This document shows, in pieces, positions 1-32,000 of a stretch of DNA of 32,000 nt. The stretch spans positions 26,294 through 58,293 of the forward strand of contig CAAEBC010000055.1 of the NCBI GenBank assembly GCA_900753975.1, in the 5' to 3' direction. A program made the translations under genes and the position numbers. This DNA comes from Clostridia bacterium. Its GTDB lineage: Bacteria > Bacillota > Clostridia > TANB77 > UBA1234. Every line of letters starts with the position of its first letter. Position 1 is the first letter of the stretch. The notes below the pieces were generated by a model that was given only the letters and a program-made list of their open reading frames with translations, did no database searches and had not been told where the DNA came from.

Positions 1-51
1 TCTTTTTGCTTTTGAAACTATAGATTGTACTCTTTCTTCGTTACTCTTCAT
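1..51 (-). CDS. partial ORF (first 17 codons, runs off the window); possible anti-sigma factor coupled to the ECF sigma gene
   Basis: ATG at 51-49 overlaps the sigma-factor stop codon (TATGAAGAGTAA). It reads MKSNEERVQSIVSKAKR to the window edge. The function is inferred only from its position downstream of an ECF sigma. Confidence 0.3.
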   Translation of the reverse strand, partial: MKSNEERVQSIVSKAKR

Positions 52-580
52 AAGAAAATCCCTCCTTTTCCAAAACTTCTTTAAGAGAGTTTCTAGCCCT
101 ATAAGCAAGATTTTTAATCTGCTTATTAGTTTTTTTCATTATCTTACTAATTTCTTCGTAAGACATATCTTCGAAATACAAAAGATGAATCACCGTAGCA
201 TAATCGTCTTTAAGCTTAGACATCGCCTCTTTAATATGTCTACTTTTATCATTCGTAATAATAGTTTCTTCTAGCTTTTCTATATCCTCTATATCAGTAT
301 CTAATTCTGCATAAATTCTATTTCTTTTAAGTGCGTTTAAAGCCTTGTTTCTTCCAATTTTAAATAGGTATGTTTTAAAAGAAGATTCTTCTCTAAAATG
401 ATGTTTATGTACTACAAGTTCCATAAAAGTATCTTCCATTAAATCCTCTGCCATATCAATGTTCTTTACTAAACCATTTATAAAATACATAAGATTGTCA
501 CCATACATCTCAACAATCTCATTTAAACCAGTTTCATCACCATCTAGAAAACGGCGGTAGCTACTTGCACCGTTATCCAT
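41..580 (-). CDS. RNA polymerase sigma-70 family factor, ECF-type
   Basis: 179-aa ORF of typical ECF size. It has a region-2-like segment (DLMEDTFMELVVH) and a region-4 HTH (SYEEISKIMKKTNKQIKNLAYRARNSLKE). A GGGGGA Shine-Dalgarno lies upstream of the ATG. Confidence 0.85.
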   Translation of the reverse strand: MDNGASSYRRFLDGDETGLNEIVEMYGDNLMYFINGLVKNIDMAEDLMEDTFMELVVHKHHFREESSFKTYLFKIGRNKALNALKRNRIYAELDTDIEDIEKLEETIITNDKSRHIKEAMSKLKDDYATVIHLLYFEDMSYEEISKIMKKTNKQIKNLAYRARNSLKEVLEKEGFSYEE

Positions 581-705
581 ATATATCCCCCTTCCCCTTT
601 CAAGAAGTTACACTTGTTTGACAAACAAAATGCAAAAAAGTCTCTACTTTCATACCATAAATTTACCATATCTAAGAATTTATGGCAATAAAATCTATAA
701 AAATA

Positions 706-736
706 AAACCTAGTAATCATTTAGACTACTAGGTTT
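706..736 (-). terminator. rho-independent terminator after tRNA-Gly
   Basis: 10-bp stem AAACCTAGTA/TACTAGGTTT (706-715 / 727-736), followed on the minus strand by a T-rich run. Confidence 0.6.
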
Positions 737-742
737 TCAATA

Positions 743-818
743 TGGAGCGGGAAACGGGGCTCAAACCCGCGACCTTCGCCTTGGCAAGGCGACGCTCTAT
801 CAACTGAGCTACTCCCGC
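743..818 (-). tRNA. tRNA-Gly (anticodon GCC), CCA encoded
   Basis: Reverse complement is GCGGGAGTAGCTCAGTTGATAGAGCGTCGCCTTGCCAAGGCGAAGGTCGCGGGTTTGAGCCCCGTTTCCCGCTCCA. It folds as a cloverleaf with anticodon loop TTGCCAA. Confidence 0.95.
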
Positions 819-831
819 GTGAACAATCATT

Positions 832-860
832 ATATTACATTATAAAATAAGTTTCGTCAA
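832..860 (-). promoter_or_regulatory. sigma-A type promoter for tRNA-Gly
   Basis: On the minus strand: TTGACG (860-855), 17-nt spacer, TAATAT (837-832). It lies about 14 nt upstream of the tRNA 5' end. Confidence 0.6.
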
Positions 861-917
861 GACTTTTTTATAATTTCTTTAAAAATTGTTCCTCGGGATT
901 ATTAATTCCTCTATTTT

Positions 918-3104
918 CTATCTTAACAAGTTTTCAGTCATAACACTCATAAGCATAACTAGCAAAAGAGCCACGTCAAAAATATAGTCATGAAAAACGT
1001 ACAAATACTTTTTAGCAAGTTTAAAATCTACTTTTATTGCAAGCAAATCTTGTATTTTCTTTCTACTCTCCTTATTGATTAAGGCCCTTATAAATAAGTC
1101 AATTCCATAAACCAAGCTTGCAATCAACAAAAATACCAAACCAATAGCAAATCTTTCTGGCAATATCATTTCTAAAGCAGCAAAACCATTGTTAACAAAG
1201 TGAATAAACATAGTTAACTTTATATCATTTGTGTATAAATATATTGCTCCCAAAACTATACCTATTATAAACGCAAAAAGTCCTTGTGATAAATTCATGT
1301 GTACAAACCCAAATAATAACGCAGGAAAAATTAGAGCAAATTTTTTACTATACTTTGAAGTCAAATCAATAAGTGCTTTTCTAAAAAATAGTTCTTCAAA
1401 AATTCCAGGGATAATAGCTATCGAAATAATTGCAATTATTTTCGTCATAATACTAGAGTCCGAACTTATATCAAACATATCTACACTACTATAATCAAGT
1501 CCAATCTTTGGATAAAGTAGGCCAAGTAAAAATTGTAATCCAAAAATTAAAACCAATGCTAAAAATACAATCTTTGCTTTCTTTCCTAACTTAAATTCTT
1601 TCTTTGTAGGATTTTTTTCTACATAACTAAGCACAAACTTAGCTGCGATTCCCAAAGATACCACTTGAAGAATTATTTGTAAAATCAAAGTAAGCTCTGT
1701 TGTAGTTAACACGTTTTCAAATAATACTGGTAAAATCATACCACAAATTAATGAGAAAATAACTTGTAGTCCAATATAAATAACAAGTCCCATTCCAACG
1801 ACAAATCCAATGCTTTTCACATTCTTCTTTTCAATATACTCTTCTTGTGTTTCTACTTCCTTTGTCTTTTTCTTTTTAAGTTTCGTATAATTTAAAATTC
1901 CATTTTTAAAAGGCTTTGCAGTAAGATTAAAAAATACTGGTATTGATACTACTAATATTAATAGCGAAGCCAAAATTTGCCACATTTTTGCTTGGCCTAT
2001 TACCATCATTGCTGGGACAAAATAAGCTGAAAGCACAGGTAAGCAAGAAATCAAATATAAAAGCAAACTTACCTTGTTATATGGTGTTATAAAATAAACA
2101 GTCGCAGTATATGCTATCATCATGCCAAAAACAATAAGCGAAACCGTATTTCCAGCTTCAGAAGATGAACTTGTTTTAGCAGCAACCAAAGCTTGAAAAA
2201 TGCAAAGTAAAATCAAATTCAAAACATTATAAATTATAAGCATCAATATATAAATAACAATATCTTTGCTCATATTGTTAAACATAAATGAAGCGCTAAG
2301 CTTAATGTCAGTCTGTGCAATATTTATAATCTGCGAAATCAATGCTGCAATATAATAATAAACAATCATAAGTAACCCTTGTAAAACAAGAATTATAACA
2401 TTACTAAATATTTTAGCAAACAAATACTCCTTTTCAGAAACAGTTGTAAGTATATACTCTGTTGACTTAGACTGCTTTTCTTGAGAAATCTCACTTGCAA
2501 GTTTAGAAAAAACAAAAACGGCAAGCAAATACGTTGCTGCTGCAGAAAACAATTTAATATACTCTTTTGATTCCGAGTCCTTTGCATCAACAGAAAGCAT
2601 CACTCTATTAACACTTAAATCTTTTTGAAACGTTAAAATATCCCCAGACGAAACATTATACCTTTTTGAAAAAAGTGTATTTCTTATTTCATACATTTTG
2701 TCTTTCACTGGTGAATATATAGAAAGTTTTATTCCTTCTTTTGAAATTAAATTAATCTTAAAACATTCTTCTTCATCCGGCAAAACCTCTATAACAGCAA
2801 AGTCATCTGGCATATTTTCTGCATTATACGTATTTTCTGTTATTCTACTTATCTTAATATTTTCTCCACTTTCAAGCTCACTTAATCCGTCATAAATCAA
2901 ATCTCCACTATCCAATATAGCAAATTCAAAAGGTTTTTCTGTCTCTTCAGGTTTAAATAAAGTAGTAATAGAATTCCAATTCAATATAAGCACAGCACTA
3001 ATTAAACTTATAATATTAAAAGCTAGAAACCACTTATTTTGAATATTTTTATAAATTGAAAACTTAATAATCTCTCTTGTTTTTTGACTATTCATTATTT
3101 TCAC
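918..3104 (-). CDS. ABC-2/NatB-like permease fused to a C-terminal CPBP (CAAX/Abi) intramembrane protease domain
   Basis: 728-aa polytopic protein whose start overlaps the stop of the upstream ABC ATPase. The C-terminal part carries the three CPBP motifs: EELFFR, FGFVH and FIHFVNN. Confidence 0.75.
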   Translation of the reverse strand: MKIMNSQKTREIIKFSIYKNIQNKWFLAFNIISLISAVLILNWNSITTLFKPEETEKPFEFAILDSGDLIYDGLSELESGENIKISRITENTYNAENMPDDFAVIEVLPDEEECFKINLISKEGIKLSIYSPVKDKMYEIRNTLFSKRYNVSSGDILTFQKDLSVNRVMLSVDAKDSESKEYIKLFSAAATYLLAVFVFSKLASEISQEKQSKSTEYILTTVSEKEYLFAKIFSNVIILVLQGLLMIVYYYIAALISQIINIAQTDIKLSASFMFNNMSKDIVIYILMLIIYNVLNLILLCIFQALVAAKTSSSSEAGNTVSLIVFGMMIAYTATVYFITPYNKVSLLLYLISCLPVLSAYFVPAMMVIGQAKMWQILASLLILVVSIPVFFNLTAKPFKNGILNYTKLKKKKTKEVETQEEYIEKKNVKSIGFVVGMGLVIYIGLQVIFSLICGMILPVLFENVLTTTELTLILQIILQVVSLGIAAKFVLSYVEKNPTKKEFKLGKKAKIVFLALVLIFGLQFLLGLLYPKIGLDYSSVDMFDISSDSSIMTKIIAIISIAIIPGIFEELFFRKALIDLTSKYSKKFALIFPALLFGFVHMNLSQGLFAFIIGIVLGAIYLYTNDIKLTMFIHFVNNGFAALEMILPERFAIGLVFLLIASLVYGIDLFIRALINKESRKKIQDLLAIKVDFKLAKKYLYVFHDYIFDVALLLVMLMSVMTENLLR

Positions 3105-3819
3105 CTACCTTATCTATAAAAATATCATTTAAAGAATTGGCGTTTTTACCATCAATCTTATAATCAGCTAATATCTCCTTTAAATTTCCATACAATAAAG
3201 CCTCTCCGTGATTAATAATCAAAACATCATCACACAAGTTTTCAACATGATTCATAACATGAGAAGAAAAAATAATTGTTTTGCCTTCATTTTTTAATTT
3301 CATAATCGCCTTTTCTAATTCTTCAACACTAACAGGGTCAAGCCCTGAAAATGGTTCATCAAGAATTATAAAATCAGGATTATGCAAAACAGAAACAATA
3401 AACTGAATCTTTTGCCTATTCCCTTTTGAGAGCTTGTTTACTTTCATATTGAAATATTCACTAATGCCAAATTCATTCAGCCACTTCTTTAAGCTCTCAT
3501 GTATTTCTTCTTTATTCATTAGCTTTAAAGCACCATAATACTCGCAAATATCAAGCACCGTAAACTCCGGAAGTAGGCTTCCCTCTTCAGGTAAGTATCC
3601 AAAAGTATCTAGAACTTTGCTATCTATCTTCTTGCCATTAAAAAGTATTTCGCCTTTTGTTGGATTAATTAAATTTAAAATCATTCTAAAAATAGTAGAT
3701 TTTCCAGCACCATTTCTTCCAACTATTCCAAGCACCTTTCCATCTTCCACCTTAAAAGAAATATCCTTAACAGCAGTAACTTTTTCAAATTGTTTTGTAA
3801 CATTTATAAACTCTAACAT
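3088..3819 (-). CDS. ABC transporter ATP-binding protein
   Basis: Walker A GRNGAGKST, signature LSKGNRQK, Walker B IILDEP, H-loop SSHVM. The start is preferred at ATG 3819 (MLEFINV), 5 nt after AAGGAGG, rather than the TTG at 3834 in the ORF track. Confidence 0.9.
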   Translation of the reverse strand: MLEFINVTKQFEKVTAVKDISFKVEDGKVLGIVGRNGAGKSTIFRMILNLINPTKGEILFNGKKIDSKVLDTFGYLPEEGSLLPEFTVLDICEYYGALKLMNKEEIHESLKKWLNEFGISEYFNMKVNKLSKGNRQKIQFIVSVLHNPDFIILDEPFSGLDPVSVEELEKAIMKLKNEGKTIIFSSHVMNHVENLCDDVLIINHGEALLYGNLKEILADYKIDGKNANSLNDIFIDKVGENNE

Positions 3820-3916
3820 ACATCCTCCTTTCAATCAAGAATAGTATAATACAAAAAGTCGTCTCTTAAAATATTATAATGACACTTTTTTGTGTTTTGG
3901 CTTGAGCAAATAAAAA

Positions 3917-3942
3917 AGTGAGTACCTTTAAGATACTCACTT
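3917..3942 (-). terminator. rho-independent terminator after tRNA-Gln
   Basis: Stem AGTGAGTA/TACTCACT, followed on the minus strand by TTTTTTATTT. Confidence 0.6.
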
Positions 3943-3944
3943 CT

Positions 3945-4020
3945 TGGCTGGGCTGGGAGGATTCGAACCGCCGAAATGCCAGAGTCAAAGTCTGGTGCCT
4001 TACCACTTGGCTACAGCCCA
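3945..4020 (-). tRNA. tRNA-Gln (anticodon UUG), CCA encoded
   Basis: Reverse complement starts TGGGCTGTAGCCAAGTGGTAAGGCACCAGACTTTGACTCTGG. The anticodon loop is CTTTGAC. There is one C-U mismatch in the T stem. Confidence 0.92.
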
Positions 4021-4035
4021 ATATTTAAATATGCA

Positions 4036-4113
4036 TGGGGTGAAAGATGGGACTCGAACCCACGACCTCTAGGGCCACAACCTAGCGCTCTAACCAACTG
4101 AGCTACATCCACC
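4036..4113 (-). tRNA. tRNA-His (anticodon GUG) with encoded G-1 and CCA
   Basis: Reverse complement is GGTGGATGTAGCTCAGTTGGTTAGAGCGCTAGGTTGTGGCCCTAGAGGTCGTGGGTTCGAGTCCCATCTTTCACCCCA. The anticodon loop is TTGTGGC. The extra 5' G pairs with discriminator C, as is typical of tRNA-His. Confidence 0.93.
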
Positions 4114-4135
4114 ATCTAACTATCACGCAACATAT

Positions 4136-4164
4136 ATATTAACCTATTTTCATGCTCATGTCAA
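4136..4164 (-). promoter_or_regulatory. sigma-A type promoter for the tRNA-His/tRNA-Gln pair
   Basis: On the minus strand: TTGACA (4164-4159), 17-nt spacer, TAATAT (4141-4136). Confidence 0.6.
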
Positions 4165-4204
4165 GCAAAAGATGAAAAACAATCCGCTATTTTTCAAAAG
4201 AATG

Positions 4205-4359
4205 GTTGCAATTCAGACTAAAAATAGGTATAAGGTCTGATAAGACTTTTATCCGCAAGGCTTTGTCAAGGTAGTATTGCTGACGTAATCTCCACCTTGA
4301 CAAAATTGCTTCTAAAAGTCTTATCAGATCTTATACCTATTTTTAGTCTGAATTGCAAC
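4205..4359. mobile_element. 155-bp MITE-like palindromic element
   Basis: 46-nt terminal inverted repeats (4205-4250 vs 4314-4359) match at 45 of 46 positions. There is an inner 11-bp stem (4262-4272 / 4294-4304). The element is flanked by AAAAGAATG (4196-4204) and AAAAGAAATG (4360-4369), which look like a target-site duplication. It contains no ORF. Confidence 0.5.
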
Positions 4360-4369
4360 AAAAGAAATG

Positions 4370-4455
4370 AAAAGTTATGTCAAATACATGGAGCTGCACA
4401 TCTTGGTAAGCTTTCTGCTAGCCAAATGCCTCTTACGTATTGGACATAACTTTTT
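4370..4455. terminator. long-stem hairpin, probable bidirectional terminator downstream of the DNPH1-like gene
   Basis: An 18-bp stem with one mismatch (AAAAGTTATGTCAAATAC / GTATTGGACATAACTTTT) encloses about 49 nt. T-rich runs follow on both strands. Confidence 0.4.
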
Positions 4456-4464
4456 ATTTTATGT

Positions 4465-4881
4465 TTAATTCTTCACATTCGAGTTAATAAACTCTGAAAT
4501 TACAGTTTTAGCACTTTCAATGTCAGGATATCCAAAAGTAGTAACATATGGGCAATCAATAACCATTCTAGTTAGTGGCTTCATCGAATTCATGTCAAAG
4601 AGACAAAGAATCGGAATCTTTTTTTCCATCCGAATTGCATGCTCAATTTCCATCCCAACACCTATCGATGGAACAGTAATCTCTGCAACAAGTACATCAC
4701 TATTATCCAGCCAAGTAATATCTCTAGCATATACGTTGACACTTTTCTCCGACTTACTCTTTAATTCACCAACATGTTTAGTCCAAACATTTCCAAATCC
4801 CTCAAGAAATCTAATCAATTCCTTATAAACCGGTTGTTTTCCCCGACCGCCAGCAATGGAACCACTAAAGTAAATATTCAT
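4465..4881 (-). CDS. 2'-deoxynucleoside 5'-phosphate N-hydrolase (DNPH1/Rcl family, nucleoside 2-deoxyribosyltransferase-like fold)
   Basis: 138 aa. IYFSGSIAGGRG, DITWLDNSDVLVAEITVPSIGVGMEIEHA and ILCLF align by eye with the recalled DNPH1 motifs LYFCGSIRGGR, DLEWLQQADVVVAEVTQPSLGVGYELGRA and ILCLF. An AGGAGG Shine-Dalgarno is present. Confidence 0.85.
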   Translation of the reverse strand: MNIYFSGSIAGGRGKQPVYKELIRFLEGFGNVWTKHVGELKSKSEKSVNVYARDITWLDNSDVLVAEITVPSIGVGMEIEHAIRMEKKIPILCLFDMNSMKPLTRMVIDCPYVTTFGYPDIESAKTVISEFINSNVKN

Positions 4882-4918
4882 TTACTTACCTCCTAGAGTC
4901 ATAATTTCCGTATGCCAA

Positions 4919-4985
4919 ATTATATAACATTATGTAAATTTTTTCAACAAAAAATATTGAAAAATACGTACTTTCATGCTAATAT
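4919..4985. promoter_or_regulatory. back-to-back divergent promoters for the DNPH1-like and McrB-like genes
   Basis: Minus strand: TTGAAA (4947-4942), 17 nt, TATAAT (4924-4919). Plus strand: TTGAAA (4957-4962), 17 nt, TAATAT (4980-4985). The two -35 boxes are only 9 bp apart. Confidence 0.55.
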
Positions 4986-5019
4986 GGTTACAGTTTAAAA
5001 TTCAAATATCTAGGAGGAA

Positions 5020-6285
5020 ATGATGTTTATGGGTAATACTTATTGGTGGCTTAGCATAAATCCAAAAATGCTTAGATTTAGAGACTTAGAAGTTGGAGAT
5101 TGCTTCTACTATACAGCTCTAAATGAAGATGGAACGCCAAGAACTTTATATAAAAATTTTACAGAAATAAAAAAAGGTGACTTAGTAATCGCTTACGAGC
5201 TTGACCCAGCTAAAGAAGTAATTGGTCTTTGTCAAGCAATCGAAGAAATAAATGATAACAAAGTAATGTTTAAAAAAATAGAAGGTCTTACTGATACAGT
5301 ATCAAGATACATGATTGAGTCACATATCGAGCTTGCTAACTTAGAAGTTTTCAGATACACACAAGGAACTTTATTTAAACTTTCAAATAGAGAATATGAA
5401 GTAATCTACAGCATGATGCGTGAGTTAAACCCTAAAAAGCAATACAGATACTACGAAGACTACGATAAGGAAAGATTTTTAAAAGAAGTATATTTTGAAG
5501 AAAAAGATTACGATGAGCTTCGCTCTTTAATATTACGTCGTAAAAACGTAATATTACAAGGAGCTCCAGGTGTTGGTAAAACGTACATTGCTAAAAGAAT
5601 GGTCTACTCTATTTTAGGTAGAAAAGACGAAGAAAAAATCTTATCTGTCCAATTCCATGAATTGTATTCAAACGACGAATTTATGGAAGGTTATCGTCCT
5701 GATGATATAGGCATATACAAATATAAAAGGGGCTGTTTTAAGAGAATTTGCAACAAGGCAAGAAATGATCCAAGCAACAAATATTTCGTAATAATAGATG
5801 AAATAAATAGAGGAAATATCACAAAAATATTTGGAGAAGCATTCTCTTTAATAGAAATCGATAAACGTGGAAAAGATAATTACATTGAACTTGCTTGTTC
5901 AAGAGAACGTTTCTATGTACCAGAAAACGTGTATATCATAGGAACTATGAATACTTTCGATGAAAAACTTGCAATAAAAGACTATGCTCTAAGAAGAAGA
6001 TTTTGCTTTTACACAATAAACCCTGCTTTTGAAAATGAAGACTTTAAAAAGTTTTACTCGCAAAATCCATTACTTTCAAAAGTAGTTTCTGCTGTGGTAA
6101 ATGTAAACAAAGACTTAAGCGACGATTTAAAAATTGGTCATTCATACTTTTGTAAACCAATGGATGATGAAGACATTAAAATGACTGTAAAATACAGCAT
6201 CGAGCCATTAGTAAAAGAATATTACAGAGACAATATAAACTTGCAAAATAACTACATAAAAACATTAGAAGACACTATAAAATAA
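5020..6285 (+). CDS. McrB-family AAA+ GTPase with an N-terminal EVE/PUA-like domain
   Basis: The C-terminal half carries GAPGVGKT (Walker A), VIIDEINRGN...FGE, IIGTMNT and ALRRRF, which are McrB-type motifs. The N-terminal ~140 aa (YWWLSINPK...GDLVIAY...GTLFKLS) resembles an EVE/PUA-like reader domain. The real start may be ATG 5023 or 5029, given the AGGAGG position. Confidence 0.8.
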   Translation: MMFMGNTYWWLSINPKMLRFRDLEVGDCFYYTALNEDGTPRTLYKNFTEIKKGDLVIAYELDPAKEVIGLCQAIEEINDNKVMFKKIEGLTDTVSRYMIESHIELANLEVFRYTQGTLFKLSNREYEVIYSMMRELNPKKQYRYYEDYDKERFLKEVYFEEKDYDELRSLILRRKNVILQGAPGVGKTYIAKRMVYSILGRKDEEKILSVQFHELYSNDEFMEGYRPDDIGIYKYKRGCFKRICNKARNDPSNKYFVIIDEINRGNITKIFGEAFSLIEIDKRGKDNYIELACSRERFYVPENVYIIGTMNTFDEKLAIKDYALRRRFCFYTINPAFENEDFKKFYSQNPLLSKVVSAVVNVNKDLSDDLKIGHSYFCKPMDDEDIKMTVKYSIEPLVKEYYRDNINLQNNYIKTLEDTIK

Positions 6286-6341
6286 AAGTTTCAAAAACGA
6301 ATTAAAAATGAAACCCGAGAAAAGTGGGCGACGAGAAAAAT

Positions 6342-6390
6342 GAGAAAAAGGGACAGACCTTCCAAATATTGAGGTCCGTCCCTTTTTCTC
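6342..6390. terminator. bidirectional terminator between the McrB-like and XRE genes
   Basis: 18-nt arms GAGAAAAAGGGACAGACC / GGTCCGTCCCTTTTTCTC form a stem with two mismatches. T-rich runs follow on both strands. A third copy of the 3' arm lies at 6409-6423. Confidence 0.65.
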
Positions 6391-6433
6391 AAAAGTGAGA
6401 ATTTTCCTCCGTCCCTTTTTCTCATCAACTATT

Positions 6434-6844
6434 TTATCTACGATTTCTTAACTTTTGACGCATTTTTATCATTCGCTCTCTTCGTTCTTTTTCCAACTTT
6501 TCTAACTCTTTCTGAGCCAAAATATTTTTCCTTGTTTCATAAAGTAAAGCTACGTCTTTCAAAAAACTTTCTTCTTTCGTATCGCAAACATCTGTCATAA
6601 GATAACTATCAATCATGTTAATTATTTTCTTATAAGTGATTCTTTCCGGACATACAAAACTTTCCACGCAAATCTCAAAATAATCACAAATTTCGATAGC
6701 ATCTTCCAAATTAACGTTTCTTCTTCCCTGCTCAATATTAGAAATCTTTGAGCGACTCATTCCAAGCTTTTTGCCCAATTCATATTGAGAATATTTTTTG
6801 CTTTTTCTGAGGAATACCAAACGCTTTGCGACACTTTCTTCCAT
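6434..6844 (-). CDS. XRE-family helix-turn-helix transcriptional regulator with a charged helical C-terminus
   Basis: The N-terminal HTH_3-like segment is YSQYELGKKLGMSRSKISNIEQGRR. An AAGGGGGA Shine-Dalgarno is present. Confidence 0.85.
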   Translation of the reverse strand: MEESVAKRLVFLRKSKKYSQYELGKKLGMSRSKISNIEQGRRNVNLEDAIEICDYFEICVESFVCPERITYKKIINMIDSYLMTDVCDTKEESFLKDVALLYETRKNILAQKELEKLEKERRERMIKMRQKLRNRR

Positions 6845-6897
6845 TTGCTTGTCCCCCTTTACAGTTATATTACTTTACATAAAATATTTTAGGGACG

Positions 6898-8262
6898 TTA
6901 GATTGTAAAAGTTCCTCCAGGAGTATCTAATATCATAAAGACTTTCTCTTCTCTACCATTTTCAATATTTATATAAACAATAAAATTCCTATCATTCATT
7001 TTTCCTTTAAACTCATAAGCTGCAACTTCCGTCTTCCAATCAGTTGGTATAATTGTAACAGTAGAAGAAAGTATTTCAAGTTTTGAATTAATTTTCTTTT
7101 GTGCTTCTTGCATAGATATATTTACTTTTGGCAAATCCCTCTTGCGATGCGAATTAAGATAGCTTTGACTTTCCAATCCCAAAACCTCACCATTATCCAA
7201 AGCCACTTTAACCTTTACTAAATCAGGATAACAAATGATTCCGTTTTGATTAAAAGCATAATTAATTGTCAAAACACCATTCTCATTTGTAAAATATGAC
7301 TCTTTCATTTCTCCAAAGCCATGTTTTTCTAGGAAGTCTTTACCAATTGCATTTGCTTGTTCTTTCGTTACATTTTCATTTGCCACATTTCTAGAAATAT
7401 CCATCCACAAAACATGACCACCCTGCTCAGTCACATTTATATACCCATTTATTTTACTATCAAGCACAAAAGAAAAACTATACGATTTGATATTTCCATT
7501 AACAATTCCATTACTTTTAAGCTCCGTTATCCTCGTTTTATCTACATATTCATATACTTTTTCTTTTGCCTTTTCTTCACTATACACCTCACTACCAAGC
7601 CCTAGTGGTTTACTACTAGTCATATGCTCTGAAAAAGGTCCGTCATAGATAAGCCCCTCATAGTCTTGCATATCTTGTTCAATCTTAGAAAAACTGTCCT
7701 TTGAAATATTAGCAACCTCTTGTGCTAAAAATGCGGTATTTTCCTCTTTTGTAAGCTCTTTCCACGAAATACTATTACTTGCCAAATCACTAGCTAAGCC
7801 TTGAATTGTACTGTTTAAAGTTTGGCACGTCTCATAGTAATCATTTAAATTTTCATAATCATCATCTTTTAAGTTTTCGCCGTCTATTAACTTGTTAGCT
7901 AAGCTATACGAATAATCGCTAAGCTGATTAAAAAACTTAACAGCCGTATTTAAAACATTACTATCTGTAGGTATTTGTGAAAGTGAAGATTGCGCCAAAT
8001 CTGCCTTTCTCCAAATATTATTAAGTGTTTTGGCAGAATAACTTGATGTATTAGAAATCTGTGCTTTTGCAAGTAAAGTTTCAACATTTTGCGTATATTC
8101 AACAAGCTCATAAAAAGCCTTATCATACGAATTCGAAAGTGTCTGTGTAAGTTCCTTGTTCCTAATATTCAAATAAAAAGATATTCCCACAAAAATCATC
8201 AAAGCAACAAGTGCAATACGTAATCCTCCACTTAAATCTACTCTTTTATTCCAAAACTCCAT
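6898..8262 (-). CDS. ypeB: germination protein YpeB (PepSY-domain)
   Basis: An N-terminal TM helix is present. Blocks such as NSYDKAFYELVEY, NNIWRKADLAQSSLSQIP and VKVALDNGEVLGLESQSYLNSHRKRDLPK match recalled B. subtilis YpeB. The start is preferred at ATG 8262, 8 nt after GAGGTGG. No sleB is adjacent. Confidence 0.85.
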   Translation of the reverse strand: MEFWNKRVDLSGGLRIALVALMIFVGISFYLNIRNKELTQTLSNSYDKAFYELVEYTQNVETLLAKAQISNTSSYSAKTLNNIWRKADLAQSSLSQIPTDSNVLNTAVKFFNQLSDYSYSLANKLIDGENLKDDDYENLNDYYETCQTLNSTIQGLASDLASNSISWKELTKEENTAFLAQEVANISKDSFSKIEQDMQDYEGLIYDGPFSEHMTSSKPLGLGSEVYSEEKAKEKVYEYVDKTRITELKSNGIVNGNIKSYSFSFVLDSKINGYINVTEQGGHVLWMDISRNVANENVTKEQANAIGKDFLEKHGFGEMKESYFTNENGVLTINYAFNQNGIICYPDLVKVKVALDNGEVLGLESQSYLNSHRKRDLPKVNISMQEAQKKINSKLEILSSTVTIIPTDWKTEVAAYEFKGKMNDRNFIVYINIENGREEKVFMILDTPGGTFTI

Positions 8263-8362
8263 CAAAATTACCACCTCGTAAGTTATTTTGGGGTCAAAAA
8301 CTTATAATTATACACAAATGTAAAAAAATATGTTAAAATGTTCTTGATTGGAGGTAGATATA

Positions 8363-9484
8363 TTGGATAAAAAAATCGTAATATTATATGCAGCTCTTGG
8401 TGGAGGACACTTTAAAGCTGCAGAAGCAATCAAAAACTATATACTAGAAAATAAGCCAGGCTGTAGTGTAGAAATGCTAGATGCTTTAAAGTACGCAAAT
8501 AAAGCAGTAGACAAAATAATAATAAACTCATACGTAAATATGGCTCGATACTCACCAGAACTTTGGGGAAACATATACAAATTAAGTGCAAAACAATACT
8601 CAGTAGCAAACTTCAGTAATGCCGTGCAAAGACTATTATCGCTAAAACTTGTAAAATACCTAAATGAACAGAAACCCGATATAATAATTTCTACGCACCC
8701 GTTCATAACAGAAATGTGTGCTATTTTGAAAAAGAAAAATCAAGTAAACTCAAAATTAAACGTAATAATAACAGACTATGCATCACATAGATTTTGGGAA
8801 CTAAAACCAGAATTCATCGATAATTACTTTGTAGCAAATAACGAAATAAAATATAAAATGGGCTTTAACGGAATAGATTTAAATAAAATTCACGTAACTG
8901 GAATTCCTGTATCTCCAGCATTTTTGAAAAAATATGATAAAGAAAAAATCTATGAAGAATTCGGGCTAGATAAAAATAAGAAAACTGTTTTAATATTCGG
9001 TGGTGGCGAATATGGGTTATCAAATGTAAAGACCTTTTATAAAGGGCTAATAGATACAGACTTAGACATCCAGATCGTCACTGTAGCCGGTAAACGTCAA
9101 AAAAGTCAAAAGATGTTTGCAGATATCGCCAACGGTTCTAATAAAAAAGTTATCATCTTAGGCTATACTACAAAAGTGCCAGAGCTAATGAACATTGCAG
9201 ACCTTATAATATCTAAACCAGGTGGATTAACAACAACAGAGATTATAACAACACACGTACCATTTGCAATAATAAATCCAATTCCAGGTCAAGAAGAAGA
9301 AAATGCCGAATTCTTATTAAACAACGGTGCTGCTGTACAGATATTCGATGCCAAGAGCACAAAGCCATTCATAGAGCATTTACTTACAGACGAAATACGT
9401 TTAGAAAATATCAAACAAATGCAAGCCCACATCGCTAAACCAAATTCTACGAGAGATATTGTTGATGTGATTTTTAAAGAATAA
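8363..9484 (+). CDS. ugtP: diacylglycerol glycosyltransferase (UgtP / MGDG-synthase family, GT28)
   Basis: GGGH near the N-terminus, VITDYASHRFW, VTGIPV and ISKPGGLTTTEI...PIPGQEEENAEFL match recalled UgtP blocks. The start is preferred at TTG 8363, 8 nt after GGAGG; the ORF track starts at TTG 8348. Confidence 0.85.
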   Translation: MDKKIVILYAALGGGHFKAAEAIKNYILENKPGCSVEMLDALKYANKAVDKIIINSYVNMARYSPELWGNIYKLSAKQYSVANFSNAVQRLLSLKLVKYLNEQKPDIIISTHPFITEMCAILKKKNQVNSKLNVIITDYASHRFWELKPEFIDNYFVANNEIKYKMGFNGIDLNKIHVTGIPVSPAFLKKYDKEKIYEEFGLDKNKKTVLIFGGGEYGLSNVKTFYKGLIDTDLDIQIVTVAGKRQKSQKMFADIANGSNKKVIILGYTTKVPELMNIADLIISKPGGLTTTEIITTHVPFAIINPIPGQEEENAEFLLNNGAAVQIFDAKSTKPFIEHLLTDEIRLENIKQMQAHIAKPNSTRDIVDVIFKE

Positions 9485-9496
9485 CTTATATTAAAA

Positions 9497-9565
9497 AACT
9501 GCAGTTAAATTAATTACTGTCTCCCTACAGGGTGACACTTCATTAATTTCAACTGCAGTTTTTGC
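9497..9565 (+). terminator. rho-independent terminator of the glycosyltransferase gene
   Basis: Arms AACTGCAGTTAAATTAAT / ATTAATTTCAACTGCAGTT pair with one bulge and are followed by TTTTG. Confidence 0.7.
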
Positions 9566-9797
9566 TTAATTCTTACTTAATTTTTCTTCTGGAATTTCTT
9601 ATCTTTCTATTCAATAGTAATTTGCATTCCATTTTCATTCCAAATATCTCGTGTCTTATTAATTCTATCAGTCTGTGTTTTGCCAATACAATCTCTCATA
9701 ATTCTAGCATCCTCAACTGGTGTAATTGTTCTTATAAGGTTCTATAATTTTAGTTAGAGTTTACCACCCCAACTATTAACAAAGAACCGCAAAAAAT

Positions 9798-9837
9798 AAA
9801 TCCTGTAACTCTTACTACTGTAAGGTTTACAGGATTT
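9798..9837 (-). terminator. rho-independent terminator of the Lys-Glu-Thr tRNA cluster
   Basis: Stem AAATCCTGTAA / TTACAGGATTT, followed on the minus strand by ATTTTTTG. Confidence 0.65.
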
Positions 9838-9839
9838 AG

Positions 9840-9915
<76 letters not shown>

Positions 9916-9919
9916 AAAC

Positions 9920-9994
9920 TGGTGACCCGAGGGAGAGTCGAACTCCCCACTCCGCCGTGAAAGGGCGATGTCTTAACCGATTGACCATCGGGCC
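9920..9994 (-). tRNA. tRNA-Glu (anticodon UUC), CCA encoded
   Basis: Reverse complement is GGCCCGATGGTCAATCGGTTAAGACATCGCCCTTTCACGGCGGAGTGGGGAGTTCGACTCTCCCTCGGGTCACCA. The anticodon loop is CTTTCAC. Confidence 0.93.
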
Positions 9995-10007
9995 ATAAAA
10001 TAAATAA

Positions 10008-10083
10008 TGGTGAGCCATCGCAGATTCGAACTGCGGACAACTTGATTAAAAGTCAAGTGCTCTGCCAACTGAGCTAATGGCCC
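10008..10083 (-). tRNA. tRNA-Lys (anticodon UUU), CCA encoded
   Basis: Reverse complement is GGGCCATTAGCTCAGTTGGCAGAGCACTTGACTTTTAATCAAGTTGTCCGCAGTTCGAATCTGCGATGGCTCACCA. The anticodon loop is CTTTTAA. Confidence 0.93.
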
Positions 10084-10120
10084 ATCACCTTGCAAACGTG
10101 TTAATCACGACTGCTTCTCT

Positions 10121-10149
10121 ATACTACTACATTTTTTTACAGATGTCAA
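10121..10149 (-). promoter_or_regulatory. sigma-A type promoter for the Lys-Glu-Thr tRNA cluster
   Basis: On the minus strand: TTGACA (10149-10144), 17-nt spacer, TAGTAT (10126-10121). Confidence 0.5.
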
Positions 10150-10188
10150 CATGTTTTTTTAAAAAATCTTCCAAAAAATTTTTAAATT

Positions 10189-10374
10189 TTATATATTATT
10201 TAGTTTTTCAATAAGAGCATCAACGTCTATACCATGTACTAAACAAGCTTCCTCTAATGTTTCGCCTGCTGAAGCTGGACATCCTAAACAATGCATTCCT
10301 GCCTCTAATAAAATTTCAGGATATTTCTCGTTCATACCCACAATTTCTCCAATAAGCATATCTTTAGTTACCAT
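10189..10374 (-). CDS. DUF1858-type small redox protein (hybrid-cluster-protein-associated disulfide domain)
   Basis: 61 aa. The protein carries MHCLGCPAS, and TLEEACLVHGIDVDALIEKLN is typical of this family. A GTGAGGT Shine-Dalgarno is present. Confidence 0.8.
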   Translation of the reverse strand: MVTKDMLIGEIVGMNEKYPEILLEAGMHCLGCPASAGETLEEACLVHGIDVDALIEKLNNI

Positions 10375-10484
10375 ATTAATACCTCACAATCTTTATAATA
10401 TTTAAAATCGACATAACCATTTAACCACATTTTTGTTATGTTTATTAATGACACAAAATGTGTCAAATATTTTTGATAAATATC

Positions 10485-10512
10485 TAGACACGAAAAAAAA
10501 CAATGCTATAAT
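10485..10512 (+). promoter_or_regulatory. possible promoter of the plus-strand T4SS-like operon
   Basis: TAGACA (10485-10490), 16-nt spacer, TATAAT (10507-10512). Confidence 0.4.
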
Positions 10513-10536
10513 CACATTCAAAAGGTGGTGATACAT

Positions 10537-10773
10537 TTGAAAGCAAAACATATTTACCTTTTGTTAATCACTATTTTTGTTATAATCTCGGTCGTACTTA
10601 AAATACTTACGTCATTCTCAAATCAAACTTCAGTTTTTTTATACTCTTTATTTTTCCATCTAATTGTTTCAGCATACATTTGCTATAGCTGGTTTGAACT
10701 ATTCGTATTGCAAGAAAAGCAAGGTAGCAAACTAATAAAAAGTAAACAAAAACTAAATTCTGACTGGAGATGA
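10537..10773 (+). CDS. small two-TM membrane protein, first gene of the T4SS-like operon
   Basis: The ORF track starts at GTG 10525. TTG 10537 sits about 6 nt after AAAGGTGGTGA. The stop overlaps the next gene's start (ATGA). No domain was recognised. Confidence 0.45.
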   Translation: MKAKHIYLLLITIFVIISVVLKILTSFSNQTSVFLYSLFFHLIVSAYICYSWFELFVLQEKQGSKLIKSKQKLNSDWR

Positions 10774-12443
10774 TTAATATTTTTAGCACTTCTACATTTT
10801 ACAACAAAAAATTCTTCATTTCAACATTTTTATTAATTATACTAATATTAAATTTATTTCTTTTTAAAGATGTTTACGAAGAACAATCTATATCTATATT
10901 ATTCCTAGAAAAAATCCATTCAATTCCTAAAGATATTTCCAAAATTTTTAAAATACTCTACTTTTTTTCTTTAATAATTTCATGGAGCTTTTTTCTAAAC
11001 ATAATATATCAAAAGTTTATAATTCCCACTATTCCTGAAAAAACTAAAACAAATATTCAAGAAAAAAATTCATTAATAATTGGCAAGAACTTATCAGACG
11101 GTAAAATTGTTTCGATACCCGAAAAAGGACTTTATCAAAACATATTGATTACTGGAACAATCGGTACAGGCAAGACCTCTTCAGCAATGTACCCTATCAC
11201 AAAACAATTATTAAATATGGGAATTGGTATGCTAGTTCTTGACGTTAAAGGAAACTTTCACGAAAAAGTAAAAGAGCTGTCGGCAAACACAAATAAAAAA
11301 CTAATAGTGATACAACTTGGTGGTAAATATACTTATAATCCTTTAGACAAACCAAATTTAAAGCCATCTATTTTAGCTAATCGCATAAAAACAATACTTA
11401 CTCTATTTTCAAATCAAAACACAACAGACTCATATTGGCTTGACAAAGTAGAATTATATTTAACAGAATGCATAAAACTCTGTAGACTCTACAACGATAA
11501 CTATGTAACATTCATCGAACTTCATAAATTAATTAACGATTCAAAATACTTAGAAGATAAAATTTCTATTGTTAAAAATTTGTTCCTTTCCAATAGCTTA
11601 AATCAATCTCAAGTATATGATTTCAAAACATCTTTAGAATTTTTTACATCTGAATTCAAATCTCTTGATTCAAGAGTACTTTCCATTATTCAATCAGAAG
11701 TTTCAAGGATAACCCAGTTATTTGTAAGTGATTACGAAGTCGCAAAAACTTTTTGTCCAGACAAAGCTAATATCTCGTTTTCAGGATTTGAAAACTTAGA
11801 AGATAATATTGTTGTGTTAAATATGAATATAGCAGAGTATCGAAATTTATCGAAAATAATTGCGACTTACTTAAAACTAGATTTTCAATCAGAAGTTCTT
11901 ATGCGATTAGCAAAAAAAAATACTATAAAACCAGTTGCTTTTGTGTGCGATGAATATCATGAATATGCCACCCAAAACGATGCTGACTTTTTTTCAGAAA
12001 GCAGAGAAGCAAAATGTATAAATATAGTTTCCACTCAAAGCTATACCTCGCTTCTAAATGCTGTCAGAGAAAACTCAGCAGCCAAAATCATCATTCAAAG
12101 CCTAGTAAATAAAATATGGTTTCGAACTGATGATATATTCACTATCGAAGAAGCACAAAAGCAACTAGGAAAGGAGGACAAAACTAAATATAGTCACACT
12201 ATATCAGAAAATGCAAAAGAGACAAAATTTAACTATATACTTAATAACTTCAAATCAAGTAATTCCAATATTTCTGAAAGCATAAGTTCTCAAATTCATC
12301 ACGACTTTATCTATGATATCAATACTTTTTCAAGAGAACTGCGAACATTTGAAGCAATATGTTTTTTGTCAAACGGATATGAAATCTTAAAGCCACAGAT
12401 CCTACAGCTTACACCTGAATTCAAAGCAAATAGATTTATATAA
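10770..12443 (+). CDS. type IV coupling protein (VirD4/TraG/TraD family ATPase)
   Basis: N-terminal TM helices, Walker A GTIGTGKTSS, VLDVKGNF, DSYWLDK, and Walker B-like VAFVCDEYHEY are present. The size and layout match the T4CP family. Confidence 0.8.
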   Translation: MINIFSTSTFYNKKFFISTFLLIILILNLFLFKDVYEEQSISILFLEKIHSIPKDISKIFKILYFFSLIISWSFFLNIIYQKFIIPTIPEKTKTNIQEKNSLIIGKNLSDGKIVSIPEKGLYQNILITGTIGTGKTSSAMYPITKQLLNMGIGMLVLDVKGNFHEKVKELSANTNKKLIVIQLGGKYTYNPLDKPNLKPSILANRIKTILTLFSNQNTTDSYWLDKVELYLTECIKLCRLYNDNYVTFIELHKLINDSKYLEDKISIVKNLFLSNSLNQSQVYDFKTSLEFFTSEFKSLDSRVLSIIQSEVSRITQLFVSDYEVAKTFCPDKANISFSGFENLEDNIVVLNMNIAEYRNLSKIIATYLKLDFQSEVLMRLAKKNTIKPVAFVCDEYHEYATQNDADFFSESREAKCINIVSTQSYTSLLNAVRENSAAKIIIQSLVNKIWFRTDDIFTIEEAQKQLGKEDKTKYSHTISENAKETKFNYILNNFKSSNSNISESISSQIHHDFIYDINTFSRELRTFEAICFLSNGYEILKPQILQLTPEFKANRFI

Positions 12444-12464
12444 AAATTGAAAGGAGCATAAAAG

Positions 12465-12791
12465 ATGCTAAAAAAGAATCTAAAAAAAGTAATCATATTT
12501 ACGTTACTTATAACAATACTAATTTCCTCAACTTGCCTAGCTGCTACACCAAAACTAATAAATAACTTAGAAAAGAATTTAAATACCATCAAAGAATGGA
12601 TTATAAAAATATCTACACCAGCTGCTGCAGTGGCCATTGGTGTTGGGATTCTAATGAAAAAATTCAGTTTTGGAGATGAAGAGCGAATCGTTTCTGGCAA
12701 GAAACTAATTCGTAGCACATTATTTTCTTACGCATTCATACTAAGTGTAGATTTAGTTTTAAAAGCCATCGAAAGCTTATTCGGCAAATAA
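12465..12791 (+). CDS. VirB2/TrbC-like pilin candidate (call based on topology only)
   Basis: 108 aa. A signal peptide ends in CLA-AT. Two hydrophobic helices are separated by a charged loop (KKFSFGDEERIVSGKK). A strong GAAAGGAG Shine-Dalgarno is present. Confidence 0.45.
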   Translation: MLKKNLKKVIIFTLLITILISSTCLAATPKLINNLEKNLNTIKEWIIKISTPAAAVAIGVGILMKKFSFGDEERIVSGKKLIRSTLFSYAFILSVDLVLKAIESLFGK

Positions 12792-12809
12792 TGAAAGGAG
12801 TAACTAAAT

Positions 12810-13703
12810 ATGTCTGGCGATACTATACAAGAAATAGATTTAGTTGAAGTGATTTTAGAAACAACAAATTCACTATACTCTTCCATAATAAGCTCAATAG
12901 TTCAAAACATTAATCCTTTATTAGATAAACTTATTTTTGTCGATAACACAATAACTACAGATTCATATTTTGAAAAAATATTTGGCACTTCTCCAACTAA
13001 CGGAGTTTTAATGCTAACCAATTGCCTACTTTTAGCCTTTATTTTATATTATTGCATAAAACTTATTGTTGCTCCATTTACAGGAAACGAAGTAGAATCA
13101 CCAAGCAGATTTATTTTAAGAATAATAATAGCAGCAATAACAATGAATTTTTCTCTCGAAATATGTAATCTCTTAATAAATGGTACTAATCAAATAAGTG
13201 ATTTCTTTTTAAGTTTAGGTAGCAGTATTTTCAAAAAAGAAATTTCTTTCGAAACTTTAATTTCGTGCTTAAATATCAATAGTCTAGATAACTTCAATGC
13301 TTTTTCTTTAGATGGAATTTTAAGCAGTATCTTATCTATTTCTTCTTTTTCCCTATTACTTAGCTTTTCTTTACGTTACATACTTATCAAATTACTAATT
13401 CTAGCTTCGCCATTTGCATTTTTATGCTTATCTACTAAAGCAACTGAGGGCTTTCTAAAAAGTTGGTACAAAAGTTTTCTTTCTATGCTATTACTTCAAA
13501 TAGTTCTATCTGCTCTTTTAATAATTCCTTATGCACTCTTAAAAGAAGACTCTTCTTCTCTATTTAATAAAATACTCCTAATCGGCTCTATTTCGGCCCT
13601 TTTAAAATCTGGGCAATTAGTTAAAGAGTTTTTAGGAGGAATCGGAATAACGTCTAGTTTTAGTTCTGGTGTATCGGGTATTAAATCAATTTTTATGAGG
13701 TAA
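12810..13703 (+). CDS. VirB6/TrbL-like polytopic membrane protein
   Basis: 297 aa with at least five hydrophobic segments. LASPFAFLCLSTKATEGFLKSWYKSF resembles the conserved block of Gram-positive VirB6 analogues. It sits between the VirB2-like and VirB3-like genes. Confidence 0.6.
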   Translation: MSGDTIQEIDLVEVILETTNSLYSSIISSIVQNINPLLDKLIFVDNTITTDSYFEKIFGTSPTNGVLMLTNCLLLAFILYYCIKLIVAPFTGNEVESPSRFILRIIIAAITMNFSLEICNLLINGTNQISDFFLSLGSSIFKKEISFETLISCLNINSLDNFNAFSLDGILSSILSISSFSLLLSFSLRYILIKLLILASPFAFLCLSTKATEGFLKSWYKSFLSMLLLQIVLSALLIIPYALLKEDSSSLFNKILLIGSISALLKSGQLVKEFLGGIGITSSFSSGVSGIKSIFMR

Positions 13704-13705
13704 CT

Positions 13706-14098
13706 ATGAAACAAAAATTTATTTTTCCACTAAATTACGACTACTCTGCCAAATTTCTAGGCATAATTGAATATAAATTATTGACACCTCTATTAATCTA
13801 TGGAATCCTACTATTTCTCGCATTACGATACTTTGATTTAACTTTTTTCACAGCTCTAAGTATTTTCATATTCTTATTTTTTCCTATCGCTTTACTGCTA
13901 AATTCTAGATTTTACACAGAACCTTTTTATACATTTTTCATTTGCATATTATCGCATTACGCAAAAAGTAAAATCTACTTATACAAACGGGTAATTTGGT
14001 GTGGAATTAATTCAACCTGCTTTTTATACTACACTTCTAATGATTTTATATTCGTGGTCCAGAATACATATGTATCTCAATTTGTGCTTTCCCCTTAA
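13706..14098 (+). CDS. VirB3-like small membrane protein (TcpE/PrgI-type)
   Basis: 130 aa. The N-terminal FPLNYDYSAKFLGIIEYKLLTP is followed by two TM helices. The start lies 2 nt after the upstream stop. In Gram-positive T4SS loci this position normally precedes virB4. Confidence 0.5.
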   Translation: MKQKFIFPLNYDYSAKFLGIIEYKLLTPLLIYGILLFLALRYFDLTFFTALSIFIFLFFPIALLLNSRFYTEPFYTFFICILSHYAKSKIYLYKRVIWCGINSTCFLYYTSNDFIFVVQNTYVSQFVLSP

Positions 14099-14154
14099 AG
14101 CTTCATCTCTCTAAAATAAAAAGCAGAATTCCATACCAAATTGCCCGTTTGTCT

Positions 14155-14184
14155 TTGACAAGAAATAATATTTTTAGATATAAT
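14155..14184 (+). promoter_or_regulatory. sigma-A type promoter of the DnaD-domain gene
   Basis: TTGACA (14155-14160), 18-nt spacer, TATAAT (14179-14184). Confidence 0.6.
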
Positions 14185-14236
14185 ATTGCCAAACCGAGAA
14201 AAAGTGTATATTATTATTTTGCTAGGGGGCAATATT

Positions 14237-15211
14237 ATGAATTTTGAACAAAACTTATCACTAATATTTGAAAATATGTCTATACCAGAAGTCTTTATTT
14301 CAGAATACCTTTGCACTGCAAATGGTGATTATGTAAAGATTTATTTGTATTGCTCTTTTTTATGTAAACATAATGTCGACATTTCCGCCCTAGACCTTTC
14401 ACAGAAGCTTGGTATATCTATTCAAAAAGTTGAGCAAGGTTTAAAATATTGGGAAGATAATGGTGTTATGATACGTAAAGGTGAATCTTATGTTTTAGCA
14501 GATTTAAAGCAAATCGAAGTAAACAAACTATATACACCCAAACTATCCTTATCAACAGAAGATGCAATCAAAAATACAGAAAGAAATGTATATCGTTCAC
14601 AAGCAATCAGTGCAATAAATGATATGTTTTTCCAAGGACTTATGTCTGAGACTTGGTTTGCAGATATTAATCTTTTGTTTACAAAATACATGTTTGATGA
14701 AAATGTGGTCTTGTCACTATTTAATTACTGCTATGCTCGAAAGGCATTACACAGAAAATATCTATTTGCTGTTGCAGATGCTTGGGCAAAGAACAACGTA
14801 AAAACTCAAGAAGACTTAGACAGATATTCTTTATCTTACGAAAAAGCAATTCAAGTTAAACGAACAATTGCTAAAAAACTTGGGCTTACACGAAATCTTT
14901 CTGAATACGAAGAAGCTTACGTTGAAAAATGGGTTCTTGAGTTTGGCTATTCATTAGATATAATAGAAATAGCTCTTAGACGCACAACATCAAAAACAAA
15001 TCCAAGTTTTAATTACTTAGATAAAATTATTACAGATTGGCACGAAAGAAACTTAAATACTGAATCAGAAGTAAACACATTTATAAAAGAACAAAAAGAA
15101 AAAAATAAAGCCATTAAAAACATTACTACTGGTAATCAAACGGTATTGCAAGCATACAAAGACACTGCAACAGCTCAATACGATGACTTATCTAAGTTTT
15201 ATATGAACTAA
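14237..15211 (+). CDS. DnaD/DnaB_2-domain replication initiation protein (B. subtilis DnaB/DnaD-like)
   Basis: Two DnaB_2-type repeats are present: YLFAVADAWAKNNVKTQEDL and FNYLDKIITDWHERNLNTESEV. The start is set at ATG 14237, 8 nt after AGGGGG, because the ORF-track start at 14186 lies directly after the -10 box. Confidence 0.8.
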   Translation: MNFEQNLSLIFENMSIPEVFISEYLCTANGDYVKIYLYCSFLCKHNVDISALDLSQKLGISIQKVEQGLKYWEDNGVMIRKGESYVLADLKQIEVNKLYTPKLSLSTEDAIKNTERNVYRSQAISAINDMFFQGLMSETWFADINLLFTKYMFDENVVLSLFNYCYARKALHRKYLFAVADAWAKNNVKTQEDLDRYSLSYEKAIQVKRTIAKKLGLTRNLSEYEEAYVEKWVLEFGYSLDIIEIALRRTTSKTNPSFNYLDKIITDWHERNLNTESEVNTFIKEQKEKNKAIKNITTGNQTVLQAYKDTATAQYDDLSKFYMN

Positions 15212-15268
15212 ATTATTAAAGAAAGGAGTGCATGATATAAACATCATGCAAACATATATTTATAAATT

Positions 15269-16262
15269 ATGTATAAAGACACATATAAACGCATAGAACG
15301 TGAGTATGAGATTAAACGTAACCTTGCAGATAAAAATTATCGTGAACTAAAAGAAAATACATATACTTCAAACCCAAGACTAAAAGAAATCGATATAGAA
15401 ATTTCAAAATTGCGGAATACGTGCTGCAAAGCTTTCGCTTAATCAAGATGACTCGCAAAAAAAATTTACATCTGATGAATTAAAAAAAGAGATCAGCTCT
15501 TTAAAATCAGAAAAAGAAAGAATACTATCAAGTTTAAATGTATCTCTTAAGCCTGTATATACATGTGACAAATGCAACGATACTGGATTTATCTATGAAA
15601 ACGGCATAGCTAGCATGTGCTCTTGCTTTAGGCAAGAACTAATAAACGAATCATACAGTAAATCAAACTTATATAAATTAAAAGATGAATGTTTTGAAAA
15701 AGTAAACCTTAATCTATTTTCTGCAGAACCTTCTCTAGCAAAATATAATACAGAAATATCACCTAGAGAAAATATGAAGAAAATAATAGATATATCAAAA
15801 ACTTTTATAAACAACTTTGAATCTCCTGACCAGAAAAACTTGTTATTTACAGGCACTCCAGGGGTAGGCAAAACATTTATGTCTAGTTGTATTGCAAACG
15901 AAATAATAAATAAAAATTATACCGTTTTATATCAAACTTCTTCTCTATTGCTAAACAGTATTTTTGAATACAAATTTAGTAAAGAAGAAAATTCAAAAGA
16001 ATTATATGACAACTTATTTAATGTAAATCTTTTAATAATTGATGACCTTGGTACCGAAAACTTAACAGCAGCAAAGTTTGAGGAACTTTTCACAATATTA
16101 AATTCAAGACTAATCACACCAGGAACAAAAACAATTATTTCAACAAACTTATCCCTTGAAGATCTTGCTAGAACTTATGATCACAGAATACTTTCGAGGC
16201 TCATGGGTAATTTCATAGTTTTAAGGTTTTATGGCGATGACATAAGACTTATAAAACACTAA
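15269..16262 (+). pseudogene. DnaC/DnaI-like helicase loader, reading frame interrupted (+1 shift near 15413)
   Basis: Frame A (15269-15442) gives MYKDTYKRIEREYEIKRNLADKNYRELKENTYTSNPRLKEIDIEISKL, then a stop. The next frame continues GIRAAKLSLNQDD...YTCDKCNDTGFIYENGIASMCSCF (a zinc-ribbon-like segment), then the AAA+ part with Walker A GTPGVGKT and Walker B LLIIDDLG. Removing the C at 15413 would restore a single ORF. Confidence 0.65.
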
Positions 16263-16305
16263 ATTATTTTTCATATATCTTTCTGATACTAAATCTTTTA
16301 AAGAT

Positions 16306-16336
16306 AAAAAATCCAGCTCTTTAGAGCTGGATTTTT
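16306..16336. terminator. bidirectional rho-independent terminator between the helicase-loader gene and gyrA
   Basis: Stem ATCCAGCTC / GAGCTGGAT with loop TTTA, flanked by A5 and T4. Confidence 0.75.
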
Positions 16337-16442
16337 ATTAACTATCCTTTATTGGGGATAGTTAGCAGTGTTATTGAAATGTTATTGAATGAATGTTTAT
16401 ATCACATTTAATAAAACAACATATTGTAGAAGACTAAATTTA

Positions 16443-18872
16443 TTATAAAATGTCCTCTGAAATTATCTTAGCGATACCAACAACTTTTCCACCATCGTTA
16501 GTTCTCATCAAAGTAACACCTTGAGTTGATCTACCTAGTACACTAATATTCATAACTTCTAATCTAATAATTACTCCCTTATCTGTAATTAGCATCACAT
16601 CGTCATTATCGTCAACAACTTGGATGCCTACAACCTTACCTGTTTTTGGAGTTGTCTTATAAGTAATTACACCTTTACCTGCTCTAATTTGTACTCTGTA
16701 CTCCTCAAGCTCAGTTCTCTTACCAAAACCATTTTCAGTTATAGCTAACAAGTATGCCTTTTCATTATAAATAGGTTCCATACCTACTACAAAATCGCCT
16801 TCAGAAACTCTAATACCAATTACACCTTGAGATACTCTTCCTACAGGTTTTACATCACTTTCAGCAAAAGTAATTGACATACCTTCATGAGTTACCATTA
16901 CGACATTTCTCTCGCCATCAGTTAATCTTACATCAATTAATTCATCGCCATCTTTCAAAGAGATTGCTTGTAGTCCAGTCTTTCTAGCACTATTGTACTC
17001 TAACAATTTTGTCTTCTTGATAATACCACCACGTGTAGCCATAAGTAAATATTGACCCTCTACAAACTCTTTTATAGGAATAACAGCAGTAACCTTTTCA
17101 TCTCCATCTAATTGTAGTAAGTTTACAATAGCTGTGCCTTTAGCGGTTCTGCCAGCTTCTGGCACTTCATATCCTTTTAATCTATATACTTTACCTTTAT
17201 TAGTAAAGAACATCAAAGTATCATGAGTAGAAGTAACAAATAATTGTTTTACGAAGTCTTCCTCTCTAGTTTGAATTCCTGTTATACCTTTTCCACCTCT
17301 TCTTTGAGCTTTATATGTATCAACAGGCATTCTCTTAATATATCCAAAACGTGTCATTGCAACAACAACACTTTCTTCTTTTATCAAGTCTTCGTTTGTC
17401 ATTTCTCCTTCTGCAGCTATTATTTGAGTTCTTCTTTCATCTCCATATTTAGCTTTCATTTCAAGCAATTCATCTCTTATAATATCACAAACCAATTTTT
17501 CACTAGCTAAAATTGCTCTATATCTTTCAATTTGTTCCATAAGTTGCTTATACTCTTCTTCAATTTTTTCTCTTTGTAATCCAGATAAAGTTCTAAGTTT
17601 CATTTCCAAAATGGCATTTGCTTGGATTTCAGTTAACTTAAATCTCTTCATAAGTCTTTCAGCAGCATCATCATAAGCAGCTCTAATGATAGCTATAACT
17701 TCATCAATATAATCAAGTGCAATTCTTAATCCTTCTAAAATATGAGCTCTTGCTAAAGCTTTGTCCAAATCAAATTTTGTTCTTCTAACAATAACTTCTT
17801 TTCTGTGCTCAATATAGCATTCAAGCATTTGCCTTAAAGTCAAGATCTTTGGCTCGCCTTTTACAAGTGCAAGCATGATAGCTCCAAAAGTATCTTGTAA
17901 TTGAGTATTTTTCAAAAGCTGATTTAAAACAATCTTAGGATTTGCATCCTTCTTAAGTTCAATAACAATTCTCATACCCTCTCTGTCCGATTCATCTCTC
18001 AAATCAGATATTCCGTCTAAACGTTTGTCACGAACCAAATCAGCAATATTTTCAATAAGTCTTGCTTTATTTACTTGATAAGGAAGTTCAGTAACAACAA
18101 TTCTATATCTACCATTACCATGCTCTTCAATTTCTGTCTTAGCTCTTACAATAATCTTGCCTCTACCCGTTGTATAACAGCTTCGTATACCTTCTTTACC
18201 AACAATAATTCCTCCAGTAGGAAAATCAGGTCCCTTAATTTCAGTCATCAAATCCTCATCAGTAACATTATCTTCTTCAACTAATCTAATAATCGCATTA
18301 ATAACTTCTGTTAAATTATGTGATGGTATGTTAGTAGCCATACCTACAGCAATACCAGAAGAACCATTAACTAATAAATTTGGGATCTTAGCAGGTAAAA
18401 CAGTTGGCTCTTGCAACTTTTCATCATAGTTAGGCATAAAATCAACTGTATTCTTTTCAATATCATCAAGCATTTCCACAGCAATCTTTGGCATTTTAGC
18501 TTCTGTGTACCTCATAGCAGCTGCACTATCGCCGTCGACACTACCAAAGTTACCATTACCATTTACCATCATGTATCTTAAAGAAAAGTTTTGCGCCATT
18601 CTTACCAAAGCATCATAAATAGACGCATCACCATGAGGATGGTATTTACCCATAACCTCTCCGACAATATAAGCAGATTTTCTGAAAGGCTTCTCTGGTG
18701 TAAGACCAAGACCATTCATAGAATACAAAATTCTTCTGTGAACTGGTTTTAAACCATCTCTAACATCAGGAAGTGCTCTTGAAACAATTACGCTCATAGC
18801 ATAATCTATATAAGACTTTTTCATTTCTTTTTCGATGTCTACTCGAATAATTTTTTTTGCATTTTCTTCCAT
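16443..18872 (-). CDS. gyrA: DNA gyrase subunit A
   Basis: 809 aa. The N-terminus carries DGLKPVHRRILY and the active-site region AAMRYTE. The GyrA-box QRRGGKG in the C-terminal domain distinguishes it from ParC. An AGGAG Shine-Dalgarno is present. Confidence 0.96.
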   Translation of the reverse strand: MEENAKKIIRVDIEKEMKKSYIDYAMSVIVSRALPDVRDGLKPVHRRILYSMNGLGLTPEKPFRKSAYIVGEVMGKYHPHGDASIYDALVRMAQNFSLRYMMVNGNGNFGSVDGDSAAAMRYTEAKMPKIAVEMLDDIEKNTVDFMPNYDEKLQEPTVLPAKIPNLLVNGSSGIAVGMATNIPSHNLTEVINAIIRLVEEDNVTDEDLMTEIKGPDFPTGGIIVGKEGIRSCYTTGRGKIIVRAKTEIEEHGNGRYRIVVTELPYQVNKARLIENIADLVRDKRLDGISDLRDESDREGMRIVIELKKDANPKIVLNQLLKNTQLQDTFGAIMLALVKGEPKILTLRQMLECYIEHRKEVIVRRTKFDLDKALARAHILEGLRIALDYIDEVIAIIRAAYDDAAERLMKRFKLTEIQANAILEMKLRTLSGLQREKIEEEYKQLMEQIERYRAILASEKLVCDIIRDELLEMKAKYGDERRTQIIAAEGEMTNEDLIKEESVVVAMTRFGYIKRMPVDTYKAQRRGGKGITGIQTREEDFVKQLFVTSTHDTLMFFTNKGKVYRLKGYEVPEAGRTAKGTAIVNLLQLDGDEKVTAVIPIKEFVEGQYLLMATRGGIIKKTKLLEYNSARKTGLQAISLKDGDELIDVRLTDGERNVVMVTHEGMSITFAESDVKPVGRVSQGVIGIRVSEGDFVVGMEPIYNEKAYLLAITENGFGKRTELEEYRVQIRAGKGVITYKTTPKTGKVVGIQVVDDNDDVMLITDKGVIIRLEVMNISVLGRSTQGVTLMRTNDGGKVVGIAKIISEDIL

Positions 18873-19126
18873 TTTTATATCTCCTATTCCTCTACTTACA
18901 AAACACCTTTTTTATGTTATTTAATGTCACAAAATTTATCTAAATAAAATAAAAAATAATTAAAATTATGACATTATAAATTTATATATATAAATCTTGA
19001 AATAATATAAAAAAAGCCATTTCGTACACTAAAATTATACTAAACTGCCTCACAAAAAGCAAGGAAAAATACCACAAAAACAACAAAAACCTATATTTCT
19101 AGTGTTTCTCTTTTGAAATCAGCCAG

Positions 19127-19155
19127 TTGACTTTTTATGTAAAGCATAGTATAAT
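19127..19155 (+). promoter_or_regulatory. consensus-like promoter of the 65-aa ORF
   Basis: TTGACT (19127-19132), 17-nt spacer, TATAAT (19150-19155). Confidence 0.6.
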
Positions 19156-19188
19156 AATTATGTAATCTTTTGAAAGGAAGTTATAATT

Positions 19189-19386
19189 ATGGAACCAAAA
19201 ATTGTTGAAAATAATAAAGAAAAGTCACTTGTAAAAAAAGGGGAAACCTCTTTGAAAAATACAGACAAAAACACATATATTATAAAGCCAATACTACAAA
19301 CAACAGTAGGGGTGATCTTCTATATAGCCTCATTTGTAGTGTCAGTAGCAATTGGCTATACATTCATATTCTCAGTTTTTAACTAA
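19189..19386 (+). CDS. small membrane protein (charged N-terminus, C-terminal TM helix)
   Basis: 65 aa with its own strong promoter and an AAAGGAAG Shine-Dalgarno 8 nt upstream. Its stop overlaps the stop of the convergent 229-aa gene by 4 nt. Confidence 0.5.
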   Translation: MEPKIVENNKEKSLVKKGETSLKNTDKNTYIIKPILQTTVGVIFYIASFVVSVAIGYTFIFSVFN

Positions 19387-20072
19387 GCAAGCTTTGCACA
19401 AAGTTCGCGCTCTATAGAACTAAGTTCTGTAGAGCCTTTGTTTTTCATAAGCTCATATCTATTGATAATCTCCTTACCCCTATCAATAGTACTAGAAATA
19501 AGCGATATTTTGTCCAAATCTTTTGAAATAGCATTAACATACTTTTTCATATCCTTTTCGTTATTGTTAGAAAAAGCCTTTTCAAACTCATCGCATTTCT
19601 TATTAATTCGTGAAAGCGTATTCTTATTTTTAGTCATAACCTTTTGCAATTCATCATCAAAAGTATCACCAAGTATTAAATCAATTCCCTCACGTACAAT
19701 ACTTTTAACTCCTGTCGGAATTCCTTTTATACTATCAACCCCAATATTAAGTGCACTTTTTAATCCAGACTTTAAATTACTATCTCTTATGGCTTTACCC
19801 AAATTTCTAAAATTATCAAAAGTTCTAGCTTTCATCCCTATCGTATTTTTAAGTACAGCTTTAAGTGCTGTGTTAATAGTGTCAGATATTAAACTCTTCG
19901 TCTTTTCATTACTAAAACCGTCCTTAATTTTAGTAATCATATTATCTTTCAAGTCCATCTTCATTAAACCAGTATTAATCGCATTATCTAAACTTTCATT
20001 TACAGTAGTACTAGCATTTCTAAGTTCTGTACTAACCTCCAATTTATTATCCCTATTTAAACTTAACTCCAT
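19383..20072 (-). CDS. hypothetical soluble helical protein, last gene of the VirB4-Tad-like operon
   Basis: 229 aa, with no TM segment and no recognisable motif. The 212-aa plus-strand ORF (19438-20076) is its low-complexity shadow. Confidence 0.6.
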   Translation of the reverse strand: MELSLNRDNKLEVSTELRNASTTVNESLDNAINTGLMKMDLKDNMITKIKDGFSNEKTKSLISDTINTALKAVLKNTIGMKARTFDNFRNLGKAIRDSNLKSGLKSALNIGVDSIKGIPTGVKSIVREGIDLILGDTFDDELQKVMTKNKNTLSRINKKCDEFEKAFSNNNEKDMKKYVNAISKDLDKISLISSTIDRGKEIINRYELMKNKGSTELSSIERELCAKLA

Positions 20073-20118
20073 ATAATTTTCGCGTAACCAAAATTACGCA
20101 CTCCTTTCTTTATAAATT

Positions 20119-21057
20119 CTAATAATCAAGTTTTTTAACTCTTATTGAAATCCACACAAGTAACCACATTGAAATAAAATTCCAATACAAAATCAAATTT
20201 CCAATCACAGATTTAGTCATTATCTTATAGTTTTCAACATTTGATTTTATAAATGACACATACACTATAATGTCTAATAAAATCAATATAAACAAAACAA
20301 TTCGTGCACTCTTCGTTTCTTCAATTCTCTTCTTTTTTTCCTCTTGTATTTCACTAATCATGATATAACTTTTATCAATCAACTCTGAAAAGTTACCACC
20401 ATACAAAAAGCAATGTTCAACATTAGTAAGAAAAGATTTCATTTGTTTTACACTTACCTTTTCTTTAAAATCTTGAATTGCATTTTCTAATCTTGTACCA
20501 CTCGAAACTTGAACAAGAAACTTTTTCACATATTCTTGAAGAGGCTCTATAGTCTTAACTTCACTCATAGCAGAAATAATATCATTATTTATACGAGTAT
20601 GATTTTTTAACTGCAAAAGAAAGTTTAAAAAAACTTTTTCTATTTTTTCTTCTTTATACTCTGCAATCATGCTAAGTATTAAAAAAGGTAAATAGAAAAA
20701 CGGAATAGATATAATAAGTGACAACATTATAATCTTAAAAAATCCAAAAGATACTGTATATGCAAAACATACACATAATACTCCAGCAAATATTACAGAG
20801 ATAGGGTTTATAAGCATATTCCTTTGCATTCCACATCGATCAATTAATATATTTACTTTTTTAAAATAATTAATTTTATTTTTAAACTTCACCTTTTTAT
20901 TTTTGTCATAATATTTTAGCAAATCACTATAATACTTTTCATTTTTCTTTTTAAAAAATTCTTTTGCATTGTCTTTTAACTTACTAATTGAAATCTTTTG
21001 AACAATACTATACATGCAAACACCTATAAGCAAAAACAACAAACAATTTAATATCAT
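20119..21057 (-). CDS. TadB/TadC-like platform protein (type II secretion system F family)
   Basis: 312 aa. An N-terminal TM helix is followed by two TMs, a helical cytoplasmic domain and C-terminal TMs. The start overlaps the stop of the CpaF-like gene (ATGA). The family call rests on topology and position. Confidence 0.6.
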   Translation of the reverse strand: MILNCLLFLLIGVCMYSIVQKISISKLKDNAKEFFKKKNEKYYSDLLKYYDKNKKVKFKNKINYFKKVNILIDRCGMQRNMLINPISVIFAGVLCVCFAYTVSFGFFKIIMLSLIISIPFFYLPFLILSMIAEYKEEKIEKVFLNFLLQLKNHTRINNDIISAMSEVKTIEPLQEYVKKFLVQVSSGTRLENAIQDFKEKVSVKQMKSFLTNVEHCFLYGGNFSELIDKSYIMISEIQEEKKKRIEETKSARIVLFILILLDIIVYVSFIKSNVENYKIMTKSVIGNLILYWNFISMWLLVWISIRVKKLDY

Positions 21058-22340
21058 AATAAAACCCTTTCTATCTCTGTAGTAGATAACTCTACCTTTT
21101 CTTTTACTTTATTTATTGCATCATTTACTTTTTCAAAATGTCCTATTGATTTTCCATTTTCATATCTATCTACTTTAAATTCAAACAAAATGTTATATCT
21201 CACATCTTGAATTTCTTCATCATATATAACTTCGGCTATTTCATGTATCTTAAAATTTTTCATAAATATGACAACATCCACAGACATAGCTAAAAGCTTT
21301 CTCAAATATTTATCTGTATAACTTTGTGCACTAATATCACGTTTCATAAGAGTAACCAACCTATCAAGAGTATTTTTACTACTATCTGAGTGAACAGTAG
21401 CATAACCTCTGTGTCCCGTAGAAACTGCATCGAAAAACACCATTGCTTCTTCACCTTTTAATTCACCTATAACAACAACATCATTAGACATTACAAGCGA
21501 ATGTGCGGTAAGCTTGGCAAGTGTAATGTTTTTGTCTTTATTTCTGTTATTTAAAATCTCTCTTTGAATAACATTCGGATGACTTAAGTTAAGTTCAGCT
21601 GTTTCTTCATTAGAAGTTATAGATAAGTCTTCTGGAATTCTATTTATTAAATTACGCATTAAAGTCGTTTTACCACTTCCACCTTTACCGCTAATAATAA
21701 TATTGCATCCGGAAATAATTGATTTAACAAGAAATTTATAAATATCTAAGTCAAACATTTCAATATCAGTCATAAAAAGTTCTTCAAGCGTTTGATTAAG
21801 ATTTGGTCTATGTATACGAATTACTAAATTAGGCGAAGAAACATTCACAGGCTCGATTCCAGCTTCTATACGCAAATTATTTTTTCTATCACTAACAACA
21901 ACTATCGGTTCTTCATTTGTAATCTTTCCATGATTTTTCAAAATACAATAACGCACAAAATTTGTATAATCCTCTTTCGAATTAAAGGACTCTTTTATTC
22001 TCTCCCAATTTCCTTTTCTCTTTACAAATACTCTATCAAAGCTAGTTACTCTAATATCAGAAACATCAGCATCATCAATATATTTTTGCAAAATATAATA
22101 GCCAAAAATTCTATCCAAAATATTTTTAATAGTAGATTCTGTATTCATATTTGCATACTCTTTATACACCTTCTCGCGTATAATATTTTCAACAATATTT
22201 CTATTAATATCAATGTCACTTAAATAATCAGAATAGTTATTAATTAGGAAACTAATTATCTCACCAATAACCTTATCTTTATTCACTTCTAAATTAGGCT
22301 CTACATTATTTGCCTCACTTTTTAAAGGATTAATTAACAC
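21054..22340 (-). CDS. CpaF/TadA/VirB11-superfamily secretion ATPase (T2SSE family)
   Basis: Walker A GKGGSGKTT, Asp box NEETAEL, Walker B VVVIGELKGEEA, His box GHRGYATVHSDS. Confidence 0.85.
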   Translation of the reverse strand: MLINPLKSEANNVEPNLEVNKDKVIGEIISFLINNYSDYLSDIDINRNIVENIIREKVYKEYANMNTESTIKNILDRIFGYYILQKYIDDADVSDIRVTSFDRVFVKRKGNWERIKESFNSKEDYTNFVRYCILKNHGKITNEEPIVVVSDRKNNLRIEAGIEPVNVSSPNLVIRIHRPNLNQTLEELFMTDIEMFDLDIYKFLVKSIISGCNIIISGKGGSGKTTLMRNLINRIPEDLSITSNEETAELNLSHPNVIQREILNNRNKDKNITLAKLTAHSLVMSNDVVVIGELKGEEAMVFFDAVSTGHRGYATVHSDSSKNTLDRLVTLMKRDISAQSYTDKYLRKLLAMSVDVVIFMKNFKIHEIAEVIYDEEIQDVRYNILFEFKVDRYENGKSIGHFEKVNDAINKVKEKVELSTTEIERVLL

Positions 22341-23664
22341 TTGTAATCACTTCTCTTTCTAACTTATTATCAGTCGCAAAAAAATTCTTTTTAATATCAA
22401 GCAATTTTTCAATAATATTTTTCTTAGGCACGTAATTTATATTCATCAAAATATTCCCATAAGAATTAGCATTTGACTCTTCATTAAACTTTATTTCACC
22501 AACAATTTTCATTCCATCCATAGCCTCTACTATAACTTCATCTTCAATGCTTGTTTTAGATTTTTTATTAACAATAATCTCAATCTTTTGTTTCCAAACT
22601 CCCCAAGTTTTAGTAATAATGTTGATAAACTGATTCATCTTTTTTAGTGAAAGAAAATTACTTTCTGTAATGAACAAAATCCTTGTTGCCATGCTTAAAG
22701 CCCATTTTGTAGAATCTAAAAACATATTGCTACTCGTATCAATAATAATAAAATCATATTTTTCCTTTGCACATCTTAATAGCTCGTTATAGCAATCGCT
22801 ATTAAGCACATTTTGACAGTAATGTAATGATGTATTACCAGTTAAAACATCAAATCCTCCAACATTTACAACAAGTTCATCAAAGACATTTGAATTAAAT
22901 CTATTCTTCATAATTAATTCCGAAACGTAATTTATTCCAGATTTTTTATCTGCATCTAAACAAATTTCAATGTTTTTTGGCACTTTATCAATTTGCAAAA
23001 TTTCATCAATGTTACCATTTAAAGTATCCAAATCTATAAGTAAAATTTTAGAAGCACTTTTTTCAGATAAGACCTTGCAAAAATTTACAGCAAAAGTTGA
23101 TTTGCCAGCACCAGGTATTCCGCTTATTGCAATAACTTCTTGCTTTTGTACCATTTTTTCTAAAACTACTGGAACATCTTTTTCAGCTTTTTCTTTTTTT
23201 TCAAAATCACTAACCTTTTTGGGGTTGCTTTTTTGAAGTTCTATAACATTATCAGTAACATTATATTTTTCTATATCTTCGCTTATCATTTCATATTTCT
23301 TTATAATAGGATCTTCTCTATCAATCGCATCAACAATATCTTGCACTTCAACACTACTATCTAAAAAAATATCCAAGACATTACTCTTTTCCAAAACTTT
23401 TCTTAAAGCATTATCAATCTCATCAATAACAATAATAATTCTAGCAGAAGAATTTTCTTTTCTTATTTTCGAAACAAACTCCTCTAAATCCCATTGACCT
23501 TGCAAAAGTCCACTAATTATAATAGTATCTACCTCACATTTACTAAGACACGTTACAAGCATATCTTGACAAAACAAATCATTAGAAACCAAATCATACT
23601 TAGAATACTTTTTTAATTCATTATTTAAAATATCATTACCCATAGCAGTAACTATTTTTTTCAT
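22330..23664 (-). CDS. TadZ/CpaE-like protein (receiver-like N-domain plus ParA/MinD-type ATPase)
   Basis: The N-terminal ~120 aa have a flavodoxin/receiver-like pattern. The central part carries the P-loop VIAISGIPGAGKST and LLIDLD. It overlaps the CpaF-like gene by 11 nt. An AAGGGGGAG Shine-Dalgarno is present. Confidence 0.7.
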   Translation of the reverse strand: MKKIVTAMGNDILNNELKKYSKYDLVSNDLFCQDMLVTCLSKCEVDTIIISGLLQGQWDLEEFVSKIRKENSSARIIIVIDEIDNALRKVLEKSNVLDIFLDSSVEVQDIVDAIDREDPIIKKYEMISEDIEKYNVTDNVIELQKSNPKKVSDFEKKEKAEKDVPVVLEKMVQKQEVIAISGIPGAGKSTFAVNFCKVLSEKSASKILLIDLDTLNGNIDEILQIDKVPKNIEICLDADKKSGINYVSELIMKNRFNSNVFDELVVNVGGFDVLTGNTSLHYCQNVLNSDCYNELLRCAKEKYDFIIIDTSSNMFLDSTKWALSMATRILFITESNFLSLKKMNQFINIITKTWGVWKQKIEIIVNKKSKTSIEDEVIVEAMDGMKIVGEIKFNEESNANSYGNILMNINYVPKKNIIEKLLDIKKNFFATDNKLEREVITSVN

Positions 23665-23686
23665 AAAAACTCCCCCTTAAAACTCA

Positions 23687-25504
23687 TTACAAATCTTCTC
23701 TATCAGTACTAATAAATTTATGTTCATATTCCGATGCTTTAACCTTGACAAGAATATGATTTTTGCCAGCATACATAAGACACGATCCACGTTCGGCATT
23801 TAATAATTTATAGCTTTCCATTTCAGATAAATTCAAAACTTCCTTAAGCTTTAAAATATCAGTCTCCTCAACTTGAAAAACACATTTGATAGCCGAATTA
23901 TTTAAAATACCTTTTCCATACACTCCATCTTCAAGTGCAAAAAAATCATTCACATCTTGTGTGATAGCAGTCGCTGCTCCACCATATTTTCTTATAGTTT
24001 TAAAAATCTTAAAAACAAACATAGCAGTCATACTATTATGATTAATAAGCTTCCAAACTTCATCTAAATAAATAATCTTTTTTCTTCCTCTATTTAAGCA
24101 AATGTTATCCCAATAAAAATCAGTAATAACAAAAAGAAGCATCGGCAGATTTTTCTCGTCAACATTATAAATATCCGAAACTATAAGTTTATTATTCAAA
24201 TTCACATTAGTATAATTATTCATAAACTTAAGCGAACCAGAAATATATGGCTTTAATAAAACAGCAAACTTTTTCATCTTTTTATCTTTTGAAATCAAAT
24301 TATATAAATCACCTAAAATCGGCATCGTTTCTGGTCCTTTAAACTTTTTATTATTTAAAAACTTGGAATCTTCACTTTTTACATATAAAGATTCATTATC
24401 AAAAGTAATTCCCTTTTCTGCATAACATTTAATAATCTTTTCTTCCAATAAATTTTTCTCTTCATCAACTAAATCCGGAAAAATAATACTGAAAAAAGTC
24501 ATTAACTTTTGAAGTTTATTTTGTAAAAAATTCTCATCACCATCAAGAGAAATTTCTCTAATATCAAAAATATTTATAACATCGCCTTTTCCAAAATTTA
24601 TAAATGCACCATCTAAAGCCTTGCAAAGCTCTACGTACTCACGATCAGGATCGATAACAAACTGAGTAATATTTAAAAGCCTATTTCTTGCAATCATAAG
24701 TTTTATAAAATAAGACTTTCCAGAACCACTAGCTCCAAACACACACATATTAGCATTTTTATACTTAGCAGTATCAAATCTATCAACCATAACAATTGAA
24801 TTATTAAAAGCATTTACCCCCATCAAAACGCCTTTTTCATCACAAAAGTCATTTGATATAAATGGGTATGTACTAACTAATCCACTCGTCAAAACATTTC
24901 TTTTACTTACGTTCTTCACATCTTTAGGATTATATAAAATAGGCAAACATGCCTTAAATAAACTCTCTTCTCTAAAAAATCCTCTTCGTGTACTTAAACC
25001 ACACCCTAATGCAATAGATTCAATCCTTTGCAAATTTTCTTCCAACAATTTCAAATCTTTTGCAAAAGTCAAAATATAAATATTTAAATAATACAAATCA
25101 TCATTATCAACCTGCATTTTTTTCTTTATATATTTAGCATTTTCATAACTCTCATTCATCACATCAATATCTATCTGATTTCTTGAAGACGTTTTAATAT
25201 TTGCACCTGTGGCACTAATATAACTAGTAAGCTCTTTTAATGTTTCATAAGAATTCTTTTTTTCATAAAACATAGAAATCTCAAAATCAATATCAGAAGA
25301 AATAAGCCCATCTAAAAAGCCACCGTCCATCTCAGAACTATAGTTATTTACAAAAATAGAAGCTACCAAATACTCGTTAACTGTCAAATATTTAGGATTA
25401 CGTGTATCAATAAAAGTTGGACATAAATTATTTAAAGATTTTTTAGTGTTAATAAAAGCCATAGCAAATTTCCTTTCTAAACATTTTCTCTTCGAAAAAA
25501 GCAC
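23687..25504 (-). CDS. VirB4-family T4SS ATPase, C-terminal two-thirds
   Basis: Walker A GASGSGKSYF, Walker B KIIYLDEVWKL, and ATAITQDVNDF are present. The ORF-track start is GTG 25504. An alternative ATG at 25462 (MAFINTK) follows GAAAGGAAA. Confidence 0.8.
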   Translation of the reverse strand: MLFSKRKCLERKFAMAFINTKKSLNNLCPTFIDTRNPKYLTVNEYLVASIFVNNYSSEMDGGFLDGLISSDIDFEISMFYEKKNSYETLKELTSYISATGANIKTSSRNQIDIDVMNESYENAKYIKKKMQVDNDDLYYLNIYILTFAKDLKLLEENLQRIESIALGCGLSTRRGFFREESLFKACLPILYNPKDVKNVSKRNVLTSGLVSTYPFISNDFCDEKGVLMGVNAFNNSIVMVDRFDTAKYKNANMCVFGASGSGKSYFIKLMIARNRLLNITQFVIDPDREYVELCKALDGAFINFGKGDVINIFDIREISLDGDENFLQNKLQKLMTFFSIIFPDLVDEEKNLLEEKIIKCYAEKGITFDNESLYVKSEDSKFLNNKKFKGPETMPILGDLYNLISKDKKMKKFAVLLKPYISGSLKFMNNYTNVNLNNKLIVSDIYNVDEKNLPMLLFVITDFYWDNICLNRGRKKIIYLDEVWKLINHNSMTAMFVFKIFKTIRKYGGAATAITQDVNDFFALEDGVYGKGILNNSAIKCVFQVEETDILKLKEVLNLSEMESYKLLNAERGSCLMYAGKNHILVKVKASEYEHKFISTDREDL

Positions 25505-26001
25505 TCAAAAATCTTACAAATGACATCTTCTTTGCATGCAGTCACTTCATTACCACAAGCTTCTAATGTGCTTACAATTTTATTAATGCTTTCTTCATAA
25601 TCTTTTTTCTTTTTAAAAATAATAAAAAATCTTCTCGTAAAACTTCGCTTGTCACCAACAATTTGTGTAATTAATTCCTTATAACATTTAGTCATCTGAG
25701 AGAATTTTGAATCTTCTGTATAATACTTATCTACTTCTTCCAAATGCTTACTGACATCGGTCTTATATGCTAAAACTATTATCTGAATATCAAAATCACA
25801 TTGCTTTAAAAATCTTCTATACGTATCTAAAATAGCCATCTGTTCAAGTTCAGATTTTAATTTAAAATTTACAGGTTTCACTTCAAGAACTGATATAACA
25901 TCATTATTTGCAAGATATATAAATTCATCAAAATTCTTTATAGGTAGCCATTCTAAAACATCATGCAGTTTATCTTTTTTTATAAAAATCCCACCTTTCA
26001 T
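25477..26001 (-). CDS. VirB4 N-terminal domain encoded as a separate ORF
   Basis: 174 aa. ISVLEVKPVNFKLKSELEQMAILDTYRRFLKQCDFDIQIIV...FTRRFFIIF resembles the N-terminal domain of Gram-positive VirB4 proteins. Its 3' end overlaps the ATPase ORF by 28 nt. No clear Shine-Dalgarno precedes ATG 26001. Confidence 0.6.
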   Translation of the reverse strand: MKGGIFIKKDKLHDVLEWLPIKNFDEFIYLANNDVISVLEVKPVNFKLKSELEQMAILDTYRRFLKQCDFDIQIIVLAYKTDVSKHLEEVDKYYTEDSKFSQMTKCYKELITQIVGDKRSFTRRFFIIFKKKKDYEESINKIVSTLEACGNEVTACKEDVICKIFECFFRRENV

Positions 26002-26099
26002 ATAAAAGAAAGACTTTGCGCCCTATATTTTCGCGCAAAAAAAGGGCGCAAAACTTCCTTGTACAGAAGTTTTCCACCCAAAACTCTATCTTGAGACAG

Positions 26100-26128
26100 A
26101 TATTATCATAAAAAAAATCCAAATTCAA
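26100..26128 (-). promoter_or_regulatory. promoter of the VirB4-Tad-like operon
   Basis: On the minus strand: TTGAAT (26128-26123), 17-nt spacer, TAATAT (26105-26100). This leaves a leader of about 90 nt. Confidence 0.55.
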
Positions 26129-26165
26129 CAAATGAGCCAAATTGTGTCAACAAATTTAAGTTTTG

Positions 26166-26194
26166 TTGACTTTTTTATATAACATGTGTATAAT
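26166..26194 (+). promoter_or_regulatory. consensus-like promoter of a short plus-strand transcript
   Basis: TTGACT (26166-26171), 17-nt spacer, TATAAT (26189-26194). Confidence 0.6.
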
Positions 26195-26200
26195 AAATAT

Positions 26201-26291
26201 AGGAAATGGAGAAACCACAAACGTGGTTTTGCCGAATACATTTGTGAAAACTCACATCTGCTCGTCAAGGTTACAGATGTGAGCTTTTTTT
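26201..26291 (+). ncRNA. candidate ~90-nt small RNA (possible type I antitoxin)
   Basis: It runs from the predicted start site to a terminator: stem CTCACATCTG / CAGATGTGAG (26251-26260 / 26274-26283) followed by T8. It has no convincing ORF. Its 3' end is antisense to the 3' UTR of the convergent 39-aa ORF. Confidence 0.4.
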
Positions 26292-26410
26292 TATTTACGT
26301 AGTTGCTTATCAACCCAGTTCTTATATAGAACTGCTGTCAAGGCAACGTTTAACGTTAAAGAAGATATTAAAGCTATTATAAAAAATAATACCACTTTAA
26401 CCATAAACAT
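26291..26410 (-). CDS. 39-aa hydrophobic peptide, candidate type I toxin
   Basis: Hand translation gives MFMVKVVLFFIIALISSLTLNVALTAVLYKNWVDKQLRK: one TM helix plus a basic tail. AGGAAAGGTGGTG lies directly upstream. It was missed by the ORF track because it is short. Confidence 0.5.
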   Translation of the reverse strand: MFMVKVVLFFIIALISSLTLNVALTAVLYKNWVDKQLRK

Positions 26411-26485
26411 CACCACCTTTCCTACGAAGATTCGTAAAATTGGTGGCAAAACCACATCTGCTTATTCTCATTTCCTATGTCAGTC

Positions 26486-26514
26486 AGTATAACATATATT
26501 TTATAGTAAATCAA
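26486..26514 (-). promoter_or_regulatory. promoter of the 39-aa peptide gene
   Basis: On the minus strand: TTGATT (26514-26509), 17-nt spacer, TATACT (26491-26486). Confidence 0.55.
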
Positions 26515-26535
26515 TATGCACAAACAAATATTCGC

Positions 26536-26579
26536 AAAAATATTCTATAAAAATCGATTTATTTTTATAGAATATTTTT
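26536..26579. terminator. 19-bp perfect AT-rich palindrome, probable bidirectional terminator
   Basis: Arms AAAAATATTCTATAAAAAT (26536-26554) and ATTTTTATAGAATATTTTT (26561-26579) enclose the loop CGATTT. T runs follow on both strands. Confidence 0.5.
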
Positions 26580-26580
26580 T

Positions 26581-27116
26581 CTTTTATTTCAATTAATTCC
26601 TTTATTTTTTCTCATTATACACTCGAAACTACAAGACAAAAAATTATCCACGTCCCTAAAAGAACGTGGATATCATATAGAAAAGCACAAATCTTAACTC
26701 CGACTAAATATGGATAATTACGCACCTCAGTATACCTTTCGGCGATACCAAAGCACTCCACCACCCACAAAAATCTTTGCTCGAATATTAAGAAAATCTA
26801 CACAACCATGCAAGGCTTTTTTAGCCAAACACAATCATTCTTATAAATGTTTTTTATTTAAGTTGTCCTTCTAGAACAACTTAAGTCAGAAACAAACTTT
26901 CAACTTCCAAAATACTCTTAACTCAAATGCATGGCATACTCATTGACCATATATTTATAAAACTTTATCATACAGCCAAAGTCATACATCATACACTCTT
27001 AACGCCGACTATACATCATAGTAATTACCACCATGTATAATCTTTGTACGAATCGCAAAAGACTACATCGATAATAATCTAGTGAAACTCTTAGCTCAAC
27101 TCGTACTTCTCTAACA
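26581..27116 (-). ncRNA. candidate ~540-nt non-coding transcript of unknown class
   Basis: The unit is ORF-free. It is bounded upstream by a promoter (27123-27152) with an AT-rich UP-like tract and downstream by the 26536-26579 palindrome. It shows strong C>G skew on the plus strand and contains internal ~60-nt homologous modules. Confidence 0.3.
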
Positions 27117-27122
27117 ATCATT

Positions 27123-27152
27123 ATTATAACCACGCAAAAAAAGTTTATTCAA
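27123..27152 (-). promoter_or_regulatory. promoter with an AT-rich upstream tract, pointing into the ORF-free region
   Basis: On the minus strand: TTGAAT (27152-27147), 18-nt spacer, TATAAT (27128-27123). An A/T-only tract lies upstream at 27153-27185. Confidence 0.5.
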
Positions 27153-27295
27153 ATTTTTAAAAATTTTTTTCAAAATAAAATTTAACTTTTAATACAATAA
27201 ACAACATAATAAAATATCTAATTCATTAAAGATTACAGTACTAAAAAAGAGACGCAAAAAGCAAATAAATTACTTACCTTTTCGCCTCGTTTTAT

Positions 27296-27898
27296 CTAAA
27301 TTTCTCTTCTGTTTTCAAGTGCCTTTACTAATGTAACTTCATCTACATATTCCAAATCTCCACCAATAGGAACACCATGTGCAATTCTTGTTGTTTTAAT
27401 ATTAAACGGTTTAATAAGTTTTGAAATATACATTGCAGTCGCTTCGCCTTCAACATTTGGGTTAGTCGCCAAAATTATTTCTTTAACTTCATCTGTACCA
27501 AGTCTAGAAACTAGTTCCTTAACTTTAATATCATTTGGACCAATTCCATTCATTGGCGAAATTGCACCATGTAGCACATGATAAACCCCATTAAATTCAT
27601 GAGTTTTTTCTATTGGAATAATATCTCTTACATCTTCTACCACGCAAATAACTGATTTATCTCTCTTTGCATTTGCACAAATCGGACATGGATCAACGTC
27701 AGTAATATTGTTACATATTGAGCAATAATGTAAATTCTTCTTAGCTTCAATTATTGTATCAGCAAATTTTTGAGCATCTTCGTTAGAAGAATTTAAAACA
27801 TGAAACGCAAGTCGTACAGCTGTTTTATGCCCAATTCCTGGTAATTTTTCAAACTCCTCTATAAGTTTTTCTATAGAAACACTAAAAGCCATTTTCAA
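27296..27898 (-). CDS. recR: recombination protein RecR
   Basis: 200 aa. It has a helix-hairpin-helix N-terminus ([14 protein letters not shown]), a C4 zinc finger ([16 protein letters not shown]) and a Toprim domain. Confidence 0.95.
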
Positions 27899-27918
27899 TC
27901 CTCTTTCTTATGTAAAAA

Positions 27919-28263
27919 TTATAAAAGACCTGTAAGACCACCTGGAACATTATATTTCTTCATTTCGCTTTCAACTAAAGCTTCTGCTTTTTCAAATCCC
28001 GCATTTAAAGCTGTCAATATTAAATCTTCAAGCATCTCAACATCATCTTTATCTAAAACTTCTGGATTAATCTTTACAGCTTTAACTTTTTTCTTACCAT
28101 TCATAGTAATAGTAACTGCTCCTCCTCCAGAAGTAACATCGAACTCTTTTGCTTCGATATCTGCTTGAGTTTTCTCCATATCTGCTTGCATCTTTTGAGC
28201 TTGTCTCAAAAGATTATTCATATTTCCTCCACCCATTCCTGGGAATCCACCAAATTTTGCCAT
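27919..28263 (-). CDS. ybaB: YbaB/EbfC family nucleoid-associated protein
   Basis: 114 aa. The protein carries NMNNLLRQAQKMQ. It sits at the canonical position between dnaX and recR. Confidence 0.9.
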   Translation of the reverse strand: MAKFGGFPGMGGGNMNNLLRQAQKMQADMEKTQADIEAKEFDVTSGGGAVTITMNGKKKVKAVKINPEVLDKDDVEMLEDLILTALNAGFEKAEALVESEMKKYNVPGGLTGLL

Positions 28264-28282
28264 TTAAAATCATCCTTTCTTT

Positions 28283-29728
28283 TTATTTTCCAAAAACATA
28301 TTTAACTTTGAATTCTTTGTGAGTTACTTCAATAACTGCTTCCTTAATAGCTTTTTTACTATCCTCCTGTTGCAAATAAGCCTTACTTACATCATCTAAA
28401 TTTGCGCCAAAAACTATATGTATTAGTTCACTATCAGCTTCCATTATACTTGCATTCATAAGCAATACGCATAATCTCATTTTGCAATTTTCTTTAAGTT
28501 TTGTCAATACCTTATTTTTTAAGTCTGAATTATTAGATACTTCATTTTGAATAGCAGAAGAAACTTTATTTGCATCTTCTTTAGTCAAATTACCAACTGC
28601 AACACTACTAGCACTAGATTTTGAAATCGCTTTTGTAGCCTTTGTTTCAGCCTCATCATAAAGCACTTTTAAAACTCCAGTTTCAAAAGCAACTTCCGTG
28701 TCACTACTCCATTTCATATCACTTTGAACACTAGATAATTTAGTTATAATATAAATAAGTTCATCGCTATTCGTATGTGCTGCAAGTTCTTTTAAAACGT
28801 TAACTTCTTCTTCACTAAAACCAGAAAGTTCATTTGACATCTTTAAAATTAAAATATCTCTAAAAAACTTTATACTCTCAGATAAAAACACTTCCAAATT
28901 CTTACCTTCGGAAATCAAACTTTCCATGAACTCAATAAGCTGCATCGAATTTTTATCTATTATTAATTCAGCAAATTTTTTCAAATACTCAAACTCAGGA
29001 ATTCCAACAAGTTCTCTTACCTTAGATTCAGTTATGCTTGTTTCACCATCAGCTATGCATCTATCAAGTATGCTATAAGCATCTCTCATGGCTCCATCAG
29101 CCATTCGAGCAATAAGGTTAATAGCATTATCGTCTATCGTAATCCCTATTTTTTCTGAACATTTCTTTAATGTTTTACAAATATTAGCTATCGAAATTCT
29201 CTTAAAATCAAATCTTTGACATCTCGATAATATGGTAACTGGTAACTTTTGAGGTTCAGTAGTTGCCAAAATAAAAATTACATGTGCAGGCGGTTCTTCA
29301 AGTGTTTTTAAAAGTGCATTAAAAGCCCCTGTAGAAAGCATATGTACCTCATCTATTATATACACCCTATATTTAGCTACAGTTGGTAAAAACTGAGCCT
29401 CGTCTCTTATATCACGTATATTATCTACACCATTATTTGAAGCGGCATCAATTTCAGTTATATCAGTAAGAGCTCCTTCTAAAGCAGCTTTGCAAACCTC
29501 ACATTCATTACAAGGTTCTCCGTTTTTAGGATTAAGGCAATTAATAGCTCTAGACAAAATCTTTGCTGTAGAAGTTTTACCACTACCTCTTCCACCACTA
29601 AACAAATAAGCATGAGCAACTCTACCATTTTCTACTTGTCTTCGAAGTGTTTCAGTTACATGCTCTTGACCTATAACTTCTTCAAAATTAATCGGCCTAA
29701 ACTCTCTATAAAGCGCAATATATGACAT
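28283..29728 (-). CDS. dnaX: DNA polymerase III subunit gamma/tau
   Basis: Walker A GGRGSGKTS, zinc module CLNPKNGEPCNECEVC, Walker B YIIDEVHML and sensor SRCQRF are present. At 481 aa it is short compared with many tau proteins. Confidence 0.93.
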   Translation of the reverse strand: MSYIALYREFRPINFEEVIGQEHVTETLRRQVENGRVAHAYLFSGGRGSGKTSTAKILSRAINCLNPKNGEPCNECEVCKAALEGALTDITEIDAASNNGVDNIRDIRDEAQFLPTVAKYRVYIIDEVHMLSTGAFNALLKTLEEPPAHVIFILATTEPQKLPVTILSRCQRFDFKRISIANICKTLKKCSEKIGITIDDNAINLIARMADGAMRDAYSILDRCIADGETSITESKVRELVGIPEFEYLKKFAELIIDKNSMQLIEFMESLISEGKNLEVFLSESIKFFRDILILKMSNELSGFSEEEVNVLKELAAHTNSDELIYIITKLSSVQSDMKWSSDTEVAFETGVLKVLYDEAETKATKAISKSSASSVAVGNLTKEDANKVSSAIQNEVSNNSDLKNKVLTKLKENCKMRLCVLLMNASIMEADSELIHIVFGANLDDVSKAYLQQEDSKKAIKEAVIEVTHKEFKVKYVFGK

Positions 29729-29833
29729 TATTCACTCTCCTTTATATATAAATTTTAATATTAATCCAATATCATACTTTATATTAAAATTCTCAATTTG
29801 AAAATTATCCATTTCCTATTAAATTTAGAAAAC

Positions 29834-29976
29834 GCAATAATTCCGCAAGATACACTTATATGAATGGCGAAGCACATACCAATAACTACTTATCGCTGCT
29901 TCCTTCCAGACCTGACGAGGTTCATAGCTCGCTATCGCCTCCCCATTCATATAAATGCACCTTGCGGAATCATTAC
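29834..29976 (-). ncRNA. ffs: signal recognition particle RNA (small, 4.5S-like form)
   Basis: The minus strand contains the conserved domain IV sequence GTCAGGTCTGGAAGGAAGCAGC at the tip of a ~34-bp helix (GTAATGATTCCGCAAGG... / ...CTTGCGGAATTATTGC). It sits at the canonical position upstream of dnaX. No Alu-domain sequence is evident between the promoter and the helix. Confidence 0.85.
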
Positions 29977-30011
29977 ACTTTAATAATATCAATCTATTAA
30001 TCTCGAAATGT

Positions 30012-30040
30012 ATATTAACATATTTTCTCAAAAATGTAAA
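30012..30040 (-). promoter_or_regulatory. promoter of the SRP RNA gene
   Basis: On the minus strand: TTTACA (30040-30035), 17-nt spacer, TAATAT (30017-30012). Confidence 0.5.
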
Positions 30041-30057
30041 TACCAAATTTAAAACAT

Positions 30058-31191
30058 TTAAATTTTTGCAAATTTAGCTTTAAATCTATTCCACGCATTC
30101 TTAATCTTGGTCAAGATATTATTCTTATATATAGCCATTGCAAGCTTTTCCTTCTTTTTATCCATATAATCAATATAAAACTCTTTTGCGTCCAAAGGTG
30201 AAGTTATAATCTCTCCATCAATATAAAAAACACCTTGATCATCAAAAGTAATATTTAACGTGTACTTGCTTTCCTTAGAAATAGTAATAATCCAGTCAAT
30301 AAGCTCTTGATTTCCAATAACCTTAAAATAATCTTGGACATTTTCCTCAAATTGTTTTCTAATAACAGGATCTAATCTTCTATTGTAAATCTCACTAACA
30401 ATATCCTTTTTATTTTCTGTATTTACTACATTTCTAAAAAACTGATAACAATCAACAAGTTTTACCTGAAATCTATCAGCCTCTGCCTCATTTGTAATCT
30501 TAAAATTAGTGCCCTTTAAAGTAATATAATTATCTTTAAACATAAAATTAAAATCAAAATAAGAAAGAATATTACTTAGAGTAGCAATCATTCTTTTATC
30601 TTTGCCATACTCCATAGCCAAATCAATATTCATAATAAAATCATCGTGTTTAAGCTTCAGACTTCTATAAATATCATAAGCATCCAAGCACTTATTATAT
30701 AAAACAACCGCATCACCAATATTGTCAAATCTATATTTCGTAGGCATAAGCTGAAACTCATTTTCATCAATATGCTTTAAATACATACCAGAATCAAAAA
30801 ATCTATTAAACTTTAAAATCTCTTTAATGTACTCTTTCTTAGGGATAAATTGAGTTTCTATACTATATTCCGTTTTGTCATTAGTTATCAAATACCAAAC
30901 GTACCTAGAAAGCATAAATTCGTTAATATTTGCAACATAACGCTTATCTTCGCTTTTAAAATAAAATCTCAAAATCGGTGTTGATAATTTACTCAGCAAA
31001 ATATTATAAGCAATTATATCTGGCGGGAGATTACATTTATATATCAAAATATATACGTCCATCCATCTAGGCTCTAACATATTATTGTCTAATACAGACG
31101 TAACTTTTGAAAAATCTAATTTTACAAGCTTTTTGTTAACCAGCGTAAGTAATTTTCGCTTTTCTTCTATTAAAAGATTAGTATATTGCAC
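30058..31191 (-). CDS. hypothetical protein, 377 aa, no recognisable domain
   Basis: A long uninterrupted ORF with a GTG start 7 nt after AAAGGTGG. It appears soluble and is rich in Lys, Asn, Ile and Tyr. Confidence 0.6.
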   Translation of the reverse strand: MQYTNLLIEEKRKLLTLVNKKLVKLDFSKVTSVLDNNMLEPRWMDVYILIYKCNLPPDIIAYNILLSKLSTPILRFYFKSEDKRYVANINEFMLSRYVWYLITNDKTEYSIETQFIPKKEYIKEILKFNRFFDSGMYLKHIDENEFQLMPTKYRFDNIGDAVVLYNKCLDAYDIYRSLKLKHDDFIMNIDLAMEYGKDKRMIATLSNILSYFDFNFMFKDNYITLKGTNFKITNEAEADRFQVKLVDCYQFFRNVVNTENKKDIVSEIYNRRLDPVIRKQFEENVQDYFKVIGNQELIDWIITISKESKYTLNITFDDQGVFYIDGEIITSPLDAKEFYIDYMDKKKEKLAMAIYKNNILTKIKNAWNRFKAKFAKI

Positions 31192-31767
31192 TCACTCACC
31201 ACCTTTAATCACATTATAGTACATAGTATTTAAAAATACTAGTAAAATTCGTGTGAAAATTGATAAATTTATGCATATTAATTTAGGCCAATTTTTCATA
31301 ATTTTACTTATGTTTGCATAGTTTGGCTTGCTAAAATTAGACTATGTTTTTGAGAAACTTTTAAAATTTAAAATTTCTTGTATAAAATACCCACACGAAT
31401 TCAAATAACCCGTAACTATTTTTGATAATAATTAAATAGCAAAAACTTTTAAAAACCGCATTTAATTTCTAAGTAACAAATTAATATTTTTGTTATAATT
31501 CACAGCTCATACTAAAATATTTAATATCGAATATTCGCGCGTTATTTCGCACATTATAAAGATATTTTATTTGAGCAAAAAACTAATAAGTAGTCGACTA
31601 ACTATAATACTATTTGAAATAATTTTTTAAAATCAATAAAATATTTTGATTTTTTGTTTTTAGTGTCAAAGTCTGCAAAGCATTGATATTAGTGAATTAT
31701 AGTCATTAATTGTCTTACAGTTAGTCAACTAACCGTCAAATAATTCAAAAAATTTTTACATAAAGTA

Positions 31768-31796
31768 TTGCAAAAAATTACAAAGTTCGATATATT
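31768..31796 (+). promoter_or_regulatory. possible promoter of the Lys/Ala-rich protein gene
   Basis: TTGCAA (31768-31773), 17-nt spacer, TATATT (31791-31796). Confidence 0.4.
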
Positions 31797-31871
31797 TTAT
31801 ATATAAGATTTACACTTGATATTTATATTTACATTTATATATCGTTTTACAAAAGAAGGAGGTGCATTTAA

Positions 31872-32000
31872 ATGGCAGTAGCAAAGAAACCAGTTGCTAA
31901 AAAAGTAGCAGCTAAACCAGTTGCTAAAAAGGCAGCAGCTAAACCAGTTGCTAAGAAAGTAGCAGCTAAACCAGTTGCTAAAAAAGCAGCAGCTAAACCA
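31872..32000 (+). CDS. Lys/Ala/Pro-rich tandem-repeat protein (histone H1-like basic repeats), 5' part only
   Basis: ATG 31872 lies 8 nt after AAGGAGGTG. It reads MAVAKKPVAKKVAAKPVAKKAAAKPVAKKVAAKPVAKKAAAKP to the window end. Nearly identical 27-nt units (AAKPVAKK[V/A]) start around 31908. Confidence 0.7.
   Translation, partial: MAVAKKPVAKKVAAKPVAKKAAAKPVAKKVAAKPVAKKAAAKP

Follow-up and report, generated by a model that had tools for sequence, protein, structure and literature searches.

By textbook definition, McrB depends on McrC. In the window, i.e., the whole stretch of 32 kb that was analysed, a gene for a GTPase of the McrB type (EVE-McrB; 5020..6285, plus strand) lies without McrC and back to back with a gene for a DNPH1/Rcl-like, predicted nucleotide N-glycosidase (4465..4881, minus strand; 138 aa, PF05014). 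This raises the question of which role a McrB-like GTPase might play without McrC and whether the two gene products act together, as was suggested in the initial annotation, in which the pair was proposed to sense modified DNA and to hydrolyse modified deoxynucleotide pools as a two-gene anti-phage module. The explanation that we favor, with a probability of roughly 0.45, is that the GTPase is an exapted, McrC-independent chromosomal protein and that the DNPH1-like enzyme is a lineage-specific accessory, which was acquired once and depends on the GTPase. To call the pair an anti-phage system is a guess.

The two genes share a compact divergent promoter region of 138 bp. A pattern scan confirmed the described arrangement: the promoter-like site of the DNPH1-like gene (4919..4947, minus strand) reads TTGAAA-17-TATAAT with 11/12 matches, that of the EVE-McrB gene (4957..4985, plus strand) reads TTGAAA-17-TAATAT with an extended TG, and the opposing -35 boxes are 9 bp apart. 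An AGGAGG ribosome-binding site is located 7 nt 5′ of the DNPH1-like ATG. On the other side, a bidirectional intrinsic terminator hairpin (6341..6391, no strand assigned) lies between the EVE-McrB gene and a convergent gene for an XRE-family HTH protein (6434..6844, minus strand; HTH_3, E 4e-12). The hairpin is built of 20-nt arms with 95% complementarity, is flanked by an A-run and, on the opposite side, by a T-run, and has a folding energy of -45.6 kcal/mol (z = -5.6). As its loop comprises 11 nt, a strict terminator pattern scan was empty, and the hairpin was instead detected through a repeat search and its folding. Terminator and XRE gene were thereby found as annotated, and the same is true for the wider surroundings with tRNA-Gln and tRNA-His (3945-4112), a palindromic element of 155 bp (4205-4359), which matches no Rfam family and has no second copy within the window, and ypeB (6898-8274).

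The description of this locus as an islet was not supported. The GC content is flat (0.30-0.36), and a distant relative (L058) shows the same order ypeB-XRE-McrB-NDT, so that a mobile islet was rejected in view of the flat GC content and the deep synteny with ypeB. As a conserved neighbour, the XRE gene is restricted to loci with an adjoining ypeB (window, L005 and L058), and L056 and L015 lack it. The XRE gene probably does not belong to the two-gene pair.

The EVE-McrB GTPase and the loss of McrC

Residues 124-412 of the GTPase align to E. coli McrB (E 1e-62) in an alignment that reaches the C-terminal lid, and the comparison with the NCBIfam McrB family resulted in an E value of 7e-62; no NCBIfam family scored above its cutoff for the GTPase or for the hydrolase. 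The McrB-type AAA+ GTPase domain with its lid (5455..6255, plus strand) was placed by alignment to the E. coli McrB structures 6HZ4 and 6UT6 and by a motif table, and precomputed matches to PF28529 (McrB_lid) exist for the homologues. Walker A (GAPGVGKT), Walker B (IIDEINR) and the Arg finger/sensor II pair (ALRRRF) are all present. The open reading frame encodes 421 aa; homologues start with M-x-N-YWW and are 417-420 aa long, and the real start is probably the ATG at 5023 or at 5029, giving 420 or 418 aa. The N-terminal EVE (PUA-like) domain (5041..5430, plus strand; residues ~8-137) matches Pfam EVE below the threshold (19.9 vs. 23 bits, E 8e-4). When residues 1-170 were modelled with AlphaFold (pLDDT 82), a Foldseek comparison of this model with the PDB ranked EVE structures on top (2gbs, 2ar1, 1zce, VcaM4I, THYN1 and 2eve; E 2e-8 to 1e-4). 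Judged from this model, the N-domain has the EVE fold of the modified-DNA-reader class, with the binding itself being predicted. The alignment to E. coli McrB and the EVE fold matches thus bear out the earlier assignment of a McrB-type GTPase behind an EVE/PUA-like N-domain.

The reported absence of McrC beside this gene was confirmed as well. A tblastn search of the 32-kb window with seven McrC queries remained empty at a cutoff as permissive as E≤10, and McrC was found at none of ~30 loci of the 417-438-aa clade (0/~30), with the census covering the window itself and, at the outside loci, 6-10 kb to either side of the gene. In contrast, an overlapping McrC gene (PF10117; DUF2357 plus PD-(D/E)xK) is present in 10/10 relatives that carry the same EVE domain (≤44% identity). 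All ten of these McrC-linked relatives have the signature MNTADRS, whereas the window protein has MNTFDEK, in which Asn and Asp are kept and Arg-Ser is lost; in McrB, the signature MNxxDRS takes the place of sensor I. No solo (McrC-less) locus examined has retained the Arg-Ser, and the signature Arg is absent in 103/106 scored homologues. In E. coli McrB, the exchange R337A raises the basal GTPase activity ~three-fold (PMC7680126).

A classical McrBC system with McrC encoded elsewhere in the genome and acting in trans would be in line with the intact GTPase core and its alignment to E. coli McrB up to the C-terminal lid, the more so as only part of each genome was inspected. However, McrC is missing from the 32-kb window and from the 6-10 kb around the gene at the ~30 loci, it overlaps the end of McrB in all ten McrC-bearing relatives, and the clade-wide loss of the elsewhere invariant Arg-Ser coincides exactly with the loss of McrC, making action in trans very improbable.

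The GTPase rather belongs to a clade that is probably independent of McrC and whose members are usually found alone among housekeeping genes. This clade of ~418-aa EVE-McrB proteins is large, comprising >120 clusters at 50-100% identity from gut Clostridia, and the genes around its members have housekeeping functions, e.g., recG/rpmB, ypeB, SMC, thioredoxin/DsbD and purA. Another recurring effector of the solo clade was considered and rejected, as only thioredoxin/DsbD, recG, rpmB, purA, ThyX-like and SMC neighbours were found and no nuclease. Purifying selection on the EVE-McrB gene is very strong, with dN/dS values of 0.016-0.05; the value of 0.016 is lower than those of ypeB (0.075) and of the MGDG synthase gene (0.044). 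With its motifs intact and under this selection, the McrB-like gene is not a degenerate remnant, and this reading was rejected.

The DNPH1-like protein and its association with the GTPase

By its sequence, the 138-aa protein is a predicted nucleotide N-glycosidase of the DNPH1/Rcl family. It scores 31.2 bits against PF05014 (Nuc_deoxyrib_tr; cutoff 28.8), and in the PDB its sequence matches only Rcl from rat and DNPH1 from human (E 6e-19 to 1e-17). The family assignment made initially is supported by these matches, whereas the match is not a close one, as the identity to Rcl/DNPH1 amounts to 37-39%. The catalytic triad is kept, with Tyr4, Asp54 and Glu78, the nucleophile of covalent catalysis, corresponding to human Tyr24, Asp80 and Glu104, and the phosphate-binding residues Ser72 and Thr104 (Ser in relatives) correspond to human Ser98 and Ser128′. 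Most members of the DNPH1-like clade carry Asn in place of the general-acid Asp80, which the window protein keeps as Asp; the enzymology may therefore differ in these members, or some of the copies may be impaired.

Human DNPH1 (Rcl) is a 5-hydroxymethyl-dUMP (hmdUMP) N-hydrolase, and the initial annotation referred to this preference. Human Arg30, Asp73 and Glu55 are replaced by Ala10, Ser and Lys35 in the window protein, while His56 is kept here and is also replaced in most relatives of the clade; the motif GVGYE of human and rat DNPH1 reads GVGME. Because three of the four compared human residues for base recognition and water activation are replaced, this enzyme is unlikely to share the preference for hmdUMP. 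The rebuilt base pocket suggests that the substrate is probably a (deoxy)nucleoside 5′-monophosphate other than hmdUMP.

The DNPH1-like protein is a fast-evolving offshoot of its family. Its gene shows a dN/dS of 0.10-0.25 and evolves ~3 times faster than the McrB partner; the rates differ strongly, with amino-acid identities of 98% for McrB vs. 83% for the hydrolase within one pair of genomes. Both genes are real, intact and under purifying selection. The closest outgroup proteins of the DNPH1 type have retained the standard residues in the active site; for one of them, L054, the genomic context was seen, and this copy is located elsewhere. A fusion of the DNPH1-like enzyme with a Cys-rich PGHPxC...QG module occurs in some lineages.

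The DNPH1-like clade divergently adjoins EVE-McrB in 9/9 lineages examined, down to 41% identity, a count that leaves out the clade members P0196-P0198, P0200, P0201, P0203 and P0204. The outer flanking genes of the pair differ between lineages and the back-to-back promoters are the same; the divergent promoter layout is found alike in seven lineages, including CTTGAAAAA...TG.TAATAT on the EVE-McrB side. The association proposed across genomes thus recurs for the hydrolase, but it is not a two-way link, since ~19 other loci of the McrC-less clade are without a DNPH1-like gene and the acquisition was a single one. In neighbour-joining trees, calculated without bootstrap, all loci with the DNPH1-like gene fall into one subclade, within which L015 is nested. 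At L015 the DNPH1-like gene was lost cleanly and the McrB gene was retained, resulting in one gain and one loss within a single subclade. The dependence is therefore one-way: the DNPH1-like gene is found with McrB, and most McrC-less McrB genes lack it. Remnants of p134 or GDPD genes are absent from the window.

Adjacency alone is weak evidence of coupling, because unrelated neighbours stay together at similar divergence: the order recG-McrB-rpmB is stable at 68-74% McrB identity and the order ypeB-XRE-McrB at 77%. A functional link between hydrolase and GTPase is plausible. Literature searches for a link between DNPH1 and McrB or for McrC-less McrB clades yielded only PcdA of Staphylococcus aureus, and no paper describing the DNPH1-like/EVE-McrB association was found.

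Coupling, defence or common descent

The two genes might be neighbours by descent only, with a DNPH1-like gene for salvage or pool sanitising having inserted once beside a solo EVE-McrB gene, the products being uncoupled and the order merely stable. The single gain with one clean loss, the equally stable synteny of McrB with unrelated genes, the very different rates of the two proteins in the same genome pair and a McrB clade that clearly functions without the hydrolase all agree with this explanation. Against it stand the observation that every examined member of the DNPH1-like clade adjoins McrB though the outer genes differ, and the conserved compact architecture of the divergent promoters. 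Moreover, both proteins plausibly handle modified bases, and the nearest outgroup proteins have retained the standard active site, with the L054 copy lying away from such a locus. Taken together, descent as the only connection is possible but on balance unlikely.

A two-gene anti-phage module would require that EVE-McrB senses modified phage DNA and that the DNPH1-like protein, as effector, destroys pools of modified deoxynucleotides or of other nucleotides, thereby blocking phage replication. A defence role is possible, as the family originated from a restriction system and has retained a domain for reading modified bases. Its ancestry lies in type IV McrBC restriction, and the nearest relatives that share the EVE domain belong to McrBC systems, of which one is plasmid-borne. 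The exclusive location of the DNPH1-like clade beside this McrB (9/9 lineages) with conserved promoters and changing flanks points in the same direction; the ~3 times faster evolution of the hydrolase and its remodelled base pocket could fit an arms race, and nucleoside-deoxyribosyltransferase-fold effectors occur in some retron systems. However, most of the McrC-less clade has neither a DNPH1-like gene nor another recurring candidate effector, the pairing arose once, and the clean loss of the hydrolase at L015 left McrB in place. McrB also shows a constraint of housekeeping grade (dN/dS 0.016), and there is no GC anomaly.

The search for a defence context adds to these points. The hydrolase matches no PADLOC v2 model at E≤0.1, the GTPase matches only the generic PADLOC models REase_II and AAA, and no described PADLOC v2 system is matched by both proteins. 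Relatives of either gene were found neither in phage GenBank records nor in IMG/VR viral contigs. Plasmid records, searched with the McrB-like query only, gave matches that were all <60% identical and that, among those listed, were McrC-linked or without EVE. No defence-island context was seen at the examined loci. Of the proposed anti-phage module, the recurrence of the divergent pair thus stands, while the defence context does not; a defence role is unproven, the context counts against a classical one, and we regard such a module as doubtful. A nuclease-free McrBC descendant, in which the motor is freed from McrC by the loss of Arg-Ser and reports modified nucleic acid to a dedicated DNPH1-like N-glycosidase acting as effector, is a speculative variant that we consider improbable. 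If true, such a nuclease-free pair would represent a new modification-dependent immunity acting on nucleotides or bases instead of cutting DNA.

The exapted GTPase with a dependent accessory enzyme remains the explanation that we prefer. The GTPase, probably hexameric, would bind nucleic acid bearing a modified base in its EVE pocket, and its McrC-independent GTP hydrolysis might drive translocation, remodelling or a switch without cutting. Its role would then be that of an exapted, chromosome-resident protein of the PcdA kind and not that of a restriction enzyme. The hydrolase perhaps disposes of modified nucleotides that are connected with the target read by the EVE domain, and the GTPase would function without needing it. 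We infer both the biological role and a physical or regulatory coupling of the pair. The joint loss of McrC and Arg-Ser in a conserved clade represents a clean natural experiment on the control of the McrB GTPase. Furthermore, the one-way association offers a testable lead on the base read by the EVE domain and on the role of bacterial DNPH1-like enzymes.

Comparison with known systems

Among the closest known systems are the EVE-McrBC type IV systems of Clostridia (for example Butyrivibrio proteoclasticus pCY186 BPR_RS19115/mcrC and the metagenomic loci L035-L045). Their EVE domain is homologous, with 27-39% identity over the first ~170 residues, and for the McrB GTPase the full-length identity is 33-44%; the motifs in common are Walker A, Walker B, RRRF and IGHSYF. 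However, their McrB proteins mostly comprise 800-940 aa, the long ones having extra N-terminal sequence (442-450 aa in L041-L043), compared to ~418 aa in the window, and they keep MNTADRS and an overlapping downstream McrC, in contrast to MNTFDEK and no McrC. E. coli K-12 McrB (6UT6, 6HZ4, 7VSR) has the nucleotide-binding and catalytic motifs in common with the window protein except for Arg-Ser. It carries a DUF3578-type DNA-binding domain as well as Arg337 and Ser338, whereas the window protein carries an EVE domain and has lost both residues. E. coli McrB requires McrC for stimulated GTPase activity and for cleavage (PMC7680126).

Human and rat DNPH1 (Rcl) belong to the same family PF05014 as the 138-aa protein and share the triad and the two phosphate Ser positions with it, whereas the base residues Arg30, Asp73 and Glu55 differ in the window. 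The nucleoside-deoxyribosyltransferase-like effectors of retrons are of the same broad fold family and are likewise partnered with a nucleic-acid-sensing component; unlike in retrons, the window locus contains no reverse transcriptase or ncRNA, and the 138-aa protein has no PADLOC model match.

PcdA of S. aureus is the closest precedent for an exapted McrC-less EVE-McrB protein. It is a member of the EVE-McrB family from Firmicutes, has no McrC and has passed by exaptation from restriction to chromosomal housekeeping (PMC10602043). Like PcdA, the window GTPase lacks a linked McrC and resides on the chromosome outside a defence context. However, the two are not orthologous. PcdA occurs exclusively in coccoid staphylococci; it carries two tandem EVE domains, its Walker A is degraded and its Walker B eroded, and it lacks one Arg finger and the C-terminal helical bundle (PMC10602043), whereas the window GTPase has one EVE domain and intact NTPase motifs with a lid. 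The clade described here would thus be a second, independent case after PcdA in which a restriction motor is reused by the cell, in this case with an intact NTPase.

EVE-McrB GTPases that lack McrC

The 421-aa product of the gene at 5020-6285(+) aligns over residues 124-412 with E. coli McrB (E 1e-62) and matches the NCBIfam McrB model (E 7e-62). Its homologues are 417-420 aa long and begin with M-x-N-YWW, therefore the real start is probably the ATG at 5023 or 5029. The N-terminal domain matches Pfam EVE below threshold, and the AlphaFold model of residues 1-170 (pLDDT 82) has its best PDB fold matches in classical EVE structures (2gbs, 2ar1, 1zce, VcaM4I, THYN1 and 2eve). A degenerate remnant, as considered in the initial annotation, is ruled out by a dN/dS of 0.016 between the window and the related locus L005 (ypeB: 0.075; MGDG synthase gene: 0.044) and of 0.04-0.05 over greater distances.

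A protein search with EVE-McrB returned more than 120 clusters of 51-100% identity and common architecture, nearly all 416-434 aa long and a few truncated. About 30 distinct loci were gathered by contig look-ups and by scanning metagenomes with the EVE domain as seed, those from elsewhere lying on short contigs with 6-10 kb visible on either side of the EVE-McrB gene. Seven queries for the nuclease partner McrC found none in the 32-kb window, and no McrC gene adjoins the loci at ≥50% identity within the 6-10 kb seen on each side. This solo clade has kept Walker A and B, the RRRF pair and the guanine-stacking His intact. Its neighbours are housekeeping genes: the order rpoD-dnaG-recG/McrB/rpmB-nth-uvrD occurs in four lineages, thioredoxin and a DsbD-like gene in seven or eight, and dnaX-ybaB-recR-MGDG synthase-ypeB-XRE, purA, a ThyX-like gene and SMC are also seen. 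In contrast, relatives of ≤44% identity share this EVE domain, are mostly 800-940 aa long (442-450 aa in L041-L043) and have an overlapping PF10117 McrC gene downstream in all ten loci that reach beyond the McrB stop; L043 and L044 end too early for a call. One McrC-linked relative is located on the Butyrivibrio plasmid pCY186.

According to Niu et al. (PMC7680126), the signature MNxxDRS is common to all McrB homologues, turnover requires its Asn and Asp, and the R337A exchange in E. coli McrB increases basal GTPase activity three-fold. All ten McrC-linked proteins read MNTADRS, whereas the solo clade keeps Asn and Asp in every member and varies at the Arg-Ser position (MNTFDEK, MNTYDDN, MNIADKE and others), the Arg being absent in 103 of 106 scored homologues. 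This coincidence of McrC loss and Arg loss in the sequences argues for a real functional shift and not for a partner encoded in trans. At L037 an McrBC pair, with its McrC gene ending at 8327, is followed after about 1 kb by another gene for an McrB-like GTPase of greater divergence (9295-10596), an arrangement fitting the tandem McrBC systems reportedly noted by Bell et al.

The divergent pair and its altered hydrolase

The window is AT-rich, chromosomal, Clostridia-type DNA with ypeB, gyrA, tRNA genes and SRP RNA. The initial annotation described the pair correctly, including the missing McrC: the DNPH1-like gene (4465-4881(-)) and the EVE-McrB gene are divergent, spaced by 138 bp, with good back-to-back sigma-70-like promoters whose -35 boxes lie 9 bp apart. 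All seven lineages compared share this arrangement, with TATAAT/TTGAAA on one strand and, after about 9 bp, TTGAAAAA-17-TG.TAATAT on the other. The GTPase gene is followed by a 20-bp hairpin with A-run and T-run (-45.6 kcal/mol, z = -5.6), a convergent XRE HTH gene and ypeB. An exact 17-nt direct repeat, TCCGTCCCTTTTTCTCA (6375-6391 and 6408-6424), copies the 3' arm of this terminator hairpin, and its second copy could pair alternatively with the 5' arm. Between tRNA-His and the DNPH1-like gene lies a 155-bp near-perfect palindrome (4205-4359; 54-nt arms, 93% complementary, inner 11-nt inverted repeat) next to a second, 23-nt inverted repeat (4365-4459); as the palindrome has neither an Rfam match nor a further copy in the window, the label MITE is unproven. 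Two genes, one resembling a TrwB/TraG-D coupling protein (10770-12443(+)) and one a TraG/VirB4 P-loop ATPase (23687-25504(-)), could be left over from an integrated conjugative element; gyrA (16443-18872) and a DnaB_2 gene (14186-15211) share the window with them.

The 138-aa protein matches PF05014 with 31.2 bits, just over the threshold of 28.8 bits, and its only relatives of solved structure are rat Rcl and human DNPH1 (E 6e-19 to 1e-17). Mapped onto the residue roles of the human enzyme (PMC10603095), Tyr24, Asp80 and the nucleophile Glu104 are kept, as are the phosphate ligands Ser98 and Ser128' (the latter as Thr), whereas Arg30, Asp73 and Glu55 are replaced by Ala, Ser and Lys. Carrying the hmdUMP specificity of the human enzyme over to this protein is not justified. 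Arg30 is lost in all closest relatives, GVGYE has become GVGME, and none but the window group and P0010 has kept His56. The next-nearest DNPH1-like proteins (~40% identity) keep GSIRGGR, TEHV and RD. Judged by these replacements, the protein is a derived offshoot of the family and is most aptly described as a nucleotide N-glycosidase of the DNPH1 family whose base pocket is altered. Within the clade alignment, most members have Asn at the position of the general-acid Asp (human D80), the Asp itself being present in P0010, P0200 and the window group, and Glu55 to Lys is confined to the window group; the two patterns look complementary, suggesting altered chemistry. A dN/dS of 0.10-0.25 shows that the gene is functional, with an evolution several-fold faster than that of the adjacent GTPase gene. 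In the comparison of the window with L005, McrB and ypeB have a dS of about 0.56 and the DNPH1-like and XRE genes one of 1.2-1.3, which could reflect recombination, codon constraint or short-gene noise.

Distribution and possible role of the pair

In all nine lineages of the derived DNPH1-like clade with visible context the gene adjoins an EVE-McrB gene divergently: the window, L013 and L014; L005 (83% identity); L047 (62%); L001 and L002 (54%); L048-L052 (51%); L003 and L004 (50%); L056 and L057 (49%); L053 (42%); and L058-L060 (41%). P0017 (40% identity), whose active site is of the standard type, is found elsewhere, with GIY-YIG genes around it. Co-occurrence holds from the side of the hydrolase, found only with the GTPase, but not from that of the GTPase, which is usually without it: at about 19 solo-clade loci where the sequence reaches far enough upstream, there is no DNPH1-like gene. 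In neighbour-joining trees of the GTPase, which are without support values, the DNPH1-positive loci form one subclade with L011 (without hydrolase) as sister and L015, syntenic with L001 (McrB/p134-like/GDPD) and without any hydrolase trace found, nested within; one gain and one loss is the simplest history. Directly after the L015 McrB gene, an HTH_38-domain gene with a sub-threshold TnsD match (2579-3850(-)) is read as transposase-like, which would hint at local rearrangement.

The small Cys-rich protein p134 (L001 2111-2515; L003 1733-2131; L015 468-851(-)) is marked by the motif PGHPxCxxxxCxxCxxVxCxIxQG and falls into no Pfam family. Its gene, which the window lacks, comes after the DNPH1-like gene in some lineages. 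In three others the C-terminal p134 motif occurs as a fusion at the C-termini of the DNPH1-like proteins P0014, P0204 and P0205 (L053, L058), a gene-fusion hint of a third component.

A purely coincidental neighbourhood is a serious rival to a functional pair, the unrelated neighbours recG and rpmB being equally stably linked at similar divergence. The outer flanks of the pair vary between lineages: tRNA genes and the palindromic element on one side and XRE-ypeB on the other in the window, p134-GDPD in L001 and L003, and, again on the one and the other side, GDPD-alr and a 711-aa gene with a radical SAM gene in L056, and a 203-aa gene and XRE-ypeB-MGDG synthase in L058. The anti-phage system suggested in the initial annotation is possible, given that the EVE-McrB family descends from restriction systems and that the fast-evolving hydrolase shows strict linkage to the GTPase. 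However, housekeeping genes form the genomic context, constraint on the GTPase is extreme, the remaining solo clade has no recurring effector and PADLOC gave no match for the hydrolase. Moreover, neither gene turned up in the phage records and viral contigs searched; in plasmid records, for which the McrB-like query alone was used, all relatives are of <60% identity and, among the matches listed, are McrC-linked or without EVE domain. We rather favor an exapted EVE-McrB that would read modified nucleic acid in a GTP-driven, nuclease-free manner, the DNPH1-like gene being most likely a lineage-specific accessory useful only given the GTPase; one possibility is that the enzyme removes modified nucleotides related to the EVE-domain ligand.

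Comparison with known systems

The components of the pair are already known. In the literature searched, no description was found of an McrC-less, Arg-Ser-less single-EVE McrB clade, of a dedicated DNPH1-like partner of EVE-McrB or of a Cys-rich module fused at times to that partner. The only described precedent found there for an exapted EVE-McrB is S. aureus PcdA (PMC10602043). The window protein is not an orthologue of PcdA, in which two EVE domains are combined with an NTPase that is eroded.

Follow-up and report, generated by a model that had tools for sequence, protein, structure and literature searches.

A chromosomal type IV secretion locus of gut Clostridia with a Tad-derived module in its VirB4 operon

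Does a locus with parts of both a type IV secretion system (T4SS) and a Tad pilus encode one composite machine, two neighbouring ones or the remains of a conjugative element? The question is raised by a 32-kb stretch of DNA (the window) from a Clostridia bacterium, in which a VirB4 motor shares its operon with an ATPase, a platform protein and an organiser protein borrowed from Tad pili. The host belongs to a clade of gut Clostridia that are uncultured, low in GC and spore-forming and are represented by metagenome-assembled genomes (MAGs). Arm A of the locus (26001-19383, minus strand) encodes, in order, a TrsD-like protein, VirB4, TadZ-like, CpaF-like and TadB-like proteins and p229, a helical protein specific to the lineage. 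Arm B (10525-14098, plus strand) encodes the small membrane protein p82, VirD4, a VirB2-like pilin, VirB6 and a more tentatively assigned VirB3/PrgI-like protein (Table 1). Every open reading frame of the preliminary description is present at the position it gave, and most of its family calls hold, the VirB3-like call being the weak one. As we read the sequence, the locus is probably (at roughly 60%) a functional, chromosomally fixed composite T4SS/Tad machine that is vertically inherited in this clade.

Table 1. Features of the locus and their positions in the window.
Feature	Position	Strand	Remarks
Promoter-like site for arm B	10485..10512	+	TAGACA, 16 nt, TG-TATAAT; pattern match only
p82, small two-helix membrane protein	10525..10773	+	orthologues before VirD4; no match in Pfam search
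VirD4-type coupling protein (T4CP)	10770..12443	+	TrwB_AAD_bind 2.7e-10, TraG-D_C 3.9e-6
VirB2-like pilin, single copy	12465..12791	+	signal peptide and two hydrophobic helices; T4SS_pilin (PF18895), TrbC
VirB6/TrbL-like polytopic membrane protein	12810..13703	+	TrbL/TrbL_3 in homologues; AF2 fold
VirB3/PrgI-like small membrane protein	13706..14098	+	conserved core of ~95 aa, two hydrophobic helices
p65, small C-terminally anchored membrane protein	19189..19386	+	convergent with p229; membership uncertain
p229, soluble all-helical protein, sixth arm A gene	19383..20072	-	lineage-restricted; AF2 pLDDT 82, nine helices
TadB-type platform protein (p312), single T2SSF domain	20119..21057	-	T2SSF 28.7 bits vs 25.2 cut-off
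CpaF/TadA-type secretion ATPase (VirB11 superfamily)	21054..22340	-	T2SSE 1.7e-25
TadZ-like organiser	22330..23664	-	N-terminal receiver-like domain and ParA/MinD-type ATPase; AAA_31 6e-13, CbiA 1e-8
VirB4 ATPase	23687..25462	-	ATG start 25462 after AAAGGA; GTG ORF reaches 25504
TrsD-like protein, separate VirB4 N-terminal domain	25477..26001	-	precomputed PF26593 TraC-like match

Profile comparisons and sequence identity mark all three Tad-like genes as genuine descendants of Tad genes. The 444-, 428- and 312-aa proteins had been proposed to be of TadZ, CpaF and TadB type, and this was confirmed by T2SSE/CpaF and T2SSF matches and by hhalign, which aligned the first over its full length with TadZ of canonical clostridial Tad loci (probability 100%, E 8e-95) and the last with canonical TadB (probability 100%, E 2e-67); both proteins match solved structures weakly in sequence. 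Searched against the PDB, the profile of the CpaF-like ATPase found CpaF best (3e-29 over residues 48-404), with VirB11 at 7e-22 over a partial length, and the enzyme shares 56% identity with CpaF of canonical Tad loci from related MAGs (range 52-58%). All four boxes ascribed to it are present and conserved, as are the P-loop and Walker B of the TadZ-like protein. A neighbour-joining tree places the hybrid ATPases within the clostridial CpaF radiation, far from the pXO2 ATPase, and does not distinguish between single and repeated recruitment of the Tad module.

The T4SS core, comprising the TrsD-like protein, VirB4, VirD4, VirB6, the VirB3/PrgI-like protein and the VirB2-type pilin, derives from Firmicute conjugation machinery. 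VirB4 matches the CD1110 (2e-81) and Mbov_0397 (2e-73) families of NCBIfam and P-loop_TraG of Pfam (5.9e-25), and its Walker A, Walker B and ATAITQD motifs are conserved. Its nearest named relatives are Clostridia PrgI-VirB4 proteins. VirB4 had been described as occupying two ORFs; both are real, but they represent the TrsD plus VirB4 layout known from the pGO1 subclass and Patescibacteria rather than a broken gene, and the TrsD-like protein aligns with the N-terminal part of VirB4 in L024, L037 and L048, where VirB4 is a single ORF.

Arm B is preceded by a putative promoter, found by a consensus scan in the intergenic region before p82, with 11/12 consensus matches and an extended -10. The stop codon of p82 overlaps the VirD4 start (ATGA), and its orthologues in L064 and L066 (42-44% identity) likewise precede VirD4 and conserve a C-terminal HEKQGSKL...SDWR. 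The VirD4 motifs picked out earlier (GTIGTGKTSS and VCDEYHEY) are present and conserved, orthologues retain Walker A, Walker B and STQS, and dN/dS is ~0.1. For the VirB2-like pilin, which is 55-76% identical between species, the T4SS_pilin and TrbC matches in the window fall under the Pfam cut-off; T4SS_pilin scores range from 21 to 27 bits, with weaker TrbC matches, and the L064 orthologue clears the cut-off (27.3 bits vs 26.6). The VirB6/TrbL-like call is borne out by TrbL or TrbL_3 matches in many homologues and by an AF2 model (pLDDT 74) whose top 7 Foldseek matches in the PDB are all TrwI/VirB6 of R388 (probability 1.0, TM up to 0.56). The final gene keeps its place after VirB6 and its N-terminal FPxNYxYxxKFLGIIEY. 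The earlier VirB3/TcpE-like label translates into a presumptive VirB3/PrgI-like assignment, since the only family match is a weak one to PrgI (E 0.01) in one orthologue.

The link between the two modules is conserved well beyond this genome. The genes for TrsD, VirB4, TadZ, CpaF, TadB and the sixth protein are contiguous in ~35 species representatives among gut Clostridia MAGs, usually directly upstream of gyrA, and the same cassette lies inside other housekeeping contexts in two distant lineages (L053 and L054). Whatever the flanking genes, the Tad trio trails VirB4 by 17-22 nt with overlapping reading frames; in the window the TadB-type start overlaps the CpaF-like stop by 4 nt. The overlapping or closely spaced stops and starts reported before were confirmed, each with a Shine-Dalgarno sequence, and these overlaps and ribosome-binding sites are conserved among relatives. 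The reading of the locus as 'T4SS plus Tad' is thus supported and strengthened, both by the true Tad derivatives and by a VirB4 link that is operonic across all these lineages. On the basis of this conserved operon structure, we infer that the Tad-derived proteins would be physical partners of VirB4. Arm B (VirD4, pilin, VirB6 and the VirB3-like gene) stands before dnaB/dnaI even where it is remote from arm A in the same genome; the neighbouring dnaI is frameshifted in this species.

Both arms are chromosomal and under selective constraint. Flanking genes in the window are the SRP RNA, dnaX, ybaB, recR, tRNAs, ypeB and a genuine GyrA, and our searches found no plasmid or viral counterpart of the locus. 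Walker and other catalytic motifs are retained in each of the four ATPases, and dN/dS of the system genes is 0.07-0.31. Their pS of 0.55-0.70 compares with ~0.6 for gyrA; this co-divergence with gyrA means that the arms have not been transferred horizontally inside the clade. The genes had been thought more AT-rich than gyrA or dnaX: total GC is indeed 2-6 points lower, but the difference resides in codon positions 1 and 2, and GC3 equals that of housekeeping genes.

Our view extends over 32 kb of this genome and, in relatives, over flanks of 10 kb. Within it the earlier list of missing parts stands: none of the larger window ORFs matched a relaxase, integrase, VirB8, hydrolase or prepilin peptidase in Pfam, and no Flp pilin was recognised. 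A relaxase, Flp pilin or prepilin peptidase could be encoded elsewhere in the genome. Given that no VirB8-like protein or cell-wall hydrolase is encoded in the window, the channel listed here may lack parts, or genes elsewhere may complete it. In the composite machine that we favour, TadZ would position the complex in the membrane, and a CpaF-like hexamer on the platform protein would fill the role that VirB11 has in Gram-negative systems; together with VirB4 it would aid extraction and assembly of the VirB2-like pilin and the change of the machine from one state to another, while VirD4 would pass substrate into the VirB6/VirB3 channel. Since neither a relaxase nor an integrase or element boundary lies nearby, and since the arms co-diverge with the chromosome, the machine most likely works for the cell itself, exchanging protein or DNA with neighbouring cells on contact, rather than for the movement of a mobile element. 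Contact-dependent transfer has likewise been proposed for the T4SS of Patescibacteria.

Several other explanations deserve consideration. The locus might hold two independent neighbours, an ordinary monoderm T4SS and a trimmed Tad pilus with genes elsewhere in the genome for its pilin, prepilin peptidase and second platform protein. Tad pili do exist in this group, since related MAGs encode complete canonical loci (TadZ, CpaF, TadB, TadC, an Flp-like protein and CpaB), and Tad and conjugation genes lie close together on plasmids such as C. difficile pCd5_2 without known coupling. This is nevertheless an unlikely account of an arrangement whose short VirB4-trio gap and overlapping frames persist in so many species with any flanks. 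Moreover, no hybrid locus has a Tad pilin, prepilin peptidase, second platform protein (TadC) or CpaB beside the trio, whereas in the group's canonical loci pilin, peptidase, TadC and CpaB share one operon. Quite unlikely, in our estimation, is a competence machine in which a T4SS-type pilus and channel import DNA and the Tad-derived motor provides retraction, in the manner of H. pylori ComB or archaeal Ced/Ted. Relaxase-less importers derived from T4SSs are known (ComB, Ced), and comM and dprA follow just after gyrA in some relatives; two reports describe Tad-type pili that support transformation in Micrococcus (PMC8467076) and a CpaF able to power both extension and retraction (PMC11300603). 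However, ComB and Ced have no VirD4 coupling protein, which here heads arm B and is strongly conserved, the comM-dprA neighbourhood is a common Firmicute synteny that is absent from the window, and no link to ComEA/ComEC is visible.

Genuine conjugation with a relaxase and oriT elsewhere, either by a domesticated integrative element still mobilising chromosomal DNA or other elements in trans or by relaxase-independent chromosomal transfer, would fit a VirD4 that has TraG-D_C as well as the DNA-binding all-alpha domain, as is typical of DNA-transferring systems. The closest VirB4 relatives outside the clade are also Clostridia conjugation proteins, and in known systems the coupling-protein and relaxase genes can sit far from virB4. 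We regard it as very unlikely given the co-divergence with gyrA, the lack of any relaxase Pfam match within 10 kb in the gene tables inspected (six or more species) and a window with no integrase, repeats or compositional boundary. Decay of a conjugative element had been raised by the preliminary description, and the absent relaxase and integrase, the two VirB4 ORFs (as a sign of pseudogenisation) and the frameshifted dnaI might be taken that way. Yet VirB4 is split at an inter-domain linker, the downstream ORF having its own Shine-Dalgarno sequence and ATG, the ORFs are intact in ~35 species, and chromosomal synteny, catalytic motifs, GC3, gyrA-like synonymous divergence and a dN/dS far below 1 all contradict decay, making it so improbable as to be nearly negligible.

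How new is the arrangement? Current reviews state that Gram-positive T4SSs have no such combination of VirB4 and Tad-type proteins, and in the literature searched we found no published description of a T4SS VirB4 operon with TadZ-CpaF-TadB, nor a described class to which the gene set belongs. The claim that the locus is unique among Gram-positive systems was nonetheless overstated in view of pXO2/pAW63 and the Patescibacteria T4SS. In particular, it was too strong to say that Gram-positive T4SSs lack a VirB11-type ATPase, because pXO2/pAW63 carries one alongside a TrbC/VirB2 protein. Three systems come nearest as precedents: the Patescibacteria T4SS, pXO2/pAW63 and PAPI-1. Like our locus, the Patescibacteria (CPR) system (Wang et al. 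2023, PMC10633639; Quinonero-Coronel et al. 2025, PMC12102498) is monoderm, chromosomal and without a relaxase, comprises TrsD-like, VirB4, PrgI/VirB3 and VirB6 proteins and VirB2-like pilins, comes from Firmicute-type (MPF_FATA) conjugation machinery and often adjoins replication genes; these two studies thereby provide a precedent for non-conjugative chromosomal T4SSs with pilins. It differs in that no TadZ, CpaF or T2SSF partner is reported, its pilins form variable arrays where our locus has one highly conserved pilin, and its coupling protein is mostly encoded at a distance and is dispensable, whereas our locus has VirD4 at the head of arm B. The hosts differ as well, ours being a Clostridium-like spore former whose VirB4 has its nearest named relatives in Clostridia.

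In the Bacillus cereus group, pXO2/pAW63/pBT9727 share with the locus a Gram-positive VirB4, VirD4, a T2SSE-family 'VirB11' ATPase with two membrane-size proteins after it, and the TrbC/VirB2 protein. Unlike the locus, they are plasmid-borne, have a relaxase (MOBP typing) and no TadZ-like gene, and keep the ATPase outside the VirB4 operon; the proteins next to the ATPase show no T2SSF signal, and the enzyme is only 27% identical to our CpaF-like ATPase over the core. Tad/Flp systems (the canonical locus of L041; plasmids pCd5_2 and pB6464) have homologous TadZ, CpaF and TadB in the same order with overlapping frames, but the hybrid lacks their TadC, Flp pilin, prepilin peptidase, CpaB and minor pilins, and it has TrsD-like and VirB4 genes before the trio and the gene of an unrelated helical protein after it. 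PAPI-1-type elements and IncI (R64) also pair T4SS ATPases (VirB4/VirD4) with a member of the type IV filament superfamily, and PAPI-1 has been proposed to use a chimeric route of translocation. These elements, however, are mobile, belong to diderm hosts and carry relaxases and complete type IVb pili, whereas the locus is chromosomal, vertically inherited and equipped with only cytoplasmic and inner-membrane Tad parts and a VirB2-type pilin. The DNA importers ComB and Ced/Ted resemble the locus as we interpret it in being relaxase-less, chromosomal, T4SS-derived machines that serve the host cell, but they have no VirD4, VirB11-/CpaF-type ATPase or T2SSF platform.

Finally, two small genes lie at the downstream end of arm A. 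The 229-aa protein had been noted as without a recognisable domain, and our searches agree, finding neither a family nor a fold match in the PDB (best E 0.46) and only 51 homologues in 5.8 billion sequences. The protein is also unrelated to TadC. A gene of 230-250 aa fills its position even in L053 and L054. By contrast, p65 is conserved (51-63%) only in the nearest species (L012, L015, L016 and L037), and it is followed by a terminator-like hairpin at 19409-19435.

By sequence comparison, the three Tad-like genes of arm A are true Tad genes. A scan of GTDB representatives yielded a second group of loci with ATPases 52-58% identical to that of the window, and L041, a locus in a related MAG, is a textbook Firmicute Tad operon encoding TadZ, CpaF, TadB, TadC, a 73-aa Flp-like protein and CpaB/RcpC, its TadB and TadC both being T2SSF proteins. 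Profile-profile alignment (hhalign) relates p312 to canonical TadB (probability 100%, E 2e-67) and the 444-aa protein, over its full length, to canonical TadZ (probability 100%, E 8e-95). Sequence searches with these two proteins against solved structures were uninformative. The ATPase profile finds CpaF as its best solved structure (3e-29, residues 48-404) and VirB11 as a partial match (7e-22), and in an NJ tree the hybrid ATPases (those of loci that join the Tad trio to VirB4) fall inside the clostridial CpaF radiation, far from the pXO2 ATPase. The top-scoring NCBIfam model for this protein is VirB11, matched over the C-terminal half only and far under the cut-off (155 bits against 250 for TIGR02788, residues 199-373). 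Given the longer and stronger CpaF match and the position in the tree, we regard the enzyme as CpaF-type and reject a true VirB11. These comparisons with canonical Tad proteins uphold the TadZ, CpaF and TadB assignments made for the 444-, 428- and 312-aa proteins in the preliminary description. The module is not a complete Tad system: there is no second platform protein TadC, p312 being the only T2SSF protein at the locus, and the Flp pilin, prepilin peptidase (TadV/CpaA) and CpaB/RcpC, a group present in the canonical loci L041 and pCd5_2, are absent from the 32-kb window and from the hybrid loci. We reject p229 as a VirB8-like or TadC-like protein: its model is soluble and all-helical without an NTF2-like fold, PDB searches gave no match, and its profile does not resemble that of TadC. 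The plasmid matches to the ATPase (pCd5_2, pB6464) are canonical Tad loci with no adjoining VirB4. Canonical Tad loci were also seen in two MAGs labelled Ignavibacteriales and Deltaproteobacteria (L034, L035), with ATPases 56-58% identical to the window's; since these cluster among the clostridial ones, they point to mis-binned contigs or to horizontal transfer of a clostridial Tad locus.

Features of the hybrid locus and its surroundings (window coordinates unless a relative's locus is named; arm A, 26001-19383, minus strand; arm B, 10525-14098, plus strand)
Feature	Location	Strand	Details
TrsD-like protein, 174 aa	arm A, first gene	-	aligns with VirB4 N-terminal domain
VirB4 ATPase, 591 aa	arm A	-	NCBIfam CD1110-family 2e-81, Mbov_0397 family 2e-73; P-loop_TraG 5.9e-25
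TadZ-like organiser, 444 aa	arm A	-	ParA/MinD fold; AAA_31 6e-13, CbiA match
CpaF-like ATPase	arm A	-	T2SSE 1.7e-25
TadB-like p312	arm A	-	T2SSF 28.7 bits (cut-off 25.2)
p229	arm A, last gene	-	229 aa, no family
p82	arm B	+	two-helix membrane protein; stop overlaps VirD4 start
VirD4-type coupling protein	arm B	+	TrwB_AAD_bind 2.7e-10, TraG-D_C 3.9e-6
VirB2-like pilin, 108 aa	arm B	+	signal peptide, two hydrophobic helices; T4SS_pilin, TrbC matches
VirB6-like polytopic protein, 297 aa	arm B	+	homologues match TrbL, TrbL_3
VirB3/PrgI-like small two-helix protein	arm B, last gene	+	size, topology and position fit
gyrA	16443-18872	-	GyrA-box QRRGGKG
dnaI	15269-16262	+	one-base frameshift near codon 50
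Promoter-like site	10485-10512		before p82
Promoter-like site	14155-14184		before DnaB_2; 12/12 consensus matches
Terminator-like hairpin	26672-26645		after recR
Terminator-like hairpin	16336-16307		after gyrA
Structured RNA	26645-27152	-	between recR and TrsD-like gene; core 26685-26842, weaker second copy 26991-27104
Structured RNA, relatives	L037 339-751		also in L021, L022, L023, L036
Amidase_6/CHAP hydrolase gene	L066 6901-7359	-	two genes from VirD4, beside DUF1858
McrB-like AAA_5 ATPase	5020-6285	+	weak N-terminal EVE-domain match
ABC-2 permease-protease fusion, 728 aa	918-3104	-	CAAX/Rce1-like protease domain
ABC ATPase	3088-3834	-	overlapped by the fused permease gene

Every reading frame of the preliminary description was found at its place. 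It had also reported VirB4 in two ORFs; the two ORFs are present, and they represent not a broken gene but a TrsD plus VirB4 layout. Three relatives (L024, L037, L048) encode VirB4 in one ORF of about 760 aa, and the 174-aa protein aligns to the N-terminal domain of that form; in other species the break falls in the same inter-domain linker, and the window's VirB4 gene has its own AAAGGA and ATG. Both Patescibacteria and the pGO1 subclass of MPF_FATA have a TrsD encoded separately beside VirB4 and distantly related to its N-terminus (PMC12102498). The position of the split, the gene's own start signals and this precedent together identify an accepted architecture rather than decay, and because the window's nearest relatives are found on both sides of the single-ORF/split divide, fusion or fission of VirB4 has happened repeatedly. 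The CD1110-family and Mbov_0397-family matches of VirB4 both lie below the equivalog cut-offs. An exhaustive search of 1.84 billion representatives places the window-type VirB4 in a small separate clade: no more than about eight clusters reach 40% identity, most of them split forms about 600 aa long, and below that there is a step to 34-39% identity and to VirB4s of 800-1000 aa. The few named relatives are entered as 'PrgI family protein [Clostridia bacterium]', the nearest named neighbours being Clostridia PrgI-VirB4 proteins, and the best plasmid match is a PrgI-VirB4 fusion on Vescimonas pMM35_02, which belongs to a different T4SS with no Tad parts and is not a counterpart. These relatives indicate that the T4SS core descends from Firmicute conjugation machinery.

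Of the parts expected in a VirB4-based monoderm T4SS (MPF_FA/FATA type), the locus has VirB4, a VirD4/TcpA-type coupling protein and a VirB6-like channel protein, with a candidate for VirB3/PrgI. The parts encoded by arm B are supported to differing degrees. One orthologue of the VirB2-like pilin exceeds the Pfam cut-off for T4SS_pilin; the gene is single-copy and its product 55-76% identical between species, which fits a structural role better than host- or immune-driven variation. The seven best PDB fold matches of the AF2 model of the VirB6-like protein are all TrwI/VirB6. The VirB3/PrgI-like protein has as its sole family match a weak one to PrgI (E 0.01), in one orthologue only. No Pfam family for a VirB8-like protein (PrgL/TcpC) or a VirB1-like cell-wall hydrolase was found among the window ORFs scanned. 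In L066, a locus in another related MAG, a small Amidase_6/CHAP hydrolase gene lies near arm B; it occurs there only, with no counterpart in the window, and in that species may supply the hydrolase otherwise missing from the T4SS. Pfam scans likewise agree with the preliminary description that the relaxase, integrase, VirB8-like protein, hydrolase, prepilin peptidase and Flp pilin are missing from the window. These absences refer to 32 kb of this genome and to 10-kb flanks in relatives, and the relaxase, Flp pilin, peptidase, VirB8-like protein or hydrolase could be encoded elsewhere in the genome.

The linkage of VirB4 with the Tad-like genes is kept in relatives. When all window proteins were compared by tblastn with 49 loci, the arm A block was recovered in about 35 species, in most of which gyrA lies directly downstream. 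Identities drop together (73-92% for gyrA, 54-82% for the ATPase, 44-69% for VirB4 and 31-66% for the TadZ-like protein), and the genes upstream differ by species (recR, an rsmI-like methylase, feoB, minC), so that the conserved unit is the cassette plus gyrA. Two loci in distant Clostridia MAGs, L053 and L054, retain the six-gene cassette in other housekeeping surroundings and without gyrA, at 45-55% identity to the window for the ATPase and 30% for VirB4. Arm B is a conserved block between DUF1858 and dnaB(DnaD-like)-dnaI, also where it does not adjoin arm A; in L064, from the same species as L010, it has other surroundings, and the 499-kb contig of L010 is also the recorded location of P0155. 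The T4SS parts are shared out, with VirB4 in arm A and VirD4, VirB6, the VirB3-like protein and the pilin in arm B, so that neither arm can do without its partner. With gyrA and dnaB/dnaI as their kept downstream neighbours, the arms resemble the Patescibacteria T4SS in its placement near replication genes. The topoisomerase subunit is a true GyrA, and there is no gyrB nearby. A frameshift in the window's dnaI leaves two ORFs, of 57 aa and 215 aa, where relatives encode 327-332 aa; since six independent assemblies of the species share this split, the frameshift is probably real.

Could this be a decaying conjugative element, as the preliminary description had allowed? The locus genes do have a lower total GC than gyrA or dnaX, as it had judged by eye, but the difference resides in codon positions 1 and 2, and their GC3 (0.19-0.28) is like that of housekeeping genes (0.16-0.30), which rules out the recent horizontal acquisition that low GC might suggest. 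VirB4, VirD4 and both the CpaF-like and the TadZ-like protein retain Walker A, Walker B and other catalytic motifs. In comparison with the nearest species, each gene of the locus has a dN/dS between 0.07 and 0.31, and synonymous sites have diverged as far (pS 0.55-0.70) as those of gyrA (about 0.6). Pfam detected no relaxase, integrase or other mobile-element gene in the window, and the gene tables of relatives show none within 10 kb. Constraint, core-like pS and GC3 and this lack of mobile-element genes exclude a decaying element for practical purposes, and the system is chromosomal and vertically inherited throughout the clade. The window DNA itself is chromosomal: one flank of the locus carries the SRP RNA, dnaX, ybaB and recR, the other a tRNA-Lys/Glu/Thr cluster, ypeB, MGDG synthase and a sigma factor. 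Searched against plasmids it matched only in tRNA and topoisomerase fragments, so it is not a known plasmid; p312 had no plasmid match by tblastn, and a scan of viral contigs for similar DNA found nothing. The host is a low-GC organism (30.0% across the window), and ypeB together with the DnaB_2/DnaI pair points to a spore-forming Firmicute. The window's proteins occur in identical gene order on hundreds of gut-metagenome contigs of up to 171 kb, and the related genomes found are all uncultured Clostridia or Eubacteriales MAGs from human, rabbit, deer, sheep and chicken gut.

According to a 2025 review, Gram-positive T4SSs 'universally lack VirB11 homologs' and, Patescibacteria apart, are without VirB2 and VirB5 (PMC12857230). 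The first statement, made in similar terms in the preliminary description, is too absolute, since pAW63 and pXO2 have been described with a VirB11-like ATPase (PMC1196294); in the pXO2 conjugation region we find a T2SSE ATPase and a TrbC/VirB2 protein (PF04956, 4.9e-14). The pXO2 ATPase shares no more than 27% identity with that of the window, no T2SSF signal came from the genes beside it, TadZ is lacking and the plasmid carries a relaxase. Closest in concept is the T4SS of Patescibacteria, which is chromosomal, relaxase-less, essential and often near replication genes, with a TrsD/VirB4/VirB3/VirB6/VirB2-like repertoire. The window locus shares this repertoire (PMC12102498), the VirB3 match being weak, and is likewise chromosomal with no relaxase seen in the window; no Tad-type partner has been reported for the Patescibacteria system, whereas the window locus has TadZ-CpaF-TadB. 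PAPI-1 and IncI plasmids demonstrate that VirB4 and VirD4 can work with a type IV pilus, but there the pili are complete and lie on mobile elements of diderm hosts, and ComB and Ced, which import without a relaxase, have neither VirD4 nor a VirB11-type ATPase. In the literature searched we found no description of VirB4 operonic with TadZ, CpaF and TadB.

The comparisons establish which parts are present and where they descend from, that their coupling in operons is conserved, and that they are under constraint and fixed in the chromosome. True Tad genes in conserved linkage with VirB4 support the hybrid T4SS-Tad interpretation of the preliminary description, and we put the probability that the locus encodes one functional composite machine serving the host cell at roughly 0.6. 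In such a machine the TadZ-like protein would position the complex, and a CpaF-like hexamer on the TadB-like platform would act as a third motor, taking the part of VirB11 in Gram-negative systems. Extraction and polymerisation of the VirB2-like pilin may be the joint work of this motor and TrsD/VirB4, and VirD4 would hand substrate to a VirB6/VirB3 channel. The conservation of VirD4 favours a translocator over a structure that is no more than a pilus; our confidence in any particular substrate is much lower than in the machine itself. We also entertain, as a rather doubtful proposal, an undescribed class of host-domesticated, pilus-forming T4SS in which the Tad module is an integral third motor and platform and whose use throughout the clade is non-conjugative, for example in passing proteins, nutrients or DNA to and from neighbouring cells on contact. 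If true, this would be a Firmicute counterpart of the essential Patescibacteria T4SS. Chromosomal fixation in common uncultured gut Clostridia suggests reliance on cell-to-cell transfer for their own biology, and the precedent set by Patescibacteria would then hold in a mainstream gut phylum too. The locus has a conserved pilin and shows a second route to a third motor, in which ATPase, platform and organiser are borrowed from the Tad pilus. It is of real interest for work on T4SSs and on type IV filaments. Should the modules work as one, they would be a natural experiment in combining the type IV secretion and type IV filament superfamilies and could help to explain the role of VirB11. The genes of the locus also form a defined set that can be tracked in metatranscriptomes and cultivation attempts.

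Several reading frames of the arms overlap and every gene has a Shine-Dalgarno sequence, which bears out the overlapping stops and starts described earlier for arm A. Pattern matching placed the best promoter-like sites before p82 and DnaB_2 and terminator-like hairpins after recR and gyrA, and the p229-gyrA gap of 510 nt holds a small convergent gene; the arms therefore look like transcription units of their own, beside the replication genes and not fused to them. Upstream of arm A lies a structured RNA with no Rfam family, made of two related tandem domains and bracketed by a promoter-like site and a terminator-like hairpin, with a predicted transcript of about 470 nt. Its alignment shows strong covariation: 22 pairs change on both sides, whereas sliding the partners gives 4-7, and the share of paired cells is 92%, compared with about 40%. 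In six species the RNA is found no more than 1 kb from arm A; two of them have it co-oriented with the arm and four have it divergent. As the latter have no gene downstream of it, a riboswitch-type operon leader is rejected as the general case, and the mixed orientation makes it probably an independent RNA gene. Elsewhere in the window, the McrB-like ATPase has no obvious McrC partner adjoining and may be an orphan or degenerate restriction component. The fused permease and its neighbouring ABC ATPase recall in their layout the bacteriocin self-immunity transporters.
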